Virus record (IMG/VR): IMGVR_UViG_3300037499_000265
Span: 63,506 to 127,505 of that record
DNA length: 64,000 bases
Direction: 5' to 3' (one strand)
From: a virus
In this document: positions 1-64,000 of the stretch, one piece after another
Layout of the letters: every line of letters begins with the position of its first letter
Position numbering within the stretch: position 1 is the first letter of the stretch
Notes under the pieces: model-generated
What the model was told of the DNA's origin: nothing
The model's database searches: none
The model's input: only the letters and a program-made list of their open reading frames with translations
Position numbers and translations under genes: made by a program

Positions 1-858
1 GGTCCAAGTCTTACCGGTGGTGTCAGTGAAGGATGCCGCGTCGATGGGTGCAAGCGCAGGAAACGGATCAGTAACCACAACTCCGTCGATGCCGTTGCGG
101 ATCTCCGCGGCGTGTATCGTCCCCGCGAACGGCCGCCCGGTCCCACCGTCCACGGCGGCCAGGGAAGCCTCAGCGGTGCCACTGAAAATGGTGGTGGCCC
201 CGGCGGTGGTGACCACCGATCCGAGCTGTGTCCACGACCCGGTGATGGCATCGGCGGTATAGAAGGTGACGTCATTCCCGGCCGCCCCGTTATCAGCGTC
301 GAGGGTGGCCCGGACGGCCAGCTTTCCGCTGGTGATCGGGACTGAGACCGTCGACATGGGCAGAACCGAATTCGCCCCAGTGGTTGACCAGAACAGCGAC
401 AGCCGGCCGTCATTCTCAACCCCTAAGAAGTACGATCGCTGGCCCCCGGTCGTAACCCACTTCCCGAGGAGTGTAGCCCGCACACCATCCGGCGCGGCAG
501 CGGTCCAGTCGTCGATGGTGACTTCGGCCCGGACGTCGAGATCCCCGATGATATCGAGCGAGGCATCGTCGGGAGTGGTGGCATAGTCGCCCGACGTGCC
601 GTCAGTGACCAAGCCGCCAGGGGCAAGATTCCCATCCTCCTCGATGGCGTAAAAGTAGGTGCTGCCGGGATCGAGCGCGCTGGCCGCGATGTCTACGACA
701 CCCTGGGCAGTCGGGGTGTCCGGTCCGAACATTGTCGGGTTACCAAAGTGCGGGTCAGTATCGACTGCCAATTGGGCGCTGGTGACCCCGGTCAGTTTGG
801 CATTGACCCGCAGACCGTCGTGGGTGAGCCCACCACCCCACAGGTTGATCACCGTCAT
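1..858 (-). CDS. Tail-associated protein, partial (runs off the left edge): N-terminal Fn3/PhoD-N-like segment followed by a LamG/concanavalin-like domain
   Basis: Absent from the ORF track. The ATG at 858 overlaps the TGA of 855..2201 (ATGA). My manual translation MTVINLWGGGLTHDGLRVNAKL...ALDPGSTYFYAIEEDG...DYATTPDDASLDIIGDLDVRAEV...GKWVTTGGQRSYFLGV is open to base 1. Confidence 0.7.
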   Translation of the reverse strand, partial: MTVINLWGGGLTHDGLRVNAKLTGVTSAQLAVDTDPHFGNPTMFGPDTPTAQGVVDIAASALDPGSTYFYAIEEDGNLAPGGLVTDGTSGDYATTPDDASLDIIGDLDVRAEVTIDDWTAAAPDGVRATLLGKWVTTGGQRSYFLGVENDGRLSLFWSTTGANSVLPMSTVSVPITSGKLAVRATLDADNGAAGNDVTFYTADAITGSWTQLGSVVTTAGATTIFSGTAEASLAAVDGGTGRPFAGTIHAAEIRNGIDGVVVTDPFPALAPIDAASFTDTTGKTWT

Positions 859-2201
859 GGCATCGGGATGATCTGCAGCGCCCGGTGAAAGGCTTCAGCG
901 TTCGTCGAAGTGACCCGGTGTTCTAGGCGGCAGTTGTACTCATTCCCTGCGGTGAGCCCGGACAACAGGTAGGAACAGCCGGAGCGGTTCCGAGCACCAC
1001 CCTCGTCCACACCGATCTCGGATCGGGAGGCTCGCCGTGAGTTGTTGTCCGCTGCGGCCAGCACTACGGTTCCTGATCCGATCACGTTTCCGGTGCGCAC
1101 AGCTGGTGACATGTAGGCGACGTTGGCGACCTCGGACGGCTTGTCAAGCACGGTGTTCCACAGAATCAACACTCGCCCGGAAACCGGGGCAGTGAACACC
1201 ACCGCGCAGTTCTGGAACGTGCCGCCCGACGTACCGATGCCAAATGAAGTGTTCGTGAAGGTGAACAAGCTCACGCTGTCGAAGTTCTGTACCGCCGGGG
1301 GCGACGCGCCCGGCCCGCCGATCGGCGCCCACGCTGACCCGTCCCACACTTCCATCACATCGTCATCTCGCCGGTAGCGGACCATGCCGTGGTAACGACC
1401 AGCGTCTGGACCCTCGGTATTGTCCCGCACCGGCAGCACACCACCGGACGCGACTGTGTACTGCGCCAGAGTGGAGATTGCCGGAGCAGGCGTGCCACCC
1501 GACCCGACCAAGATAGTCGCCAATCGTAAGCTGTTCGCCGTCACCGCCGGTGCGTCCGGTGAACCAGCTGGCGTACCTGCCACGTATACCACGCGGGCGC
1601 GACGGAACCCGGACGCGTCCTCGTCATCGTCCTGAATCTGAAGATCGAGTGCGTCGATGCGGTCGTTCGTTCCATCAGCCGGGTCCAAGCTGCCGGATTC
1701 CGACGGGTGCTGTACCCGATACGGACCCGACAAGGAAGTTAAACCTGGGTACACAACGGCGGTCAGGTTCTCCACCGTCCATGTCGTTCCCGCTAGCGTG
1801 ACCGGCGCCGTCGAATGCGGCCGTACTCCCTGTCGGGCACCGAACTCGTCAGCGTGGCCCGCGTATAGCAGCGTCGAATCGACGCGGCGCAGCTCGATCG
1901 CCGAGTAGTACGGCACCCGCGTGTACACGTCCGCGCCGCTGGCTGACCCAAACGTGATGATCTCGTCACCGAGCGCGGACACCAAATCGAACGTGTCCGT
2001 GGCGCTGTTCACCACGAAATAGGTCGTGTCCTCGCGAAGCACAGCCGCAGCGCCACCAGTCAGTGTGTCCACCTCGACCGGCTGACCATCGTTCAGGCCG
2101 TGCGCGACAATCGTGAACGTGCCGTCGGTGGCGATCGTGGCAGTTCCGACAGAGTCACCGCGACCGGCGTTAACCCAACTTGGATCAGACATCAGAACCA
2201 C
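855..2201 (-). CDS. Minor tail / tail fibre-like protein
   Basis: Lies directly after the distal tail gene. It carries a DRIDALDLQIQDD...RARVVYVAGTP segment and a YHGMVRYRRDDDVMEVWDGSAW fibre-like motif typical of actinophage minor tail proteins. Confidence 0.7.
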   Translation of the reverse strand: MVLMSDPSWVNAGRGDSVGTATIATDGTFTIVAHGLNDGQPVEVDTLTGGAAAVLREDTTYFVVNSATDTFDLVSALGDEIITFGSASGADVYTRVPYYSAIELRRVDSTLLYAGHADEFGARQGVRPHSTAPVTLAGTTWTVENLTAVVYPGLTSLSGPYRVQHPSESGSLDPADGTNDRIDALDLQIQDDDEDASGFRRARVVYVAGTPAGSPDAPAVTANSLRLATILVGSGGTPAPAISTLAQYTVASGGVLPVRDNTEGPDAGRYHGMVRYRRDDDVMEVWDGSAWAPIGGPGASPPAVQNFDSVSLFTFTNTSFGIGTSGGTFQNCAVVFTAPVSGRVLILWNTVLDKPSEVANVAYMSPAVRTGNVIGSGTVVLAAADNNSRRASRSEIGVDEGGARNRSGCSYLLSGLTAGNEYNCRLEHRVTSTNAEAFHRALQIIPMP

Positions 2202-3076
2202 GCATCCCTATATTCGACTGTCAACGTTCCCGACCCATCAGAGGCCGCGAACCGGATCTCAGAAGTGCCAGGCGGCAACAACGGCCATCCGTTCTGAACC
2301 ACTGTCTGTCCCCGCTGCGATGCCTGCGGCAGGCCGTTCAAGAGTACTGTGCGAGCGGCCGTATCCACATCCAACCACTGCCCTGTCTCGATCTCCAGTA
2401 AGAACCGGAGAGTCTGTACCAACCCGTCAGAACGCTGCAGTGTCACACTCGGCTCACTCAGCGGTCCATCTAAGCGCAGACGCAAACCCGTCAGCGCGGT
2501 GCCAGCGTTGACCAGCGTCGCACCGCCGCCGATACGATTGGTCTCGATCAGGAACGGAACCAGCAACGGCACAGACATGCCGCTGATATAGATCGGAAGT
2601 GGGATCACGCCAGTGGTGTGTAGCTCACCGGAGTAGACCAGTGGGTCGAGGGCGACGAAAGCGGCATTACTCACCGAACGTCCTGATCTGATGAGCCGCA
2701 GGTTGGACTCGACCATCCTGGGCCGACCGAACAGGATGAACTCTGACCCGCCCATCTCGAAGCGCAGTTCGATATTGGTGAGAACATCAGCGATGGGGGC
2801 GAACGCAGCCATCAGCTGTTGGTGAGCTTGCAGCCATGCCGCAGTCGAGTCGATCCCGGACGGACCAGACGACGCGTTGATAAAGATCCGCAGTGGGACG
2901 ACGGCCTCTTCTTGCCACTCCGCCCCCGACCACGACCCGTGATCCCACGCTCGTGGGCCGGTCTGATCAGCACGTACGGTTCTGTTGAAAGGGTTGGTGT
3001 CCATCACCACCAAGTACTCGGTGTTCTCACCCATGACCAGATCCCTGATCTGGTACTGACCCGGCAGTAGCGCCAT
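2192..3076 (-). CDS. Distal tail protein (Dit-like)
   Basis: 294 aa, immediately downstream of the tape measure gene. It has a FVALDPLVYS motif and a C-terminal WPLLPPGTSEIRF...VEYRDAW signature. Confidence 0.8.
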   Translation of the reverse strand: MALLPGQYQIRDLVMGENTEYLVVMDTNPFNRTVRADQTGPRAWDHGSWSGAEWQEEAVVPLRIFINASSGPSGIDSTAAWLQAHQQLMAAFAPIADVLTNIELRFEMGGSEFILFGRPRMVESNLRLIRSGRSVSNAAFVALDPLVYSGELHTTGVIPLPIYISGMSVPLLVPFLIETNRIGGGATLVNAGTALTGLRLRLDGPLSEPSVTLQRSDGLVQTLRFLLEIETGQWLDVDTAARTVLLNGLPQASQRGQTVVQNGWPLLPPGTSEIRFAASDGSGTLTVEYRDAWF

Positions 3077-3088
3077 CTCACACCTCCC

Positions 3089-6000
3089 TCAGACCGCACC
3101 GTGCATGGCTAGTTCGTCCTCGATCTGTCGAAGCGAGAATCGATCATTGAACGCCCGAACGTTCAGATTCTCTACTGTGATCCCTTCCGAACTCGAACTT
3201 GCGATCGAGACTCTCGATCGCTCCGCATCGTTGTTCAGCGCCGCCTGTGTCTGGGCGACGATGCCACCATCGGCCATCGGGTGCAGCTGGTACCCGAACT
3301 CTCTCGCCGTTCGCTCGAGGATCTTCTTAGCCCTCGGGCGCTTACCCGGAGCCCACGGGATGTAGGACTCGGCGTGGGTCTCAGGCTCTGCCCAGAAGAT
3401 GTTCGACCCGCCCTTGGCCACCATCGGCGCGCGACGGGCGAGCGCGCCACCGGCGGCTGCGATAAGACGACCGTGGGGCGCAGCGATAAGACCTTTGGCA
3501 CCAGACACGGTGAGGCCGCCCTGCCCGGTGGCACCAGCCACCCGGGTGGTGACGGTGATCGTCTTGCTCTTGATCCCAGCCAGTAGATCCTTGATCGATT
3601 GAAGTCGACTGGTTGCTTGGTCGGTGACACCGACCGTCGGGTTGGCCCGCGCGTTCCTGAGATTCTCGAGTTGACGGTCGACTTCCCGCTTGCGCGCTTG
3701 GAAGATCCGAGTCTCGGCGCGGACCTCGGGGGTGGGCCTCTGACGGTTCAGCTCGGCGAGCTTGGCGTCGATGTCCCGCTTCTCCCGCTCGAGGATCTGC
3801 GGATCCAGTCCGGCTATCGGCGTCGGGTTCTGCGAGTCCAGATCGGCGAGGATAGTGACGACTCTCCGATAGACCGCCTGCGCCTCGGAGTCATCCATGT
3901 CCGCCGTAGCGGTGGCGATGACTGCATCAAGATCGTTAAGGTTTCCACGGTTGGCAACGATCTTGTTGGCGAGATCCGTGTCGTCACCGAACAGTTCGGC
4001 GATGGCCTGGGCGCCGTCTACCTCGGCGAGCCGTGCCTCGGCCGAGTCGAGCGGGTCGTTGAACGGATCCGGGTTGAGGATCAGGTCCACGACCGTCTCG
4101 ATCGGCACCTCCTGCAGGCTGGAGACGATCCCGTCGATCTGTTCCGGAGTGGCGCCGGCGGTTTCGAGCAGGTCGCGGAACTGACCGATCATCGTGTCGT
4201 ACGGCGCCCGTACTTCCTCGGCCGACCCGCCCGACTCAGCGATCGCCAGCGCAGCTGCAGAGGCGTTGTCGAACAGCCGGTCGTAGGTGTCGGCGACGAT
4301 CGCACCGACCTCGGTGGTCTGATCAAGCTTGCCGGTGGAAGCGTCGATAGCGTCGGTCAGGTCGCGATAGACCGTCTTACCCTTTTCAGCGCTGGCGGCG
4401 GTGTCCACCAGGGCGTCGTCGACGTCGCGGAAGCTCTGGTGCATCCGGCGAGTGGCCTCATCGATGTCACGTTCTCCACCCTCGAGAACGGACAGCGCGT
4501 CGTCGAGGGCGCGCGCCTTGTCGTCCGCGCTGGCGAACTCATCCGCCAGCACGCCGATGGCGTCCGACAGGGTCCGGACCTCGGCCGACGTCGTGCCGGC
4601 GGCCGCTGCGATATCGCGGATACGCTGCTGTTCCTCGGCCATGGCCGCGTTCAGCTCGTCGACGAAGCCTCGCAAATCGTTATGCTCAACGGCGGCGTTG
4701 CGGATCTCGTCGGCCAGTTGCGGTGTGATCTGGCCAGTTGCCAGAGCAGTGTTCAGGAACCGTTCCAGTTCGTCTCCGCCAGCCTCCATGGCTGCGGTCA
4801 GGTCTTCCTGGCTGAACTTCAAACCCTCGACACCAGTCACCGCGTCACGTGCGGAGTCGCTGAACTCACGCATGAATCCCGCCGTCTGACGAGCCAGGTT
4901 GCCCTCCATAGCGGCGTTCAGCTCGTCCTGGGCCTGAGCGTTGCCCAGAGCGGCATCGGTCAGCAAAGAGGTCTCAAGGCCGAGTGCGGCAACCGAGTCG
5001 GTCAGCCCACGACTCTCAGCCTCCGATGCGATCCACTCTCGAGACTGCTCGGTGACCGCACCAGTCGCCCGGTCGAGCGTGGAGGCGAAGTCGAGCATCT
5101 TCGCCTGATGCTCCTCCGCAGCTTTCTTGGCATCGAAATGACTCTTGACCAGCAGGCCCAGTCCGACCACCACACCCGTGATGGCCAGGCCCACTCCACC
5201 GCCCAACGCGCCGGCAAGTAGTCCAGCACTGCCCCGCAACGCCCCCAGACCGGCTCCTCCGGCCGCTACCACGGCCTGACGAGCCACAATGCCCAGAGCG
5301 ACCCCTACCTCGCTCAGACGGCCCAGCAGTGGCGTCAGAGCTCGTGTGAAAGCGCCCAAGGTGACGATGTTGAGAGCCTTGCCGAATGCGAGGAACGCGA
5401 TGGTCCATCTGGTGATCTCCCCGACCACCGGCATCGAGATCATCGCTTCTAGGACCTGGAAGGCTGTCCTCAACGTCGAGATGAAAGTCGAGATGGCTCC
5501 GGTCTGAGCCAGAGTCCGGAACAGGTTGGCCACCGAGACGACGAGTTCGTTGAACATTGGCCCCAGCCCGGCGAAAGCGCTACCCATCTCACCGACCGCG
5601 GGCAGCACCTGGAACCGGAGGGTCCGAATGAAAGCGATCAGACTGTCGGAGTTGGATACCAGTCCCCGCCCGACCAGACGGAACATGTCACCGAACAGTC
5701 CGGTCACTTCGATGACCACCGCGCGAGCACGGTCCAGGAAGTCGGCGATCTGGTTCCGACCGGAAACGCTACGAGTGAAGGTCAGCCAGCGTTCGGTGAG
5801 TCCTTCGATCCGGCCCCACAGGTCGAACGCGTCCCGATTGGCGATCCTGAAGGTCTCCGATAGTGCCTGCCGGACGTTAGAGCCGATCCGGCCCAGCTGT
5901 TGGAGGAACTCTCCAGTTCGATGGAACCAGTCGGCGAGCCGACCCGTCTCCTGAGACAGCCGCAGGGTCTCAGACCAGCCTGCGGCCACGTTCGCGACAT

Positions 6001-7300
6001 AGGCAGCGAACTGCTCGGTCAACGGACTCGCGGCCGCGAGCACGGTGACAAGAGCGTCTGCCAGCGATACCGCGGCCCGGCCGAGAGACTCCAGCACGCG
6101 GTTGTTCGACGCCAGGACCGTGCCGAATCGGGCCTGGAAGAACGGATCCTCGCTGAGAGCGGCGAACCGCCTGGAGACGGTGGCCAACACCCTGCCGGTC
6201 TGGGTCAGTTCTGAACTGAGTCGCGGCAGCAGGGCATCCGCGACCCGCTCGATCGATCGGTTGAATGTTTCAAGGGTGACGGCCTGGATGTCCTTGCCCA
6301 GATCACGGAGCCGGTCTCGAGTCTCGTCGAGTCGGTCGTTGAACTTGTCCAGCAACGGACCTTCGGTCTTGAACGCGGTGAAGAGCACACCGAAGCCCTG
6401 TGCGGCAACGGTCAATCCTTGACCGAGAACGGCAAGTGATGCCCCGATAGCTGGCCCCAACGGGGACAGCAGGGAGACCGCCTCACCGACGAAGGCAGCG
6501 ATGATCTTTGACACGCCGGCGAGAGCCGGTGCGAACGCGGCGAGGAAGAACGGCAGGATGGGCAGTCGCCGAATCTCGAACGCCAGCTCACGACCGATGC
6601 TACGACCGAGCCTCTGCCCGATCCGGCGGCCGGTGGAACTGGCTGACGAGATAGCTCGCCGGCCTACCTGCTCGATCGCCTCGAAGGACTCGCGGACCGT
6701 CTTCGTGGTCTCGGTCAGCGCCTTGCGACGCTCCGTGCTCAGCCGTGTGACGACCGAGGAGATACGCTTAGACTCTTTCTGGTATGCCTTAGAAACCCGG
6801 ATCGTATCTTGGATCTCCGCGATTGCGGCATCGCGAGACGACTTCTCTCTGGCCTGTGCACCCAACTCGGCGATTCGTCGCCGTTCTCGCTCGAATTTGG
6901 TATCGAGCTTCAAGGCCTCGGTATGCGCCCGGCCTAGTTGTTGGATGCGCTCACGAACCTCCTTGTTGATCGACTTGGAGATCAGATTGATCCGGCGCTG
7001 CTCGAACTGCCCCTGCATACGGAGTGCCTCGGTGTGCGCCTTGTCGATCTCCCGAGAGGCGAGCTTGCTGGCACTCTTGACCGATTTTGAGACAATGCGC
7101 GCCCATTGAGACCGGTCGAAACCCTGTCCCACCCGGTCGCCGAAACGCTGGCCGAGCTTGTTCCCCTCACGGTCGACATCCCGCCGCGCGTCTTTGGCGC
7201 CCTGCTCGAACCCCCGCCGGATGTCCCGCTTGACGCCTTGGGTAAGAGCCCTAATAGTTACAAATGCCGTACCGACTATGTTATCGGCCAAAAGGGACAC
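3089..7300 (-). CDS. Tape measure protein
   Basis: 1403 aa, Ala-rich and helical, with an N-terminal VGTAFVTIRALT motif and a central hydrophobic stretch. It follows the tail chaperone genes. Confidence 0.92.
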   Translation of the reverse strand: MSLLADNIVGTAFVTIRALTQGVKRDIRRGFEQGAKDARRDVDREGNKLGQRFGDRVGQGFDRSQWARIVSKSVKSASKLASREIDKAHTEALRMQGQFEQRRINLISKSINKEVRERIQQLGRAHTEALKLDTKFERERRRIAELGAQAREKSSRDAAIAEIQDTIRVSKAYQKESKRISSVVTRLSTERRKALTETTKTVRESFEAIEQVGRRAISSASSTGRRIGQRLGRSIGRELAFEIRRLPILPFFLAAFAPALAGVSKIIAAFVGEAVSLLSPLGPAIGASLAVLGQGLTVAAQGFGVLFTAFKTEGPLLDKFNDRLDETRDRLRDLGKDIQAVTLETFNRSIERVADALLPRLSSELTQTGRVLATVSRRFAALSEDPFFQARFGTVLASNNRVLESLGRAAVSLADALVTVLAAASPLTEQFAAYVANVAAGWSETLRLSQETGRLADWFHRTGEFLQQLGRIGSNVRQALSETFRIANRDAFDLWGRIEGLTERWLTFTRSVSGRNQIADFLDRARAVVIEVTGLFGDMFRLVGRGLVSNSDSLIAFIRTLRFQVLPAVGEMGSAFAGLGPMFNELVVSVANLFRTLAQTGAISTFISTLRTAFQVLEAMISMPVVGEITRWTIAFLAFGKALNIVTLGAFTRALTPLLGRLSEVGVALGIVARQAVVAAGGAGLGALRGSAGLLAGALGGGVGLAITGVVVGLGLLVKSHFDAKKAAEEHQAKMLDFASTLDRATGAVTEQSREWIASEAESRGLTDSVAALGLETSLLTDAALGNAQAQDELNAAMEGNLARQTAGFMREFSDSARDAVTGVEGLKFSQEDLTAAMEAGGDELERFLNTALATGQITPQLADEIRNAAVEHNDLRGFVDELNAAMAEEQQRIRDIAAAAGTTSAEVRTLSDAIGVLADEFASADDKARALDDALSVLEGGERDIDEATRRMHQSFRDVDDALVDTAASAEKGKTVYRDLTDAIDASTGKLDQTTEVGAIVADTYDRLFDNASAAALAIAESGGSAEEVRAPYDTMIGQFRDLLETAGATPEQIDGIVSSLQEVPIETVVDLILNPDPFNDPLDSAEARLAEVDGAQAIAELFGDDTDLANKIVANRGNLNDLDAVIATATADMDDSEAQAVYRRVVTILADLDSQNPTPIAGLDPQILEREKRDIDAKLAELNRQRPTPEVRAETRIFQARKREVDRQLENLRNARANPTVGVTDQATSRLQSIKDLLAGIKSKTITVTTRVAGATGQGGLTVSGAKGLIAAPHGRLIAAAGGALARRAPMVAKGGSNIFWAEPETHAESYIPWAPGKRPRAKKILERTAREFGYQLHPMADGGIVAQTQAALNNDAERSRVSIASSSSEGITVENLNVRAFNDRFSLRQIEDELAMHGAV

Positions 7301-7369
7301 CTCCCCACGACGTCGTTCTGACAGGCATCCCTAACATCAACGGCTGTACCAGCATCCTAGCCGGTACGT

Positions 7370-7738
7370 CTAGTTCAGCGGTTGTTCTTTCCAGTCGCCC
7401 GGCAGGACGGTCACCCCGTCGCCGAACGGGTTCTCGCCCGGACCGACGGTCCTCGGCTGAATCGCGGCTCTCTTGCCGCCTCGCCTAGCCGACTGTGGAA
7501 CAGCTGGCGGCGGCGTGGATGACTGCCCGACCTCTCCGGCGATGATGGCTCGGATCTTCTGACGGGCTTCCCGATCTGGATCAACCATGTAGTCCTCGAA
7601 CATCGTGACGGTCAGAGCGAACAGTTCGGCTGCGGTCAGGCTTTCGAGGCGGGGGCCTTGCGTCGCGACGAGCCGGCCTTCGATCCAGAGTCGCTGGGAA
7701 CAGAGCCATTCGAAGAGCTCTGTTCCGGCTCGGTAGGG
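7370..7738 (-). CDS. Tail assembly chaperone, -1 frame C-terminal part (gpGT-like)
   Basis: The frame of track ORF 7370..7603 stays open upstream into the chaperone gene. It reads PYRAGTELFEWLCSQRLWIEGRLVATQGPRLESLTAAELFALTVTMFEDY from CCC TAC at 7738-7733. Confidence 0.7.
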   Translation of the reverse strand, partial: PYRAGTELFEWLCSQRLWIEGRLVATQGPRLESLTAAELFALTVTMFEDYMVDPDREARQKIRAIIAGEVGQSSTPPPAVPQSARRGGKRAAIQPRTVGPGENPFGDGVTVLPGDWKEQPLN

Positions 7739-8064
7739 GTTCCGCCTAGATACTCCTCCGCCAACGAGATCGCGATGTCCATCAGAGTCTCGGGGTCGAC
7801 GAAGTTGTCCTTGTCGGCGAGGAACTTGTTGAACCGCTCCCGATCGTCTTCGACGATCGCGATCTCGAAGAGCTTCTTGATCGCCGCGGCGGCCTCGCCG
7901 GTGTTGTCGGAGTCGATCCCCGCCAGCAAGTCGATCAGATCCACGCCGAGGATCATCGGGATGGCCAGGAATGTCTCTTCCTTGCCTTCGGGGCCGATGT
8001 CAAGTTCGATCGGCTCCATCTCTTCCGACGTCCTAGACGTCCGGAACGTTAACCGCTTACCCAT
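7636..8064 (-). CDS. Tail assembly chaperone (gpG-like)
   Basis: Acidic 142-aa protein upstream of the tape measure gene, with a Ser/Pro-rich tail after EYLGGTPT. Confidence 0.8.
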   Translation of the reverse strand: MGKRLTFRTSRTSEEMEPIELDIGPEGKEETFLAIPMILGVDLIDLLAGIDSDNTGEAAAAIKKLFEIAIVEDDRERFNKFLADKDNFVDPETLMDIAISLAEEYLGGTPTEPEQSSSNGSVPSDSGSKAGSSRRKAPASKA

Positions 8065-8086
8065 GAAAACTCCTCAACTTGTCTTC

Positions 8087-8548
8087 TCAACTCATGGCGA
8101 TTCGAAGGGCTTTGGTCAGGTACTCCTGGGCTGGACTCCCAGGATGTCTGACTCGCTTCAAATAGACAACTCCGCCCGCCTTCACCCAGTAGAAACGCAG
8201 TCGCGAGGCTCGGCGAGGCACGATCGGATATACGCCTCGCCCGCCGTGGACTCCGGTGCCCTCATGATGGAAGATGGCATAGCCGACGATCCGTCCGGTC
8301 GGATTGGCCCCAGCATGTGCCTCGACGTCGCGGTTCGGGGCGAACCGGTGCACGACTCGCAGGCTGCGAGCCAGCCGACCGCTACCGGACCGGCTGGAGA
8401 CGCCGGCGTACTTCTTGCCGATGAACCCACGACCGAGATTCACCGTACGGTCCGCGATGCTGTCGATGTGCCTGCCGACCGGACCCGGCCACGACTTGAA
8501 CACGTAGGTGAAAGCTTGTTCGTGCCAGACCCAGATCAGCTCGGCCAT
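8087..8548 (-). CDS. HK97 gp10-like neck / tail completion protein
   Basis: The start is re-called at ATG 8548 (TGATG overlap with the upstream stop). Motifs: SGRLARSL, YAIFHHEGTG, VRHPGSPAQEYL. Confidence 0.75.
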   Translation of the reverse strand: MAELIWVWHEQAFTYVFKSWPGPVGRHIDSIADRTVNLGRGFIGKKYAGVSSRSGSGRLARSLRVVHRFAPNRDVEAHAGANPTGRIVGYAIFHHEGTGVHGGRGVYPIVPRRASRLRFYWVKAGGVVYLKRVRHPGSPAQEYLTKALRIAMS

Positions 8549-9048
8549 CAGTGCAGCGCGATCGAGGCGAGGAGCCTGGTGGCGTAGTTGTCGCCCTGCG
8601 GCGCGAGGAACTGGATGCTGGCAACGATATGACCCCACCGGTCGCCGATCCGCTTGGCCACCGCCCCTCTGAGTACGGCGGAGTCCTCGCTGGCCTGCTG
8701 GACCTGAGCGGTGAGTATGGCCCTCGGTACGACGCCATTGCTACCGGGTTTGGCGGCGCAACGGATGATGTCGGCATACAGGTTGACAGTCCAGGCCGGC
8801 AACGAATGGTCGTCGTACTGACCGATCCCTAATGGCAGGGCCTCGGGGATTCCGGTGTTCATCGGCGCCAACGCCACCACGACCGAGGGACATGCGTGGA
8901 CGGTCTCGACCATGTCAAGATACTGCGACTCCGGGAGCTCGACATCGAGATCGTCGGCAGCTTCGTTGATGAACGTCAGCAGCCGATCAGCCTCGAAGAA
9001 GACCCGGTCCTTCTCGTCGGGCAGTACGGCGACGGGCTGGACAGTCAT
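8548..9048 (-). CDS. Tail terminator / head-tail joining protein (putative)
   Basis: 166 aa, located in the neck gene cluster and translationally coupled on both sides. Confidence 0.5.
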   Translation of the reverse strand: MTVQPVAVLPDEKDRVFFEADRLLTFINEAADDLDVELPESQYLDMVETVHACPSVVVALAPMNTGIPEALPLGIGQYDDHSLPAWTVNLYADIIRCAAKPGSNGVVPRAILTAQVQQASEDSAVLRGAVAKRIGDRWGHIVASIQFLAPQGDNYATRLLASIALH

Positions 9049-9413
9049 CAGTCGTCTCCGAGGAGTCCCTGGTTCTCCAGGAGCTCAATGATCTCTTTCC
9101 GGTTCAGGCCGGCCCACGACTGGAGAGGCGAGTTGGTCACCTGGGACGCGAACTCTCTCCACGGCTCAGTACCTGACCCCGGTCCCACCCGCGGCGGTGG
9201 CTTGGGAGTGTCGACCTGGACGGCTGGTATCGGCTCCTCCGTCGGCTCCGGAGCCTGCGGAGCTGGGGTCTGGAGGTCTTCAGCGGCGGGCTCGTCAGGC
9301 GTTGGAACGACCGGCTCCGGAACGCTCTGCTCCTGATGTGGTGGACTGACCCTCGCGGGACGGGAAGGGCGCCGAACACGTGGAGCGAATGGGTCGTGGA
9401 TAGCCATGATCAA
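9048..9413 (-). CDS. Small Pro-rich protein with a C-terminal helical WREFA...NRKEIIELLE motif
   Basis: Coupled to both neighbours; the C-terminal module resembles small helical DNA-binding or HeH-type domains. Confidence 0.55.
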   Translation of the reverse strand: MIMAIHDPFAPRVRRPSRPARVSPPHQEQSVPEPVVPTPDEPAAEDLQTPAPQAPEPTEEPIPAVQVDTPKPPPRVGPGSGTEPWREFASQVTNSPLQSWAGLNRKEIIELLENQGLLGDD

Positions 9414-10060
9414 CTTCCTTGTCTCGCTTGACGTCGGCCCGGACGGTAATCGGTAGAGTACACTCTAGCCCTTTTACGAGCCTTGGACGGATTGAAGACA
9501 CTGAGTGCGAAATCGACCTCGGGGATGCCGGTCCGACCGTCGTCAAGAAAATCCATCGGGTCGATCAGGGTCATGTCGATGCCGCGGCTGGAGATCTCCT
9601 TCACCCGAGACGGCAGTCGACACGCGTCTAGGTCGTCGTAGAAGTTGTCGATCTCTTCGGCCAAGATGTCGATGGCGTTCTTGACCTGCTCCGGCGCTTC
9701 GGCGCCGTAGGTGTAGTCGACGATCACCTTGCGACCACAGGCGGGATCCAGTGGGTCGAGCAGTATTCCGATCGGGTCGATACCGGTCCAGACCCACCCA
9801 CTCGAGGCCCACAGCAGGTTCCCGCACTGTCTGGGCAGTTCCAGTATGGTGCCGTTCTTGAGTTCGAAGTCGAGGATTTCCTCACCGCGGACGGTGACAC
9901 TGTCGATCACGATGACCGGTCGGCCGCGCAGATGAATGCTTCGGACCCTGGTCTCGTACTCTTCGACGGCCCTGATCGGCGGCCACACCCATCGACGACC
10001 GAGCAGCTCGTACATCACCCGGTTGGCGACAACGATGGAGTTCCCGGGGTTGACTGGCAC
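9410..10060 (-). CDS. Head-to-tail adaptor
   Basis: GTG start with a GGAGG RBS; contains VIVDYTYG...VKNAIDILAEE and CRLPSRVKEISSRGIDMTL adaptor motifs. Confidence 0.75.
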   Translation of the reverse strand: MPVNPGNSIVVANRVMYELLGRRWVWPPIRAVEEYETRVRSIHLRGRPVIVIDSVTVRGEEILDFELKNGTILELPRQCGNLLWASSGWVWTGIDPIGILLDPLDPACGRKVIVDYTYGAEAPEQVKNAIDILAEEIDNFYDDLDACRLPSRVKEISSRGIDMTLIDPMDFLDDGRTGIPEVDFALSVFNPSKARKRARVYSTDYRPGRRQARQGS

Positions 10061-10144
10061 TCCACTGCCTCCCTAGATGCCGAACGACCCTGCCACTCAC
10101 AGCGTAGAGCAGCAAGGCCATTCGGTCATATCGACGAGGAAAGA

Positions 10145-10786
10145 CTAGCTTCCGACGACTACGTAGTCCTCGATACCGCTCGGGAAGGTGTCGGTACGGG
10201 CGTACTGGAACGGGCTGGCCGAAGTGAACGGCCAGTCGTCCCCCGGACCGTCGCCCCAGTCGGTGTTGCCGACACCCCACCCTTCGAAGGTGTTGGCGAG
10301 CATGCCGTTCTCCAACAGTCGTTCGCCGGCGAACCGCATCTGGGCGTACGGGAAGACCCACCACCAGTACGGGTTCGGACTGGCGAGCCGACCGTCCTCG
10401 ACCGCGCGAGACCAGATTTCCAACGACACGCCGAACGGTGTGGCGTCGACACCGACTGACGGGCCTTGGTAGCCGACGACCTCGGTACCGGTCTCCAGCA
10501 ACGTGCCGCCAGCGAGGATCTCGGAGAGTTCCGGCGACGGCGCGCAGATCTGCAGGGTGAAGACGACTCGCTTGAGCACGTCGGGCAGCTTGAAGTAGAC
10601 ACAGACCGAACCGTCTGCGGCCTTCTCCTCGACCTCGTCGCCCTCGGTGTACTCCGGGGTGAACCCGAGAGTCATGAACCGGCTGGTGACGTACGCCGAC
10701 TCAGCTCCTGGCAACGGCTCGCCAGAAACGGCCAGCTTGGACGCACGAAGAGCCAGTCCGCTGACACTGGCGGGACTTGCAGCCAT
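10145..10786 (-). CDS. Major tail (tube) protein
   Basis: TPEYTEGDEVEEKAADGSVC, SLEIWSRAV and YWWWVFP motifs of actinophage tube proteins. Confidence 0.8.
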   Translation of the reverse strand: MAASPASVSGLALRASKLAVSGEPLPGAESAYVTSRFMTLGFTPEYTEGDEVEEKAADGSVCVYFKLPDVLKRVVFTLQICAPSPELSEILAGGTLLETGTEVVGYQGPSVGVDATPFGVSLEIWSRAVEDGRLASPNPYWWWVFPYAQMRFAGERLLENGMLANTFEGWGVGNTDWGDGPGDDWPFTSASPFQYARTDTFPSGIEDYVVVGS

Positions 10787-10798
10787 ATCAAACTCCGA

Positions 10799-11536
10799 TC
10801 ATGATCCGATGACACCCAGACGAGCTAGGCACGGGTCGAATTGAATGAGCCCCATCCGGGTCCCCTCGGCGTACCGACGGTTCACCGTCCACTGCTCGTG
10901 GGTCAGGTTCTGGATGGAGCCGATGTAGATCTGGATCGGCCCGGTGACCGCGATGCCGTCGATCGGGTATGCCGGGTTGACCACGTACGGAACGTTGAGA
11001 ACACCCACGTCCAGTCCGAGCTGCAGAGCGGCGCCCATGCCGAGATGCAGGACAGGGTTCAGGTCCGGATGAGCCTCGAACGCGTCGGACAGCAACTCTG
11101 CGACAGCGGTCTTCGGGTCAACATCGAGAGCCGAGGTGGCGACGGCTCCAGAGGTGAGGAACAACTGATTGAACTGGTCGCCGCCCGAGCCGTCGGCCCA
11201 GTTGCTGTCACCGAACCAGAGCACCTGGCCGACCAGATGCTCCGTGGCCTGGTCGAACGCGGCGATCAACTCGCGAGGACCGTCGCCCGGCTCGCACCGG
11301 ACCGGGAACTTCTGTCGGGCGGCGATGGCGAACGGCAGGGCCAGGTATCCGAATCCCGACTCGTCGATGTCCCCGTCCGGAGGGATCTCAGGACAGATCT
11401 CGGCGAAGAAGAACTCCCGGCCGCAGGCCCACGCGTTGTACGCCAGGCCTAGGCCATGCAGTGGCCCGCCGTCGGTGTCGACGTCGGTCACCGCGATGGA
11501 GGGAACCTCCTTGCCGAGCAGACTCGCTGCGGTCAT
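10799..11536 (-). CDS. Capsid-associated (decoration-like) protein
   Basis: 245 aa directly after the major capsid gene; the call rests on position and a Gly/Ala-rich composition. Confidence 0.45.
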   Translation of the reverse strand: MTAASLLGKEVPSIAVTDVDTDGGPLHGLGLAYNAWACGREFFFAEICPEIPPDGDIDESGFGYLALPFAIAARQKFPVRCEPGDGPRELIAAFDQATEHLVGQVLWFGDSNWADGSGGDQFNQLFLTSGAVATSALDVDPKTAVAELLSDAFEAHPDLNPVLHLGMGAALQLGLDVGVLNVPYVVNPAYPIDGIAVTGPIQIYIGSIQNLTHEQWTVNRRYAEGTRMGLIQFDPCLARLGVIGS

Positions 11537-11588
11537 GGTTCCCTCCTCCCGTGCTTCTCGTTCAACGACTCGAACTCACTCGCGTTGC

Positions 11589-13316
11589 TTACGAGCCGGA
11601 CGGAGCGACGGTGCCGACCGTGGCACCCTCGATCAGGCTGACCTGGGTGACGGACAGTGCCTCGACACCGATCATCGCGACGCCCTCGAAGGTCTCCATG
11701 AAGACCTTGTAGTCGTTGGTCGAGACCAGGGCCGAGTCGCGGACCACGCCGATGTCCAGCGTCCCGCCGTCGAGGAATAGGAACGAGCCCTCGGCGAACA
11801 GGTGCCAGACGAACTCGTCCGGGTACTCCACCAGCGGAGCAGACCCCGCCTGGGCGTCGAACGGACCGTCCAGGTGCCAGGACACCCGAACGTTCTGGGC
11901 GGCCAGGAAGGCCTGGATCTGAGCGTCAGCGTAGGCGACGTTGTCATCGCCCGGCAGGCCCTGCGAGAAGTCCGTCCGCATCGCGTCGAGCACCCACTCG
12001 GGAGCGATGACACGAAGCGGCGTGGTCCGGCGCATACGGTGCCGGGACCGGTAGGCCGACGCGCCTCGGGCGATCGCGTTCAAGAAGTCCCGCCCGACAC
12101 CGAGCTTGGCCGCCGAGGTGACCGCCGTGGACAGCGCGCTCATCTTGGACAGCAGTTCCAGCTCGGCGAACCGGGCGTGCTGGACCAGGCCCAGCTCGTT
12201 GTTCCGGTTGACCAGCTCCGGGTAGGCCCGGGTCATGAAGTTGCCGAACTCGAGCTGGAGGGTCACCGCGTCGGACTCGGCGTCCACCTCGGCCGCGCAG
12301 GTGACCTTCAGCTCGGCCTTGACGGCCGTGCCGGGGCTGGCGTCGATGGTAGAGGTCCAGAGGCCCACCGCGTCCTCGAGATCGGTCAGCACCGGTGGCG
12401 TGACGAACCGGACACCGCCGCGAGAAGCGTTGAACATCATCAACGCGTCCCGGACCGGCCGGTCGACGACACCGAGGCCGAAGATGTCGTAGCGCACCGG
12501 CAGCGGAGCGCAGTACCCGCCGGAAGCGACCACGGCCTGCTCCAGCACCGCGTTGATCTTCCTGGCGTTGCCCTGGAAGTCGCCGTCGAGGATCCGGTCC
12601 TCGGGGTAGGACGCCATCACGGTGGCGACCGTGTGCTTCTCCCCGTCACCGCCCGCGGCGCGCTTGATGGCACGGATCCGCTGGGCGAACGCCTTGCCGA
12701 CGTCCTCAGCGGTCTTGAACGCAGAACCGGCCGAGGTGCCCTGCACGTCCATGCCGGCCAGAATCGCGGTCGGCATGCCCTGGGTAGTGGCGATGGGCTT
12801 GTTGTCCTCGGGGACTTCGATGGCTGTGTCGACGGAAGCGGAAGCGGTCACCGTCGTCTCCTCACTGGTGGTGGTGGTCTCAGCCTGCGCCTCCGCGCCC
12901 GCCGGGGCAGGATCGGATTCGGGTGGCTCTGATGCGTCAGCCGAGGCCGTGGTGGCGTCGGCCGGGGTAGGCGAGTCATCAGGCGCTGGCGCCGCAGGCT
13001 CGTCCGTCGTGGGTGTCGGATCGGTCGACGGCTCGTCCGTGCTGGCAGTCGTCGCTTCGACCGGAGCGGGCTCGTCCGCAGCAGCGGTCTCCTCGGCCGG
13101 AACGGAGTCGCCTCCGTCGGACTCAGTAGCGGCCGTCAAGGCATCCTTGCGACCGGTGAGTGTCTTCGTGGCGGCCAGGTACTCCTGCATCTCGGCGGCG
13201 TTCCCGGCCTCGTCGGCCTTGGTGAACGCTTCCTTCGCCGAAGCGATGAGGGCGTCGACCTGCTCTGCAGTCAGGGTGTCGAGATTCTCCAACCCCTGCT
13301 TGATCGGATCGATCAC
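11589..13316 (-). CDS. Major capsid protein with a long N-terminal scaffold-like extension
   Basis: GTG start with RBS. An N-terminal helical and acidic Pro/Thr linker of about 170 aa precedes ASGGYCAPLPVRYD...RGGVRF...FLFLDGGTLDIGVVRDSAL capsid motifs. Confidence 0.9.
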   Translation of the reverse strand: MIDPIKQGLENLDTLTAEQVDALIASAKEAFTKADEAGNAAEMQEYLAATKTLTGRKDALTAATESDGGDSVPAEETAAADEPAPVEATTASTDEPSTDPTPTTDEPAAPAPDDSPTPADATTASADASEPPESDPAPAGAEAQAETTTTSEETTVTASASVDTAIEVPEDNKPIATTQGMPTAILAGMDVQGTSAGSAFKTAEDVGKAFAQRIRAIKRAAGGDGEKHTVATVMASYPEDRILDGDFQGNARKINAVLEQAVVASGGYCAPLPVRYDIFGLGVVDRPVRDALMMFNASRGGVRFVTPPVLTDLEDAVGLWTSTIDASPGTAVKAELKVTCAAEVDAESDAVTLQLEFGNFMTRAYPELVNRNNELGLVQHARFAELELLSKMSALSTAVTSAAKLGVGRDFLNAIARGASAYRSRHRMRRTTPLRVIAPEWVLDAMRTDFSQGLPGDDNVAYADAQIQAFLAAQNVRVSWHLDGPFDAQAGSAPLVEYPDEFVWHLFAEGSFLFLDGGTLDIGVVRDSALVSTNDYKVFMETFEGVAMIGVEALSVTQVSLIEGATVGTVAPSGS

Positions 13317-13437
13317 GGCAAACCTCCGTGTTTACATCGGGTGTGACCACACGGAGGTACCGACGACGTGAAACGTCGAATCGATCGCTCACGCATACTC
13401 TCGCATGATCGGTGAGTTTTGTGCAACCTGCCGCGTT

Positions 13438-14301
13438 CTACTCGTTCCGGCTAGAAGCGGCGTGAACGTTGAAAACGATGCCGGCGGGTGTTTCCATACT
13501 CGAGATCGTGCCGACGGACGAGACCACTGACTCGAGCTTGGTAGTCTCTCCAGCCGTCTCCGTGCTCTCGGTACCGGCGATCTTGTCCTCGATCTTGGTG
13601 ATTCGAGTGTCCATGTCCGAGATCGCCGCAGCGATCGCCTCCTGCTGCCGCAGCTCGTACATGGCAGACGCACCGGCAGCGATGATGGCCTGCATCTGAC
13701 CGCCGGCCACCAGTGTCCGGGCCACCGGGAACCCCGGATGGTTGACCTGGCAGATCGCGACGAGTTCGTGCGAGCCGTTGATCGGGCGCCAGTCGCCGGA
13801 CGGCGCGGAGGCTCGCAACGCGCGGATCTGCTCCGCGCTCACACCGGGACGGATCGAACCGGCGATCCAGATGCCGTGAGCGTCCTCGCCGACATTGACG
13901 TCGGCGACCGCGGACGAGGTGTCGTCGTAGTGCTTGACGGCGTCCCCGGCACTCGCGGTCAGATCGTTGCAGTGTCCACCGGCGAGCGTGACCTGGCCGA
14001 CCGGGATCTCGTCGCCTTCCTTGGAGACCACCACGCCGGTCCGGAAGAACGCGTAGTTGCTCGCGCTGCGTGGCACTCGCTGGTACGGCATGCCGGTGTG
14101 CGTGGCGTCCCACGGCGCGATGTGACCGTAGACCCGGCCGTCGGCCTTGACGGCAATGGGGGTCTTACCCTGGAGACTCGGGTTCTGGAACCACGTCCGC
14201 GGCGGGAAGAGTAGGGCGTCGTCTCCGGCGGCCGTGATGGCCGAGACGATCTCGTCGGATCCGTCCGGAACGGTTTCGGTGTACATGCCGTCGGCGAGCA
14301 T
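13438..14301 (-). CDS. Head maturation protein (protease/scaffold-associated domain)
   Basis: GRVYGHIAPW...VPRSASNYAFF...GQVTLAGGH...SGDWRPINGSHELVAICQVNHPGFP, a domain commonly found just upstream of actinophage capsid genes. Confidence 0.7.
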   Translation of the reverse strand: MLADGMYTETVPDGSDEIVSAITAAGDDALLFPPRTWFQNPSLQGKTPIAVKADGRVYGHIAPWDATHTGMPYQRVPRSASNYAFFRTGVVVSKEGDEIPVGQVTLAGGHCNDLTASAGDAVKHYDDTSSAVADVNVGEDAHGIWIAGSIRPGVSAEQIRALRASAPSGDWRPINGSHELVAICQVNHPGFPVARTLVAGGQMQAIIAAGASAMYELRQQEAIAAAISDMDTRITKIEDKIAGTESTETAGETTKLESVVSSVGTISSMETPAGIVFNVHAASSRNE

Positions 14302-14337
14302 ATTCGCTCCTTGGTAATGCCCAACGGTGTCAACGGA

Positions 14338-16386
14338 TCAACTGATGCTCAACGGAATGTCAACGGCGTCGCCACCGAAGACGACGCGAATCTTGTCGAA
14401 TGTGATCGGTCCGACTCTGGACACCATATCGTCCATCGATACCGTATCGCGCCCATACGCGAGTGTCATATGAGGCACCCATGGATCGAACTGGGGTGGG
14501 ATCTCTGGGGCTGCCACCTCGGCCCTGGCCCGGTGAAGGTCCTCTTCAATGATGCTATGGACCCACGACAGCTCGTTGGTGTCGCCGATGGCGAGCACCC
14601 AGGCGGCGTCATCGCCGGCGTCGGGATTCCACAGGTTTGCCCCGAACACCTTCGCCTCGATCGTCGCCCCGTTGTCCAGATCGGATGAGATCACATCTCC
14701 AACAGTGGTCTTGACCCTGTTCGCAAGTCCAGCACGCTGTTCTGGCGTCCATGCGTCAGCATCCCCCAGGAAGAACAGAGTCAGGTGCAACTCCTCAGCA
14801 GACTCCCCACCCTCAATCACTAGACGTTCAGTATCTTCGGTGGTCGGCAGCAGGGCGATCATCCCACCGGTAGAAGTTGCCGCCGAGGCCTGCAGGGCGA
14901 ACGGTCGCTTGGTGATCGACGCTTTGAGTGTGCTGACACCCCGTCGATGAGCCTTGTCGCCGGTGTACATGCCGGTCATCTGCTTGTGCCGGAGCTGGCA
15001 GTAACCGGCTGCGCGAGGACCCAGATACTTGAACAGCTGACGATAGCACCGGCGCCAATCGCCATGTACACCCCAGCGGATCTTCAACGCGCCCTTGCCA
15101 CGGGTCCAGTAGCGACGGAGCCGGATCGCGCCAGGGTGGTACTTGCCGAGCGCCTCGCCCGGTCCGGCCGCGATCAGGCTCGGCTCGCGGTTCACGCCGT
15201 CCAGAGCGGTCTGGTACAACTCCCGGCGAGCCTTCAGCGCCGCCCAGTCCCGGAAGGTCTCGATGTCGGACACCAACGCCCGGTCCTTACGCCGACGGTC
15301 AGTCTTGGTGTCGTAGTCCTCGTCTTCATCATCATCATCATCGTCGTCGTCGTCGTCGTCGGTGTGGTACGCCCCGACCATGGCGATGACCTCGCCGAAC
15401 GTCCGGTCCATGGCGGCGGTGAAACCGTAGACATCCGGCAGATCGACGAGGCTGTCAGACGCCACCATGGTCGATGGTATGTAAATCGAACCAAAGTCGA
15501 TACTGTCGGCCCGCTCGAGCGCGTCTGCGGCGAGAGCCTCGTCCAGAAGGACCAGTCGAGGCCGCTCGAGCAGTTCTGCCGGTTCCCACCCGCCGGCGGC
15601 CCGGATAGACACCTCCGGACCGGGCTCGATACGAAGGACGGACCAGACCGCGGTGTCGTCGATATCGTCCACCGCGGCCGCGACGATCGAAGTCTCGACG
15701 TCATCGGGAAAGGCCGTCACGGTCATCCCGTCCGGCAAGAACATCAACGGGTCGCTGTAGACGAGCAGCAGCTTGTCACCGGATTTGACCGCTGCGACGA
15801 TCGCGGCGAGCATCCCCGAATCCGGTTCGACCGCCGGGTACGAACGCAGCACGGCCGCCTCAACGGCCTGCCACTCACGCTGGTCCGGATCCCATCGCTC
15901 GTACGAAGAGTCCTTGTTCCGGACCAGGTCTGTGACGATGTCCTCGTCCCCGGCCGCGCACAGCCCGAGATACGCGAAGGTATCCGGGTCGTAGGAGATC
16001 GAAGCGAGCAGGCCCTCATTCTCACGCTCGATCTGCTTGCCCAGCGAGGCCCGGAGGGACTCGCTCCACTGCCGGATAAGGTCCCCACCCGCGAGACTGG
16101 ACAGCACGAGGTCCCGGCTCGGATAGCCGCCCTCCCCCGGATTCCAGCCGGGGAGATGCTCGGTCGTCGGAGACACCTCGTCGACCAGGGTTGACAGACT
16201 CTCGACCTCGGATAGGTCCAGCCCGCTGCCGGAGGCCAGCATCGCCGCGGCGCGCTGATAGGGCTCGGGAACATTGACGTCGTAGGCCTTCGTCCAGCGC
16301 ACGCCCTGCAAGACCTCGGCGACGACACCGGCCGGAACCGGATACGTCCGCAGAGACCCTGTGGAGACGGCGATGACCTCAGACAC
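14338..16386 (-). CDS. Multidomain head-morphogenesis-region protein with a C-terminal 2H phosphoesterase
   Basis: Two HxT motifs (EELHLTLFFLG, WVPHMTLAYG). A central LRRYWTRGKGALKIRWG..GDWRRC..YCQLRHKQMTG domain and a poly-Asp linker are also present. Confidence 0.8.
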   Translation of the reverse strand: MSEVIAVSTGSLRTYPVPAGVVAEVLQGVRWTKAYDVNVPEPYQRAAAMLASGSGLDLSEVESLSTLVDEVSPTTEHLPGWNPGEGGYPSRDLVLSSLAGGDLIRQWSESLRASLGKQIERENEGLLASISYDPDTFAYLGLCAAGDEDIVTDLVRNKDSSYERWDPDQREWQAVEAAVLRSYPAVEPDSGMLAAIVAAVKSGDKLLLVYSDPLMFLPDGMTVTAFPDDVETSIVAAAVDDIDDTAVWSVLRIEPGPEVSIRAAGGWEPAELLERPRLVLLDEALAADALERADSIDFGSIYIPSTMVASDSLVDLPDVYGFTAAMDRTFGEVIAMVGAYHTDDDDDDDDDDDEDEDYDTKTDRRRKDRALVSDIETFRDWAALKARRELYQTALDGVNREPSLIAAGPGEALGKYHPGAIRLRRYWTRGKGALKIRWGVHGDWRRCYRQLFKYLGPRAAGYCQLRHKQMTGMYTGDKAHRRGVSTLKASITKRPFALQASAATSTGGMIALLPTTEDTERLVIEGGESAEELHLTLFFLGDADAWTPEQRAGLANRVKTTVGDVISSDLDNGATIEAKVFGANLWNPDAGDDAAWVLAIGDTNELSWVHSIIEEDLHRARAEVAAPEIPPQFDPWVPHMTLAYGRDTVSMDDMVSRVGPITFDKIRVVFGGDAVDIPLSIS

Positions 16387-16858
16387 TCAGCTGACCCATC
16401 TCCAGGCGCAGCATCTCGGTAGACAGCTGGTCGATGTCCACCACGTCGCCTTCCCCATCGGCCGAGGCTGTCTTGGCCTTCCAGGTGTCCGGCAGCATGC
16501 CAAGAGCACCCAGTGCTCGCGCCCGCTTGATGATGTGCCGACGAACCAGGGACTTGTCCTTGGTGGTGGTGTTCAGCCGGATGATGGCCCGGCGCAGCGC
16601 ATCCCGGTCCGGGATCGGGAACGAGCCGTCGGGCAGCGCGATGCCGCCCTTGGCGAAAGTCCGGCGCTGCTCGGCGGAGAAGAACCGACTGGCCGCGATC
16701 AACGACTCGGACAGGTCCCACTCGGCCGGGATCTGGTCCAGCTGACGAAGCGAATCGGCCTTCTTGATCACGTACCATTTGATCGACGGGTCCGAAGCGG
16801 CGGCCTCGATCGCGATCGACAGGTCATCGGTTGTGGCGACAGGTGGAATGAGATTCAT
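16379..16858 (-). CDS. DUF6582-like head-region protein
   Basis: RRTFAKGGIALPDGSFPIPDRDALRRAI...RRHIIKRARALG motif. Confidence 0.65.
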   Translation of the reverse strand: MNLIPPVATTDDLSIAIEAAASDPSIKWYVIKKADSLRQLDQIPAEWDLSESLIAASRFFSAEQRRTFAKGGIALPDGSFPIPDRDALRRAIIRLNTTTKDKSLVRRHIIKRARALGALGMLPDTWKAKTASADGEGDVVDIDQLSTEMLRLEMGQLSV

Positions 16859-16867
16859 GACGACTCC

Positions 16868-18553
16868 CTACGACGTCACTTCAACGGTGTCAACATCGCC
16901 CAAACCATCGGACTCGGCTTCGGCCGTGGTGATGGCGTCGCCAGGACCGAACGTCGCGTCCTGCGGAGCTGCGTTGGGCCTCAACGGTGCGCCTGCCGGC
17001 GTCGTCTTACCGAAGATCTCCGGCAGCACCTGGTGAAGGATATCGGCCTGCTCCACCGGCTGCAGGTTCTTGCCGACCTGATCGATCACCATCCGGAACG
17101 CGATCTCGGTCTGGGAGGGCGCGTCGGTGTCAGAGTACCCGTGCGCTCGCCGCCAGGCGTCGCCGGAGATCAGGTACTTGTCATAGCCCTCGTTGGCAGA
17201 CTCGGCCGCGTCGGTCTTGATGACGATCTCGGTCGGGTCGTACCAGACACACAGTTTTGCCAAGATTTCCGACGGTAGATCCCTGAACTTGGACTTGATC
17301 CGAGCTCGCAGGTAGGCCGAGGACAACGCGTCGCAGAGCATGACGGCCGACGGCTCGATATGGATCTTATAGAGGTCTTCATCGATGACGTTGGCATTGG
17401 TGTACCTGACCGAGTCCATGCCCGAAATCTTCTCTTTCGGGATGTTCAGGCCGTTGAGGATCCGCTCGAGCACGGTGTCGGCACGCTTGATGAGGAACTG
17501 GTCGGACTCCCGGGCGAACAACTTATGGATGATCTGCTTGCCCAGTTCTCCCGGACCCGAGATCACCAGCGGCACCACCGACGTACCTGCGGTCTCGTCG
17601 GTGACCGGAGTGGTCATCGCGTCGAACAGCTCCTCGACCAGGCTCTCGGTCTCATCCTCGGTCTGGTCCTTGTCCTCGGTGACGGAGTTGCCGGCCACCG
17701 ACAGACCGTCCGGAAGGAACAGGATGCCGGCGTTCATCCGGGACCGGGCGATGCCGCGGATCATCTGCTGAAGCGTGCGCAGTTCGCTGCACATCTCCAG
17801 CAGGGCGAGCATGGACGACGTCGGCTCTCTACTGAAACGCGCGTGCCGCTTCCAGATCCGGATCAGGGGGGTGGTCTTCGGCAGTTCCCGCCATGGCAGA
17901 CCGTGCGCAGCCCGCGACGTCCTCGCCTCTCGAAGAACGACTACACCGTCACCTTGACGAACAGTGATCTCCGACGTCGAACGGATGCTCCAGCGGTTGT
18001 CGATGAACGCCAGGTAGCACTCGCCGGGCACTGCGGTGTTGATCGTGAACACCCGCAGCAGCTCGGAAATCCCGCCGTAGCCAGACCCCAGTTCAACCAT
18101 GACCTGCTCGGCGTAGTCGAGGACCGCATCGGAGATCCCTTCCGGGATGTCCAAGCCCGCCTTCTCGTCGTAGGCCTCTTCATCCGGTGTCTGGTCGATC
18201 TTCCGCCGGCGCAGCTGGTTGACCGAGGCCGGCGGAGCGTCAGGGTCGATGTTGATCGCGGCATAAAGGCGCAATCGCGACATCACCGAACCAAGGATCT
18301 CGTGGCCGTAGTTGATCTCGCCGACACTGTCGCTATGCTCCCAGGCCTCGTTCTGCCATGCTCGCCACGGAGTGTCAGCGGCCTCAGCGGCCTCTTCCGG
18401 ATCGGACAAGTTGATCTTTTTGGCCGACGCGACGATGCCACGAATCGTGTTGGCCGGGGCGGGCTGAGCGACATAACCGCCGACGAGCTCGGCAAGATCG
18501 GTGACACTGGTCTTCCCGTTCGGGACACCCCGGATCATGTCTCGAAGAGCCAC
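16868..18553 (-). CDS. Portal protein
   Basis: 561 aa upstream of the head genes: WQNEAWE..DSVGEINY, IRIWKRHARFSREPTS, RSRMNAGILFLP, RILNGLNIP. Confidence 0.88.
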   Translation of the reverse strand: MALRDMIRGVPNGKTSVTDLAELVGGYVAQPAPANTIRGIVASAKKINLSDPEEAAEAADTPWRAWQNEAWEHSDSVGEINYGHEILGSVMSRLRLYAAINIDPDAPPASVNQLRRRKIDQTPDEEAYDEKAGLDIPEGISDAVLDYAEQVMVELGSGYGGISELLRVFTINTAVPGECYLAFIDNRWSIRSTSEITVRQGDGVVVLREARTSRAAHGLPWRELPKTTPLIRIWKRHARFSREPTSSMLALLEMCSELRTLQQMIRGIARSRMNAGILFLPDGLSVAGNSVTEDKDQTEDETESLVEELFDAMTTPVTDETAGTSVVPLVISGPGELGKQIIHKLFARESDQFLIKRADTVLERILNGLNIPKEKISGMDSVRYTNANVIDEDLYKIHIEPSAVMLCDALSSAYLRARIKSKFRDLPSEILAKLCVWYDPTEIVIKTDAAESANEGYDKYLISGDAWRRAHGYSDTDAPSQTEIAFRMVIDQVGKNLQPVEQADILHQVLPEIFGKTTPAGAPLRPNAAPQDATFGPGDAITTAEAESDGLGDVDTVEVTS

Positions 18554-18831
18554 CGTTTCGCCCCTTCGCCGAGAAGAATGGTTGCTTCAGATGCCGCCAG
18601 CGTATCTACCAGGACCTTTGGGAGCAATCCGCCCGTCACAACGAGCCCTGCCCAAACCGACAGACACTTCTCGCAGGTCAACAGATAGGTGAGCTTGTTC
18701 TCTTCTGGCGGCCACTTGTCGAAAGCCCACACTCGAGCGTCTTCGAAGATCTCGTCCTTGACGATCAGACGGACGATCCGCTTGGTCGCAAGAGCTTGTT
18801 TGATCACCGGCGCCGCCCTAGACCGGCACAA
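18535..18831 (-). CDS. DUF1360-like small membrane protein
   Basis: ALATKRIVRLIVKD and LLTCEKCLSVWAG (CxxC) motifs. Confidence 0.65.
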   Translation of the reverse strand: MCRSRAAPVIKQALATKRIVRLIVKDEIFEDARVWAFDKWPPEENKLTYLLTCEKCLSVWAGLVVTGGLLPKVLVDTLAASEATILLGEGAKRWLFET

Positions 18832-19492
18832 GTTGAGTCAGCGTGTCACGGGGCCTTTGAGGAACGGATCGGACTAACGTCCCAAACACCATGAAACACC
18901 GACAGTTAATCGTTAACTGGGGTGGAGCGGACCTATCGCCCGGATACCGCAGCTCTCCTCCGATCGTAACGAACACTCCGTCCAACGGACGTGTCCGACC
19001 CTCGAGCAGCCGGTGCGCTGTCCTTACTCGTTCATCGAGACGAGTACGCCAGGTCTTGGTCGAATAGCCCAGCCGTTCAGCCATGGCCAGCTGTACGACA
19101 GAACGAACCGTGGTGACCATAGATTCTGCGACGTGACGAAGACGCGTCATCCGTTCGACCGAACCTTGACCAGATAAGAACACTGGGTCGACCCGGCCAG
19201 CTTCTCGAAACACTTCGAGACCAGTTGCGGCAGCCATCGCGGCGATCTGATCACGTTCGGCCAGACTCAGCGGCTCGCCCGGCGCGTAACGCTCGGTCAG
19301 GTCGATGACAGTGTTGACGAAACCGGCGATCGAAGAACGAAAGACGAGGATGAGGATGGCGTCGTCTTCGTCTTCTGGTTCGTCCTCACTCCGCGCAGCG
19401 AGGTAAGTCGTCATGAGGATGATCAAAGCGTTCTCAGCGTCGTCGGAAGCACGTTCGAGATCTCGAGCGAAGACTTCCGGTTGCGTTGGCAT
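18818..19492 (-). CDS. MuF-like minor head protein
   Basis: KTWRTRLDERVRTAH...LRYPGDRSAPPQLTINCRC. The start at ATG 19492 (MPTQPE) is preferred over the track start of 19624. Confidence 0.85.
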   Translation of the reverse strand: MPTQPEVFARDLERASDDAENALIILMTTYLAARSEDEPEDEDDAILILVFRSSIAGFVNTVIDLTERYAPGEPLSLAERDQIAAMAAATGLEVFREAGRVDPVFLSGQGSVERMTRLRHVAESMVTTVRSVVQLAMAERLGYSTKTWRTRLDERVRTAHRLLEGRTRPLDGVFVTIGGELRYPGDRSAPPQLTINCRCFMVFGTLVRSVPQRPRDTLTQLVPV

Positions 19493-19530
19493 GACACCAC
19501 TGTAGGCGATCAGGTCATTGGAGTCGTCTG

Positions 19531-19559
19531 TAGACACTTGGATGAGAGTCTGATACTGT
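19531..19559 (+). promoter_or_regulatory. Sigma70-type promoter for the glycan cassette (TAGACA-N17-TACTGT)
   Basis: Matches the window-wide promoter family. It is followed by a leader stem TCCACCTCGAT/ATCGAGGTGGA (19568-19619). Confidence 0.75.
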
Positions 19560-19660
19560 AGGAGTTGTCCACCTCGATCAGAACGGCTCCGACATCCATG
19601 GAGGGCGCATCGAGGTGGAACCAAGATGCGGCTGTATCAGGAAACAGCTAGGCTGTCATC

Positions 19661-27382: not shown

Positions 27383-27880
27383 TCATGATCGCACACCTTC
27401 AGCGTGTAGCCACTCGATGAAGTATTTGTTGAACAGCACCTTCGGGTGCCGCTTCTGCCGGATCAGGTCGATCGCGGCGTCGGTAGTGAGACCCTGGTGG
27501 ATGAGTGTCAGGGCCGTGATCAGACCAGATCGGTTCATACCGGCCTGGCAGTGGACCAGCGTCTTTCCCCGGGTAGTGCGCCAGTTGACTGCGGCGGCGA
27601 TGGAGTGGAGCGTTTCCGCGGCCGGCACGTTGGCCGAGTCGTACATCTCGAACTCGAGCCTCTCCTGCCCGGCGCCCATGTCGTACTTCTCCCACGGGTA
27701 CAGCGACACGACGTACCGGAAGTCCTCCGGCAGCTGCAGACCGTTACGGCACCCGCCCATCCACAGGTTCTCCGTGATCTGCGAAATGAGCGGCACGTTG
27801 ATCAGCAGGGCAGGTTGTGTTCCGTTCGAGAACGACGAGTCGATGTAGAACTGACTCCACTCGTCGTATACGCCGGTCAA
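27383..27880 (-). CDS. Dual-specificity / PTP-family phosphatase
   Basis: ITENLWMGG and the CX5R active site LVHCQAGMNRSG; TTG start overlapping the upstream TGA. Confidence 0.88.
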   Translation of the reverse strand: MTGVYDEWSQFYIDSSFSNGTQPALLINVPLISQITENLWMGGCRNGLQLPEDFRYVVSLYPWEKYDMGAGQERLEFEMYDSANVPAAETLHSIAAAVNWRTTRGKTLVHCQAGMNRSGLITALTLIHQGLTTDAAIDLIRQKRHPKVLFNKYFIEWLHAEGVRS

Positions 27881-28665
27881 TCTAACGCTCTTCGAACGAC
27901 ACTCTTGCGACCGACCGCGAACACGGCCTCGCCCTGAGCGATCAGCAGCCTGTCCAGATCACGCAAGGTGATTTTCGCGTCGCCTCGATCGCCCCAGCCC
28001 ACCCCCCAGGAGTTGCGAAGTACTACGTACGAGGCGTCCAGATCGACGTTGTCCCACTCCCTCGGCGCCCGCTCGTCCAGCGCGTCTAGCCAGGACAACT
28101 GGACCGACCGAGCCAGGATGGCGTGTCCGCCGACGACCGAACCGGTTGGACGGACCCAGGCATTGACTGGGGTGTACATACCTCTATGCCAGTTGATGCC
28201 GAGCACCGCCGGACCGTTGCGGCCCAGACCGTGCACCAGATCTTGTAGTCCGAACGCCCAGCGGTACTCGCGGAAATAGCCGAGCCGCTGAGCGACCTTC
28301 ATGCCGGCCAGTACCGAAGTGCCGTCGTAGCGAGGAGCCGCATCAGGATAGGAACCACCTGGCCACTCGTCTTCACGCTGGGCCTCCCAATAGATCCGCT
28401 CGAAGGCGAACCTCTCAGCCTGCTTCCGGTTCTCGAAGGCCACCGAGGCCGGTCGGGCATGTAGCTCGTTGACGATCGCGTGGCCGACACAACTGCCTTC
28501 GGTACCTTGGTCGATCCGCCAGACGCCCGGAATCGACCAGGTGTATGAACGCAGCGTCAACGAAGCGAACATGGTGCGGATCGGGAAGTCTTTCGAGGCC
28601 TCGTCGAACGAGACCAGCCGGTTCAGCCGTGGATCGTTGACCTCGGTGCCGTCGCGAAGCCTCAT
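27877..28665 (-). CDS. Papain-like cysteine peptidase (C1 family)
   Basis: DQGTEGSCVGHA (Gln/Cys), GGHAIL (His), LRNSWGVGWG (Asn). Confidence 0.9.
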   Translation of the reverse strand: MRLRDGTEVNDPRLNRLVSFDEASKDFPIRTMFASLTLRSYTWSIPGVWRIDQGTEGSCVGHAIVNELHARPASVAFENRKQAERFAFERIYWEAQREDEWPGGSYPDAAPRYDGTSVLAGMKVAQRLGYFREYRWAFGLQDLVHGLGRNGPAVLGINWHRGMYTPVNAWVRPTGSVVGGHAILARSVQLSWLDALDERAPREWDNVDLDASYVVLRNSWGVGWGDRGDAKITLRDLDRLLIAQGEAVFAVGRKSVVRRALD

Positions 28666-29420
28666 CAGAATCTAGCCATCTGGACCATGCGCACCGGAGG
28701 CGACCACGGACGCCAGTTCGCCAGCCGGTTGCCACAGGTCGAGCAGCCACCGGTCGGGGAGTAGGTGTGCTCCTCGCCGTCCTCGGTGGTGAACATGTCA
28801 GTCCTGGACTCGGTGTCACGAGAACGCTCGGTCACCCGGCGCGGCGGCCCGGAAATCATGACCGGACCGCCGGACGAATTGACCCACCAGACCGCGGCCA
28901 GTGTGCCTTCCTCGCCGGGCACGCCGATGAGCATCAACCGGCACTTCTTGACCCCGTCGACAGTCACCGGGAAGGTGTTCACGTGCATTCGCACCCGGTC
29001 GTCGTCGCCGACCAGATCGTCGAGAGTGAGTGACTCGAGCCGACGAGGAGCCGGCGGAGATTTGACCTCGGTGACAGTGGCGGTGAACCTGCCTCCAGAG
29101 ACCGTAGAACCGACACCGGAGTCGATCACAGAGCCGGGGTACTCCTCGACCAGGTTCTGCTTGTAAGACTCGGGAACCTCTGGCTCCTTAGTCGGTTGCA
29201 TGGCCTCGTCATGAGCCCGCATGGCTTCGACCGACTCGTCGGGCTCAGGCACCTTCTCAAGCTCGGGTGGTGTGTAGGCCTGCCCGGTCTCCCAGGCCTC
29301 GAGCAGACCGACCAGCTGGGTCTTCTTGCGCGCGTCGATGTCCGAGGTATCGACCTCGTTGGCCTTGGCGAACGTACGCAGTTCGGACGGGCTCATCGCC
29401 TGAAAATCGGTTCTACTCAC
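28665..29420 (-). CDS. Protein with an N-terminal Rho-N/HeH-like helical domain
   Basis: GTG start after AAAGGAG; MSPSELRTFAKANEVD...KKTQLVGLL; C-terminal CSTCG. Confidence 0.6.
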   Translation of the reverse strand: MSRTDFQAMSPSELRTFAKANEVDTSDIDARKKTQLVGLLEAWETGQAYTPPELEKVPEPDESVEAMRAHDEAMQPTKEPEVPESYKQNLVEEYPGSVIDSGVGSTVSGGRFTATVTEVKSPPAPRRLESLTLDDLVGDDDRVRMHVNTFPVTVDGVKKCRLMLIGVPGEEGTLAAVWWVNSSGGPVMISGPPRRVTERSRDTESRTDMFTTEDGEEHTYSPTGGCSTCGNRLANWRPWSPPVRMVQMARF

Positions 29421-29611
29421 TGGGGCTCCTTTACAATCTCGACAGGCAGCCGGGTATATGCCGCCGCCCATTCTCTCGCGTCGTCGATGCACGCCTGGCG
29501 GTCGCACACCCAGACACTCGCGTGTGGCCCGTCATGCGGGTCTCCTGCTGTGACGCGTGTCGCGTGACGTGCGTGACGGCACTTCGGGTCGGGAAGCTCG
29601 TACCGACTCAC
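29417..29611 (-). CDS. Hypothetical 64-aa protein
   Basis: GTGA-coupled with an AAGGAA RBS. Confidence 0.55.
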   Translation of the reverse strand: MSRYELPDPKCRHARHATRVTAGDPHDGPHASVWVCDRQACIDDAREWAAAYTRLPVEIVKEPQ

Positions 29612-29892
29612 TGGGGTTCCTTCAGTTCGTACTTGCGACGGAAGTAGTCGTCTTCAACCGGCCAGTGATCAGAGTAGTCACCGATCGACCTGACGATCCA
29701 GTGACCGACTGGGACCGGGACGAACTCCTGAGCGCCATCGGCACCGGCGAACAACTCGATCTCACTGACATCGTTGGAGTCGTCCCGCATCGTGCCTCGA
29801 AGAGTCGCACCGAAGGCGAGCACCTGTTCGAAGTTATCTCCACGCCACTGCACAGCTTCGATCTCGGACGGACGAGAGACGTAGGGGCTCAT
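29608..29892 (-). CDS. EAVQW-motif phage protein (paralog 1)
   Basis: SRPSEIEAVQW...VGHWIVR...FRRKYE. Confidence 0.7.
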   Translation of the reverse strand: MSPYVSRPSEIEAVQWRGDNFEQVLAFGATLRGTMRDDSNDVSEIELFAGADGAQEFVPVPVGHWIVRSIGDYSDHWPVEDDYFRRKYELKEPQ

Positions 29893-30188
29893 CGAGATCT
29901 CTTCACAGGCTCATAGGTGTCGGTGAAGATGTCATTTGGGTAGGGATAGAATGAATCCCGGATACCGTGGATGATCCAGTCACCCGGCCTAGCTCGATAA
30001 GTGTTCCTAAACGTGTCGATATGGATCTCAGGTGATCCCTCGTCGTGATACCTAGCTGTGCCACCGGAAGCGAGGATCCAATCGATGATCTCACTGGCGT
30101 TGGTGACCAGGTTTTCATCCTCGTTCGCCGGTCGCCACTGCACGGCCTCGACCGCGATCGGTCGTCTCAGATACTTCTCCGGAGTCAT
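29889..30188 (-). CDS. EAVQW-motif phage protein (paralog 2)
   Basis: Start at ATG 30188; RRPIAVEAVQW...RPGDWIIHG...FTDTYE. Confidence 0.7.
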   Translation of the reverse strand: MTPEKYLRRPIAVEAVQWRPANEDENLVTNASEIIDWILASGGTARYHDEGSPEIHIDTFRNTYRARPGDWIIHGIRDSFYPYPNDIFTDTYEPVKRSR

Positions 30189-31228
30189 CGACGTCCTCCC
30201 CAGGCGATTGGGTCCGCCTCGCGAATGACCTTCTCCGGTTCGGTGAAGAACCGCAGCTGGTCCTCGTTCGGGCGTAGTGGTTCGGGGTAGAAGTCGATGG
30301 CCGGCTCGTAGTGCTCCGGCCGCCAGATGTGAGGCATCGACGAGGTGTACAGCAGGTGCAACGGCACCGCGTACAGCGGAGACGCGTCCGGCGCGGCGTT
30401 GGACAGCTCGTGCACCCAGGCCTTCTCGTCGTTGATGACGGTGAACTCTCCCAGGCCCGCGGCGGCCAGCGTGTTCGGCTTGGGTTGTCGGACCGGGTCG
30501 AAGGTGAACATCGGCGCCTCGGGCTTGCGCAGGCGCAGGGTGTAGAAGCGGATGAACGATGCCGCCACCACCTGGACGATGGCGAACTGGCGGCGTGGAT
30601 CGTTGATCTGCTCGGCGGTCCGCGGGGTGGGCAGTGGCTTGGTCGGGAAGGACAGGAACGAGGTGTCCAGCTCGGCCGGCAGCGTGCCCCGCTCCTTGGC
30701 TCTGCGCATGCGCTCGGAGGCCGCTCGATGGGTGACGTTCCCGCAGGTGGCGATGCGCACGTACGGCACCCCCCGGCGCAGCAGCAGCGCGATGGTGACG
30801 TCCAGCAGGACGGAGTTCGGCGACGATCCTCCTGACTTGTCCCGGAAGATGTGCGCCCACATCGCCTGTAGCGGAGCGCACATCGAGGCAGGCACGTCGG
30901 CCAGGTCCTGGCGCATGTACAGGCCGTAGTCCGGCGGCGGTCGCATGTCGTACAGTTTCGGCGCGTCCGACGGCGACTTGGCCTGTGGATGGTTCGCGAC
31001 GATCTGGTACAGCCACTGCCGGGACACCTTCAGTTCCTCGGCCAGCCGGGTCATCTCCCAGCCGTGCTCACGGAGCAGGGTGATACGAGCGGCGAGATCG
31101 GATGTACGGCCCTGACGGCGAAGCCTGCGCAGGTACGGAGACTCGGAGGTATAGGCCCGCTCGATCCCGGCCGAGTCGTCGAGGGCGACTGGGGCTGTCG
31201 CAGCGCTCGTATTGTCAGGTTCTGTCAT
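30185..31228 (-). CDS. Helix-turn-helix DNA-binding protein
   Basis: GWEMTRLAEELKVSRQWLYQIV plus a second HTH-like GVPYVRIATCGNVTHRAASER. Confidence 0.65.
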   Translation of the reverse strand: MTEPDNTSAATAPVALDDSAGIERAYTSESPYLRRLRRQGRTSDLAARITLLREHGWEMTRLAEELKVSRQWLYQIVANHPQAKSPSDAPKLYDMRPPPDYGLYMRQDLADVPASMCAPLQAMWAHIFRDKSGGSSPNSVLLDVTIALLLRRGVPYVRIATCGNVTHRAASERMRRAKERGTLPAELDTSFLSFPTKPLPTPRTAEQINDPRRQFAIVQVVAASFIRFYTLRLRKPEAPMFTFDPVRQPKPNTLAAAGLGEFTVINDEKAWVHELSNAAPDASPLYAVPLHLLYTSSMPHIWRPEHYEPAIDFYPEPLRPNEDQLRFFTEPEKVIREADPIAWGGRR

Positions 31229-31241
31229 GCGAACAACTGTA

Positions 31242-32861
31242 TCAGGAGGGAACGGATGTGTCACGCTGACGACGTCGCTGCTCCTCAGCCTTCCGAGCCA
31301 GCTGGCGGGCTCGACGCTGAGCCTTGGACTCCTTGCGGAAGGCGAAACGCACCTGGGGCTTGAAGGCGTTGGTAGTCGCGTTGCTGCCTGTCATCGAGCG
31401 GTCCGCGGTCCTGATACTCGTCATCCGTCGCAGCGGCGCCCCGGCAGCCCGTCCCAGCCGGATCCGCCCGCCCATGCCGGACGGCGGGTTGATCAGGGCC
31501 GCGGACAGTCCGATCACGCCGGCGTCCAAGCGGTCCGGAGAGTAGTTCGACTCGTCCGGCACCCATGAGGTGAGCTGGGACTCGTACTCGCCGAAGTAGT
31601 CCAAATGGGATACTTTGCCTCGCTCGTACGCGAGGACCACTGGCTCTGCACGGACCTGCTTGGACTCGGCCGAGCGAGCCAGCACCACCGGCACTTCTGG
31701 ATCCTCGGCCTTGATGATCATCCGTACCAGTTCACCGCCCTGGTTGTCCTCGGCGACGACGTAGGCCCGGTACTGCCGAGCCAGCGTGGCCACCCGCTTG
31801 GCCCAGACACCGGGCGAGCCGTGGACAGACTCGTCGGCGACGACGAAGGCCTTGCGCAGGTTCGGGTTGCGCTCGGCGGTGGCGCAGACCACCACGATGC
31901 CGCATTCGTCGCGTGGCTTCTCGGCCACCGACGGGTCCACTCCGATGATGCGGGTCGGCATGGTGAGCGGCTGGAAGCTGTCGCGTTCGGGAACGCGACG
32001 GATCTGGGCCATCTTCAGCAGCGCGCCCTCGATGTCGCCGAGCAGCTCGCCCTCGAGTTCCTGCTTGGCGAGCGATGTGCCCTCGTACATCGCGACGATG
32101 GTCTCGTGGTAGATCTGCGCCAGATGACGGTTCGCTGCGGTCGAGCCTCGAATGACGTTGTACTTGCTAGGGTCGAGGTGAGTGCCGTTGAGGATCTCGA
32201 TGACCATCGGTACTCGCCGCGGCGTGGTGGCCATGAAGATCTGAGGATGGTCGCCCAGACGAGTGGCCAGTTTCAAGTTGTCCCAGGCGTTCGCGATACT
32301 GCCCGCCGGTGGGCGGTGCGGCCAGGCAGCTCCCTCGTCCGCGATCGCCCAGTCGAATTGTGGGCCTCTGAGCATATCGGGTACGGAAGCTGTGAATGTG
32401 TGGGCAACTGTCCCATTCGGCCAGGTCACCTCACGGTTGTTCGGAACGTACTTCGGGCGCTCGTTCGGGTGACATGTGTTTAATATGCCCGAATCGCCTT
32501 TGACCATTGTCTGACGGACGTCATTGGTGGTACGAGCGACCAGCGCGCCTCGAGAGCCGGGATACGCCTTGGCCAACTTGTGAGCTATTTCGGAAATTGT
32601 TCTAGTTTTTCCAGCCCCGCGTCCGGCCAGAATGGCGGTGATATGAGCATCGGAGTCGTAAGCGTGAAGTTGAGATGGCCGGCCCCAGAACCTGAAGTCG
32701 TACAACAGTTCCTCGGTGTCGAACTCGCCGTCATCGGACTCGAGGGCCTGCTCTCGGACATCTGGTGGTAGAGCAGCCAGGCGATCGGCGATGGCGAGAT
32801 CTTGTTCCGGTGGGAACCATCTGCCCGCCGACGGCGGCGCGAGTAGCTGGGGAAGAGCCAT
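31242..32861 (-). CDS. terL: Terminase large subunit
   Basis: Walker A AGRGAGKT, LRGPQFDWAIADE (Walker B), ATTP coupling motif, and nuclease IIGVDPS...AEDNQGG...SPDRLDA. Confidence 0.95.
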   Translation of the reverse strand: MALPQLLAPPSAGRWFPPEQDLAIADRLAALPPDVREQALESDDGEFDTEELLYDFRFWGRPSQLHAYDSDAHITAILAGRGAGKTRTISEIAHKLAKAYPGSRGALVARTTNDVRQTMVKGDSGILNTCHPNERPKYVPNNREVTWPNGTVAHTFTASVPDMLRGPQFDWAIADEGAAWPHRPPAGSIANAWDNLKLATRLGDHPQIFMATTPRRVPMVIEILNGTHLDPSKYNVIRGSTAANRHLAQIYHETIVAMYEGTSLAKQELEGELLGDIEGALLKMAQIRRVPERDSFQPLTMPTRIIGVDPSVAEKPRDECGIVVVCATAERNPNLRKAFVVADESVHGSPGVWAKRVATLARQYRAYVVAEDNQGGELVRMIIKAEDPEVPVVLARSAESKQVRAEPVVLAYERGKVSHLDYFGEYESQLTSWVPDESNYSPDRLDAGVIGLSAALINPPSGMGGRIRLGRAAGAPLRRMTSIRTADRSMTGSNATTNAFKPQVRFAFRKESKAQRRARQLARKAEEQRRRQRDTSVPS

Positions 32862-32998
32862 CAGCTGTCCTGAGCGTCTGACGAGTCAGGGGCGAGGGCG
32901 CAGGACTCGAGTATGTAGATAGCCGTGTCCAGCCGTACGAGCGGATCTGACGATCTGAGCGAGTCGAGGACGATGTCGACCGCTTCAGTCAGACTCAT
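32861..32998 (-). CDS. 45-aa protein between TerS and TerL (missing from the track)
   Basis: MSLTEAVDIVLDSLRSSDPLVRLDTAIYILESC...; its start and stop overlap the neighbouring stop and start. Confidence 0.55.
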   Translation of the reverse strand: MSLTEAVDIVLDSLRSSDPLVRLDTAIYILESCALAPDSSDAQDS

Positions 32999-34044
32999 GA
33001 TGTTCTCGCCTCCTCGACAGTCTCGGCGTCGACGATCTCCTCTGGCGGAGTGGAATCGTCGTCATCGTCGGTAGTAGCTGAGTCGTCAGTATGACCGTTC
33101 GATGATGAATTGTCGTCGTTCACGCGTTCGATCGTCGGGGTCTCGCCAGCGAGACGAGCCAGGCGATCGGCGATGATCTGAGCCGGAGTGCGGTCGCCCT
33201 GCGGAGTGGAGACCACCGAGATCTCGATGCCGGGTGCGAATCCGGTGCGATCCAGGATCGCCTCGGATGCCTTCAAACGGACCATGTCGTTGGTCGAGTT
33301 CAGCAGGCTGACCAGGTTGTCCACGGCCCTCTCGCCGGCGGCGAGCAACTTCTCCTTGGTGATCTGATGCAGGTTGCGGAGCTCCTCGGCGGTGTATATC
33401 CGCCCGCCGTGGGCGGTGCACACGTCCTGGCCGGGCACGGTGAAGTTGATGCAACGGAGTCCATTGTCGCGGAGCTTGTTGCAGCGGCTGCGGACGATCA
33501 GGTGAGGGGCACTGGACTCGGTCAGGGCGACGTCGTTGCCATTGCTGTCGGTGACGTTCGGGATGAGCGCGTCGCGACCGGCCCGGGAGCCAGGGAGGGC
33601 CCTGGTCAGGTTCCGCTCTCGCAGCGCGTCGTCGACGGCGCCTCCGACCGCTCGAGCGCCGTGGCCCTCGGTGAGGTCGGACTCCCGGGTCTTGCGCTGC
33701 AGGACCAGTTCGGCGACCGCCGGGGCGTCGTCGTAGTAGAGGTCCACCATGGTCCTGGCCAGATCGAGATGCTTCGCGGTGACCGATGAGCGGCCGGCGG
33801 CGTAAGACAGCCGGACGTCCTCGAGAACCAGGTGTGGATTGAGGTCGAACCGATTTATCCACATGCCGTCCGGACCGCCGGAGAGCACCAGGTGCGCCAG
33901 ATCCCAGTACTTGTGCTCGGTGTCGTCGTGCAGCAACTGGAGCCAGTGCAGGAACGGCATGCGCTCGGTCGAGACGTGTTCGAAGGAGACAGCGTCGTCG
34001 AAGACATCGACTCCTGCGTCGGACGAAGACTCTGACCTGCTCAT
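32995..34044 (-). CDS. Terminase small subunit-like protein
   Basis: Start re-called at ATG 34044. Contains RC...RC....GQDVCTAHGG and AVDNLVSLL...VRLKASEAILDRTG; lies upstream of terL. Confidence 0.7.
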   Translation of the reverse strand: MSRSESSSDAGVDVFDDAVSFEHVSTERMPFLHWLQLLHDDTEHKYWDLAHLVLSGGPDGMWINRFDLNPHLVLEDVRLSYAAGRSSVTAKHLDLARTMVDLYYDDAPAVAELVLQRKTRESDLTEGHGARAVGGAVDDALRERNLTRALPGSRAGRDALIPNVTDSNGNDVALTESSAPHLIVRSRCNKLRDNGLRCINFTVPGQDVCTAHGGRIYTAEELRNLHQITKEKLLAAGERAVDNLVSLLNSTNDMVRLKASEAILDRTGFAPGIEISVVSTPQGDRTPAQIIADRLARLAGETPTIERVNDDNSSSNGHTDDSATTDDDDDSTPPEEIVDAETVEEARTS

Positions 34045-34613
34045 CGTCCGCTCGCAGGGGTCAAGTTGACCGCGTAGGCCGAGGCCAGAGCGGGATCGAC
34101 GACGGCCGCAGCGGAGATCAACTGTTCGGACAGCCAGGGCAGGACGGGCGGCTGCTCGGGAGCCAGCGCTTGGCCATGTGTGCGTCTCCTCTCGGACAGC
34201 ACTTCGATCAGGGCGGCGGCGTCGGAGCAGACCGCGGCGAAGTGTTTGGTGACTTCGAACCGGTGCGTGGTGAGAAAGTCCGCTCCGCCGCCGGGGAGCG
34301 CGGCGGGGCGGGCCGGGGCGCACACCGGGCACGGAATCTTCTCGGCGAGAGCGTCCGGTTCGATTGTCGTGGACATCTCATGGCCGAACGGGAGCCGGTG
34401 CCGGACCTCCGGGCACTGGTCCTGGTGATAGACCCTCGAAAAACCGACCCGGGAGAAGACATAGTTCGCGTGCGCGTTCGGCGGCAGCGCGTACAGACGG
34501 AGTTCGGCCCATCGGGCGGCGTGTGCACGTTGGGACGAGGCGCGAGCGAGAAGGGCGCCGTCGAAGTCGTAGCGACGACGCTTGTTCCAGACGGACGAGG
34601 CGACGTACTCCAT
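34041..34613 (-). CDS. Hypothetical protein with His/Cys zinc-like motifs
   Basis: Start re-called at ATG 34613 (MEYVASS); YHQDQC...CPVC. Confidence 0.6.
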   Translation of the reverse strand: MEYVASSVWNKRRRYDFDGALLARASSQRAHAARWAELRLYALPPNAHANYVFSRVGFSRVYHQDQCPEVRHRLPFGHEMSTTIEPDALAEKIPCPVCAPARPAALPGGGADFLTTHRFEVTKHFAAVCSDAAALIEVLSERRRTHGQALAPEQPPVLPWLSEQLISAAAVVDPALASAYAVNLTPASGR

Positions 34614-34802
34614 AGCGAAACCTAACGTCAACGAGGGTTGAGCTTGCAAGCAAGGGTAACGGACGATGACGGCGATGACGAGCCGTACAGGGCAGTAACG
34701 GACAAAACGGTAGTTATTACAGAACACGTACGACGCGCAGAATTGACGAGATCGTCAGTGATTTCGCTGTCGCACGACGCGTGGAATCGTCAGAATCGTT
34801 GA

Positions 34803-34870
34803 CGATCTTGCCGTCACACGATCGGGCAGAATTGGCAGAATCGTTTTCGATCTTGCCGTCACACGATCGG
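34803..34870. repeat. Two exact 23-bp direct repeats CGATCTTGCCGTCACACGATCGG in the divergent non-coding region
   Basis: Copies at 34803-34825 and 34848-34870, with a degenerate third copy upstream. Confidence 0.85.
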
Positions 34871-35045
34871 AGACCGGAACCCCCTCCCCGCATGGCCGCG
34901 GGCCGGCCAAGATCATTTCTACCGGTACCCGGGGGGGTATCCGGATAGAGCTGCCGGGCGAGGCTGCCGCACTCGATCAATGAGCTCGTACACTCATGCG
35001 ATTATAACGATCAGATAACGATGACTGATGATCATGACCAAACCA

Positions 35046-35073
35046 TTGACATGGTCACTAAATGCGATACGCT
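35046..35073 (+). promoter_or_regulatory. Early promoter TTGACA-N16-TACGCT
   Basis: First promoter of the rightward region, followed by an ANGTR hairpin and an RBS. Confidence 0.65.
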
Positions 35074-35115
35074 CAAAGAGCGCTCGGACGTACCGAGCAA
35101 GGAAGGATCACTGAG

Positions 35116-35325
35116 ATGCCACGCACCTACTCGCACACGTTGCGCACACTCACCCTGGCCAGTGCCGTAGTGCTCGCCCTCTTGCTCACCGCGTGCCTAG
35201 TCGGACACGCGGGCAAGCCGAGTGCTGAGCCGAGTGACCAGACCGTGCCCTACTGCCCTACTGAGGACTCCTGCCGTCCGGTGTGGGCGCATGGTGAGTG
35301 GACCATCGTAGAGACATCAGAGTGA
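35116..35325 (+). CDS. Small predicted lipoprotein
   Basis: Signal peptide ending in the lipobox LLLTAC. Confidence 0.6.
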   Translation: MPRTYSHTLRTLTLASAVVLALLLTACLVGHAGKPSAEPSDQTVPYCPTEDSCRPVWAHGEWTIVETSE

Positions 35326-35331
35326 GGCACG

Positions 35332-35396
35332 GCCTAGGACGGTACAGCCGTACGCGCGTCATAGCGCACCTAGGCACTCGGTCGGAGGTACCGACC
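35332..35396 (+). repeat. Intergenic three-stem element, copy 1, plus downstream pentaloop hairpin
   Basis: GCCTAGG...GTACGCGCGTCATAGCGCACCTAGGCAC. Confidence 0.8.
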
Positions 35397-35419
35397 TAGA
35401 CAGGGAAGGATCTACCGTC

Positions 35420-35920
35420 ATGACTGACACGACACCCATCGTAGGCACCCTAGACCTCGCCCCTGGCGACGTCGTACAACGCGTAGGTAGCATGTCACTA
35501 CTCCGCGTGACAGAGATACGTGAGCCATCGCACGCACTCGCACACGGGCTGGTCGTGGTCGGTCACCTGTACAGGTCTGGACTCATGTACTGGTCACCCC
35601 GCGAGCACATCGTGCACGACTGGACCGTATCCGAGCAATGGTACGTCTGGCAGGCAGAGGATGTGCCCGTGGCCAACGTCCTGGACAACGGCGAGGGATG
35701 GTCCGTCGTGAGCACAGAGGACGGCGTGATCACGGTCAATCAACACATGATCGAGAGTGACTACTCTCGATTCTGGCGAGTCTGGCCGCTGAGCTATCAA
35801 CTCAGCGATGCCCTCGCACGCCGCTACCTGCCCGGTGCACGGCTGGTCAGCTCTACCGGCTACGGCGTGACCAGTGCTACCCGTGACCGCCGCGTCTACC
35901 GCGTGCCAAGCGAGGTCTGA
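35420..35920 (+). CDS. Hypothetical early protein
   Basis: GGAAGGA RBS; 166-aa ORF. Confidence 0.65.
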   Translation: MTDTTPIVGTLDLAPGDVVQRVGSMSLLRVTEIREPSHALAHGLVVVGHLYRSGLMYWSPREHIVHDWTVSEQWYVWQAEDVPVANVLDNGEGWSVVSTEDGVITVNQHMIESDYSRFWRVWPLSYQLSDALARRYLPGARLVSSTGYGVTSATRDRRVYRVPSEV

Positions 35921-35921
35921 C

Positions 35922-36011
35922 ATGTACCGTCAAGCCGTCGCGCTCATGATCGGCATGATCCTAGGATCAGCCATCCTGATTACCGCCGTATGGCTCACGT
36001 GGCCACGCTAG
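35922..36011 (+). CDS. 29-aa single-TM peptide (missing from the track)
   Basis: MYRQAVALMIGMILGSAILITAVWLTWPR. Confidence 0.5.
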   Translation: MYRQAVALMIGMILGSAILITAVWLTWPR

Positions 36012-36023
36012 ATATCCAGTCAT

Positions 36024-36064
36024 CGCTACGGTACGGGTGACGCTATCGACCCCGTACCGTAGCG
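36024..36064. terminator. 14-bp hairpin with no U-tract (terminator or processing site)
   Basis: CGCTACGGTACGGG / CCCGTACCGTAGCG. Confidence 0.5.
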
Positions 36065-36122
36065 GTTATCGGGTTATCTAGTTCGGATGTACCGAACTAC
36101 CCGGATAGGAAAGGATCACATC

Positions 36123-36482
36123 ATGGCCCTATCGTGGCATCAGGCCCGAGCGGCAGGCTTACACGCATTGCCGTACGATATCGTCGGCTACCAGTTCCAA
36201 GCCGACACATACTGCCCGGGATGCATCGTTGGGCAACTCCCTACCGGCCCGGATGAGGCATACGACGGTTGGACACTGGCAACCGGTGTCACCATGACGC
36301 CAGAAGACAACTTGACCGAACTCGCGGCCGCATTCAACATCGATCGTGAGGACGAAAGTACTTTCGACCCGGGAGACTTCCCGAAAGTTGTCTTTCGCGA
36401 CTCGGCAGAGGACTACCCCTACGGGCACGACGGCGATGCCGAGACATGCGGCGCATGCGGCGGTACGTTGATTGACCCCTAG
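36123..36482 (+). CDS. Zn-binding hypothetical protein
   Basis: YCPGC...IDREDESTFDPGDFPKVVF...CGACG; RBS AAAGGATCACATC. Confidence 0.7.
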   Translation: MALSWHQARAAGLHALPYDIVGYQFQADTYCPGCIVGQLPTGPDEAYDGWTLATGVTMTPEDNLTELAAAFNIDREDESTFDPGDFPKVVFRDSAEDYPYGHDGDAETCGACGGTLIDP

Positions 36483-36538
36483 CGGCGGTACAGCCTAGGT
36501 CGTCCCGGACGTACGCGCGTCATAGCGCACCTAGGCAC
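36478..36538 (+). repeat. Intergenic three-stem element, copy 2
   Basis: CCTAGCGGCGGTACAGCCTAGGTCGTCCCGGACGTACGCGCGTCATAGCGCACCTAGGCAC. Confidence 0.85.
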
Positions 36539-36585
36539 GGGTCACTAGTCCGCAACGGGCTACCCGACAGAACGGAGTAACGACC

Positions 36586-37107
36586 ATGGTACACACCGAC
36601 ACGACACCGTACGCTCTCACGCGTACGGACGTCACAGCACTGCGCAAGGCAGACAGTGTCACTTTCCATTACAACGCCCTGGCCAACGTCCTGGACAACG
36701 GCGACCGCCGTTCGTTCGTGCGTGCGCACAAGCAAGTCACACTTGCCGAACGTGAGCGTGACCCGTTCTCGTCCGACCGTTTCCACGAGATCGATCTCGG
36801 TCCGGCAGGCGAGCAACACCGTGTGCAGAACTACGGCGATGGTGACGGCCCATGGACTGCCTTTGAGATGATTCACTCGGCACAAGTGACCGAGACATGG
36901 CGAACCGCCGCGCGTTCACTCAAGGCAGGCGAGACAATCGCCATGGTGTGGACACGCGACAACAACAGCGAATTGACTCGCGCGGCAGGCTTGCACGTGG
37001 ACTCGCTGACCATCGCGGTCGGAGTGAGAGGCAAGCCCGCGCGGCACTACCACGTCCATACCAGTATCACTCTGGACAACAGTGCCCGCATGATCCGACC
37101 TGCCTAG
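36586..37107 (+). CDS. Hypothetical early protein
   Basis: ACGGAG RBS; 173-aa ORF. Confidence 0.7.
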   Translation: MVHTDTTPYALTRTDVTALRKADSVTFHYNALANVLDNGDRRSFVRAHKQVTLAERERDPFSSDRFHEIDLGPAGEQHRVQNYGDGDGPWTAFEMIHSAQVTETWRTAARSLKAGETIAMVWTRDNNSELTRAAGLHVDSLTIAVGVRGKPARHYHVHTSITLDNSARMIRPA

Positions 37108-37184
37108 CGGCGGTACAGCCTAGGTCGTCCTGGAGCGTACGCGCGTCATAGCGCAACCTAGGCACTAGGTCGGAAGTGCCGGCC
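37103..37184 (+). repeat. Intergenic three-stem element, copy 3, plus pentaloop hairpin
   Basis: Near-identical to copy 2. Confidence 0.85.
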
Positions 37185-37203
37185 GTTACGAAAGGATCAC
37201 ATC

Positions 37204-37359
37204 ATGGGTAAGACAGAATCGCGCCGCGTGGCCACGGTCAAACGTCGCACACGTGTGACCGCGCGCCGACAGGCTACCCGCGAGCTGTGGCGTGGCAATT
37301 TCGACGCCATGGCCACTGGTGAGCGCATGGTCCGCCGCGTGCGCCGCGAGGGCGAGTGA
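37204..37359 (+). CDS. 51-aa arginine-rich peptide (missing from the track)
   Basis: RBS AAAGGATCACATC-ATG identical to that of 36123; MGKTESRRVATVKRRTRVTARRQATRELWRGNFDAMATGERMVRRVRREGE. Confidence 0.65.
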   Translation: MGKTESRRVATVKRRTRVTARRQATRELWRGNFDAMATGERMVRRVRREGE

Positions 37360-37362
37360 GCC

Positions 37363-37503
37363 ATGCTCGCATTCCTAGAAGTGCTGGCCAGTGTGGCAGG
37401 CGCCATGCTCGGTCTGGTCATTTACGGCCGCTACAGCAACGATGCTGCCCGTGAGCAGAATCGTCGTAACCTCGCCAGCATCGACAACAAGTTAGGGCGG
37501 TAG
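37363..37503 (+). CDS. 46-aa single-TM peptide (missing from the track)
   Basis: MLAFLEVLASVAGAMLGLVIYGRY... Confidence 0.55.
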   Translation: MLAFLEVLASVAGAMLGLVIYGRYSNDAAREQNRRNLASIDNKLGR

Positions 37504-37505
37504 TC

Positions 37506-37706
37506 ATGAGCAGACTCACTCTCACCATTGAAACGGACAACGCGGCATTTCAGGACGGCCAGCTAGGTCCCGAGCTCGGACGTATCCTCCACAACGTGGC
37601 AGAACGAGTCATCAAGCTGGCAGCGTACGGTCCGCATATCGACGGCCGACCCGTCGATATCAACGGCAATACGGTCGGGTCGTTCCGGCACGAGGTCACC
37701 GAGTGA
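37506..37706 (+). CDS. Small conserved-looking phage protein
   Basis: LTIETDNAAF...ELGRIL...DINGNTVG. Confidence 0.7.
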   Translation: MSRLTLTIETDNAAFQDGQLGPELGRILHNVAERVIKLAAYGPHIDGRPVDINGNTVGSFRHEVTE

Positions 37707-37933
37707 CGAACCTAGCGGCCGCCATGCCTCACGGTATGGCGGCCGTGCCGCGTCCTAGGTGCGGTCGGCGCAGCTCGGTAGCGCCAGTAGCGGCGGTAGC
37801 GACCTACGATGACACGGCATGCCTCGACTGCCAATGGCTTAACGCGCGACTGATCGAGCGTCCTAGGTGGGACACGGGAGAGTACGCGGCAACGTTGATT
37901 CGCCACATTCTCGCCCGGCACAGCCGGCGATAA
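37703..37933 (+). CDS. Hypothetical protein
   Basis: GTGA-coupled; contains CLDC. Confidence 0.45.
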   Translation: MTNLAAAMPHGMAAVPRPRCGRRSSVAPVAAVATYDDTACLDCQWLNARLIERPRWDTGEYAATLIRHILARHSRR

Positions 37934-37953
37934 GGCGATATCAATTCACGGAC

Positions 37954-38040
37954 TCCGTCGTTCCACGGCACCAGTTCGGGAAATTGCCGGCCTTGCAGAT
38001 TCCGTCATTCCACGGCACCAGTTCGGGAAATTGCCGGCCT
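37954..38040. repeat. Two 40-bp direct repeats (period 47, one mismatch)
   Basis: TCCGTC(G/A)TTCCACGGCACCAGTTCGGGAAATTGCCGGCCT at 37954-37993 and 38001-38040. Confidence 0.9.
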
Positions 38041-38170
38041 CCCCTGTCGGTCGAAACGGCAGCATTACGGAAAATGACCCTTTTTGGACGTTCGGCGCAT
38101 CGCGCGCGATTCGGACAAGTCGTACAACGCGCGCTTGATCTTAAGGCCGGTGGAAAACGGTGGCAATCGA

Positions 38171-38349
38171 CAATATTATGTCAACCTACGGCGCTCTGAC
38201 CAGCACCGATGCCAAGATCCAACTAGTTATGTCAACCTACGGCGCTCTGACCAGCACCGATGCCAAGATCCAACTAATTATGTCAACCCGCACCGCTCTG
38301 ACCTACATCGATACCGACCGATTTCAAGATCAAACTAATTATGTCAACC
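38171..38349. repeat. Iteron-like array: four copies of (AACTA[A/G])TTATGTCAACC with periods 51, 51 and 61
   Basis: TTATG starts at 38176, 38227, 38278 and 38339; the first two 51-bp units are nearly identical. Confidence 0.9.
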
Positions 38350-38420
38350 TGCAGCGGCATCCAGGTCACCGCTAGACATATCTACACATATGACCATCAA
38401 TGCCCGGTCTAAACTCCCTC

Positions 38421-38449
38421 TTGACACTCCCGCCGTCTCTTGCTACTGT
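38421..38449 (+). promoter_or_regulatory. Promoter TTGACA-N17-TACTGT (extended -10)
   Basis: Family consensus, followed by an ANGTR hairpin and an AGGAGG RBS. Confidence 0.85.
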
Positions 38450-38495
38450 AGTCAGTGAGTCGGACGTACCGACGACCTTTTTAGGAGGTAGCGCC

Positions 38496-38657
38496 ATGGC
38501 CCAAATTCACGTTTGCATCGACTGTGGAGAGTCGGTGGACCATCTGGAGGTCTTCCCCGGACCCCGGTGTCTCGACTGCTGGCGACCGATCGGCGAAAGG
38601 CAGGCGGCCACCATGACCGCCATCGACCTGGCACGAATGTGGGGATCGACCTCGTGA
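38496..38657 (+). CDS. Small Zn-finger-like protein
   Basis: CIDC...CLDC; AGGAGG RBS. Confidence 0.65.
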   Translation: MAQIHVCIDCGESVDHLEVFPGPRCLDCWRPIGERQAATMTAIDLARMWGSTS

Positions 38658-39055
38658 GCGACTACCAGGGCGAGCACCAGCCGGACGAGACCGGTGCACC
38701 GCTACACGACGTAGAATCGGTGATGCCGGACTACTACGCCCACCCCGAGTACTACCGCACCGGTGACGACGAGTGCGACGGCCCGAGCGAGCGAGCGATT
38801 CTCCGGAGTCGTGGCAATCCCGACGCCATGGTCTGGATACGGCGCGCGGTACCGCCCAAGGTCTACGACCTCCCCGGACCGAGCATCCGCCCGGGCGACT
38901 GGGTGACGACCAGCAGGCCGTACGCGCGCCGGCACGCCATGCACGCCACCGACCCCCGCCAGGACTGGCCGATCTCATCCAAGCGCGTGCCGGCCCGAGA
39001 TCTGCGCACGGACGGCAACTCGATCAACGAATGGGGATGGTTCCCCAATGCCTGA
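38654..39055 (+). CDS. ADP-ribosyltransferase-like (R-S-E) protein
   Basis: WIRRAVP...IRPGDWVTTSRPYARRHA...VPARDLRTDGNSINEWGW; GTG start. Confidence 0.6.
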   Translation: MSDYQGEHQPDETGAPLHDVESVMPDYYAHPEYYRTGDDECDGPSERAILRSRGNPDAMVWIRRAVPPKVYDLPGPSIRPGDWVTTSRPYARRHAMHATDPRQDWPISSKRVPARDLRTDGNSINEWGWFPNA

Positions 39056-39260
39056 CCCGTACGGCATCCCCGGACTGGAACGGTGCGAAGACTGTCGTAA
39101 GGTCTGCATCTGTCCTGGACCGGAGTGCCAGTGCATGATCATCGATGCGGCCGCTGCCGTGTTGCTATGCCACTCATGCACCGACGTTCGCGACCATGGG
39201 TTGACGCCCTGGTCACAACTTGATACTGTCTTACCTACCAGGTCGGACGTGCCGGCCTAG
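39048..39260 (+). CDS. Cys-rich small protein
   Basis: CEDC..VCIC...CQC...CHSC; its 3' end overlaps the next promoter. Confidence 0.45.
   Translation: MPDPYGIPGLERCEDCRKVCICPGPECQCMIIDAAAAVLLCHSCTDVRDHGLTPWSQLDTVLPTRSDVPA
39201..39229 (+). promoter_or_regulatory. Promoter TTGACG-N17-TACTGT
   Basis: Family consensus; its leader is shared with 41114-41148. Confidence 0.8.
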
Positions 39261-39276
39261 ATCGGAGAAACTCCAC

Positions 39277-39927
39277 ATGTCCCTACCGTTCACCATCACC
39301 CCGGGCCGCCAGTCGCCAACTGGCCGCGCTCACTGGCTCGACATCGCCTTTCACGACGGCCGGAAGGTCACCGGCAACGCCCGAATGGCATCTCACGTCA
39401 ACACCGACACTCACCCGGGCAACCACGACGAACCGCCGAGACACGTTTTCGTGCTCGACCTCTCGCCCACCCTGGTCGACTCAAACGGCAACACGGTCTA
39501 CCGCACCGCCGACCCTGACGCCGATGAGATCCAGGCCATGCACGCGGTCATCGCCCACCCGGTACGCGTCAACGGTGGCGCCTACCGCGGCACTCTCTAC
39601 ATCGAACGCGGCTACGACTCAGCCGCCGGCCGCCACATCGAGCCCGGCTCACACTGGTACCCCGGCGCCTGGACGTGGCGCGTGGCATACTCGTCCATCG
39701 AGCGCCTGGACGGCCCCAAGGTGACCGATGCCGCACGCTCGACCCTGCACGACCTGGCTCACCAGCTCGCCGAGACTCTCGGCACTCCCGAGCGCCTGCA
39801 CGATGACCGTGTGAAAGACGCTCAGTACAAGCACACCGAGGCCGTAGAGGCCGAGCGCAAGGCTCAACAACGCGCAAGCGAGACCTGGCAGCTCCTCTCC
39901 GCGCTGACGAATCCCCACAAGTCCTGA
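39277..39927 (+). CDS. Hypothetical protein with a C-terminal coiled coil
   Basis: Start re-called at ATG 39277 after a CGGAG RBS. Confidence 0.7.
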   Translation: MSLPFTITPGRQSPTGRAHWLDIAFHDGRKVTGNARMASHVNTDTHPGNHDEPPRHVFVLDLSPTLVDSNGNTVYRTADPDADEIQAMHAVIAHPVRVNGGAYRGTLYIERGYDSAAGRHIEPGSHWYPGAWTWRVAYSSIERLDGPKVTDAARSTLHDLAHQLAETLGTPERLHDDRVKDAQYKHTEAVEAERKAQQRASETWQLLSALTNPHKS

Positions 39928-39930
39928 CCC

Positions 39931-39960
39931 TGTCGCCGTGTCCGTCGTGACACGGCGACA
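39931..39960. terminator. Perfect 12-bp hairpin directly 5' of the tRNA-like RNA
   Basis: TGTCGCCGTGTC-CGTCGT-GACACGGCGACA; no U-tract. Confidence 0.5.
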
Positions 39961-39962
39961 AA

Positions 39963-40036
39963 GGCCCCGTATCTCAAATGGCAAGAGAGACCCGAGAACA
40001 GGGGTCTATATGCCGGTTCGAGTCCGGTCGGGGTCA
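39963..40036 (+). ncRNA. tRNA-like RNA with a non-canonical anticodon loop
   Basis: Acceptor GGCCCCG/CGGGGTC, D-arm TCTC/GAGA with GG, T-arm GCCGG-TTCGAGT-CCGGT. The anticodon arm GACCC-GAGAACAG-GGGTC lacks the Y32-U33 pattern. Confidence 0.75.
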
Positions 40037-40077
40037 CTGGAGAGCCGGACGTACCGGCTCGAAGGAGGGTAACCATC

Positions 40078-40179
40078 ATGGCCCACCAGCTCATCGCAAC
40101 CGCTCTACTGGCCATCGGCGGGGCGACCCCCGTCGTCATCGTGGCCAGAATGCTCCACGACCTGATCAGGAGGTACTGA
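40078..40179 (+). CDS. 33-aa TM peptide (missing from the track)
   Basis: AAGGAGG RBS; MAHQLIATALLAIGGATPVVIVARMLHDLIRRY. Confidence 0.55.
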   Translation: MAHQLIATALLAIGGATPVVIVARMLHDLIRRY

Positions 40180-40182
40180 ACC

Positions 40183-40887
40183 ATGACTAAGACGATCACA
40201 CTGCCCGAACTGAACGCCGATGTACTCACCTGGTCCGACGACTACGGCCACGCCCGCGTCCATGTGGCACACGGTGAGTACGTCTATCGGGTGACAGTCC
40301 AGCGCGACACCTACCCGGAACCGCCCGATGGCGACTACCTGGCACCAATGGTCTACCTGTCGGATGAGTACCGGCAGTCGTACGAGCACGCCGACGACGT
40401 CTATCGGGCATGGGAGTATTTCCGGCATGTGCATCGACACGCTGGCCGTCTTTGCCTTTTCGATCCTTACGACCTGTTGGCCCGGTACCTCCGGATCTAC
40501 TACGGCACGACCGTGGTCGAGTTCGCATCGCATCTCGGCTACAGCGGTCCGGCCGGCGTGTTCTTCGACACCGCCGAATGGCGAGAGCTCACCGGCTGGC
40601 ATCGAGACCCGGGAGAGATCCCCGGCGCCGGTGGCAACCCCGCGGCCGAATCCCGGTCGGTCTGGCATTCCTACGCCGATGGCGACGTCTACGGCGTGAT
40701 CGTTGAACGCCGAACGACCGGCATCACGACATGGGCCGATGGCCGAGTCGAGAGCGTCACCGAGTGGAACGAGCCGGACGACGATATCTGGTCGATATGG
40801 GGATACTACGGCGACGACGAGATCCCCTACATGCTCGCCGAGCACGCCACCGCGTGGATCGAGAACGACAAGCCGAAGGGACTCTGA
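40183..40887 (+). CDS. Hypothetical protein
   Basis: AGGAGG RBS; WxxYADGDVYGVIVE...WSIWGYYG motif. Confidence 0.75.
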   Translation: MTKTITLPELNADVLTWSDDYGHARVHVAHGEYVYRVTVQRDTYPEPPDGDYLAPMVYLSDEYRQSYEHADDVYRAWEYFRHVHRHAGRLCLFDPYDLLARYLRIYYGTTVVEFASHLGYSGPAGVFFDTAEWRELTGWHRDPGEIPGAGGNPAAESRSVWHSYADGDVYGVIVERRTTGITTWADGRVESVTEWNEPDDDIWSIWGYYGDDEIPYMLAEHATAWIENDKPKGL

Positions 40888-40891
40888 GTCC

Positions 40892-41083
40892 ATGGACGAG
40901 TACACCGAAACCCTGTTGACCACCGTCCAGGCCCGACGTTCCGACGACTCTGTCAAGACAGACCTAGAACTGATCTGCACGCAGTGCCCGGACGACGCCA
41001 GACCATTGTGTGACATCGAGCACGACGACACCCTCTCTGTACTGGTGGCCGTCGCACTGCACCATGCCCGAACCGAGCACTAG
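40892..41083 (+). CDS. Small Zn-binding hypothetical protein
   Basis: LICTQC...LCDIEHDDTLSVL...HH. Confidence 0.6.
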   Translation: MDEYTETLLTTVQARRSDDSVKTDLELICTQCPDDARPLCDIEHDDTLSVLVAVALHHARTEH

Positions 41084-41109
41084 ACATCCCGGTACAAACC
41101 TGCTACTGT
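41081..41109 (+). promoter_or_regulatory. Promoter TAGACA-N17-TACTGT
   Basis: Family consensus. Confidence 0.8.
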
Positions 41110-41156
41110 TACGCCTACCAGGTCGGACGTGCCGGCCTAGAACGGAGACACCGACT

Positions 41157-41828
41157 ATGTTCACAGTCACCGAGACCATTCACCACGGGCAGTATCGCAA
41201 CGTCCAGTCCGCCAGCGCTGACACTCTCACCGAAGCGGTCGACAAGGTCGTAGCGACGAGCCCGTACAACGTCGCCATGTCCCGACCGAAGATCAATGCC
41301 CTGACCGCGGCACTCGCCGAGCACGGCAGTGCCGATCACGGTTGGGCACGATACGTCCTCACCGCCGACTTGCGAAACGAACAGTCGAACGACCTCCACC
41401 CCACCGGCGAGTGGTTTCACCTGCCGTCCATGACTCCGCACTCCCCAATCGATGAGGACGCCGGAGATATCGGCGGTGACGTCCAGGCCGGACCCGCCTA
41501 CGCCATCTCGTGGCGTCGCCGTACCGACGACGACTGGGAGACGCTGACCCTGTACCACTTCGCCGCCGATGACGATGACGCCACGGTGCCGAACGCGAGG
41601 CAGGGCGTCCGGGTCGAGACCATGATCGAACTCGTCCGGCACACGGACGAGAACGACCCCGGCACGACCGAACTCGACTCTGACTGCCGGTACGAGTCCG
41701 GCATCACCGCCGACCCGCCCGGCGAACTCGACCATGACGCCGCACTCGCCAAGGCGAACGAGATGGCCATCCGGTACACCGTCGACAACCTCACCACCGA
41801 CCCTCAGACCCTCTGGTGGCCGTTGTGA
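41157..41828 (+). CDS. Hypothetical acidic protein
   Basis: Start re-called at ATG 41157. Confidence 0.65.
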   Translation: MFTVTETIHHGQYRNVQSASADTLTEAVDKVVATSPYNVAMSRPKINALTAALAEHGSADHGWARYVLTADLRNEQSNDLHPTGEWFHLPSMTPHSPIDEDAGDIGGDVQAGPAYAISWRRRTDDDWETLTLYHFAADDDDATVPNARQGVRVETMIELVRHTDENDPGTTELDSDCRYESGITADPPGELDHDAALAKANEMAIRYTVDNLTTDPQTLWWPL

Positions 41829-41871
41829 ACCGCGACGGGCTGCGCACCTGACACCCCTAGGAGGTATCACC

Positions 41872-42117
41872 ATGGCAAAGATCACCACCGACCAGCAGGC
41901 GGTCGACGCCGTCGCGACCCTACTCGGCACATCCGCCGAATGGGACGACGCAGCCGACTTCCTGGACGACATCGCCAACATCGTCGGACAGGTTCGACCG
42001 CACCCCGGCGATGCCGCAGCCACCTACCGGAACGACTTCCGCAAGGCGACCGGCCGTGAGGTCCCGATCGGATGGGACTTCACCGACGACGACACCGACG
42101 ACGACGACGACGACTAG
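41872..42117 (+). CDS. Small acidic protein with a poly-Asp tail
   Basis: AGGAGG RBS; MAKITTDQQAV...DDDTDDDDDD. Confidence 0.7.
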   Translation: MAKITTDQQAVDAVATLLGTSAEWDDAADFLDDIANIVGQVRPHPGDAAATYRNDFRKATGREVPIGWDFTDDDTDDDDDD

Positions 42118-42128
42118 GAGGTATCACC

Positions 42129-42497
42129 ATGGCACTCAAGACCGACCTGAACGTCAACGACGCCATCGACATGGCCGCCGAACTACTCGCAAGCAAGACG
42201 AGAGCCGAGTACGAACGCGGTGTACTGGAGACTCTCGGCTGGCTGACCGGCCTGACCGACGACGCCGATCACTCGTACCTCGCGGTACGACTGCATCTCG
42301 ATCTCGATCGGCTCTACCCGTCGAACGGTGAGCCCCACATCTCGACTTGGATCGGCGATGACGGCGCACACGTCGTCCAGGTCGACACCGTCGAAGACAC
42401 CGGCCACGTCCGGGTGAACGTCAACGACGGAACCGTGTTCGACGCCGACCCCGAGATCGATCCGGGCGTCGGTCTACGGCCCGACACGTCGCCATGA
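42129..42497 (+). CDS. Hypothetical protein
   Basis: Same 21-bp RBS context as 41872. Confidence 0.7.
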   Translation: MALKTDLNVNDAIDMAAELLASKTRAEYERGVLETLGWLTGLTDDADHSYLAVRLHLDLDRLYPSNGEPHISTWIGDDGAHVVQVDTVEDTGHVRVNVNDGTVFDADPEIDPGVGLRPDTSP

Positions 42498-42895
42498 CTA
42501 GAACAAGTGTTCGACGCTGGAACGCCCAGAATCGCCCTCAGAGCGCCGCAGAGCGTTCTAGGCACTCCCGGACGTCCGAAGTCCTGAACGCGCCGAGAGA
42601 CCCCGTCCTGGCTTACGAGGCACCGGGTTTTCGCGTGACGTTCTACGTCAGACAGTCGGAAGCGACGTTCACCACCGACCCGTATCGCGTCGCCGATGGC
42701 TTCCTGACCCACCGGCTAGGCCGCAAGGTCGTCGACGGCGGCCCGGACGTCCAGCGCTACCTGGACCGCTTCCTGAGCGACTACCTCATGCTCAAGGGCG
42801 CCGGATGGACGCGCTACGGCCAGAACGACCCTCACCGCACCCGCGACGCCTACGACGAGGTACGGGAAATCATTCATGAACGACTGACGCTGTGA
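42494..42895 (+). CDS. Hypothetical protein
   Basis: ATGA-coupled. Confidence 0.55.
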   Translation: MTRTSVRRWNAQNRPQSAAERSRHSRTSEVLNAPRDPVLAYEAPGFRVTFYVRQSEATFTTDPYRVADGFLTHRLGRKVVDGGPDVQRYLDRFLSDYLMLKGAGWTRYGQNDPHRTRDAYDEVREIIHERLTL

Positions 42896-43953
42896 GCGCC
42901 GCTCTGCTGGACGATCTCCGTTCAGCGCTGTGTCGCTACGTCGTCATGCCGGACGACGTGGCGGCCGACGCGGTGACGCTCTGGATCGCCGCCAGCCACG
43001 CCCAGACCGCCTGGACGTCCGCGCCGAGGCTCGTCATCAAGTCGCCCGAACGACGCTGTGGCAAGTCCCGCCTGCTCGACGTCCTGGAAGCCACCTGCCA
43101 CGCCCCGTTCATGGCGTTCAACGCCACCGTGGCCGCCGTGGTGCGCTCGATCGGCGCCGACGACCCTCCCACCCTGTTGTTCGACGAGGCCGACGCCATC
43201 TGGCCCGTGAACGGTAGCGGCGGTAGCGCCGAGAACCTACGCGCCCTGCTCAACGCCGGGTTCGGCCGCGGTCGCCCCGTCGTCCGCGTGGCCGGCACCA
43301 GCGCCACCGCCGAGGTCGTCAAGCTGCCCTCGTTCGCCATGGCCGCACTCGCCGGCATCGGAGACACCATCCCGGACACCGTGACCGACCGCGCTGTGGT
43401 GATCCGGATGCGCCGCCGCCTGCCGCACGAGTCCGTCTCGCCGTACCGCCAGCGTCGCGACGGCGCCGCGCTGCGCGAACTCAGCGTCCAGCTCGGCGAC
43501 TGGACGACCGGCGAGATCGAGAAACTCGCCGACTACGAGCCCGCTCTGCCCGTCACCGATCGAGCTGCCGACGTCTGGGAGCCGCTGGTCGCCATTGCCG
43601 ACCTGGCAGGCGGCAGCTGGCCTGAACGAGCTCGTGTGGCAGCAGAGTCGATGACCGCCGCAGCCATCGAGGACGAGGCCGAAGCCGGCCGGACCGAGCA
43701 CCGCATCCTCGCCGCGCTCCGCGACGTGTTCGACGCCGGTGGCCATGACCGGATGACGACCGCTGGCGTTGTGACCGACCTCGCGGTGTTCGGCATCACT
43801 GTCGACGCGACCGCTCTGGCTACTGCTCTACGGCCCTACGAGGTCCGTCCGCGGAACCTGAAGATGCCCGGTGGTGCCGTACTCAAGGGATACCGCCGTG
43901 AGGACTTCGCCGATGCCTGGACCCGCTATCTGACAAGTACGTCGGAGGGATGA
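42892..43953 (+). CDS. DUF3631-family replication-associated P-loop protein
   Basis: SPERRCGKSRLL, TLLFDEAD, ALLNAG, ALAGIG, DRAADVWEPL. Confidence 0.8.
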   Translation: MSAALLDDLRSALCRYVVMPDDVAADAVTLWIAASHAQTAWTSAPRLVIKSPERRCGKSRLLDVLEATCHAPFMAFNATVAAVVRSIGADDPPTLLFDEADAIWPVNGSGGSAENLRALLNAGFGRGRPVVRVAGTSATAEVVKLPSFAMAALAGIGDTIPDTVTDRAVVIRMRRRLPHESVSPYRQRRDGAALRELSVQLGDWTTGEIEKLADYEPALPVTDRAADVWEPLVAIADLAGGSWPERARVAAESMTAAAIEDEAEAGRTEHRILAALRDVFDAGGHDRMTTAGVVTDLAVFGITVDATALATALRPYEVRPRNLKMPGGAVLKGYRREDFADAWTRYLTSTSEG

Positions 43954-44029
43954 TCGAATCGACCCCTGCTCAATTGTTCGCTACTACCGCATTACCCGAC
44001 AGTCTAGACATTCTGTCAAACTCGTCTAA

Positions 44030-44137
44030 ACGATCTTGCTCAAGATCGTCTGGAACGGATGGAACAGCAGACACTGATTACCCCAAGAACGACGCGCGCA
44101 CACGAGGAACCACATATCTGCTGTTCCATCCGTTCCA
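44030..44137. repeat. Inverted repeats between converging replication genes (candidate origin)
   Basis: 9-bp ACGATCTTG/CAAGATCGT (44030-44049) and a perfect 21-bp TGGAACGGATGGAACAGCAGA (44051-44071) / reverse complement (44117-44137). Confidence 0.8.
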
Positions 44138-44156
44138 AGCGGCACGTTTTCGCAGG

Positions 44157-46859
44157 TCAGAAGGGGTTGTCAGGGTCGATTCGGACATCAGCGTTCATCT
44201 CAGAACTGGCCCCTGAAAAGCCCACTCCCCACCATGCTCTGTACCTACCTGGCACGGCTGATAAGTGAGTCCATGTCTCATCTGCAGATGGTCGGGAAAG
44301 TACCCCTACGCCCTTTTGGTCGTGTCGTACGTTCATCTGCTCGACACGATGGTTCCGGAACATGTCGTGACCCGTCAGCCGGGAGGCAATCAGCTTGGCC
44401 GACCATGGCTTGTGACCATGTGACTCCAGCCACGAGTTCAGGTCCAGGATCAGGTCGCCGGCCATCGTGTGACGATCCTTTCCGAACTCCAGACGATCAT
44501 CGATGTACGCCAACACCTGATCCGACTCCCGCTGCCACTCCCTGGTGTCCGCCTCGACTCGCACCGGCACCGTCGGCATCACCCGCCGCGCCGCGTACCA
44601 CCGCATCGCCCCTTGCACCATCCACGCCAGCGCCGCCTCTCGCTGCCCGTCCAGGCCCGCCGCCAGCCGGTCCCGCAACCTGGGATCGCCGACACGGTCG
44701 AGCTCCGATTCCAGCGGCTCCCCGGGCTTCCGGTAGATGTACGGGAACGTCACCAGGGCCAGCCGACGCCAGGTGCCGTGGTCGGTCTCCTCGATCGAGG
44801 GCTTGTAGTTCGTGCTCAGAAACACCGAGTGTGTCGCGGCGAAGGTCACCGAGTCCTTCCGGATGTACCGGGCCGTCACGTGCGGCGTCCCCAGTATCTT
44901 CTTCAGCCGCTGCACGTTCAGTCGGCGAGCCTCCGGAGTTTCCTCCACCAACGCGACCCGTGTCCCCCGCAGGTCCATCAGCTCGGTCGGGTGGTCACCC
45001 GGGTTCGCCATCAGCACCCGATCGCTCAACAGCCGGTAGTAGTCCCCGAGCGCGCCGCCGATTCCCACGAAGATGCCCGTCTTGCCGTTCTCGCCAGCGC
45101 CGTACTGAACGACCAGTTTGTCGTCTGGCACCATGTGGCCGGTGATTGCCTGTCCGTAGCGGACGGCCATCCAGTCCCGCACGTCGTCCGGGATGGACTC
45201 CAGCGCCTTGTCCCAGTCCGGATGCCGGAAGCCCGCCCGGTACTCCGCGACCGTCATCTTGGTCATCAGCAGCTCGGAGTCGTGATCCCTGATCTCGCCG
45301 GTCTGCAGGTCCACCACACCGTTCGAGCAGTTCAGCAGGTCCGGATGCTGATCGAAATCCGTCGTCTCCTTCTCCACGATCCCTCGTGTCAGCAGGACCA
45401 CATCCTTCTGCCGTCGCGCCGAGGTGAGCACCGCCTTCCAGCCCTTGTGCTTCGGCCCGTCCAGATCACCCCGCCTCACCCGCTCAGCCAGCTTCGCTCG
45501 AGCCCACCGCCCGACCATCTCCAGCACTCGCTCCTCCGGGCACGTCTTCCACCGCTTGCCGTTCCAGGCCAGCCATCCGAGCCCTTGGGTCCAGCAGAAC
45601 CCCCCCGCGCACACGTTCAACGCGAAGCTCTCCGCCAACCAGCGGTCGGTGAAGCCCCCACGGTCCCAGTCTCCCGGCGAGATGGCGTCTCCCATCTCGA
45701 CCGTGTCACCGTTGCCACCTTCACCCCCGTTACTATCGCCATTCTCACCGTTTTCACCGCTGCCGCCGTCAGGATCACTCTCATCGGCCTTGACCGCTTC
45801 GAGCTCGTCGTCGGTGAGCACCTTGCCCGGCCCGAACGGGTCTTTCGGATCGCTGCGCACCTTGGCCGGCTCATCGCAGGCGCACACCGTCTCCATTGCC
45901 CGCTCCCGAGCGAGCTTCATCATCAGTCCACCACGGGCGAATCGTCGCCACTCGCCCTCCGCGGTCGTCCTCGCCCGCGAGTCCGCCACACCGGCGATGT
46001 ACGCCTTCCGTCCTGCCTTCAGCACCTCTGGCACGCCTCGATGCCCTTGATAGGCGGCCTCGATCAGCGCCAGCACGTCGTTGCGCACGTGATCGTACGC
46101 ACTGCCGTACTCTCGCCCGGCGGACGCCTCGATCCTTGTCTCCAGCCGTTCGACGTATCGACATGCTGGCCCGTCTCGCGCCTCTCGCATGAACTCCCTG
46201 ACCGCATCCGAGGACGCCAGTCCCGTCTCACCCTCGACCTTGCCCGTTCCGATCTTCCCGATCGCTTGCAGCCCGTCGACCCATGACGTCGGCAGGTCCG
46301 GCAGATCCTGAACCCGTGGGATCTCCCCGTCCTCCCACTCGTACATCCGTCCTTCCGGGTGCATGCTGGGCCAGGTGATCGCGTACCGGTGGAAGTACTG
46401 CACGATCTCGATGCCGGGACCTGCCACGCCGGGGAATCGCTCCCCGGCGGGCACTCGGTAGAACCTGATTCCGCTGAGCCCGTCGAATCCTCTGGACGAG
46501 GACCGCGGCGCAGTCGGCAGTTCTCCGAACGTCTCGATCAGCATCTCGAGTGTCTCGCCGCCGTGCTTGTCGCCGTAGTCGTCGACGTCGATCCCGATGA
46601 CGTCGTCGCTCATCCGCAGCACGATGTTGTACCGACGTCCGGCCGCAGATGCGTTCTCGATCTTGTGCTCGATCTGCTCGTCGGTCGGGTACTTGCCGTT
46701 GTACCCGGTGTACCCGGCGGGCGGGTTGCCTTTGGCTCGATATGGCGCGAACAGCGTTCCCTTCCAGCCTGCCGCTCGATACTCCGGCGCCAGCGAGAAC
46801 GGGTCGACGTCGACCTCGTCCACCGTCGTCTCAGTGCTGTTGTCGATCTCGTCGCTCAT
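44157..46859 (-). CDS. Bifunctional primase-polymerase fused to a D5/P4-like SF3 helicase
   Basis: N-terminal VIGIDVDDYGDKHGG...RFYRVP...YAITWPSMHP. C-terminal YGAGENGKT, ALVEETPE, LSTNYKP, TWRRL. Confidence 0.9.
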   Translation of the reverse strand: MSDEIDNSTETTVDEVDVDPFSLAPEYRAAGWKGTLFAPYRAKGNPPAGYTGYNGKYPTDEQIEHKIENASAAGRRYNIVLRMSDDVIGIDVDDYGDKHGGETLEMLIETFGELPTAPRSSSRGFDGLSGIRFYRVPAGERFPGVAGPGIEIVQYFHRYAITWPSMHPEGRMYEWEDGEIPRVQDLPDLPTSWVDGLQAIGKIGTGKVEGETGLASSDAVREFMREARDGPACRYVERLETRIEASAGREYGSAYDHVRNDVLALIEAAYQGHRGVPEVLKAGRKAYIAGVADSRARTTAEGEWRRFARGGLMMKLARERAMETVCACDEPAKVRSDPKDPFGPGKVLTDDELEAVKADESDPDGGSGENGENGDSNGGEGGNGDTVEMGDAISPGDWDRGGFTDRWLAESFALNVCAGGFCWTQGLGWLAWNGKRWKTCPEERVLEMVGRWARAKLAERVRRGDLDGPKHKGWKAVLTSARRQKDVVLLTRGIVEKETTDFDQHPDLLNCSNGVVDLQTGEIRDHDSELLMTKMTVAEYRAGFRHPDWDKALESIPDDVRDWMAVRYGQAITGHMVPDDKLVVQYGAGENGKTGIFVGIGGALGDYYRLLSDRVLMANPGDHPTELMDLRGTRVALVEETPEARRLNVQRLKKILGTPHVTARYIRKDSVTFAATHSVFLSTNYKPSIEETDHGTWRRLALVTFPYIYRKPGEPLESELDRVGDPRLRDRLAAGLDGQREAALAWMVQGAMRWYAARRVMPTVPVRVEADTREWQRESDQVLAYIDDRLEFGKDRHTMAGDLILDLNSWLESHGHKPWSAKLIASRLTGHDMFRNHRVEQMNVRHDQKGVGVLSRPSADETWTHLSAVPGRYRAWWGVGFSGASSEMNADVRIDPDNPF

Positions 46860-46882
46860 GATCGAACTCCCCTCCGGTTCGA

Positions 46883-47116
46883 TCAACTGTCTAGCAGCGC
46901 TATGATCCGTTTCTTCGCTTCCCTACTCAACGGTGGACTGGCGTCTAGCTGGTCTCTGATCGCCTGAGCGATGTTCGCCTCGGCCAGATCCACCCTGGCC
47001 TCGGCCGCCTGGATCGAGTCGATCCCATGGTTCCGGACTGCCATCCCGTAGCGTCCCCTGGCGCTCGCCGGCGAGAGTGTGACTTCTGGGTTACGTCGGT
47101 TCATGACACTGAGCAT
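46883..47116 (-). CDS. phiRv1 Rv1584c-like small protein
   Basis: ASARGRYG...ARVDLAEANIAQAI...PPLSREAKKRIIALL; GGGGAG RBS. Confidence 0.6.
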   Translation of the reverse strand: MLSVMNRRNPEVTLSPASARGRYGMAVRNHGIDSIQAAEARVDLAEANIAQAIRDQLDASPPLSREAKKRIIALLDS

Positions 47117-47257
47117 GAGGCACTCCCCATAGAGGATGAATGATCCGTGTTTGTCAGTCAAGCGCTGACTGCAAGACGTGAGGCGCCACGCTACCCCTTC
47201 CTCGCATGCTCGGCAACCGACACACGCCGTCCCCAACGAACCCACATCGATCTCAAA

Positions 47258-47285
47258 TTGACATCTCACCGATACGCACTACAGT
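47258..47285 (+). promoter_or_regulatory. Promoter TTGACA-N16-TACAGT giving a near-leaderless mRNA
   Basis: A GTG start lies 8 nt after the -10 element with no RBS. Confidence 0.65.
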
Positions 47286-47293
47286 GGTTCGCT

Positions 47294-47449
47294 GTGAAGA
47301 CAACGAGTGTACGGCTCCCAGACGACCTGTACGAACAGGTAGCCAAGTTGGCGGCCGACGAACGCCGCAGCCTCAGCTCACAGATCATCGTGTTGATCGA
47401 GGCAGGACTGAACGCCATCGAGCAGGCAGGCGAAGCGACCGATGCCTGA
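47294..47449 (+). CDS. Arc/ribbon-helix-helix DNA-binding protein
   Basis: MKTTSVRLPDDLYEQVAKLAADERRSLSSQIIVLIE. Confidence 0.8.
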   Translation: MKTTSVRLPDDLYEQVAKLAADERRSLSSQIIVLIEAGLNAIEQAGEATDA

Positions 47450-49328
47450 TCCTGTCGATCCTCGCGGGTCGCGCCTGTTTAGTTTGCAAGATCGTGTCTA
47501 TATGTACGAGGTACAAGACGGTCTCTGTACATGGTGCGGCCAGTCTCTTCAGGACGACTCACAAGCTGATCATCGCATCCGCTGGGCTGATGACGGCCCT
47601 ACCGACGTGTGGAATGGTCAACTTCTGCATCCAGAATGTCACAGACAGAAAGAGCGTGTAATGACGAACCTTCGCCAATGGCAGACCGAGTTTCTCACCG
47701 TCTTTGAGCGTCACGGTAAGCAACATTTCTTGCTCGTTGCTCCCCCGGGCGTCGGGAAGACTCGCGGTTGCACGGCCGCATTCGAACGTTGGACGGCTAA
47801 GCCTAGGCGCAACCCGCTGTGCATCGGCGTTTCACCCTCCATCCAGATCATCCGCGGATGGGCGAAGGAGGTAGCCCCGCTTGGGAAGACTGGAGTCATT
47901 GGACTGAACCCTCGAGAACGGAAGATAGAGACATCAGGCGGGAGGCTTGATTTACTTCCAGTGAGCGTAAGTCCGCCAGATGACTTGCGTTACTGGCTTC
48001 TCACCTACGGTTCACTCCTTAGCAGAGCTAAGGCATTCGATACGATCTGCCAGAAACGCGACGTCTTTGTCATCCTTGATGAACCACATCACGCCGAAGG
48101 CGGCGACGACCCAGGTGCATGGGGTAAGGCTGCTGCAACCGCGTTCGATCGTGCCGACAAGATCCTGATGCCGACAGCAACCCCGTGGAAAACGCCGGGA
48201 ACACCGCTCCCATTCATCGATTACGACGATGAAGGTCAAGCTCAGGCGGATTACCGCGTCCATCGTTGGCAAGCGATTGAGGCCGGTTGGATTCGACCTT
48301 TGAATTTCGAATATCTCGATGCAGACGTTGGCTGGCAGAATGTCGAGTCTGGGGACTCGTTCAGCAGTCGTGTTTCAGAAAAGGGGATGCTGGGCGACAA
48401 AGCACTCAGCACAGCGATCAGGAAAGATGACTATATCCTCGATGCATTACGTCGAGGAATGAGTCAGATGGAGCACCAACATCGTCAAGGCTTGGATACT
48501 ACGATGATCGTTATCGCTGATGACGTGATGAAGTACCACGCCAAACAGGTGGAAAAAGTTGCCAATCGTGAATGGCCTAGTGAAGCCGTACGGGCTACAG
48601 GTGACGATCCGAATGCTCACACGGTCATCGATAGGTTCCGGGAGCGGAAATCGCGTGCTCGGATCTTGATCACCGTAGGTATGGCCGGCGAGGGGTGCGA
48701 CATCCCGCATCTTGGCGTCCTTGTCTGGCTCACCGCACGTCGGACCTACCTGTTCTTCGTCCAGGCCACTGGTCGCATAATACGCAAGTCTTCCGAAGAA
48801 CCGCGCGCTCATGCAGCCGTCATCCTACCCAACCATCCAGACCTGCTCGAGGCGGCAGCGAAGCTCAAAGATGAGGAAGTCCCTCCGCTGAGAAAACCCG
48901 AGAAGCCCGGTGAACGGGATTGGACGCCGCCAGAACAGCAGACGTACGAATCGTGGGTCGATAATGTACATGTCGCGTCGTTCGCGGACGAGAGCCGCGA
49001 CATCAAGGTCGATTCAAAGATTGATCGACTCGCTACTGCCCATCATGTTCCTACCAGTGTCGTCTATGACATCCTCCAGGAGAAAGTGCCACCGCCGCCA
49101 CCAGAAAGAGCACGAAAGACCGGTGACGCTGTTGCCATGCGTGAGAGGATCAACGCGAACCTCAAGTTCTACGCCATGAACAACGGTCGCGACTTCCCAG
49201 GTGCTCACAACAAGGCAAAGGATAAGGCCGGTATCGGCCGTGGTCGGACCTTGGAGAGCTTGACCAACGACGAATTGGACCGACTCTTGAGTGCCTCTGA
49301 AGAGATGCGAGAGGAAGCGACGCCATGA
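47442..49328 (+). CDS. HNH nuclease fused to an SF2 (ResIII/DEAD-like) helicase
   Basis: CTWC..ADHRIRWADDGPTDVWNGQLLHPECH; APPGVGKT; ILDEPHH; PTATP; GMAGEGCDIP; VQATGRIIR. Confidence 0.85.
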   Translation: MPDPVDPRGSRLFSLQDRVYMYEVQDGLCTWCGQSLQDDSQADHRIRWADDGPTDVWNGQLLHPECHRQKERVMTNLRQWQTEFLTVFERHGKQHFLLVAPPGVGKTRGCTAAFERWTAKPRRNPLCIGVSPSIQIIRGWAKEVAPLGKTGVIGLNPRERKIETSGGRLDLLPVSVSPPDDLRYWLLTYGSLLSRAKAFDTICQKRDVFVILDEPHHAEGGDDPGAWGKAAATAFDRADKILMPTATPWKTPGTPLPFIDYDDEGQAQADYRVHRWQAIEAGWIRPLNFEYLDADVGWQNVESGDSFSSRVSEKGMLGDKALSTAIRKDDYILDALRRGMSQMEHQHRQGLDTTMIVIADDVMKYHAKQVEKVANREWPSEAVRATGDDPNAHTVIDRFRERKSRARILITVGMAGEGCDIPHLGVLVWLTARRTYLFFVQATGRIIRKSSEEPRAHAAVILPNHPDLLEAAAKLKDEEVPPLRKPEKPGERDWTPPEQQTYESWVDNVHVASFADESRDIKVDSKIDRLATAHHVPTSVVYDILQEKVPPPPPERARKTGDAVAMRERINANLKFYAMNNGRDFPGAHNKAKDKAGIGRGRTLESLTNDELDRLLSASEEMREEATP

Positions 49329-49936
49329 GTACGATGCCTATTCACGATGTCACTGATCCTCAAGAAATTGGACGGTACGTATACCAGGCCAAGAATGCCG
49401 TTCAGGCTGCCGATCCGGAAGCTCTGCTCGACGCCGTCGGTGTCCTGCTCCAGCACGACAACTGGAAGCGCTGGGTAGATCCCTACAGTGGTGACGAGTA
49501 CACCTGGCGAGACTTCCGTAAGTTCGTGGAGGAGCGGTTGTCGACCACGGTCGAACGCCTGATCGGAGCGCTGTCAGCAGCGCCGGGGCTACGGCAGGAA
49601 ATCGAGGATCTGGCGAGCGTAGGTCGGGGCGGAGACCGACGCAGCGAGGATTTCAAACAGAACAATGTACCGTTTGAAAAAGCCACAGGTAACAACGCCT
49701 CAAAGGACATGCGTCGTCTCGGTCGCGACCGGCCCGATCTTGCTGCCCGGGTCGACGACGGTGAACTGACCGTGAACGCCGCGATGATTCAGGCCAAATT
49801 TCGTCATCCCACCGTCAGCGTCCCTGTGAACCGTCCCGATTCAGCGGCTCGCACGTTGCGTAAGCGCATGACGCCTGATGATCTGGCACGTCTTGTCGAA
49901 CTGTTACAGCTCAAAAACGAGACTGAATCAACATGA
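49325..49936 (+). CDS. DNA-binding protein with a GGDRRS motif
   Basis: GRGGDRRS...RRLGRDRPDLAARVDDGELTVNAA. Confidence 0.65.
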   Translation: MSTMPIHDVTDPQEIGRYVYQAKNAVQAADPEALLDAVGVLLQHDNWKRWVDPYSGDEYTWRDFRKFVEERLSTTVERLIGALSAAPGLRQEIEDLASVGRGGDRRSEDFKQNNVPFEKATGNNASKDMRRLGRDRPDLAARVDDGELTVNAAMIQAKFRHPTVSVPVNRPDSAARTLRKRMTPDDLARLVELLQLKNETEST

Positions 49937-50118
49937 CTACCGTGCCGTACCCAGATGAGATCAGCCGCGCCGAGGCTGAGTGGATACTGGACGAGGGAGC
50001 GCGTCGTTGGCTCGGGATGTCCGGCGAGGAGTTTGCTCGCCGGCACGATCGCGGAGATCTGCCTAGGTCAGCAATGGTCGAACACCTGAGCGATCTTCTC
50101 GACCTTTCTAGGCAGTAG
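49933..50118 (+). CDS. Small helical hypothetical protein
   Basis: Coupled; ARRWLGMSGEEFARRHDRG. Confidence 0.55.
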   Translation: MTTVPYPDEISRAEAEWILDEGARRWLGMSGEEFARRHDRGDLPRSAMVEHLSDLLDLSRQ

Positions 50119-50123
50119 GGTAG

Positions 50124-50152
50124 TTGACACACCGCCGATCCTCTGATACTGT
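50124..50152 (+). promoter_or_regulatory. Promoter TTGACA-N17-TACTGT
   Basis: Family consensus, followed by an ANGTR hairpin and an AAGGAGG RBS. Confidence 0.85.
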
Positions 50153-50184
50153 CGTCTCATCGGACGTACCGAAGGAGGGCGACA

Positions 50185-50643
50185 ATGAAGATCAGGTGTG
50201 GTAGCTGCAAGGGGCGACACGAGACGGTCGATCAGGTCCGCGACTGTTATCAGGGCAAGGCGCCGCAGGCCGCCGCCTACTCCCCGGCGGACAAGTCGAA
50301 GCTAGCCCGCCAGCTCGGCGAGAAGCTCCCCGACCTGCCCCACGCGCGCTACGCGGTCGAGATCGACGACGAGCTGAGGTTCTACCAGATCGACAAGCCG
50401 ACCGAAGGCAAGTGGGCCGGCCGCACGTTCGTCAACGTCCAGGCCAGCGACGACCGGCATCCGATCAGGAACATCGACTCGCAGATCAAGATCCTCGCAG
50501 TCATCACTGTAGACCCGACCGAAGCGCTCAAACGTTACGGTCGGGAGATCGGCGAGTGCGGACACTGCCATCGAACGCTCACTAACCCCGAGTCCCGGCA
50601 GTACGGCGTTGGTCCCATTTGTCGACAAAAGTTAGGTTGGTGA
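50185..50643 (+). CDS. DUF6011-like Zn-finger protein
   Basis: CGHCHRTLTNPESRQYGVGPIC. Confidence 0.8.
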   Translation: MKIRCGSCKGRHETVDQVRDCYQGKAPQAAAYSPADKSKLARQLGEKLPDLPHARYAVEIDDELRFYQIDKPTEGKWAGRTFVNVQASDDRHPIRNIDSQIKILAVITVDPTEALKRYGREIGECGHCHRTLTNPESRQYGVGPICRQKLGW

Positions 50644-50649
50644 TACGAC

Positions 50650-52761
50650 GTGGAACAAATCAGCAAGAAGCTCATGAACTGGGCGTCCATCCTGGAGCCG
50701 AACACCCGCGAGCAGGCCGAGCGGACCGCCAGCATGCCGTTCATCCACCCGCACCTGGCGCTCATGCCGGATGCTCATCTCGGCAAGGGCGCCACAGTCG
50801 GCTCAGTGATCCCGACGCTCGGCGCGATCATTCCCGCCGCAGTCGGCGTGGACATCGGCTGCGTCGATGCCGACACCGAGTTCCTGTCTCCAACCGGATG
50901 GAAGCGCATAGCCGACTACGCCGGTGAGCCGGTCATGGGATACGACCCTGCCTCCGGCCTGGGCGAGTTCGTTCAGCCGTTGCAGTTCGTCAAGCGGCCG
51001 TCCTCGGGGTTCTGGCACTTCAAGACGAAGTACGGGATCGACCAGAAACTCAGTCCTGATCACCGTGTGCTCGGATACAAGATCGTGGGCCGTGATCGCC
51101 GTCGAGAGCAGGTCGTGGTCAGTGCTGCCGAGTTGGCCAAGAAGCACGCCTGGCTAAAGCTCGGAGCCAAGTTCGAGTTCATCACGACGTTCACTCCTCT
51201 CCGAAGTGTCAGCCTGCCACTGACCGATCCTGAGATCCGCGTGATGGTCATGGTGATGGCGGATGGAGCCTTCAACTCACACCGTGAGCATTCCACGCGC
51301 GTCACCCTGCGTTTCAAGAAGGAGCGGAAGATCGCTCGCTCGGTTGAACTTCTGGATGCGGCTGCCATCGAGTACTCCAAGCGCCAGACGTCGGACGGTG
51401 CGACCGCAATCTCATTCGACGCGCCGATGCGGACCAAGACCTACCAGGATTTCTGGAACGCCAGCCTGGACCAGATCACAGTGATCGCTGATGAAGTGCT
51501 GCACTGGGATGGTCATCTGCCTGACCGTGTGTTCTTCACGCGTGACGAGCGGTCTGCCGACTTCATCCAGTACGTCTTCACGGCGACCGGTCGACGCGCT
51601 GTGAAGCGCGCAGACGTCCATCCGGACGGGAAGACTGACTACCGGGTATTCGCTCATGAACGCATCGCAGTCGGCCTAGCTGGTGCGCCCAAGTCGCCTG
51701 TCCAGTGGGTCGAGTCCACGGACGGACACGAGTACTGTTTCACGATGCCAAGCGGCTTCTGGGTCATGCGTCGCGGCGGCAACGTGGTCATGACAGGGAA
51801 CTGCGGCATGATCGCTGTACGGACGCAGTACGTCCTAGGCGACCTCGACGGGCTGGACCGATCGGCGCTGCGGGAGTCGATCGAGCAGGCCATCCCGCTC
51901 TCGGCCGGCAACTACAACCAACACGTGACGAACAGCGCCGAACCTCGAGTGGTCGCGTTGGCGGACGACGCGAGGAAGGCCAGGTTCGATCCGACGAGCT
52001 ACGCGGGCAACTGGGACCTCCAACTCGGCACGCTCGGCTCCGGCAACCACTTCATCGAGGTCACCGTCGACGAGAGTGATCAGGTGTGGCTGTTCCTGCA
52101 CTCCGGATCGCGAGGCATCGGCAACAAGATCGCGCAGCGGCACATCAAGATCGCCAAGAGCCTGTGCGAGAAGTGGTGGATCCCCCTGCCCGATCCCGAT
52201 CTGGCCTACCTGGTCGAGGGCACCGACGAGTTCTGGACCTACATCCGAGAACTCCGGTGGGCGCAGAAGTTCGCCCTGTACAACCGCGAGGAGATGATGG
52301 ACCGGGTCGTGCAGTGCTTCGAGGAGTGGCTCGGCAACGACGTCGACGAGCGCGAGCGGATCAACTGCCACCACAACTTCACTCAGAAGGAACGCCACTG
52401 GGGCAAGGATGTGTGGGTGTCTCGGAAGGGTGCGATCTCGGCCAAGACCGGTGAGCTGGGCCTGATCCCAGGCTCGATGGGCACCGCGTCTTATGTGGTC
52501 GAAGGGCTCGGCAACCGGCTGTCGCTCGACTCGAGTCCACACGGCGCCGGCCGGAACTACTCCCGCTCGAAGGCGCGCAAGGCGTTCACTCACGATCAGC
52601 TCCGCGAGCGCATGGCAGGGATCGAGTGGCGGGACTCCGAAGCGTTCCTGGACGAGATCCCGGACGCCTACAAGCCGGTGGAACAGGTGATGGCCGACGC
52701 GATCGACCTCGTCAACACCAAGCACGTCTTGCACCAGATCATTAACGTAAAAGGGGAGTAG
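50650..52761 (+). CDS. rtcB: RtcB RNA ligase interrupted by an intein
   Basis: MPDAHLGKGATVG, AVGVDIG|CGM, LGTLGSGNHFIE, LHSGSRG, HHN, RKGA, IPGSMG, SPHGAGR, DEIPDAYK. Confidence 0.95.
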   Translation: MEQISKKLMNWASILEPNTREQAERTASMPFIHPHLALMPDAHLGKGATVGSVIPTLGAIIPAAVGVDIGCVDADTEFLSPTGWKRIADYAGEPVMGYDPASGLGEFVQPLQFVKRPSSGFWHFKTKYGIDQKLSPDHRVLGYKIVGRDRRREQVVVSAAELAKKHAWLKLGAKFEFITTFTPLRSVSLPLTDPEIRVMVMVMADGAFNSHREHSTRVTLRFKKERKIARSVELLDAAAIEYSKRQTSDGATAISFDAPMRTKTYQDFWNASLDQITVIADEVLHWDGHLPDRVFFTRDERSADFIQYVFTATGRRAVKRADVHPDGKTDYRVFAHERIAVGLAGAPKSPVQWVESTDGHEYCFTMPSGFWVMRRGGNVVMTGNCGMIAVRTQYVLGDLDGLDRSALRESIEQAIPLSAGNYNQHVTNSAEPRVVALADDARKARFDPTSYAGNWDLQLGTLGSGNHFIEVTVDESDQVWLFLHSGSRGIGNKIAQRHIKIAKSLCEKWWIPLPDPDLAYLVEGTDEFWTYIRELRWAQKFALYNREEMMDRVVQCFEEWLGNDVDERERINCHHNFTQKERHWGKDVWVSRKGAISAKTGELGLIPGSMGTASYVVEGLGNRLSLDSSPHGAGRNYSRSKARKAFTHDQLRERMAGIEWRDSEAFLDEIPDAYKPVEQVMADAIDLVNTKHVLHQIINVKGE
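50860..51801 (+). mobile_element. 314-aa intein with a LAGLIDADG-type homing endonuclease
   Basis: Starts CVDADTEFLSPTGW and ends YCFTMPSGFWVMRRGGNVVMTGN before Cys+1. Internal VMVMADGAF and VLHWDGH blocks. Confidence 0.92.
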
Positions 52762-52769
52762 ACGTCTTC

Positions 52770-52798
52770 TTGACACATCGCCGTACCTCCGATACTGT
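52770..52798 (+). promoter_or_regulatory. Promoter TTGACA-N17-TACTGT
   Basis: Family consensus. Confidence 0.8.
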
Positions 52799-52838
52799 TT
52801 GTCATAGCAGATCGAACGAAGCGAATGAGGAGGCATCG

Positions 52839-55800
52839 ATGGACGTGACAACCGGACACACCGTCATCGTCGACGGGCAGGTCTACGCTTTCCAGCTCCG
52901 CACCATCGAGCCTGGTGGCCGACTCATCGTCGTCGCGCCGGGCGTGGCTCCGTTCCGAGCAACGTCGCTGGACGACGCCGAGGACAAGCTGCGCAGCGTC
53001 TACACCGGAGGAGAATCGATGAACGCCAATGAACTCACAACGCCAGCCGTTGCCTGCTGCCGATACAAGGGTGTCAACTCCCGCGGGCTCGGTAGTGTCG
53101 GAGAACTTTCGGTGAGCCCCGGTCACCTGGCCTGGAGCCTCTACACTCGCGGCTGGCGCGAGCTGACCGTCACTCGCGACGGCGTCGAGGTCGGTGGCAT
53201 CGGCTCAGATCCAGACAGCGGTCACCGTCGCTGGTGGGGCGAGGAGGCGAACGATGAACGTCGATGAACTCACCGCGTTGCCTGCTGGCACCGTCGTGCG
53301 CGACTCGCGGGGCGTGGTGTGGGTGTGTGTCGTCGGCGACCTGCTCGGCGTGCACTGGCGAGGTACGAACGGCGCCAACGCTTACTCCGCGGCACTGCTC
53401 GCCGGCGACAGGGCGGTCGAGGTTCTGTGGCGGGACGACGGCGTCGACACCCCACGTGACCTGGTCAAGTATGAGTCCGGTTACGACGCTGGCTATGACG
53501 CTGGCTATGAGGCGGGTTACGGCTTCACTCAGGAAGACGACTGATGATCCGAGTCGAGATCTCTGACGGCAAGGGCGGCTATTGGCGGCACGAGATGCCG
53601 GCGGTCCCTCGCGAAGGCGACCGTCTTGAACTGGAGGTCGACACCCGTATATGGGCCGTCTATCTGGTCAAAGAGGTGACCTGGACTCCGACCGACGACG
53701 ACACCGACGCGAATATCGTTGTGGCGCACATCACTGGTCACAGGGAATCCTGATGGGCAGATCGAAGCCAGTACATCCAGCCGTTCTGGTCGGCATCGAC
53801 GAACTCGCGGTGTATAACGCCGAGGTGAGCCGGGGGATCGTGCACACGCCGGAGTGGAAGGCATTGATGGCCGAGCGCCAGCGTCAGTTCGACGAGTGGC
53901 AGGACGCTAAGTTCGTCGAAGAACACCCCAACCACACTCTCATCAAGTTAGCGGATGGTGGAGTTCTCGCCGTCCCACCTGACGTCGACGCCTCGATGAT
54001 CAACACCAAGCTGTTTCCACGTAAGGAGGACTCGTGACCAGCCTAGAGCGACGTAAGGAGATAATCGCGCTGATCTCGTGGGTGACGCCGTTGAAGCGAT
54101 CACGCTCGTGCGACGGCATCAAGTGGAGCAAGGTGTCGTTGAAGCATGTTCATTGGGTTCGTGACAACCCTCCGGAGGGCATCCCCGACAGGCTGCGCTG
54201 CAAGAACCAGGCGCACTGGAAGTTCACCTACCTGAAGCTTGACCCGCGTAGCTCGAAGGGGCCGCGATACTTCTGCTGGTCCCACCTGATGTATTCCGGC
54301 CTGTTCGGCAGCGATCTCGAGATCAAGCGAACCGAGCGCTGGCTGGAGCGCAACGCCGACAGGATCGCGGAGGTGGTGTTGAGATGACGACTGACCGCCA
54401 CATCCCCGACCTGGACCACACGACGCTGGTCGAGCACGTCCCGTCCTATCCGGCGCAGCCCGAAGGCCACGGCATGGCTCCGTTGAGCGAGTACTTCCCG
54501 GACGACTACGTCTGTCATGCGTGCAGCGATGCCGGGGACGAGTGGATCGGCTGCCGACTCGCGACCTGGACCGACCCGATCGCCGAACTACGACGGCTCA
54601 CCGGCGTGGATCGTTCGGAGATGAGCATCGAGTATCTGCACTCGTGGGCTGCTGACATCGTCGCCGCGGTTGATCGTATTCGAGTGATCAAGGAAGACGA
54701 AACGTGAGGAGAAATAGTATGATCAACACCCCGTTGCTACGCAAGGCAGTGGAGTGGGTCGAAGAACAGGCAGCGCTGGACGTGAGCGCTCGTCAGTGGC
54801 GCCAGTCCTCCTGGATCGCACCCGCGGTCACGTTCGATGAGGTAGCGGTCAACGACGATCACGAGTTCTACCAAGCCTTCACCGTCGAGCCCACCTGTAG
54901 AACCAAGGCCTGCGTGGCGGGCAAGCTGGTGCTCGACGCCGGCTACACACGTTTCCGTCGCGTAGATTGGTCGATCGATTCGGTGATGACCGAGAACGGT
55001 TGGGAGCAGATCCCTGTCGTGGCCAGACGCCTGCTGGGAGCCGAGAACTTCGATGGCGGCCTGTTCGACCTGAGCAACACCGCCGAGGATGTGCGTCGCA
55101 TCGCCGAAGACATCGCTGGCGAGAAGTTGTGATCACGATCAGGTTCAACGTCGTCACCGATACCAGCGCTCGCGGTTACTTCAAGGCCGAACTCCCTGCC
55201 GTCCCACGAGTCGGGGAGTACATTCATCGGGAAGTCGACGGCGAGGAAGACGAGTACACCGTCCAGCGTGTCAGCTTCGATCTCGACGACGGCTCGGTCC
55301 ACGTGGTGTTGAGATGATCGAGATGTTGATCGGCGCCGGGCTGATGCTCGTCGGATTCGTTCTCGGACGTCTGCACCGACCGAGACGAGCGCCAGCGAGT
55401 CCGAAAGAGGTCTGCCAGTGTGGACATGGCGTGTCAACGCACGATGCGGCCGGGTGTCACAAGGTCAATTTCATCACCGAGAAAGTGATCGTCGGCACAG
55501 AGGAGTACCTCGGCGAAAGACGAGCGATCACCGACAAGAAGATCGTCGACCAGCACGAGTGCTTCTGCGTCCGGTACGTCGGTCCACACTCGTCCTACGT
55601 CCCGGAGCTGGACTCGTGACCGCGCGCCGCATCAATACCTCGCCGGTCACGCTACCGCTGTCCATCCGCCGCTGGAGCGGGATGAACGAGGACGTCTTCG
55701 TCATCATCGACGACACCGGCCTGTGGGTGGCCGAGGTGCGCAACGACCTCATCGCCATCCAGATCGCCCAGGTTCTCGACCCGAGAGACCGTGACCACCG

Positions 55801-56090
55801 TGTGGAGTAGGGAGAACCTGCTCGACGAGATCGAGCACCTTCGCCTGCTCGGCATCCCGGCGCAGGACTGGCCGTCGGATCTGGGCATGACACAGGAGGC
55901 ACTCAGCCGAGCCCTCTACCGGGCGGGTGAGGCCGAGCTTGCTCGTCCGTTCGTCAGGGCTGCCTGGCACGACCGTACGAAACGGCTCTCACCTCTCCCA
56001 TGTGAGAACTGCGGCGGGCCGAAGGTCGCGGCCAACAAGCGTTACTGCTCGCAGATCTGCTACCACGCTAACGGCCTAGTCGGTCGTTGA
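52839..56090 (+). CDS. Array of about 11 coupled small hypothetical genes (52839-53267, 53254-53544, 53544-53753, 53753-54037, 54034-54387, 54384-54707, 54719-55132, 55129-55317, 55314-55619, 55616-55810, 55791-56090)
   Basis: ATGA/GTGA overlaps and GGAG RBSs. 53544 and 55129 share a (E/H)xPAVPRxG motif; 55791 has an HTH-like segment plus a CENC...CSQIC finger. Confidence 0.6.
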
Positions 56091-56115
56091 CACGACCGAC
56101 TAAACCCGATACGGT
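56087..56115 (+). promoter_or_regulatory. Promoter TTGACA-N17-TACGGT
   Basis: Family variant. Confidence 0.65.
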
Positions 56116-56168
56116 TTGTATCGACAACCAGAGTCCTGACTAGAAATAGACTCACGTGGAGGTGAACG

Positions 56169-56483
56169 ATGCCTGAACTGAACGACACAGCGGTCGCAAT
56201 GGCTGACCCTCGACCAGGCGACCGGTACCACGAGATGTACTCGTTCTGGGTCTACGTCCTGACGGTGGACGACGGTGTGACCGTTATCGAGTGTGGCGGC
56301 CACCCGAGCCACATCGGGGACCGCGGGAGCCTGCGTCGGTTCGTCGACCACGACCAGTTCCGGGCGGCCTACCAGTACAAGTCGGACCTGCCCGGCTACT
56401 GGGTACGGCTGTCTGAGCGCGACATGGCCGCACTGGCCGAGAAGTTCTTACCCGAGATCGAAAGAGATGAGGTATCGAAGTGA
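56169..56483 (+). CDS. Hypothetical protein
   Basis: GGAGG RBS; PRPGDRYHEMYSFWVYV. Confidence 0.65.
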   Translation: MPELNDTAVAMADPRPGDRYHEMYSFWVYVLTVDDGVTVIECGGHPSHIGDRGSLRRFVDHDQFRAAYQYKSDLPGYWVRLSERDMAALAEKFLPEIERDEVSK

Positions 56484-56956
56484 TCATATTCTGGATCGTC
56501 ATCACCGGAGCTGTGGTGTTCGCCTTAGCCCTGCTGTACTTCGGCAGCCAGCTGAGCAAGAACAGTAGCGACCGTCACGCGGGTGAGGGGCTGGTAGGCA
56601 CCGCGCTGGTCATCGGCTGTATCGCCCTGGTCGCCGCGCTGATCGGCGGCATCATGGCAGCCTGGCCGAATTACCAGCTGTGGAGCGCCAAGATCGAGCG
56701 TGAGCGAATCGTCGTCCAGGCTGTACAGGAGGCTGATGCGGCAAGAGAGCAGGCCCGCGGCGAGGTGTTCCGTGCCGAAGGTGTCGCGGAGGCGAACCGG
56801 ATCGTCAACGAGTCGTTGACGCCTGAGTACCTTCGCTATCACTACATCAACACCCTGGCCGAGAACAACCAGAACGTGATCTACATCCCGACCGAGGCCG
56901 GGCTGCCGATCCTCGAGGCCGGCGGTCAGTTCGGACAGCGGGAGCGACCAGAATGA
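56480..56956 (+). CDS. Membrane protein with a band-7/SPFH-like C-terminal coiled coil
   Basis: Two TM segments; AEGVAEANRIVNESLTPEYLRY...VIYIPTEAGLPILEA. Confidence 0.7.
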   Translation: MIIFWIVITGAVVFALALLYFGSQLSKNSSDRHAGEGLVGTALVIGCIALVAALIGGIMAAWPNYQLWSAKIERERIVVQAVQEADAAREQARGEVFRAEGVAEANRIVNESLTPEYLRYHYINTLAENNQNVIYIPTEAGLPILEAGGQFGQRERPE

Positions 56957-57622
56957 CAGGCGACTGGGTACCTCTGGAATCAGACTCACCGACGATCCCG
57001 TACCACCTCCGGGATGACGCGCCGCCGCTAGCCGAGTGCAATCGGTGCCATCGCGAGACGTGGGACCCGGACGACATCAGCACCGAGGACCGGATGCCGC
57101 AGCCTGACGGCAACCCGTGTGGCGGCTGGTTCGTGGCGGAAGGGTCGGGATGAGACTGACAGCGCCTCCAGTGGATCGAGTCGATGTGGACTGGGCCGTA
57201 CTGCACCGCGATCTCGCAGACGTGTACGAGCGGCACGGCATGGCCGTACAGGCGAACGTCCATCGTCGTCTGGCTCTGGCGCACGCGGCGGCTCGTAGCG
57301 TTGCTGCTGCCAAGACGAGAGGGAGTCACGACACGTGATAGGCACATTCATCTGCGTCCCTGTCGAAGCCTTGACCGACCCACCGAATGGGCTGGTAACG
57401 CACTTCAAGGACTACTGGTGGGTCCACGTCCCTGGCAAGGGCATCGTCTTCCACAAGGTTGGCCGCCACATCTCCCCACTGGGCAATCCGAACGAGATCA
57501 TCACCAAGACTCTCTTCGACAAGTTCGACTACCCTCCGGGGGCCGAAGTGCTGCTCGTGGAGCACGTCTTCGTCCGGACGAACCACGAAGGCGAGCTGCG
57601 CCTGCCGAAGGTCGATTCGTGA
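56953..57622 (+). CDS. Three small coupled hypothetical genes (56953-57153, 57150-57338, 57335-57622)
   Basis: ATGA/GTGA overlaps. Confidence 0.55.
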
Positions 57623-57990
57623 CCGCCGGGACTAGGGGAACCAGAGGAACTACCAACGGCAACGTGCGAGGCTCGTCGTACGACCGCCAGCGGCGCCGGG
57701 AGTGGCTGGTGCAGACCTATCGGGCGAACGTCGACGTTCGACTCGAGGGAGCGATCATCATCAGCAGGTTGACCGGTCGTCCGTTGAGGGGCGGTTGGCA
57801 GCTGGCATGTCGCTGCTACCGTTGCGGGACGCTGCTCACCGTGGACACTGTGACCGTCGATCGGATCGTCCCGGGCGCGCAAGGCGGCACGTATCGAAGA
57901 TCAAACATCCGCCCTTCCTGTCAGCCCTGTGCATCGAGAACAGGTGCTCAACTGGGGGCTGAGCGTCGTCGGGCCAAATCTGAACGTTGA
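57619..57990 (+). CDS. HNH-family endonuclease (DR variant)
   Basis: GTG start; CYRCG...TVDRIVPGAQGGTYRRSNIRPSCQPC. Confidence 0.75.
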   Translation: MTAGTRGTRGTTNGNVRGSSYDRQRRREWLVQTYRANVDVRLEGAIIISRLTGRPLRGGWQLACRCYRCGTLLTVDTVTVDRIVPGAQGGTYRRSNIRPSCQPCASRTGAQLGAERRRAKSER

Positions 57991-57995
57991 CAGGG

Positions 57996-58024
57996 TTGAC
58001 ATGTCCACTCTAACCCGCTACTGT
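57996..58024 (+). promoter_or_regulatory. Promoter TTGACA-N17-TACTGT
   Basis: Family consensus. Confidence 0.8.
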
Positions 58025-58085
58025 CTGTAGTGGATACAGACAATCGATCTTTGGAGGCCATCATGAACCTTGAGGACCATCAGTC

Positions 58086-58451
58086 GTGACCGAACGAAAC
58101 GAGCAGTCGCAGTTCCCCGACGCCGACCATCCCGGAGTGGCACCCGGCGCTCCGAATCAGTGGGCCGTCCCGGTCAACCCGGCCGCCTTCGCCCCACGAC
58201 AGACCAACGGGCTCGCCGTCGCCAGTCTGGTGCTCGGCATCCTCTGGCTGTTCTGGATCGGATCGATCCTGGCCGTCATCTTCGGTCACGTCGCGCTGAA
58301 CCAGATCAAGGCCCAGGAGGGACCGTCTCGTCCCGAGGGTAAGGGCCTAGCCATCGCCGGCCTGGTGCTCGGCTACGTCGGCGTAGGCACACTCACGGCG
58401 TGGTTCTTCCTCTTCCTGCTGGCAGTTGTCGCCGGTTCAGGAGGCGGGTGA
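58086..58451 (+). CDS. DUF4190-like membrane protein
   Basis: TNGLAVASLVLGIL...GHVALNQIK...GKGLAIAGLVLGY. Confidence 0.85.
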   Translation: MTERNEQSQFPDADHPGVAPGAPNQWAVPVNPAAFAPRQTNGLAVASLVLGILWLFWIGSILAVIFGHVALNQIKAQEGPSRPEGKGLAIAGLVLGYVGVGTLTAWFFLFLLAVVAGSGGG

Positions 58452-58452
58452 G

Positions 58453-58845
58453 ATGAAGACTCTGTTCGCCGGCGTCGCCGTTGTACTCGTGCTGCTGACC
58501 GGGTGTGGCGATGGCTCGAGTGTTTCACGTGAAACGGGCGCAGTCCCGGAGGCGACCGTGTTCGAGCAGGTGCAGTCCGATTGTGTCGTCCCGGCCACCT
58601 CTCTCGGTGACGACGGGTACACGCTCGTCATCGACCACAAGGGTGAGGACGATGTCGTCGGGGTCGATTACGGGACGGTGCTGTGTGTTCTGGACGCCCT
58701 GGACACTCCGACATCCGTGCGGGCTCAGATGGACTCCACCAGGGCTCTGGACGGCATGAGGTCCGGCTCGTGGGGCGACTTCACGGCCGTCTGGTCGTAC
58801 CATCCGGACAGTGGCGTGAACCTGATCATCGAAGAGGTGCAGTGA
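58453..58845 (+). CDS. Lipoprotein
   Basis: MKTLFAGVAVVLVLLTGC lipobox. Confidence 0.8.
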   Translation: MKTLFAGVAVVLVLLTGCGDGSSVSRETGAVPEATVFEQVQSDCVVPATSLGDDGYTLVIDHKGEDDVVGVDYGTVLCVLDALDTPTSVRAQMDSTRALDGMRSGSWGDFTAVWSYHPDSGVNLIIEEVQ

Positions 58846-59280
58846 GTCAGATCAGTTGGACTCGGATCCGGGCCGGCTGCCCGCGCTGTGGCGAGAAGCT
58901 GCAGTACCACGGGGCGACCGTCTGGTGCCTGCGTTGCGGCTGGGGTAAGAACTGGGATCAACTCACTTCCGCGGAACGCCGCGGGGAAATGGAGGAGTGA
59001 ATCATGGGTGGCGGACCGACCAAGGACAGCGAGACCGAGAACGGCGAGCAGCAGCTCGAGCGCGACCAGCAGGTCGGCGACGAACGTCGTTCTGGCGGTG
59101 ACAAGTGACTATCGGAATACCAGGACCTCGTGACCAGCTGGGCAGCGGTGGCGGTAAGTTGTCGTTCCGCGCCACCCCTGACAAGAAGGCCGCGAGGAAG
59201 AAGGCCAGGGCCAAGAAACGGCAGGGCTGGCGGGATCTCGGCAGCGGTCATGAACGTGCCGGCTGGGGATCGGATCAGCG

Positions 59281-59574
59281 ATGAGCGTGATCTGGAAGTT
59301 CCCCATTTTCAACGGATTCACCCCCACCTCGCTGGTGGAGATGCCGGCCGGTGCCGAGATTCTGGCGTTGCAGTTGGACGCCGGCGACACCAAGCTGTGG
59401 CCTGCTGTGTGGGCGACGGTTGACCCGGACGCTCCGAAGGTGCAGCGGCGGTTCGTCAACGTCGGCACCGGCCGTCCTGCGCCGGAGGACGGGGTGTACG
59501 TGGGGACGTGGCAGAAACTCGCTCATGACGGCGCGAACTACGTGTTCCACGTGTTCGAGGTGCCGCTATCGTGA
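59281..59574 (+). CDS. Conserved-looking small phage protein
   Basis: MSVIWKFPI...MPAGAEILALQ...VGTGRP...YVGT..VFHVFE. Confidence 0.7.
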   Translation: MSVIWKFPIFNGFTPTSLVEMPAGAEILALQLDAGDTKLWPAVWATVDPDAPKVQRRFVNVGTGRPAPEDGVYVGTWQKLAHDGANYVFHVFEVPLS

Positions 59575-59996
59575 ACTCCTGGCTGATCGCACTCGCCATT
59601 GAGTTCGGCGTGGCGTTGCTGTCGCTGCGCTGGTTCGGCGCCTGGCACCTAGGCAGGTACTCGGTGTTGATGTCCGAGATGCGCTGTCACGGGGATGCGG
59701 TCCGTGACTCTTGGGGCGACATCGACAAGCGCGTTTTCGACAGTCAGGCCACATGCGTCCGCAAGCACGCTGCCAATTGTTGGCGAGAAGACCACGATCC
59801 GAAGTTCCGCGACCGCACCCTGAGTTCCGGGTTCGCCATTGTCGGGCTGTCACTGCTCTGGCCAGTGCTGATCTGGGCGTTCCTGGCGTTGCGTGTCACC
59901 CCGCCGACGACGCTGGGGCTCAAGGCGGAGAACGAGCGCCAACAGGAAGAGATTGATCGTCTCGAAGCCAAGCTGAAGGTGGGTAATGATGAGTGA
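59571..59996 (+). CDS. Membrane protein with a C-terminal coiled coil
   Basis: Two hydrophobic segments; LLWPVLIW. Confidence 0.6.
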   Translation: MNSWLIALAIEFGVALLSLRWFGAWHLGRYSVLMSEMRCHGDAVRDSWGDIDKRVFDSQATCVRKHAANCWREDHDPKFRDRTLSSGFAIVGLSLLWPVLIWAFLALRVTPPTTLGLKAENERQQEEIDRLEAKLKVGNDE

Positions 59997-60114
59997 TCCG
60001 CTGGCCGTGGCGCGTCGCGCCGCTGAGTTTCAACAGTGGGCAGATGAACGCGGGATCGGGCGCGACGTGGACGATGCGATCCAAGCTCGATCACGTCTAA
60101 TGGAAGGTGACCCG

Positions 60115-60645
60115 GTGACCGACGAGAAGCGGACGCCGCTGCTGTGCCTGGACATCGACGGCACCGTGCGGCAGGGCAAGGACGATGCGCTCGGACGCTT
60201 CGTCAACGGCCCTGACGATGTGGTGGTGTTCCCGGAGGCGATCGAGCAGATGAGCCGTTGGCAACGACGAGGCGGGCGGATTCTCGGCGTGTCCAATCAG
60301 GGCGGGATCGCGCTCGGCTATATGACGATGTCGATCGCGATGGCAGCGATGCTGGAAACGAATCGTCAGGCTCTAAATCTGTTCGACAAGATCGTTTTCT
60401 GTCGGCACCATCCCGACGCCAGCGATCCGGAGATGGCTCGCTGCTGGTGCCGCAAGCCTTCCCCTGGGCTGATCGTCGAGGCCGCTCTCGAGATGGCTCG
60501 CGACCACAACGAGATCTACCCGCAGTACATGGGCCTGATGGTCGGCGATCGCCCGGAGGACGAGGAGTGTGCCCGACTCGCCGGACTGCCGTTCATGTGG
60601 GCGAGCGACTGGCGAAACGGCAAGGAGGCTGTTACAGATGAGTGA
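60115..60645 (+). CDS. HAD class IIIA phosphatase (GmhB/PNKP-phosphatase-like)
   Basis: CLDIDGT, VSNQGG, CRHHP...CWCRKPSPGL, MVGDRPED. The start may be GTG 60115 or upstream. Confidence 0.85.
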   Translation: MTDEKRTPLLCLDIDGTVRQGKDDALGRFVNGPDDVVVFPEAIEQMSRWQRRGGRILGVSNQGGIALGYMTMSIAMAAMLETNRQALNLFDKIVFCRHHPDASDPEMARCWCRKPSPGLIVEAALEMARDHNEIYPQYMGLMVGDRPEDEECARLAGLPFMWASDWRNGKEAVTDE

Positions 60646-61129
60646 TTTCGACCGACCCAGCGCATCGCAGGTCGCCCGGCACGGCTGGGCAACGATCCTC
60701 GTTGTCGCGGGAGTGATCATCGCCTTGATCCTCGTCGCCACGATGTGGGTATTCGGCTGGGGGTTTTTCTCCCGGGCGACCGCCGACTTCCGCGGCGAGA
60801 CCGGAGTGATCGAGCGGGTGCACGCCGACCCGGACTACAGGATCGCCAACTACGACTGGTTCTTCAACCAGTGTGCGGCGGTGCAGAACCAGGAAGGCCT
60901 GATCGTCCAGTTGGAGGCCGAGCTGACCGACGACCTGACCGCAAGCCGCGAATCGCAGATCAAGGCCACACTCACCGCAGTGCGATCCAACCGGACCACC
61001 CTGATCAACAACTACAACTCACGCGCCAACAGGGAAGACACGGCGGCCAACTTCTTGGCCTCGAACCTTCCCGACCAATTGGACCCGAACGAGGAGGAAA
61101 CCACATGCACACCAAAACTAGAAGACTGA
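60638..61129 (+). CDS. Single-TM protein with a coiled coil
   Basis: RIANYDWFFNQC...INNYNSRA; paired with the downstream lipoprotein. Confidence 0.7.
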   Translation: MSDFDRPSASQVARHGWATILVVAGVIIALILVATMWVFGWGFFSRATADFRGETGVIERVHADPDYRIANYDWFFNQCAAVQNQEGLIVQLEAELTDDLTASRESQIKATLTAVRSNRTTLINNYNSRANREDTAANFLASNLPDQLDPNEEETTCTPKLED

Positions 61130-61701
61130 GTAATAAGATCGCTGGTGCTGTCGGACTGATCGTGGCTGTGGTGATGGTCACAGCGAGTTCTTGTGAGCCA
61201 GAGGCGACGCCCCAGTCACAGGAACGAGACCGGCAACAGAGCAACTACACACGGCTATCCGAGATCGAGCCGGCACAAGAGATGCAGCATCCGATCACGC
61301 GGATAAGCGTCAACGGCTGGATCGCGACCTGGGACGAGCCAGGCAAACTGGCTTACGTCTATCTCCAAGGCGCGAACGGTGAGCTGCTCGGCTACTACAT
61401 TCTCGAAGGGCTGCCGGTCAGCTACTGCGTCTCGTTGACACCCACGTACACCTGGGAGGACATCCCCGGAGACGGCAGCAGTACCAAAGCCCAAGTTCCC
61501 GCTCCTGCGATGGACGGCGTCTACTACGGCGGGGCCGGGGCGTGCAATACCTACTACGGCTTCGACGCCGGAACGGGTGCGTACATCGAGTACACCGCCG
61601 GCCTCGGCATCAACGTGTTGCTCTACGACCAGCCACTGCCCCGTCAGGACGTCCAGCCGCTGGGGTTCTCCACCATCGAGGACGTCGAGGAGAACCAGTG
61701 A
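61105..61701 (+). CDS. Lipoprotein-like protein
   Basis: GAGGAGG RBS; signal peptide ending VTASSC; APAMDGVYYG. Confidence 0.7.
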   Translation: MHTKTRRLSNKIAGAVGLIVAVVMVTASSCEPEATPQSQERDRQQSNYTRLSEIEPAQEMQHPITRISVNGWIATWDEPGKLAYVYLQGANGELLGYYILEGLPVSYCVSLTPTYTWEDIPGDGSSTKAQVPAPAMDGVYYGGAGACNTYYGFDAGTGAYIEYTAGLGINVLLYDQPLPRQDVQPLGFSTIEDVEENQ

Positions 61702-61744
61702 CGTCTGGGCAGCCACTCGAGCTGGCGGAACGGCAAAGAGTTGA

Positions 61745-62224
61745 GTGATCATGACGGTGGACCCACAACTCAGGATCCTCCTGGCTGTTTTGGTGGGCTC
61801 TGTCGTAGGCGTGATCATCGCACCGTTGCTGTTCTGGGTCTTGTACTATCCACCGGCGCTCGACACCTCGTATGAGCGCTCGTCTATGTCCGAGGATGAG
61901 CAGCAGCAGGTCCGAGACCTGGCACGCGACTTGATCAGGCCTCTAGGCCCGAGTGGAAGATGAACGGAGGGTGTGACGATTATGTTCATTGAGCTGGAAC
62001 TCCCGTACAACCTAACGAGGGCGCCGGAGGATCAGGAACCACTACTGTTGAACGTCGGTCAGATCGAGGCGGTCACGCCTACGACCTATCGGGAGAGCGG
62101 CGCCGTCTTCGATAAGAGCGGCAGCTGTGTCCGCACGATCTCTGGCGAGAAGTTCATCGTCGCGTCCAAGCCGGAACGGGTCCGTGAACTGATCAGCAAG
62201 GCGATCAACGGTGAGATTCGATGA
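61745..62224 (+). CDS. Two small hypothetical genes (61745-61963 with a TM segment; 61973-62224)
   Basis: RBS and coupling; LLLNVGQIEAV in the second gene. Confidence 0.55.
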
Positions 62225-62235
62225 CTCACTCGGCG

Positions 62236-62264
62236 TAGACACAGGCTGAAAAGCCTGATACTGT
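62236..62264 (+). promoter_or_regulatory. Promoter TAGACA-N17-TACTGT
   Basis: Family consensus. Confidence 0.75.
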
Positions 62265-62306
62265 CGTTCTTGATACAGATGTCAAACGTGATAGGAGAGT
62301 AGATCG

Positions 62307-64000
62307 ATGAGTGAGACGAGTGGCTACTACCCGGAGATCGATCCGGCCGACGTCCATGTCGGCGATGTCATCCGTATCAACGCGAACGACGGGTCGTGGG
62401 CAGTGCAGGGAAAGGTCGACGATATCGATCTTCCTCACCCTCGACGTGACTATCAGTTCCGGCTGAACTTCGGCGACTACCGCCGTTGGCACTGGGCCGC
62501 CGACGCCCGCGTTCACATGGTGAGGCGTGCCGAACTCGAGCCCGACCCGGCTCGGGTCGCCGAGATCCAAGGCCTGATGGATGTCGCCGGACTCCCGACG
62601 GAACTTCGCTTCCGATCTGATCTGGCTGAACATCTAGTTCGTAACGGTGTAGCCCTGCTCCCAGAGACGCTGACCGACGAGCAGGCTGCGATGATCGGCC
62701 GGGGCTATGGTTGGAGTGAAGGACGCGAAGTCAAGTCTGGCCACCTCGCATGGCCCGCGATCCGGGCCGCGCTGATCGGCGGTGAGTCCGATGGCCGCTG
62801 ACGACACCGTGCAGGCGCTGACTGCTGTACTAGCTGAGCATCCCGTCGAGTGTACTGGTATCGGCGAAGTCGCGTGTGGCGGATGCCGTGAGCGAAGCTG
62901 GATGTCGTGGGAAACGTATCGCGAGCATCTAGCTCGCGCCGTGCTTGACTCCAGACTGGTCGTGCCGGCTCTACCAGCGGACAAGAGGGGCACGTCGTGG
63001 CGCTGTAGCGGATGCGGAAGCCCTCGTTGGATCGACTGGCGTGCAGGTCCGGCCGATGACGGGTTCCCACGCAGAGCTCAGTGCGCCGTCTGTGGTCGCG
63101 TCCAGGAGCTACCTCCGGGAGATGGCGACGATGAATGAGCGTTGCGCAGCCTGCGGGAAGCCGATCACGCTCGTCCGCGCCAGCAGTCATTTCCTGACGC
63201 TGCAGAAGACGTGGGTACACGTCTCGAAACGTGCCAACCGCAGCCACTATGCCATTCCCGAGAGCGCGCTGAAAGGTGGTGACGACGATGAGTGAGCAGA
63301 CCTTACGAGCATTGGCCTCGGTGATCGAGGACCTCTTCGCAGACCGCGCCACCACTCACGTCAACGACTACCGACACGAGATCGCCCGCGCCGTGCTCGA
63401 CTCCGGCCTGGTTGCTCCAGTGGAGGAGCGGTTCGAGTGTCCAGCCGGGATGTACCACGGACCTGGCAGCCAGTCACGGACTCGCTGCGAGCGGCATGAT
63501 CCCCACGACCTGGACGGCGAGCACTACGCCCGCAACCCGATGGAGCCGGGCTTCGAGTGGATCGGCCGGGATGGATGGGGGAACCGATGACCGCTGACGT
63601 CAGTGGCCCCAGCCCGGTCGTCGACCTGATCGAACACGCCGCAGCGATCATCGTCAAGGCCCGCGAGGAACCGCACACCGCGCCCGGCCACTGGGCCGGC
63701 GCGCTGTACCAGGCAGGCATGCTCGTCCCGCCTGGACATGCCCGCCCGGCCGCCCCGGTGAACGGCGAGGCCGAGCTACGGGAGCAGATCTCTAGAGCGG
63801 TTGCATCTGCCTGGTACAACACGGGTGATCCGACTGTCGTAGACGCCGTCATGGCCGTGGTCCAGCCGCGGCTGGCCGCCCGTGACGCCGACGCGGAAGC
63901 CGTTGAACGGGGTGACGCGCTGATCGTTTCACTTCGCCAGGAAGTGGATCACTACTACGAGCGAGCACGACGCGCCGAGGTCGACCTGGCCGCCGCCAAC
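62307..64000 (+). CDS. Array of small coupled genes (62307-62801, 62791-63138, 63131-63295, 63288-63590, 63587->64000 partial)
   Basis: Overlapping starts and stops; Cys-rich motifs; a shared HxARAVLDSxLV module in 62791 and 63288. Confidence 0.6.

Follow-up and report, generated by a model that had tools for sequence, protein, structure and literature searches.

Ten messages of an uncultured 127-kb actinobacterial phage, all of them non-structural, carry the same small hairpin, CGG-ANGUR-CCG, in their leaders just upstream of the Shine-Dalgarno sequence (SD). This shared leader hairpin would be a signal of a familiar kind in a previously uncatalogued form; no match to it was found in Rfam. 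The sequence evidence supports an RNA-level signal and not a symmetric DNA operator. That the hairpin is a common tag read by an RNA-binding factor, through which mRNA stability or translation of the ten messages is controlled, is the most likely reading, although in itself we regard it as an evenly balanced proposition.

Occurrence and placement of the hairpin

The window, i.e., the whole stretch of 64,000 nucleotides analysed, has 13 exact matches to CGGANGTRCCG, compared with a mean of 0.80 and a maximum of 3 in 100 dinucleotide-preserving shuffles. The whole genome (127,505 bp) contains 18 core matches, ten of which lie in sense leaders, at most 45 nt 5' of a predicted start (0.66 expected, binomial p ~1.5e-10), and a whole-genome scan revealed no one-mismatch core variants within any leader. 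A preliminary description had placed the hairpin before nine start codons. Indeed, all nine form hairpins followed by SD and ATG (Table 1), and the genome-wide scan that it called for adds a tenth genuine leader copy on the minus strand. All ten leader hairpins are in sense with the downstream gene, and eight of them cluster in one 6-kb block. Four further window matches (13352+, 40483-, 41925- and 44860+), each within coding sequence or antisense to it, lack both SD and start codon. No motif-carrying relative was found.

Table 1. Leader hairpins, the genes that follow them, promoters and upstream folded elements (window positions unless stated otherwise).
Feature	Position	Strand	Details
Hairpin copy 1	35082..35098	+	core start 35085; GCUCGG-ACGUA-CCGAGC; stem begins 10 nt past -10 of promoter 35046
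Gene after copy 1	ATG 35116	+	69-aa ORF, lipoprotein-like signal
Hairpin copy 2	35380..35396	+	core start 35383; GGUCGG-AGGUA-CCGACC; 4 nt 3' of three-stem element 35332-35375
Gene after copy 2	ATG 35420	+	166-aa ORF
Hairpin copy 3	36079..36099	+	core start 36084; UAGUUCGG-AUGUA-CCGAACUA; 14 nt 3' of perfect 14-bp hairpin 36024-36064
Gene after copy 3	ATG 36123	+	119-aa ORF, phrog_7422
Hairpin copy 4	37168..37184	+	core start 37171; GGUCGG-AAGUG-CCGGCC, one U-G pair; 4 nt 3' of three-stem element 37118-37163
Gene after copy 4	37204..37359	+	51-aa Arg-rich ORF, ATG 37204
Hairpin copy 5	38459..38473	+	core start 38461; GUCGG-ACGUA-CCGAC; downstream of promoter 38421
Gene after copy 5	ATG 38496	+	53-aa ORF, CxxC...CxxC motifs
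Hairpin copy 6	39240..39258	+	core start 39244; AGGUCGG-ACGUG-CCGGCCU, one U-G pair; downstream of promoter 39201
Gene after copy 6	ATG 39277	+	216-aa ORF
Hairpin copy 7	40042..40060	+	core start 40046; GAGCCGG-ACGUA-CCGGCUC; 4-5 nt 3' of tRNA-like fold 39963-40037
Gene after copy 7	ATG 40078	+	33-aa hydrophobic ORF
Hairpin copy 8	41120..41138	+	core start 41124; downstream of promoter 41081
Gene after copy 8	ATG 41157	+	223-aa ORF, unrelated to copy 6 gene
Hairpin copy 9	50160..50172	+	core start 50161; UCGG-ACGUA-CCGA, 4-bp stem abutting SD AAGGAGG; downstream of promoter 50124
Gene after copy 9	ATG 50185	+	152-aa DUF6011 protein
Hairpin copy 10 (outside window)	genome loop start 16990	-	behind GTGACA-N17-TACAAT; before 78-aa ORF
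SigA-type promoter	35046..35073	+	TTGACA-16-TACGCT
SigA-type promoter	38421..38449	+	TTGACA-17-TACTGT
SigA-type promoter	39201..39229	+	TTGACG-17-TACTGT
SigA-type promoter	41081..41109	+	TAGACA-17-TACTGT
SigA-type promoter	50124..50152	+	TTGACA-17-TACTGT
Three-stem element copy 1	35332..35375	+	outer stem GCCUAGG/CCUAGGC, variable hairpin, GCGC-GUCAUA-GCGC; directly 5' of hairpin copy 2
Three-stem element copy 2	36493-36536		followed by a different hairpin, AGUCCG-CAA-CGGGCU
Three-stem element copy 3	37118..37163	+	directly 5' of hairpin copy 4
tRNA-like fold	39963..40037	+	8-nt anticodon loop; directly 5' of hairpin copy 7

As originally described for the nine copies, the stem ends 12-23 nt before the ATG, and the hairpin lies 0-10 nt 5' of a purine-rich SD, which is never within the hairpin and is largely unpaired in the predicted folds. 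Six copies are promoter-linked, five of them at window promoters that had already been recognised. In these six the -10 hexamer ends 8-14 nt 5' of the CGG core, and the hairpins begin 1-6 nt past the predicted start of TTGACA-N17-TACTGT-like promoters, leaving 1-6 unpaired 5' nucleotides, if the start is put 7 nt after the -10, a guess from the promoter consensus good to about +/-2 nt. The other four copies have no recognisable promoter and sit 4-14 nt past strong structures, namely the three-stem element (twice), a 14-bp hairpin and a tRNA-like fold. Since six copies follow predicted starts and four follow such structures, every copy may be located at an mRNA 5' end, either primary or processed. 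The earlier notion of a phage-wide RNA operator stood as regards behaviour at the RNA level; it fell as regards extent, as there are ten such leaders, and the genome has approximately 20 other SigA-type promoters whose leader is unstructured and carries a different motif. The hairpin is class-specific and not a feature of all SigA-type leaders, which we count in favour of the proposed tag.

Two further observations were counted likewise. The leaders of copies 6 and 8 are near-identical over 36 nt, with unrelated genes and different promoter spacers, suggesting selection on the leader. In addition, contig L224, from a distant phage, has eight three-stem elements, behind each of which come first a covarying hairpin of another type and then a GAAAGGAUUCACC-AUG start region; these hairpins appear to fill the same slot as CGG-ANGUR-CCG. 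The tRNA-like fold, which is preceded by a 12-bp hairpin (39931-39960), gave no match to the Rfam tRNA model at E<=5.

Conserved loop and covarying stem

The stems of the nine window copies comprise 4-8 bp counting G-U pairs, with hairpin energies from -3.0 to -12.3 kcal/mol. In agreement with the preliminary description, the loop is always A-N-G-U-R and the inner three stem pairs are CGG/CCG in every copy. Loop positions A1, G3 and U4 are invariant and the loop is asymmetric (ACGUA in four window copies, ACGUG in two, AGGUA, AUGUA and AAGUG in one each). The paired outer-stem variants reported earlier (GCT/AGC, GGT/ACC, TAGTT/AACTA and GAGC/GCTC) were all recovered, as were the wobbles in three copies (core starts 37171, 39244 and 41124). 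At stem pair 7-19, which is never unpaired, six copies have UA, three have UG and one has CG.

RNAalifold independently recovers the consensus hairpin with three compensatory pairs. The covariation score, obtained among paralogous copies of a single genome (two near duplicates among them) because motif-bearing relatives were not obtained, is 0.319 vs 0.167 in shuffles, and 4 of 500 shuffles reach 0.319, a control that is not to be read as a probability. Paired cells make up 79%, compared with 25-43% after sliding of the partner columns. The predicted hairpin probability exceeds 0.8 in seven of the ten leaders; in the other three the minimum-energy fold favours other pairing (hairpin probability 0.09-0.40). 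The two copies abutting the SD have weak stems of -3 and -4 kcal/mol.

A common tag and the competing explanations

RppH, RNase E and RNase J are present in actinobacteria. In the mechanism that we propose, the stem would give the message a base-paired 5' end and thereby hinder 5'-end-dependent decay, i.e., RppH-type pyrophosphate removal followed by RNase E or RNase J action. RppH-type enzymes require two to three unpaired 5' nucleotides (PMC3997798), and stabilisation of mRNA by 5'-terminal stem-loops is cited in the same review from Emory et al. (1992). The invariant loop and closing pairs would form a docking site for one sequence-specific RNA-binding factor of phage or host origin. This putative factor would treat the ten leaders as one regulon, setting message lifetime and/or ribosome access, probably when the infection programme switches. 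Promoterless copies would become 5'-proximal through RNA cleavage at the adjoining upstream structure. Since an ompA-type 5' stabiliser needs no fixed loop, stabilisation and operator function have to be treated as separate hypotheses; the placement at predicted 5' ends favours, if anything, a 5'-end-linked function.

The sole nameable candidate for the factor is the 51-aa product encoded behind copy 4, which with 27% Arg and a pI of 12 is the most Arg-rich of the 206 predicted proteins. It gave no lead in Pfam, PHROG or Atlas and no detectable homologue, and no RNA-binding domain was found. The Arg richness may simply come from GC-rich coding, and we take the peptide as a lead only.

T4 RegA, the MS2 coat protein with its replicase hairpin, and the ThrRS operator upstream of the thrS SD all follow the logic of translational operators. 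A purely translational operator, where a phage repressor bound beside the SD blocks 30S binding and shuts the ten genes together whatever the position of the 5' end, is unlikely here. All ten hairpins lie at the upstream edge of the ribosome footprint, the invariant loop and closing pairs would suit a protein site, four copies are internal to a presumed polycistronic RNA, and two leaders have a conserved hairpin-plus-SD unit in common. However, the spacing to SD and start differs by approximately 10 nt, the SD stays outside the hairpin, and the regular placement after -10 boxes or upstream structures would be left unexplained; nor did Pfam and PHROG searches yield a repressor candidate with a known fold.

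It is rather improbable that the element is a dsDNA operator, with a dimeric phage regulator on the TCGG-N5-CCGA inverted repeat at about +5 to +25 blocking or modulating transcription. Directly 3' of the SigA-type -10 boxes, six of the ten copies do occupy the classical roadblock position, and eight of the ten would be promoter-proximal were the three-stem element a promoter that escaped recognition; L224 has no SigA-type promoter close to any of its eight elements. On the other hand, neither a T7-type RNA polymerase nor a sigma factor was found in the genome (the RNA polymerase search was silent in control genomes too), and the copies behind the tRNA-like fold and the 14-bp hairpin are promoterless. 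The preference for RNA over DNA expressed in the preliminary description is upheld because the orientation relative to the gene is always the same, the central 5 bp show asymmetric conservation, symmetry is broken by U-G wobbles that become A-C mismatches on the opposite strand, the outer arms vary by compensation with no half-site sequence kept, and four copies have no promoter.

We consider it highly improbable that the hairpin is the boundary of a mobile, PeSL-like promoter/leader cassette, spread by recombination or gene conversion and retained only as a generic structure or insulator. Its neighbours are small ORFan genes of a variable region, the extended leader shared by copies 6 and 8 precedes unrelated genes, and the PeSL of T4-type phages similarly combine sigma-70 promoters, stem-loops and SD (PMC2839356). 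Except for copies 6 and 8, however, the copies share only the 11-nt core, too short for homologous exchange, and their flanks covary rather than being copied; moreover, PeSL stem-loops are terminators, varied in position relative to the promoter and without a fixed loop, whereas a T-run follows one hairpin of ten here, that of copy 5.

The analogy with lambda nut/boxB, in which an Arg-rich N-like peptide bound to the hairpin would render RNA polymerase terminator-resistant, is barely credible: it draws on a pentaloop stem downstream of early promoters and on the Arg-rich peptide being encoded within the hairpin block, but the loop differs from a G-first GNRA-like pentaloop, the genome has no exact match to the boxA consensus, no shared linear motif was seen upstream of the hairpins, the ten copies stand one per gene beside the SD instead of one or two per operon, some with no terminator following, the hairpin block has no U-tract terminators between genes (copy 5 itself excepted), and the peptide matches nothing in Pfam or PHROG.

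Comparison with known systems

Similarly to the ompA/papA-type 5' stabilisers known from bacterial and phage mRNAs (Emory, Bouvet and Belasco 1992, via PMC3997798), the phage element is a small hairpin near a predicted 5' end with an accessible SD downstream. Those stabilisers act by pairing alone with no conserved loop, whereas in the phage the loop and three closing pairs do not vary among the ten copies, four of which are not promoter-proximal, and the 5' ends are predicted ones. The SAS/ESAS of Cluster K mycobacteriophages (Pope et al. 2011, PMC3203893) likewise are one-orientation repeats just 5' of the translation starts of some of the non-structural genes, and in ESAS an inverted repeat is found just 5' of an SD-containing motif. 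A role in translation has been proposed for ESAS, whose function is unknown; according to PMC12699233, experimental tests are still awaited. This phage genome lacks the SAS sequence, GGGATAGGAGCCC. ESAS arms are 17 bp long and conserved in sequence around a variable spacer of 4-13 bp, whereas the phage arms of 4-8 bp covary and the 5-nt loop is the conserved part.

The PeSL cassettes of T4-type phages (Arbiol et al. 2010, PMC2839356) also put a host-type promoter, a stem-loop and an SD before small ORFan early genes. Their stem-loops, which often lie within the promoter or 5' of it, serve as G/C-run terminators or attenuators and have no fixed loop, while the phage hairpin is always 3' of the -10 where a promoter is present, has no U-tract and keeps its loop. 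Lambda boxB and its N protein resemble the phage case in the short pentaloop stem of early leaders and in the small Arg-rich protein encoded nearby, and differ in loop sequence and class, in boxA, absent here, in copy number and in the position beside each SD. T4 RegA targets and the MS2/PP7 coat-protein hairpins resemble the phage element in that one small RNA site at the initiation region is common to phage messages or controls them. RegA sites, however, are unstructured and overlap the start codon, and the coat-protein hairpins occur once per genome with the start codon inside, whereas the ten phage hairpins are upstream of the SD.

The hairpin family and its genomic setting

The 11-nt core CGGANGTRCCG, in which a CGG/CCG stem closes a pentaloop A-N-G-U-R (hereafter the ANGUR hairpin), is present at 13 sites in the window where 0.8 would be expected, and none of 100 shuffles got to 13. 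All nine copies listed in the preliminary description proved to be real hairpins, with stems of 4-8 bp, energies of -3.0 to -12.3 kcal/mol and the loops ACGUA, ACGUG, AGGUA, AUGUA and AAGUG. In each of the nine a Shine-Dalgarno (SD) sequence and then an ATG follow, 12-23 nt past the stem, as had been claimed. The four remaining matches in the window lie within coding sequence or antisense to it. The core matches at 40483-40493 (minus strand) and 44860-44870 (plus strand) have the same 5-bp stem, UCCGG/CCGGG, are antisense to coding genes, lack an SD and a start codon, and are probably due to chance.

A scan of the whole genome, the check proposed earlier, gave 18 core matches and revealed a tenth genuine copy outside the window. 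Ten of the 18, all in sense, are located no more than 45 nt upstream of a predicted start (0.66 expected, binomial p 1.5e-10), and no one-mismatch variant of the core was found in leaders anywhere in the genome. Because of this leader placement and the lack of one-mismatch leader variants, the ten copies are taken here as one family with a core that is strictly invariant except at N and R.

The virus record comprises 127,505 bp with direct terminal repeats and approximately 62% G+C, the window being its second half (63,506-127,505). Gene layout is based on our own crude gene caller and Pfam, and gene starts on the same caller and inspection. The late genes, including that of the large terminase, occupy the minus strand up to 34,613 and are followed by a plus-strand block of small ORFan genes at 35,116-43,953; a primase/D5-type gene is on the minus strand, and the genes for a helicase-HNH protein, a DUF6011 protein and RtcB lie in a second plus-strand block. 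In the RtcB ligase ORF (window 50650-52761, 703 aa) the match to the Pfam RtcB domain is split into two stretches. RtcB proteins of mycobacteriophages align in two pieces that together cover approximately 60% of the ORF, a pattern pointing to a large insertion, for instance an intein.

Protein relatives indicate Actinomycetota, and no cultured phage is close; the block and two leaders gave no match by megablast and blastn in 50,697 phage records. None of the relatives examined carries the motif. In IMG/VR relatives of the primase (36-49% identity), core matches are at chance only and within coding sequence. Pattern scans of IMG/VR, one for the hairpin extended by three outer pairs and one for a -10 box with the core, returned single matches only, at loci of which none is related to the present phage by tblastn. 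The product of the ORF behind copy 8 (gp41157) has two homologues of approximately 52% identity on Logan contigs, and profile scans with these proteins found nothing in IMG/VR or JGI metagenomes. Rhodococcus phage E3, which encodes a homologue of the product behind copy 3 (gp36123), has no core match.

Positions of the hairpins and associated leader features
Feature	Position	Strand	Remarks
Hairpin copies 1-9 (core start)	window 35085, 35383, 36084, 37171, 38461, 39244, 40046, 41124, 50161	plus	
Hairpin copy 10	outside window	minus	behind promoter, in sense upstream of 78-aa ORF
Three-stem element, this phage	window 35332-35375, 36493-36536, 37118-37163		intergenic; invariant core GUACGCGCGUCAUAGCGCA
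Three-stem element, contig L224	eight copies	minus	core GUACGCGCGUCAUAGCGCA
tRNA-like fold	window 39963-40037		lone cloverleaf, ARAGORN call; 12-bp hairpin at 39931-39960
Second-class leaders, examples	window 52770, 56087, 57996, 62236; genome 6208, 10971, 24683, 40201, 19491(-)		behind TTGACA-N17-TACTGT
SD context (G/A)AAGGAU(U)CAC..AUG	window 35100-35119, 35405-35422, 36108-36125, 37190-37206		also in L224 leaders

RNA versus DNA

RNAalifold finds the hairpin unprompted, with three pairs altered on both sides. Stem pair 7-19 is UA in six copies, UG in three and CG in one, and is broken in none; at pairs 6-20 and 5-21 GC, CG, UA, AU and UG all occur. On this structure 79% of the cells are paired, compared to 25-43% with the partner columns slid. 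Covariation scores 0.319 where shuffles give 0.167, and 4 out of 500 shuffles reached the observed value. Read from the opposite strand, the U-G pairs become A-C mismatches. Conservation of the loop is asymmetric, with A1, G3 and U4 invariant, and all copies are co-oriented with the gene. The wobbles, the asymmetric loop, the sense orientation and the covariation thus uphold the earlier preference for RNA, and judged from sequence we have moderate confidence that the hairpin is a transcript-level element. The support is moderate and not strong because the copies are paralogues of one genome, and those at 39244 and 41124 are nearly duplicate.

The latter two belong to promoter-leader units (window 39195-39290 and 41075-41170) with a near-identical 36-nt leader (CCUACC, hairpin, AGA-N-CGGAGA). 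The promoter spacers differ and the downstream proteins (216 and 223 aa) are unrelated, which suggests cassette copying or gene conversion.

In predicted folds the probability of hairpin formation exceeds 0.8 in seven of the ten leaders and the SD is mostly open; that the hairpin serves as a pure translational operator appears unlikely. A double-stranded DNA operator, for which the promoter-proximal position is the main point, is disfavoured by the U-G wobbles, the asymmetric conservation and the copies that have no promoter, and we consider it distinctly improbable.

Promoters, upstream structures and a second phage

Approximately 30 SigA-type promoters of the actinobacterial form (TTGACA-like, 16-18 nt, TAnnnT) were found in the whole genome, the majority reading TTGACA-N17-TACTGT. 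The hairpin stands behind six of them, 8-14 nt separating the end of the -10 box from the CGG core, and these six copies would have an unpaired overhang of 1-6 nt, assuming a predicted start 7 nt after the -10. For a 5'-terminal stabiliser stem-loop one would expect a stem that starts after few unpaired nucleotides, about 2-4 at most, and a longer mRNA half-life. Behind the other promoters the leader is rich in A/C, lacks structure and contains a loosely conserved TYGAYA..AGACAACCGAC motif that starts approximately 5-10 nt after the -10; it could act as a second RNA tag or as an operator at the DNA level. Since the remaining promoters have another leader, the hairpin marks one promoter class only and is not phage-wide as was first proposed; a 5' hairpin as a general trait of all promoters of this phage was rejected, the other leaders being unstructured.

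Four of the ten copies lack a promoter, and each of these lies downstream of a strong structure. Two are located 4 nt after a three-stem element (an intergenic fold) and one 14 nt after a perfect 14-bp hairpin. The fourth follows a tRNA-like fold at a distance of 4-5 nt, and this fold in turn stands behind a 12-bp hairpin. If the upstream structures are processing sites, every hairpin would be near an mRNA 5' end. ARAGORN assigns the tRNA-like fold a 4-base anticodon in an 8-nt loop, and the Rfam tRNA model does not report the fold even at E<=5; the order at this locus is stop codon, long hairpin, fold, hairpin copy 7. The three-stem element may be a processing signal, because its 7-bp acceptor-like outer stem and the A-C-U that follows look like the acceptor end of this neighbouring fold.

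The invariant 19-mer of the three-stem element led to L224, a soil or sediment metagenome contig with all eight matches. The 7-bp outer stem is GCCUAGG/CCUAGGC here and GCCACGG/CCGUGGC in L224, a difference of two compensatory pairs. A-C-(U/G), a hairpin and the SD come after the element in both phages. In L224 A-C-U-G-A comes after each element, then a hairpin of another family (e.g., CCUCACC-CAACAGA-GGCGAGG and CCUUGC-UACAAGG-GCAGGG), and the start region GAAAGGAUUCACC-AUG after the hairpin closely resembles GAAAGGAUCACAUC-AUG of the present phage. Neither an ANGUR hairpin nor a SigA-type promoter was found in the 13 kb of L224 examined, and protein similarity between the two phages is almost nil. 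As far as the sequences indicate, the slot of structured element, hairpin and SD is common to two distant phages and the hairpin that fills it is lineage-specific, which would fit a lineage-specific reader.

The 17-mer of the three-stem element is absent from IMG/VR, its 86 scattered single matches in GTDB genomes of unrelated taxa are apparently due to chance, and the element has no Rfam match. That the element is itself a promoter, used by a polymerase or sigma factor of the phage, was considered and rejected: neither gene was found in the genome, although the polymerase control gave no signal. The start-associated SD context (G/A)AAGGAU(U)CAC..AUG is common to four leaders here and to most of the eight in L224, and presumably base-pairs with the 3' terminus of 16S rRNA.

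Proposed function and comparison with known systems

The reading we prefer, with a confidence that is about evenly balanced, is that the hairpin tags the leader RNA of ten messages at their 5' end or close to it, combining a decay-hindering stem with a sequence-specific reader in one regulon. The stem would hinder 5'-end-dependent decay; RppH-type enzymes require two to three unpaired 5' nucleotides, and mRNA is stabilised by 5' stem-loops (PMC3997798). One sequence-specific factor would read all ten leaders as a single regulon, such a reader being implied because the loop and closing pairs are invariant. That the family is a cassette-boundary repeat seems very improbable.

The only named candidate reader, chosen by composition, is the 51-aa product of 37204-37359, which has 14 Arg (27%), the highest Arg share among 206 predicted proteins, a pI of 12, no family match in Pfam or PHROG and no lead in Atlas, and is itself encoded behind a hairpin. 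In L224, Arg-rich small proteins are encoded behind the three-stem elements; one of them was compared with the 51-aa peptide and gave no alignment. An extended and quite speculative reading, to which we assign little probability, is a two-part post-transcriptional system in which host RNase P or RNase Z-type enzymes would cut the three-stem element and the tRNA-like fold, every cut would place an ANGUR hairpin at the 5' end so created, and the phage peptide would bind the ANGUR loop, switching the stability or translation of the ten leaders jointly. If true, the actinophage would possess an mRNA regulon that is autoregulated and uses tRNA punctuation in the style of mitochondria.

To our knowledge, very little work has addressed post-transcriptional control in actinobacteriophages. 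The present genome offers a clean case, with host-type promoters in two leader classes, one of which has a small invariant-loop hairpin amenable to mutation, to transfer into reporters and to use as bait. Should a factor read it, the two would form a new RNA-protein recognition pair, and a large lytic phage would have a means of timing a block of early genes with the promoters unchanged. Expression tools for high-GC Gram-positive hosts could be another use of the hairpin, as a leader element that is compact and portable. Should the loop turn out not to matter, the element would count as a further 5' stabiliser, of local interest only.

In boxB a 5-bp stem carries a GNRA-like pentaloop that begins with G (GAAAA, GAAGA, GACAA), whereas all ten loops here are A-N-G-U-R. 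Lambda nut provides one site per early operon, before terminators, in contrast to the ten sites found here, each adjoining an SD. The boxA consensus has no exact match in the genome, no common motif was seen by eye in the 40 nt that precede each of the ten hairpins, and U-tract terminators are at chance level in a scan of 33.5-51.5 kb, the sole match in the block being hairpin copy 5. The suggested boxB analogy therefore fails on loop type, boxA, copy number and the lack of terminators to read through, and N-like antitermination is hardly credible.

Rfam gave no relevant match for the hairpin in window 34,000-42,500 (E<=5), and at gathering threshold it reported nothing but tRNAs in the window and L224; known ribozymes and other Rfam families had no match. 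Mimicry of the tRNA-Thr anticodon arm (N-G-U then purine) is unlikely, as the loop is of 5 nt instead of 7 and has no U33, and an IRE-like CAGUGN loop was set aside since it requires C before A. CGUACCG is, we assume, also a 7-nt stretch of 16S rRNA helix 45, an identity within chance. A terminator role of the hairpins was set aside as improbable, a T-run being present at one of the ten only. In PeSL cassettes a sigma-70-type promoter is joined to a stem-loop that terminates or attenuates transcription from upstream; these terminators vary in position and have no fixed loop (PMC2839356), unlike the fixed loop here; as to PeSL-type features, a promoter is present at six of the ten copies, with the hairpin downstream of the -10, and a T-run at one.

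The nearest described signals are the SAS and ESAS of Cluster K phages, for which no function has been demonstrated since 2011 (PMC3203893, PMC12699233). ESAS are paired imperfect 17-bp inverted repeats of conserved sequence with a 4-13 bp spacer, just upstream of SAS (PMC3203893), whereas the arms here are 4-8 bp with covarying outer parts and enclose, as spacer, a loop fixed at 5 nt. The 13-bp SAS itself, GGGATAGGAGCCC, which is located at translation starts in Cluster K, has no match in the genome at <=1 mismatch and two at <=2 mismatches; it is the idea of SAS that the (G/A)AAGGAU(U)CAC..AUG start context of the present phage and L224 resembles.

Follow-up and report, generated by a model that had tools for sequence, protein, structure and literature searches.

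What is the role of a 46-base non-coding stem-loop that recurs in three near-identical copies among the small early genes of one uncultured actinophage-like virus (127 kb)? The first-pass annotation of this DNA, a stretch of 64,000 nucleotides (positions 63,506 to 127,505 of IMG/VR record IMGVR_UViG_3300037499_000265; hereafter the window), had placed three copies of a repeat behind stop codons and proposed either an undescribed cis-regulatory RNA or a single-stranded DNA signal used during injection. We term the repeat element A, and give all coordinates in the numbering of the window.

Results

Three copies of element A follow stop codons

The composite search pattern for element A comprised the 5' arm, 8 to 20 nt and the invariant core. 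It matched exactly three times, always on the plus strand, against 0.00 matches expected from 100 dinucleotide shuffles (Table 1). Each copy starts 6 to 10 nt after a stop codon (TGA 35323, TAG 36480 and TAG 37105 for copies 1, 2 and 3), bearing out the repeat as first described; the interval originally given for the third, 37103-37165, does enclose copy 3. Neither the pattern search nor a covariance model revealed further copies in the whole 127,505-base genome.

The invariant block of 29 nt is the same in all three copies except for the extra A in copy 3, while the adjoining sequence has diverged. The element is non-coding, since read-through past the stop codon gives differing peptides in copies 2 and 3 as a result of an indel. 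Several palindromes lie within it (CCTAGG twice, ACGCGCGT and GCGC-N6-GCGC), and extra complementary bases (G...C, with T...A in copies 2 and 3) are located between the two arms and not within each arm site. On the 3' side, the flanks begin A-C-U-C, A-C-G-G and A-C-U-A in copies 1, 2 and 3 respectively, and another hairpin follows on the coding strand after a gap of 1 to 4 nt in every case.

Table 1. Element A and associated features of the early operon (window coordinates).
Feature	Position	Strand	Details
Element A, copy 1	35332..35377	+	Outer arms 35332-35338 / 35369-35375 (span 35332-35375); variable 13-mer with 5-bp hairpin; invariant block 35349-35377
Element A, copy 2	36493..36538	+	Outer arms 36493-36499 / 36530-36536 (span 36493-36536); invariant block 36510-36538
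Element A, copy 3	37118..37165	+	Outer arms 37118-37124 / 37157-37163 (span 37118-37163); invariant block 37136-37165, one inserted A
Predicted operon promoter	35046..35098	+	-35 box 35046-35051; -10 box 35068-35073; hairpin B 35082-35098 at predicted transcript 5' end
Hairpin B after copy 1	35380..35396	+	4 nt past copy 1; 23 nt before ATG 35420
Hairpin B after copy 3	37168..37184	+	4 nt past copy 3; 19 nt before ATG 37204
Two-tier hairpin, distinct from hairpin B	36538..36566	+	1 nt past copy 2; replaces hairpin B ahead of ATG 36586
Sister junction, same operon	36014..36099	+	Long hairpin in the element A slot, with 16-bp perfect core 36022-36037 / 36051-36066; then hairpin B 36079-36099
tRNA-like element	39963..40060	+	tRNA-like part 39963-40037; hairpin B 40042-40060, 4 nt on; same slot as element A

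The predicted fold differs between copies

Much of the pairing in element A comes automatically because CCTAGG and GCGC are self-complementary, a caveat that the first-pass annotation had itself raised. In the three-stem model proposed there, all 45 pair cells can pair and 13 of the 15 pairs are without any variation. The varying pairs comprise one double compensatory change and one change from G-C to G.U; as good a covariation score was reached in 168 of 500 shuffles, and the single compensatory pair is thus without statistical weight.

Folding gave z-scores of -3.0 to -3.4 and, by partition function, an outer stem with a probability of ~1.0 in five of six folds, the exception being copy 3 in a long context (0.06). 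The GCGC hairpin had a probability of 0.99 in copy 1, 0.06 in copy 2 and between 0.02 and 0.77 in copy 3, depending on context. Copy 1 is predicted to form a junction behind a 7-bp closing stem. Copies 2 and 3 have 16-17 paired positions with internal loops, and the minimum-energy fold of copy 2 is a single long irregular hairpin with no junction. The three-way junction first envisaged can therefore be formed in every copy, but is the predicted dominant fold in copy 1 only.

The variable segment is self-complementary despite its sequence differences among copies. The 5-bp hairpin of copy 1 has a chance p of ~0.008; the 4-bp hairpin of copy 2 is not unlikely by chance (p ~0.11), and the middle stem of copy 3 requires a bulged G. 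Long-range stems enclosing the intervening genes were rejected: between successive copies, the 3' arm of the first and the 5' arm of the second can form no more than the same 8 bp, without extension. A look-alike stem with similar arms 5' of a full promoter (50058-50114) was likewise discarded, its fold not being significant (z = -0.31).

Element A occupies a slot upstream of a second hairpin

Hairpin B, a 6-bp stem with an A-N-G-U-R pentaloop, occurs at ~10 sites in the genome just 5' of ribosome-binding sites. One stem position is variously U-A, U.G or C-G and another G-C, C-G or U-A, a variation that indicates RNA structure. At six sites the hairpin starts 7-13 nt past the -10 box of a host-type promoter, and hence at the predicted 5' end of the primary transcript. 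At the rest it starts 2-5 nt past element A (twice), the hairpin with the 16-bp core, situated between copies 1 and 2 (once), or the tRNA-like element (once). Of the 17 positions of hairpin B, 3 differ between the versions behind copies 1 and 3.

The phage's own promoter consensus, in its strict host-type form, matched 15 times genome-wide compared with 1.2 times in shuffles. It had no match between 35100 and 38400, which places the three copies of element A inside one predicted transcription unit. The genes flanked by element A are ORFans, and the pair at 35420-35920 and 36586-37107 shows no relationship beyond a 44-nt patch with 82% DNA identity; recent duplication of flanking genes was accordingly rejected as the origin of the copies, the encoded proteins being unrelated save for one short patch. 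A 51-aa arginine-rich peptide is encoded just 3' of copy 3 (37204-37359), and the neighbouring genes showed no DNA-binding domain.

Element A lacks the signatures of established elements

Host sigma-A / sigma-70 promoters carry the hexamer TANNNT at -10 together with either a -35 box or an extended TGN. No TANNNT hexamer exists on either strand of the conserved part of element A, and neither a promoter tool nor a scan with the phage's own consensus found a match there. As to intrinsic termination, a GC-rich hairpin is present and the T run is missing: no U-tract follows any of the three copies, and a terminator scan lists none at the three sites. Several other terminator-like hairpins of the phage likewise have no U-tract. 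No covariance model of Rfam 15, self-cleaving ribozymes and riboswitches included, attained its gathering score in the window, and none overlapped the elements at E<=5 (34700-41300); neither ARAGORN nor the Rfam tRNA model detected a tRNA at any of the three sites. The earlier remark that -35/-10 boxes, a U-tract and known ribozyme cores are all missing was correct on each point by these scans.

Proteins that might act on such an element were sought throughout the genome. A phage-specific promoter would call for a cognate polymerase or sigma gene and for copies distributed over the genes of one temporal class. Sigma70 region 2 (Sigma70_r2) was not found, and Sigma70_r4_2 gave one weak, sub-threshold match elsewhere in the genome. 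T7-type RNA polymerase (RNA_pol) had no match, a result that is not validated, since the control search also failed to find the family anywhere; no unassigned ORF large enough for a polymerase (~800-1100 aa) is left. An RNase III gene was not seen, nor were Phage_integrase and Resolvase domains.

Three further classes were considered and rejected. Integron attC sites possess R''/R' core sites of the RYYYAAC / GTTRRRY type and are served by an integron-type tyrosine recombinase; the arms GCCTAGG / CCTAGGC are without the AAC/GTT core, and the genome yielded neither of the two recombinase domains. Stoperators of the L5 type are short asymmetric repressor sites in many intergenic gaps across the genome of a temperate phage, whereas element A has only three copies, all in one operon, in a genome where no integrase was found. 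The promoter-early stem-loop (PeSL) cassettes unite a stem-loop and a conserved early sigma-70 promoter in one motif, at which indels between related phages are bounded; element A has the stem-loop and no promoter within it. Nothing favours the proposed single-stranded DNA signal for injection; the 127-bp terminal repeat of the record is an assembly overlap only and is uninformative on which end is injected first.

Element A has no homologue in the collections searched, and one distant phage has junctions of like logic

Core patterns of element A, exact or degenerate, had no match in viral_contigs or genome_contigs, and blastn against 50,697 phage records returned none. A single metagenome match (L009) has no partner arm and sits where a bacterial ABC-transporter-like gene ends; it was dismissed as a chance match. 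A covariance model of the kind suggested at the outset (R1) was built and run, but recovered only its three training copies, the next-best E being 0.01 or worse, and provided no homologues in which covariation could be sought. Both strands were also scanned for a trans-acting complementary RNA, without gaps and with G.U pairs permitted, and the 15-nt antisense runs recovered were not above chance (~1.5).

The primase relatives of this phage are at most 49% identical. Gene 36586-37107 has relatives of at most 34% identity in viral_contigs and none among cultured phages or species genomes; the sole 60%-identical homologue of a flanked gene is P0002. A search for relatives sharing the promoter and hairpin B gave 14 single chance matches, the best candidate genome (G001) having one exact hairpin-B motif. 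The distant phage L012 carries a homologue of a flanked gene and at least six consecutive junctions of like logic with no sigma-70 promoter, in which a variable covarying hairpin precedes a hairpin with a conserved loop and covarying stem, and then a ribosome-binding site. DSL-LC01, another distantly related phage, has at least 16 copies of a reiterated promoter before small early genes, and four others (L011, L013, L014 and L015) similarly repeat a promoter before nearly every small early gene.

Element A is a new sequence family of an already familiar kind of element. The proposal of an undescribed cis-regulatory RNA stands in that the element is real, non-coding and strand-specific and matches no described family, and the suggested processing or stabilisation is also what we favour below; its structural argument is weak, with the junction predicted in one of three copies and covariation that carries no weight.

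Discussion

A possible role in RNA punctuation

We tentatively favour a role for element A as an RNA-level punctuation element that makes or protects mRNA ends, a reading that we regard as quite possible. Element A would be the upstream half of a repeated intercistronic cassette, followed by a 5'-UTR hairpin and a ribosome-binding site. From the host-type promoter at 35046, transcription is predicted to cover ~2.9 kb of tiny genes, and the RNA behind three of their stop codons would fold into a stable stem-loop closed by a GCCUAGG/CCUAGGC helix of 7-8 bp. This stem-loop may mark a boundary of processing and decay and cap the upstream cistron at its 3' end. Cutting by a host endonuclease would occur at or beside the base of the stem-loop, the candidates being RNase III, acting in the stem, and RNase E, acting in the 4-nt A-C-U-N linker on the 5' side of its C. 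The downstream message would then begin a few nt 5' of hairpin B, which could shield the new 5' end. We infer transcription as one unit, action at the RNA level, cleavage and the identity of the enzyme.

An RNA role is preferred since element A fills the slot just 5' of the covarying hairpin B, a slot that elsewhere is taken by a promoter, a tRNA mimic or a plain hairpin. The constant placement of the copies, the stable outer stem and the junctions of like logic in L012 also speak for it. tRNAs are excised by RNase P and 3'-end processing enzymes, so that the slot before hairpin B fits the generation of 5' ends. That all 29 nt stay constant, even in the predicted loops, points to recognition of sequence and not of shape alone, and suggests that a sequence-specific factor may also read element A. 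Counting against a role in end protection, a plain protective hairpin would have no need of such constancy. Mycobacterial RNase E cleaves immediately 5' of cytidines, and its mapped cleavage sites are most enriched between the genes of polycistrons (PMC10641625). The linkers after element A start A-C in all three copies. Against processing, the interior fold varies among copies and copy 3 loses its outer stem in the long context; furthermore, RNase E is poorly served by only 4 nt of linker between two stable hairpins, and RNase III by a stem as short as 7-8 bp. Hairpin B is also missing behind copy 2.

In its most elaborate form, element A, the A-N-G-U-R hairpin and the tRNA mimic would constitute one dedicated punctuation system, in which a sequence-specific factor, possibly phage-encoded, reads the 29-nt block in RNA and directs cutting. 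We judge such a system very improbable; the arginine-rich 51-aa peptide beside copy 3 would possibly be a candidate partner. Were it real, individually capped and differently stable messages would be made out of one early transcript, a programmed mRNA-processing code in an actinophage that goes beyond reuse of host RNase III sites.

Alternative explanations

The invariance of the 29-nt block may also be read in double-stranded DNA, as the site of a sequence-specific and probably oligomeric protein whose half-sites are the nested palindromes; as an operator or a roadblock to elongation, it would shut off the early operon. We consider this unlikely, while acknowledging that the block is constant even at positions that are loops in every RNA model, whereas the adjacent hairpin B varies, that the element is dense in palindromes, that the RNA folds predicted for the copies disagree, and that a 17-bp intergenic repeat of Cluster O actinophages, presumed to bind protein, offers a precedent (PMC4351075). 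Yet the extra complementarity between the arms suits a hairpin better than two symmetric sites, and the variable spacer remains self-complementary. The three copies, in a single orientation, lie between genes and not across a promoter, their neighbours encode no recognisable DNA-binding domain, and an L5-type lysogenic repressor system is unlikely given that no integrase was found. Should the block instead reach a start site, with hairpin B again at the 5' end, element A could be a non-canonical promoter for host RNA polymerase assisted by an alternative sigma of the host or by a phage factor so far unrecognised. An uninterrupted stretch of ~29 invariant bp that stops 2 nt short of hairpin B does resemble phage-specific promoters, in the exact slot that a promoter holds in sister cassettes, and the distant relatives reiterate promoters before small early genes. 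A loose ECF-like reading (GGAC or GGTC, 16-17 nt, CGTC) can also be made, but its -35 is without the AAC core. With TANNNT and the phage's strict host-type consensus both absent, no match to sigma-70 region 2, only the weak region 4 match elsewhere and no unassigned ORF remaining as a polymerase, and with three copies within 2 kb where a special promoter class would be expected genome-wide, the promoter reading strikes us as quite improbable.

To an equal degree improbable is the view that element A is mainly a cassette junction, a linker homogenised by recombination as small early genes are swapped and otherwise a generic intergenic hairpin. It would account for the mosaic relations at the locus: copies 2 and 3 have 15 nt in common upstream, across the stop codon, copies 1 and 3 have the downstream hairpin B in common (86%), the sites at 36108 and 37190 have an identical ribosome-site segment of ~18 nt, and a 10-mer that lies inside copy 1 is found 5' of the arm in copies 2 and 3. 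The flanked genes, ORFans unrelated outside their short patch, are in keeping with such swapping, for which the PeSLs of T4-type phages are a precedent (PMC4122927, PMC2839356). Gene conversion should, however, homogenise the flanks, and the identity boundaries are sharp; no recombinase was found in the genome; and as this view explains the spread of the element and not its function, it is compatible with the other readings. The most doubtful explanation, in our estimation, is elongation control, by a leaky terminator or attenuator that grades the operon or by a put-type cis-acting antiterminator RNA that allows passage through downstream hairpins. A stable GC-rich structure directly after stop codons, the long terminator-like hairpin that separates copies 1 and 2, the lack of U-tracts at several other terminator-like hairpins of the phage and the arginine-rich peptide gene 3' of copy 3 could all be cited in its support. 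The U-tract is nevertheless missing, the interior is branched or irregular as against the long perfect hairpins of the phage, and the six genes further downstream would be silenced by three efficient terminators in a row with no intervening promoter. For antitermination, a single copy right behind the promoter would be expected, with the protein partner encoded ahead of the terminators and not behind them.

Implications

Whichever reading holds, this early operon is a compact test case for how large lytic actinophages apportion expression over dozens of tiny early genes, although a family so far limited to one uncultured genome is of limited reach. Under RNA punctuation, the succession of promoter, tRNA mimic, plain hairpin and element A in front of hairpin B would possibly represent four alternative routes to a protected mRNA 5' end; element A could then be reused in high-GC hosts as a portable insulator or processing part, and could mark where cassettes begin and end in phage genomes. 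As a protein-binding site or promoter, it would instead point to an unrecognised early regulator.

Comparison with known systems

The REP/BIME sequences of enterobacteria are imperfect palindromes after stop codons, present in hundreds of copies and spread by a dedicated transposase. Element A is likewise an imperfect palindrome after a stop codon, of a kind that can stabilise upstream mRNA and bind proteins at the DNA level, but it has three copies only and no target-site duplication was seen around copies 2 and 3. The repeat of Cluster O mycobacteriophages is a simple 17-bp palindrome (7-3-7) with more than 30 copies and no preferred orientation (PMC4351075). Both are dyad-symmetric repeats in small intergenic gaps of actinophages and the function of either is putative; element A differs in being 46 nt long and asymmetric, with three copies in one orientation in one operon.

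The PeSLs of T4-type phages include a sigma-70 early promoter (PMC2839356, PMC4122927). As with these, element A is a short conserved composite motif beside small genes of unassigned function in a plastic early region, and the mosaic relations of its copies suggest recombination at repeats. It is distinguished by having no -10 or -35 box, even though sister cassettes in the same phage have them.

Polycistronic transcripts are punctuated by tRNAs in mitochondria, and tRNA-mRNA co-transcripts and RNase P sites are known in bacterial operons. Element A is similarly compact between cistrons, with a 7-bp closing stem, and this phage has a tRNA-like element in the same slot. Element A itself is not tRNA-like by ARAGORN or the Rfam tRNA model: it has two short arms instead of three, and the 3' strand of its closing stem is preceded by 1-2 unpaired bases.

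The RNase III sites of the phage T7 early region (R0.3, R0.5, R1, R1.1 and R1.3), with similar conserved sites in the early mRNA of the Bacillus phage SP82, are cut in such a way that the upstream message ends in a hairpin; a site of the R1.1 type is an irregular double-stranded hairpin of ~20 bp between cistrons. The intercistronic position of element A fits such a site, and its pairing extends to 16-17 positions in copies 2 and 3 and to the 7-bp closing stem in copy 1. Each T7 site is one irregular hairpin spanning roughly two helical turns, whereas the constant helix predicted for element A is only 7-8 bp, its interior varies among copies with one copy preferring a three-way junction, and the sequences are unrelated. 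In both T7 and SP82, as predicted here, sequence-related stem-loops lie between the cistrons of one polycistronic early transcript from a host-type promoter, and the copies are more alike than structure alone demands.

Results

The first-pass annotation had described a three-copy repeat following stop codons in the early region. This description stood. The intergenic repeat, which we term element A (outer arms GCCTAGG and CCTAGGC enclosing a variable segment and a GCGC-hexaloop-GCGC hairpin), occurs exactly three times, solely on the plus strand, against 0.00 occurrences expected by chance, and no further copy was found in the rest of the 127,505-base genome. Each copy begins 6 to 10 nt past a stop codon. 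A 29-nt block, which starts at the 3' end of the variable segment, spans the GCGC hairpin and the 3' arm and takes in two further bases, is the same in all three except for one A inserted in copy 3. Sequence beside this block has diverged: within the variable segment (13 to 14 nt), copy 1 is unlike copies 2 and 3, and a neighbouring hairpin (hairpin B, below) differs at 3 of 17 positions between copies 1 and 3. The proteins flanking the element are unrelated except for one short patch, and continuing translation beyond the stop yields unlike peptides from copies 2 and 3, owing to an indel; conservation is thus at the nucleotide level. As a repeat family, element A is real, has three members, is non-coding and keeps to one strand; it comes so far from one uncultured phage genome.

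Coordinates of element A, hairpin B and the structured elements preceding hairpin B (window positions unless marked genome)
Feature	Position	Strand	Remark
Element A copy 1	35332-35375	+	outer-arm span; structured element before hairpin B
Element A copy 2	36493-36536	+	outer-arm span
Element A copy 3	37118-37163	+	outer-arm span; structured element before hairpin B
Long hairpin	36014-36076		16-bp perfect core; structured element before hairpin B
tRNA-like element	39963-40037		8-nt anticodon loop; structured element before hairpin B
Hairpin B	35082
Hairpin B	35380
Hairpin B	36079
Hairpin B	37168
Hairpin B	38459
Hairpin B	39241
Hairpin B	40042
Hairpin B	41121
Hairpin B	50162
Hairpin B	16994 (genome)	-

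Two further sequence repeats were seen in this region. Two otherwise unrelated genes share 44 nt at 82% DNA identity (35667-35710 versus 36677-36720), at a variable, insertion-prone segment of the homologue alignment. Inside ORF 37703-37933, a 12-mer with CCTAGG occurs twice, 108 bp apart (37751-37762 and 37859-37870), and has 10 nt in common with the reverse complement of the element A 3' arm region.

All 15 pairs of the three-stem fold proposed earlier (outer stem, middle hairpin and GCGC hairpin) are able to form in each copy, but the three-way junction is the predicted fold of copy 1 only (hairpin probabilities of 0.99). Copy 2 is predicted to adopt a single long irregular hairpin via the palindrome ACGCGCGT, with a probability of 0.06 for the GCGC hairpin, whilst the predicted fold of copy 3 varies with context, the outer stem also being lost in a 146-nt context. 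The caveat that pairing is in part automatic, CCTAGG and GCGC being self-complementary, holds for much of it; 13 of the 15 pairs never vary, the changes amount to one double compensatory substitution (G-C versus U-A) and one C-G versus U.G, and 168 of 500 shuffles score equally well. In copy 1 the variable 13-mer forms a 5-bp middle hairpin rarely matched by random 13-mers (p ~0.008); the hairpin of copy 2, with 4 bp, does not stand out (p ~0.11), and that of copy 3 forms only with a bulge. Robust in the modelled folds are a closing helix of 7 to 8 bp and some propensity of the spacer for pairing with itself. A three-way junction is possible.

Known signals did not account for element A, in agreement with the first-pass annotation, which had reported neither -35/-10 boxes nor a U-tract nor a known ribozyme core. 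The hexamer TANNNT is absent from both strands of the conserved part. The phage possesses a strict host-type promoter consensus, in which 14 nt separate a TTGACA-like box from TGN and a TAC-type -10. Across the genome 15 sites match it strictly, where shuffles give 1.2 (for example at 19531, 25904, 38421, 39201, 41081, 50124 and 62236); none lies within element A or anywhere in 35100-38400. No U-tract follows the element 3', no Rfam 15 match was obtained at gathering score or E<=5, and ARAGORN called no tRNA there. Domain searches of the genome found no RNase III and no sigma-70 region 2, region 4 giving a weak sub-threshold match elsewhere in the genome; T7-type RNA polymerase was likewise unmatched, although the control search also matched this family nowhere. 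A trans-acting RNA partner was rejected, phage-encoded complementarity to the 29-nt block being no more than chance. Stems enclosing a gene between element A copies were tested and failed.

About ten start codons are preceded, at a distance of 5 to 25 nt, by a second structure, hairpin B, with a stem of 4 to 8 bp (mostly 6), CGG/CCG closing and an A-N-G-U-R pentaloop. Outer stem positions change with pairing kept (G-C, C-G and U-A at one; U-A, U.G and C-G at another), a pattern that speaks for an RNA structure. Six sites start 7 to 13 nt past the -10 box of a consensus promoter, placing hairpin B at the predicted transcript 5' end (+1 to +6 of a host-type promoter). The non-promoter sites start 2 to 5 nt past a structured element. 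One such element is a tRNA-like cloverleaf whose acceptor stem and T arm are normal and which has an 11-bp hairpin upstream; ARAGORN called it with an odd anticodon, and the Rfam tRNA model missed it. Copy 2 of element A has a different two-tier hairpin 1 nt downstream instead of hairpin B.

All three element A copies and the long hairpin are enclosed by one predicted unit, from a promoter at 35046 to 37933, comprising nine tiny ORFs with no functional assignment. The product of the first gene (35116-35325) has 69 aa and a signal of lipoprotein type (lipobox L-L-T-A-C); that of the third (35922-36011) is a 29-aa hydrophobic peptide. Directly past copy 3 and its hairpin B, 37204-37359 encodes a 51-aa peptide with 14 arginines, a candidate nucleic-acid-binding partner. 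Three direct-repeat arrays bracket the early block (34740-34870, 37951-38040 and 38176-38356; ~44 bp x3, 47 bp x2 and 51 bp x3-4, respectively) and could be iterons or regulatory arrays.

The window corresponds to positions 63506-127505 of the 127,505-base IMG/VR virus record. The 127-bp terminal repeat of the record is an assembly overlap, and the assembly is therefore circular (GC ~62%). The structural genes (portal, major capsid, terminase and an ORF that, at 1,400 aa, has tape-measure size) point leftward. Over ~70% of its length, the capsid protein is ~52% identical to its counterparts in Actinomycetia phage DSL-LC01 and the Gordonia phages GMA2 and Sixama, by which the virus is of large actinophage type; the phage record search returned no close cultured relative. 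It is probably lytic, since neither an integrase nor a resolvase was found by domain search of the whole genome. A 703-aa RtcB-type RNA ligase ORF (50650-52761) matches its family in two separate stretches, and its N-terminal ~300 residues match families unrelated to it; this suggests an insertion, for instance an intein.

Discussion

What precedes hairpin B is a transcription start or else a structure at which RNA ends can arise, the clearest case being a tRNA; the preceding part would thus make a 5' end. As the simplest common denominator, hairpin B would mark and protect the mRNA 5' end created by whatever precedes it. Element A would then cap the 3' side, the end of the upstream cistron, and direct a cut at or beside its own base. 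Mycobacterial RNase E cleaves directly 5' of cytidines, and its mapped sites show their strongest enrichment between the genes of polycistrons, with stability differing on the two sides (PMC10641625); such processing is accordingly plausible in an actinobacterial host. The linker 3' of element A starts A-C in all three copies. We tentatively rate highest, from position, an intercistronic RNA processing and stability (punctuation) element. The cis-regulatory RNA envisaged earlier survives to that extent, but the junction confined to copy 1 and the shuffle scores do not help it.

A mere end-protecting hairpin needs no 29 invariant nucleotides, loops included, and the folds differ between copies, so other readings stay alive. 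These two features suit sequence-specific recognition on DNA or RNA, and hence a double-stranded DNA protein site, which we consider unlikely. They would equally suit a promoter for an unrecognised factor; the lack of TANNNT and of the phage's own consensus in this region speaks against it, and we regard it as quite unlikely. A terminator, attenuator or antiterminator, with no U-tract after the element, is very improbable. Homogenisation by recombination, which would keep the junction invariant, suits the two features as well and draws on the mosaic make-up of the copies: copies 2 and 3 have in common 15 nt spanning the stop codon, copies 1 and 3 have hairpin B in common, two junctions carry an identical ribosome-site segment, and one 10-mer is internal to copy 1 but in copies 2 and 3 stands outside the arm. 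Even so, we think this explanation rather improbable.

Whichever applies, element A belongs to a familiar class, that of intercistronic repeats in the early regions of phages. It represents a new sequence family, with a function read from position and a fold that is predicted only; the cassette logic around hairpin B is a more interesting object than element A alone. Searches of viral contigs, cultured phages, species genomes and metagenome contigs returned no homologue of element A. The gene between copies 2 and 3 (36586-37107) has distant homologues in nine viral loci, again within small-gene arrays with repeated cassettes between genes. Cassettes at loci L011, L013, L014 and L015 run from promoter through 5' hairpin to ribosome-binding site. 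The high-GC L012 contig, from a phage unrelated to the virus under study, has at least six consecutive junctions of one design (4560-7455): a conserved 8-mer, a variable covarying hairpin, a conserved 10-mer, a second hairpin (invariant 8-nt loop, covarying stem in at least four different versions) and a ribosome-binding site. No sigma-70 promoter was found at these junctions, and their spacing varies by 18 to 22 nt, ruling out a promoter spacer. In DSL-LC01 (23500-43400), an extended -10 promoter is repeated at least 16 times between small early hypothetical genes, and after each copy comes a conserved segment of 5'-UTR and ribosome site. All of these are analogues of the element A cassette, not homologues; they indicate a common design in which both promoter-type and structure-only junctions exist. 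The mosaic relationships of the element A copies, in turn, resemble those of the PeSLs of T4-type phages, cassettes with a presumed role in gene shuffling (PMC4122927).

Follow-up and report, generated by a model that had tools for sequence, protein, structure and literature searches.

RNase P and RNase Z recognize the acceptor/T-arm stack and the elbow of a tRNA, not its anticodon. The YrlA Y RNAs of bacteria and phages feature a non-decoding, tRNA-like domain that is bound by Ro/Rsr, is often linked to RtcB and displays a permuted topology with its ends within the Ro-binding stem. In frameshift-suppressor and quadruplet tRNAs, as well as in yeast mitochondrial tRNA-Thr(UAG), a U33 still precedes the anticodon and the codons that are targeted can be identified. 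RNase P is further known to cleave mRNAs and tRNA-like structures (review PMC11143913), and it makes the 3' end of the MALAT1 RNA by cutting at the tRNA-like mascRNA, immediately behind a stabilizing structure (PMC8457004). Here we describe a phage locus that, as read from its sequence, is a real, well-formed and non-decoding tRNA shape embedded in an operon, and that most plausibly serves as a tRNA-derived processing mark.

The source is an uncultured virus record with a complete genome of 127,505 bp, direct terminal repeats and ~62% G+C; the window, by which we mean the whole stretch of 64,000 nt analyzed here, corresponds to its bases 63506-127505. In terminase comparisons, the described phages that come nearest are the large Gordonia phages GMA2, Phendrix, GodonK, Sixama and Forza, together with the Actinomycetia phage DSL-LC01. 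Since even these terminases are only 48-54% identical at the amino acid level, the source phage is by this marker a large actinophage of a poorly sampled lineage.

The tRNA-shaped element and its anticodon loop

The locus comprises the following features, given in window coordinates:

39201-39229, + strand: promoter TTGACG-N17-TACTGT of the unit containing the element (consensus scan; alignment of the regions upstream of the hairpins)
39277-39927, + strand: upstream gene, 216 aa, family not matched, stop codon at 39925-39927
39931-39960, + strand: perfect 12-bp hairpin with a 6-nt loop and no U-tract (sequence and folds; not called as a terminator)
39963-40036, + strand: tRNA-shaped element, 74 nt (ARAGORN, Rfam tRNA, fold statistics and feature comparison)
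39994-40001, + strand: aberrant anticodon loop GAGAACAG, 8 nt (G32, A33, U-turn uridine absent)
40042-40060, + strand: CGG-ANGTR-CCG hairpin, 7 pairs, loop ACGTA, a recurrent gene-start element
40064-40068, + strand: Shine-Dalgarno sequence GGAGG of the next ORF (sequence)
40078-40179, + strand: hydrophobic 33-aa ORF MAHQLIATALLAIGGATPVVIVARMLHDLIRRY, preceded by a strong Shine-Dalgarno sequence and encoding a single hydrophobic segment
40183-40887, + strand: downstream gene, 234 aa, family not matched
41081-41109, + strand: next promoter, TAGACA-N17-TACTGT, start of the following unit (consensus scan)

ARAGORN calls a 75-nt tRNA-?(Phe|Val)(gaac) at 39963-40037, labeled as undetermined in identity and carrying a four-base 'anticodon'. 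Rfam RF00005 matches 39963-40036 with 37.8 bits (E 1.4e-6, gathering score 29), a match that is missed at default settings and needed relaxed filters, and whose alignment treats the anticodon arm as a local insertion and passes over it. The 74-nt cloverleaf proposed in a first-pass annotation of this DNA is confirmed, and its proposed distance of 12.6 kb from the tRNA cluster was measured as 12,592 nt from the cluster end (27371) to the start of the element. The acceptor stem comprises 7 bp (one G2.U71), the D stem 4 bp, the anticodon stem 5 bp (6 bp if A26-U44 is counted) and the T stem 5 bp (one G49.U65), amounting to 21 base pairs with 0 mismatches and 2 G.U pairs; the arms, previously described as perfect, are so in having no mismatches and are not so in containing the two wobble pairs. 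The elbow landmarks named in that annotation (T8, A14, G18G19, TTCGA) can all be read in the sequence, and the full set of elbow and core nucleotides is present (U8, A14, G18G19, G53-C61 and a T54/A58-type T-loop), with the T-loop TTCGAGT being common to 14 of 112 reference tRNAs. At the 3' end, the discriminator A at 40036 is followed by a C at 40037, CCA is not encoded, and there is no -1/73 pairing able to lengthen the acceptor stem. The fold is beyond chance (MFE z-score -3.8, with 0 of 200 shuffles folding equally well); the MFE structure, which retains the acceptor and anticodon stems, is more stable than the cloverleaf by 2.7 kcal/mol. Integration of a genomic island at the element was considered and rejected, the genome having no direct repeat of the element's 3' half.

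The departure from a normal tRNA is confined to the anticodon loop. In the reference set, which consists of 112 distinct tRNAs from the source phage and five relatives, a 7-nt loop, Y32 and R37 are each found in 112/112 and U33 in 111/112. The element breaks three of these rules, as G32 and A33 within 8 nt at 39994-40001 confirm the earlier description of an 8-nt loop lacking Y32 and U33. All of its other features fall in the normal range, including the discriminator A and the two G.U pairs, which are the modal number among the references, and the comparison reveals no damage outside the loop. A canonical loop would have to undergo no fewer than one insertion and two substitutions to become this one. 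The genome being a metagenome assembly, one could suspect that errors in assembly or sequencing have corrupted the loop of an otherwise normal tRNA, yet this is the kind of accident to which we would give hardly any credence: all three errors would have to fall within 8 nt, the loop is not a homopolymer, and removal of any one base still leaves A or G, never U, at position 33.

That the element is incapable of reading codons is well supported by its sequence and by the coding content of the genome. The three broken rules are ones to which 111-112 of the 112 references adhere, and no gene was found to need four-base reading, so that the earlier designation as non-decoding stands. It is important to note that 8-nt loops can decode, as exemplified by frameshift suppressors and by yeast mitochondrial tRNA-Thr (PMC7609411), and that ARAGORN itself proposes the anticodon gaac; the element could in principle use a four-base anticodon GAAC to read GUUC, or draw a triplet from its enlarged loop in the manner of the mitochondrial tRNA. 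We nevertheless consider any such unusual decoding very improbable, as U33 is absent and position 32 is a purine. Moreover, a crude genome-wide scan, based on ORFs and GC3, for +1 frame breaks at loop-complementary quadruplets returned a single candidate, which is an ordinary gene boundary, and none of the loop 4-mers has a complement in the 33-aa ORF that follows the element; on these two results, four-base decoding was rejected. A loop-complementary target of the kissing or specifier type was rejected as well, with 8-mer and 7-mer counts at about chance and no occurrence at a telling position.

As a separate observation, the four central loop bases GAAC (39997-40000) are the exact complement of GTTC (G53-T54-Psi55-C56, 40015-40018) in the element's own T-arm and in nearly all other T-arms; the chance that any 4-mer of an 8-nt loop complements the T-arm GTTC is ~2%, and no pairing in cis between the two is seen in the MFE fold. 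An undetermined tRNA with a four-base anticodon (tcta) was also encountered, as a chance match, in the unrelated viral contig IMGVR_UViG_3300004883_000002 (L049:7278-7350, - strand), where it lies 2.3 kb away from two tRNA-Met genes. In the Gordonia phages GMA2, Phendrix, Sixama and Forza, several tRNA-Leu genes called by ARAGORN (tag, caa, taa) are only 74-76 nt long and have a short variable loop in place of the long variable arm that is usual for bacterial tRNA-Leu.

The transcription unit and its junctions

Placing the element in its genomic context draws on three further sets of features:

Window sites 19531, 25904, 35046, 38421, 39201, 41081, 47258, 50124, 52770, 56087, 57996 and 62236: promoter sites
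Window sites 35085, 35383, 36084, 37171, 38461, 39244, 40046, 41124 and 50161, + strand: cores of nine copies of the CGG-ANGTR-CCG hairpin
Genome 12259, window 26188-27371 and window 39963: the nine tRNA-type genes, namely a lone tRNA-Met, a cluster of seven and the tRNA-like element

The phage promoter consensus T(T/A)GACA-N16-18-TAC(T/G/A)GT is sharp and occurs at 17 sites on the + strand and 1 site on the - strand of the whole genome, and the same genome scan reveals none before the structural genes on the - strand of the window. This distribution suggests early/middle units served by host RNA polymerase and late genes under separate control, and it is from such host-type promoters that the label 'early' for the element derives.

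Within its unit, the promoter at 39201 is followed by a hairpin, the gene at 39277-39927, the 12-bp hairpin, the dinucleotide AA and the tRNA-like element, and then by CTGGA, the hairpin at 40042-40060, GGAGG, the 33-aa ORF and the gene at 40183-40887. Two nucleotides separate the upstream hairpin from the 5' end of the element and 5 nt separate its 3' end from the downstream hairpin, in agreement with the earlier placement of the element between a perfect 12-bp hairpin (39931-39960) and an ANGUR hairpin (40042-40060). Between 39201 and 41081, the consensus scan finds no promoter, and nothing on the + strand resembles a terminator. Lacking its own promoter, and with no such site intervening, the element should be made only within the longer transcript that starts at 39201. 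The 33-aa ORF is translationally coupled to the next gene, and its product is probably a small membrane peptide. The flanking 216-aa and 234-aa proteins have no Pfam or PHROG match, and their AF2 models (pLDDT 73 and 78, respectively) yield no Foldseek match at E <= 0.001 and best VIA Z scores of 5.4 and 6.0, inside the tool's stated noise range.

The downstream hairpin belongs to a family of 10 + strand copies in the 35-50 kb part of the window and 12 in the genome; in 9 of those 10, a ribosome-binding site and a start codon follow. Five of the nine copies listed above lie directly behind promoters of the TTGACA-N17-TACTGT type (35046, 38421, 39201, 41081 and 50124), from which we deduce a 5' position in the primary transcripts. 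Three others sit behind large stem-loop elements without a promoter, the copies at 35383 and 37171 being preceded by a three-stem element and that at 36084 by a perfect 14-bp hairpin and an 11-nt linker; the remaining one (40046) follows the tRNA-like element. A hairpin belonging at RNA 5' ends, whether these arise by initiation or by processing, would be expected to show just such a distribution over promoters, stem-loops and a tRNA shape. The CGG-ANGTR-CCG hairpin could thus mark RNA 5' ends, or alternatively represent a palindromic operator at +1.

A second point of reference is the phage's lone canonical tRNA-Met(CAT), which also lies mid-operon, with promoters at genome positions 10971 and 25632. 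In its flanks (genome 12231-12400), a perfect 14-bp hairpin ends 5 nt upstream of the tRNA 5' end and another hairpin lies past the 3' end, so that the hairpin-tRNA-hairpin layout is the same as that of the tRNA-like element. Because the downstream hairpin recurs at gene starts and an upstream hairpin precedes tRNA-Met as well, the flanking hairpins are not private partners of the element. Separately, positions 1 and 72 of this tRNA-Met form a T opposite T mismatch; a 1-72 mismatch of such kind is seen in bacterial initiator tRNAs.

A C directly follows the discriminator in 111 of 113 tRNAs, the element included, and 98 of these carry the C only, with no full CCA. As the phage has no CCA-adding enzyme domain, all such tRNAs would depend on the host for maturation, and the shared C points to a common 3' maturation of the element and the other tRNAs.

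In light of these arrangements, our preferred reading, held tentatively and short of an even chance, is that the element is a tRNA-derived, non-decoding 'punctuation' site for RNase P and 3' processing that is kept by selection for this role. The polycistronic message from the 39201 promoter would include the element, which retains all shape cues (acceptor/T-arm stack, elbow, discriminator) and has lost codon reading; since RNase P and RNase Z ignore the anticodon, the transcript should be cut at both element ends. Host RNase P would cut at the 5' end, between A39962 and G39963, and an enzyme of the RNase Z type or exonucleases would generate the 3' cut after A40036 or C40037, splitting the transcript in two. 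The upstream message would then end in the 12-bp hairpin plus AA and resist 3' exonucleases, and the downstream message would start 5 nt before the CGG-ANGTR-CCG hairpin, much like the presumed promoter-made transcripts of the region, with the excised 74-nt RNA possibly persisting as a small, stable tRNA-like RNA. The tRNA shape, the aberrant loop, the lack of an own promoter or terminator, the flanking arrangement and its parallel at tRNA-Met are read from sequence patterns; from these we infer the transcription, both cleavages, the end protection and the selection for a processing role.

The earlier proposal of a processing signal for RNase P/Z finds anatomical support in this layout: the 7-bp acceptor stem and 5-bp T arm are intact with A73 in place, the consensus scans place the element inside a unit and give it neither a promoter nor a terminator, and stabilizing hairpins stand at both predicted RNA ends. 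The same layout, however, cannot separate a selected signal from a processed pseudogene, because any tRNA-shaped relic would be cut alike, and for this reason physical cutting is likelier than a selected processing role. Two further observations argue against such a role: the nearby junctions at 36084, 35383 and 37171 have no tRNA, so that one is not required there, and the element is a singleton in IMG/VR and, among the matches listed, in the metagenome and GTDB sets. Processing-dependent unmasking of the Shine-Dalgarno sequence was considered and rejected, its accessibility being unchanged (0.18-0.25).

Possible maintenance of the element and alternative roles

Searches for relatives at the DNA level returned no match in phage records for the 1-kb region and only generic T-arm matches for the element itself, and no exact T-arm/acceptor match in IMG/VR. 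The loop plus T-arm pattern has 4 matches in IMG/VR, none of them tRNA-shaped, and among at least 241 matches listed for the metagenome and GTDB sets there is none in which the motif forms an anticodon loop; the D-arm pattern is uninformative, matching tRNAs of several isotypes. No parent isotype for the element emerged among 113 distinct tRNAs. At the protein level, the upstream 216-aa protein has no match in IMG/VR and none in the metagenome scan with its family, the downstream 234-aa protein matches ten distant IMG/VR loci (24-36% identity) with no tRNA nearby, and tblastn with the flanking proteins in phages gives no or only distant matches. Protein homologs reach 58% (P0013, a homolog of the upstream protein) and 42-46% (P0002 and P0003).

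The closest relative, IMGVR_UViG_3300038406_000433, has an 85% identical terminase and is a 22.7-kb fragment that does not extend to the early region and hence to the element locus. At 8434-9046 of this contig lie orthologous tRNAs for Gln, Pro, Ser(GCT) and Ser(CGA), whose stems have changed in a compensatory manner. These differ from their source phage counterparts at 12% of positions, and a single pyrimidine swap at position 32 is the sole difference in their anticodon loops. The Glu-Tyr-Glu tRNA trio was not found in this fragment by either ARAGORN or Rfam, from which it follows that the content of the tRNA cluster turns over quickly. Given that the maintained orthologs are already 12% diverged, an unselected tRNA body should degrade quickly on that timescale.

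These comparisons bear directly on the main rival to the preferred processing role, a recently inactivated pseudogene, which we regard as a real though less probable prospect. In such a scenario, a lone tRNA laid out like tRNA-Met would have acquired the loop insertion and substitutions, perhaps in one complex event, and the relic would be processed incidentally, without selection. The singleton status of the element fits this scenario, as do the five distant relatives, which have no lone or odd tRNA, the junctions that do without one, and the tRNA-Met layout, by which the context is not specific to the mimic. Conversely, at least three changes would have accumulated within 8 nt with 42 paired and ~12 core positions left intact, and the divergence of the maintained tRNAs from those of the relative requires the relic to be very young. 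A toy neutral model assigns a probability of ~0.002 to three loop hits occurring before any disruptive hit elsewhere, a figure that carries selection bias, coming as it does from one sequence picked for looking odd. The argument made at first pass, that damage restricted to the loop suggests selection, is therefore reasonable in its direction and weakened by the way this single sequence was chosen.

The phage also encodes two RNA-related proteins:

50650-52761: RtcB RNA ligase, 703 aa, Pfam match in two stretches
14338-16386, - strand: 682-aa protein with a C-terminal 2'-5' RNA ligase/LigT-like domain

The split match and length of the RtcB protein are consistent with an insertion or intein. 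Together, the RtcB and LigT-like proteins resemble an RNA-repair capacity, in a phage that carries only 8 tRNAs.

A mimic acting in trans would be a decoy or sponge directed at some host factor able to read tRNA shape, such as a tRNA-targeting defence nuclease or a sensor, or would take part in phage RNA repair. The intact elbow and acceptor combined with a non-decoding loop would suit binding to tRNA-binding proteins while staying off the ribosome, the phage invests in tRNA biology (8 tRNAs, RtcB ligase, LigT-like domain), and phage tRNAs have been proposed to counter host anticodon nucleases (PMC10264068). We nonetheless deem a trans-acting mimic unlikely. Its loop resembles no canonical anticodon loop and would make it a poor substrate mimic for anticodon nucleases. 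Such nucleases read the identity of the loop. No partner protein was found either, the flanking proteins having no family or fold match, and a domain search of the genome reveals no TROVE, FemAB, Leu/Phe-transferase or CCA-adding enzyme. The decoy roles suggested in the first-pass annotation, for nucleases, sensors or synthetases, are thus left without support, and the ideas of a non-ribosomal aminoacyl donor or a Y RNA were rejected on the missing domains.

Combining the two activities, a selected non-decoding mimic might serve both as a cis module for RNase P/Z cutting and as a trans decoy or sponge directed at a tRNA-binding defence factor or sensor of the host, a compound proposition that we rate as rather improbable. 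In cis, the module with its built-in end-protecting hairpins would replace a promoter in the early operon, as a counterpart of mascRNA, and in trans the purine-rich loop would keep the released RNA off the ribosome.

Should selection keep the element, as the preferred processing role requires, the phage would be retaining a tRNA purely for its shape, in a mascRNA-like module within a bacterial virus; no description of such a processing module in phages was found in the literature searched. The locus would then offer, through mutants of the loop, the acceptor stem and the hairpins, a simple genetic handle on how large actinophages shape their early polycistronic messages, and would bring a non-decoding class into the discussion of why tRNAs occur in phage genomes. 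Were the element just a young pseudogene, it would be ordinary, yet the lone tRNAs of this phage would still sit at operon junctions between hairpins.

Comparison with described systems

Of the described tRNA-like RNAs, those of MALAT1 and MEN-beta come closest to the element, being non-decoding and located within a longer transcript (PMC8457004). As proposed for the element, the RNase P 5' cut at mascRNA makes the 3' end of the upstream RNA and a small RNA is released, with a stabilizing structure directly upstream of the cut, which in the phage is a predicted one. The differences are nonetheless considerable: mascRNA belongs to a eukaryotic nuclear system, its stabilizer is a triple helix and the mimic itself is reduced to 58-61 nt (PMC8457004), whereas the element, lying between two protein-coding cistrons, forms a complete cloverleaf of 74 nt, with a hairpin as the stabilizer and cleavage predicted from shape. 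In tRNA punctuation, as in mitochondria and in bacterial or phage operons, tRNA shapes between cistrons likewise act as RNase P/Z marks, RNase P also being known to cleave operon mRNAs (references in PMC11143913), and the tRNA-Met of the source phage occupies such a punctuating position; punctuating tRNAs are, however, normally functional decoders, and the element's loop is incompatible with decoding.

The remaining systems share fewer features. The YrlA RNAs are permuted, in contrast to the normal tRNA topology of the element, which has no Rfam Y-RNA match and lies in a genome without a TROVE protein. Frameshift-suppressor and quadruplet tRNAs (sufD, SufB2, sufJ and engineered qtRNAs) resemble it in having an 8-nt loop on a normal body, as does yeast mitochondrial tRNA-Thr(UAG) in its 8-nt anticodon loop (PMC7609411), and it differs from all of these by G32, A33 and the lack of a target site in the genome scan. 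Phage tRNAs with loop substitutions proposed to evade anticodon nucleases share an altered loop and accompanying RNA-repair genes, but appear to remain functional decoders (PMC10264068), unlike the element with its non-canonical loop. Like tRNA pseudogenes, finally, the element is tRNA-derived, flagged as undetermined by tRNA finders and a singleton; pseudogenes are usually damaged across their arms, whereas here 21 pairs without a mismatch and an intact core surround the one altered loop.
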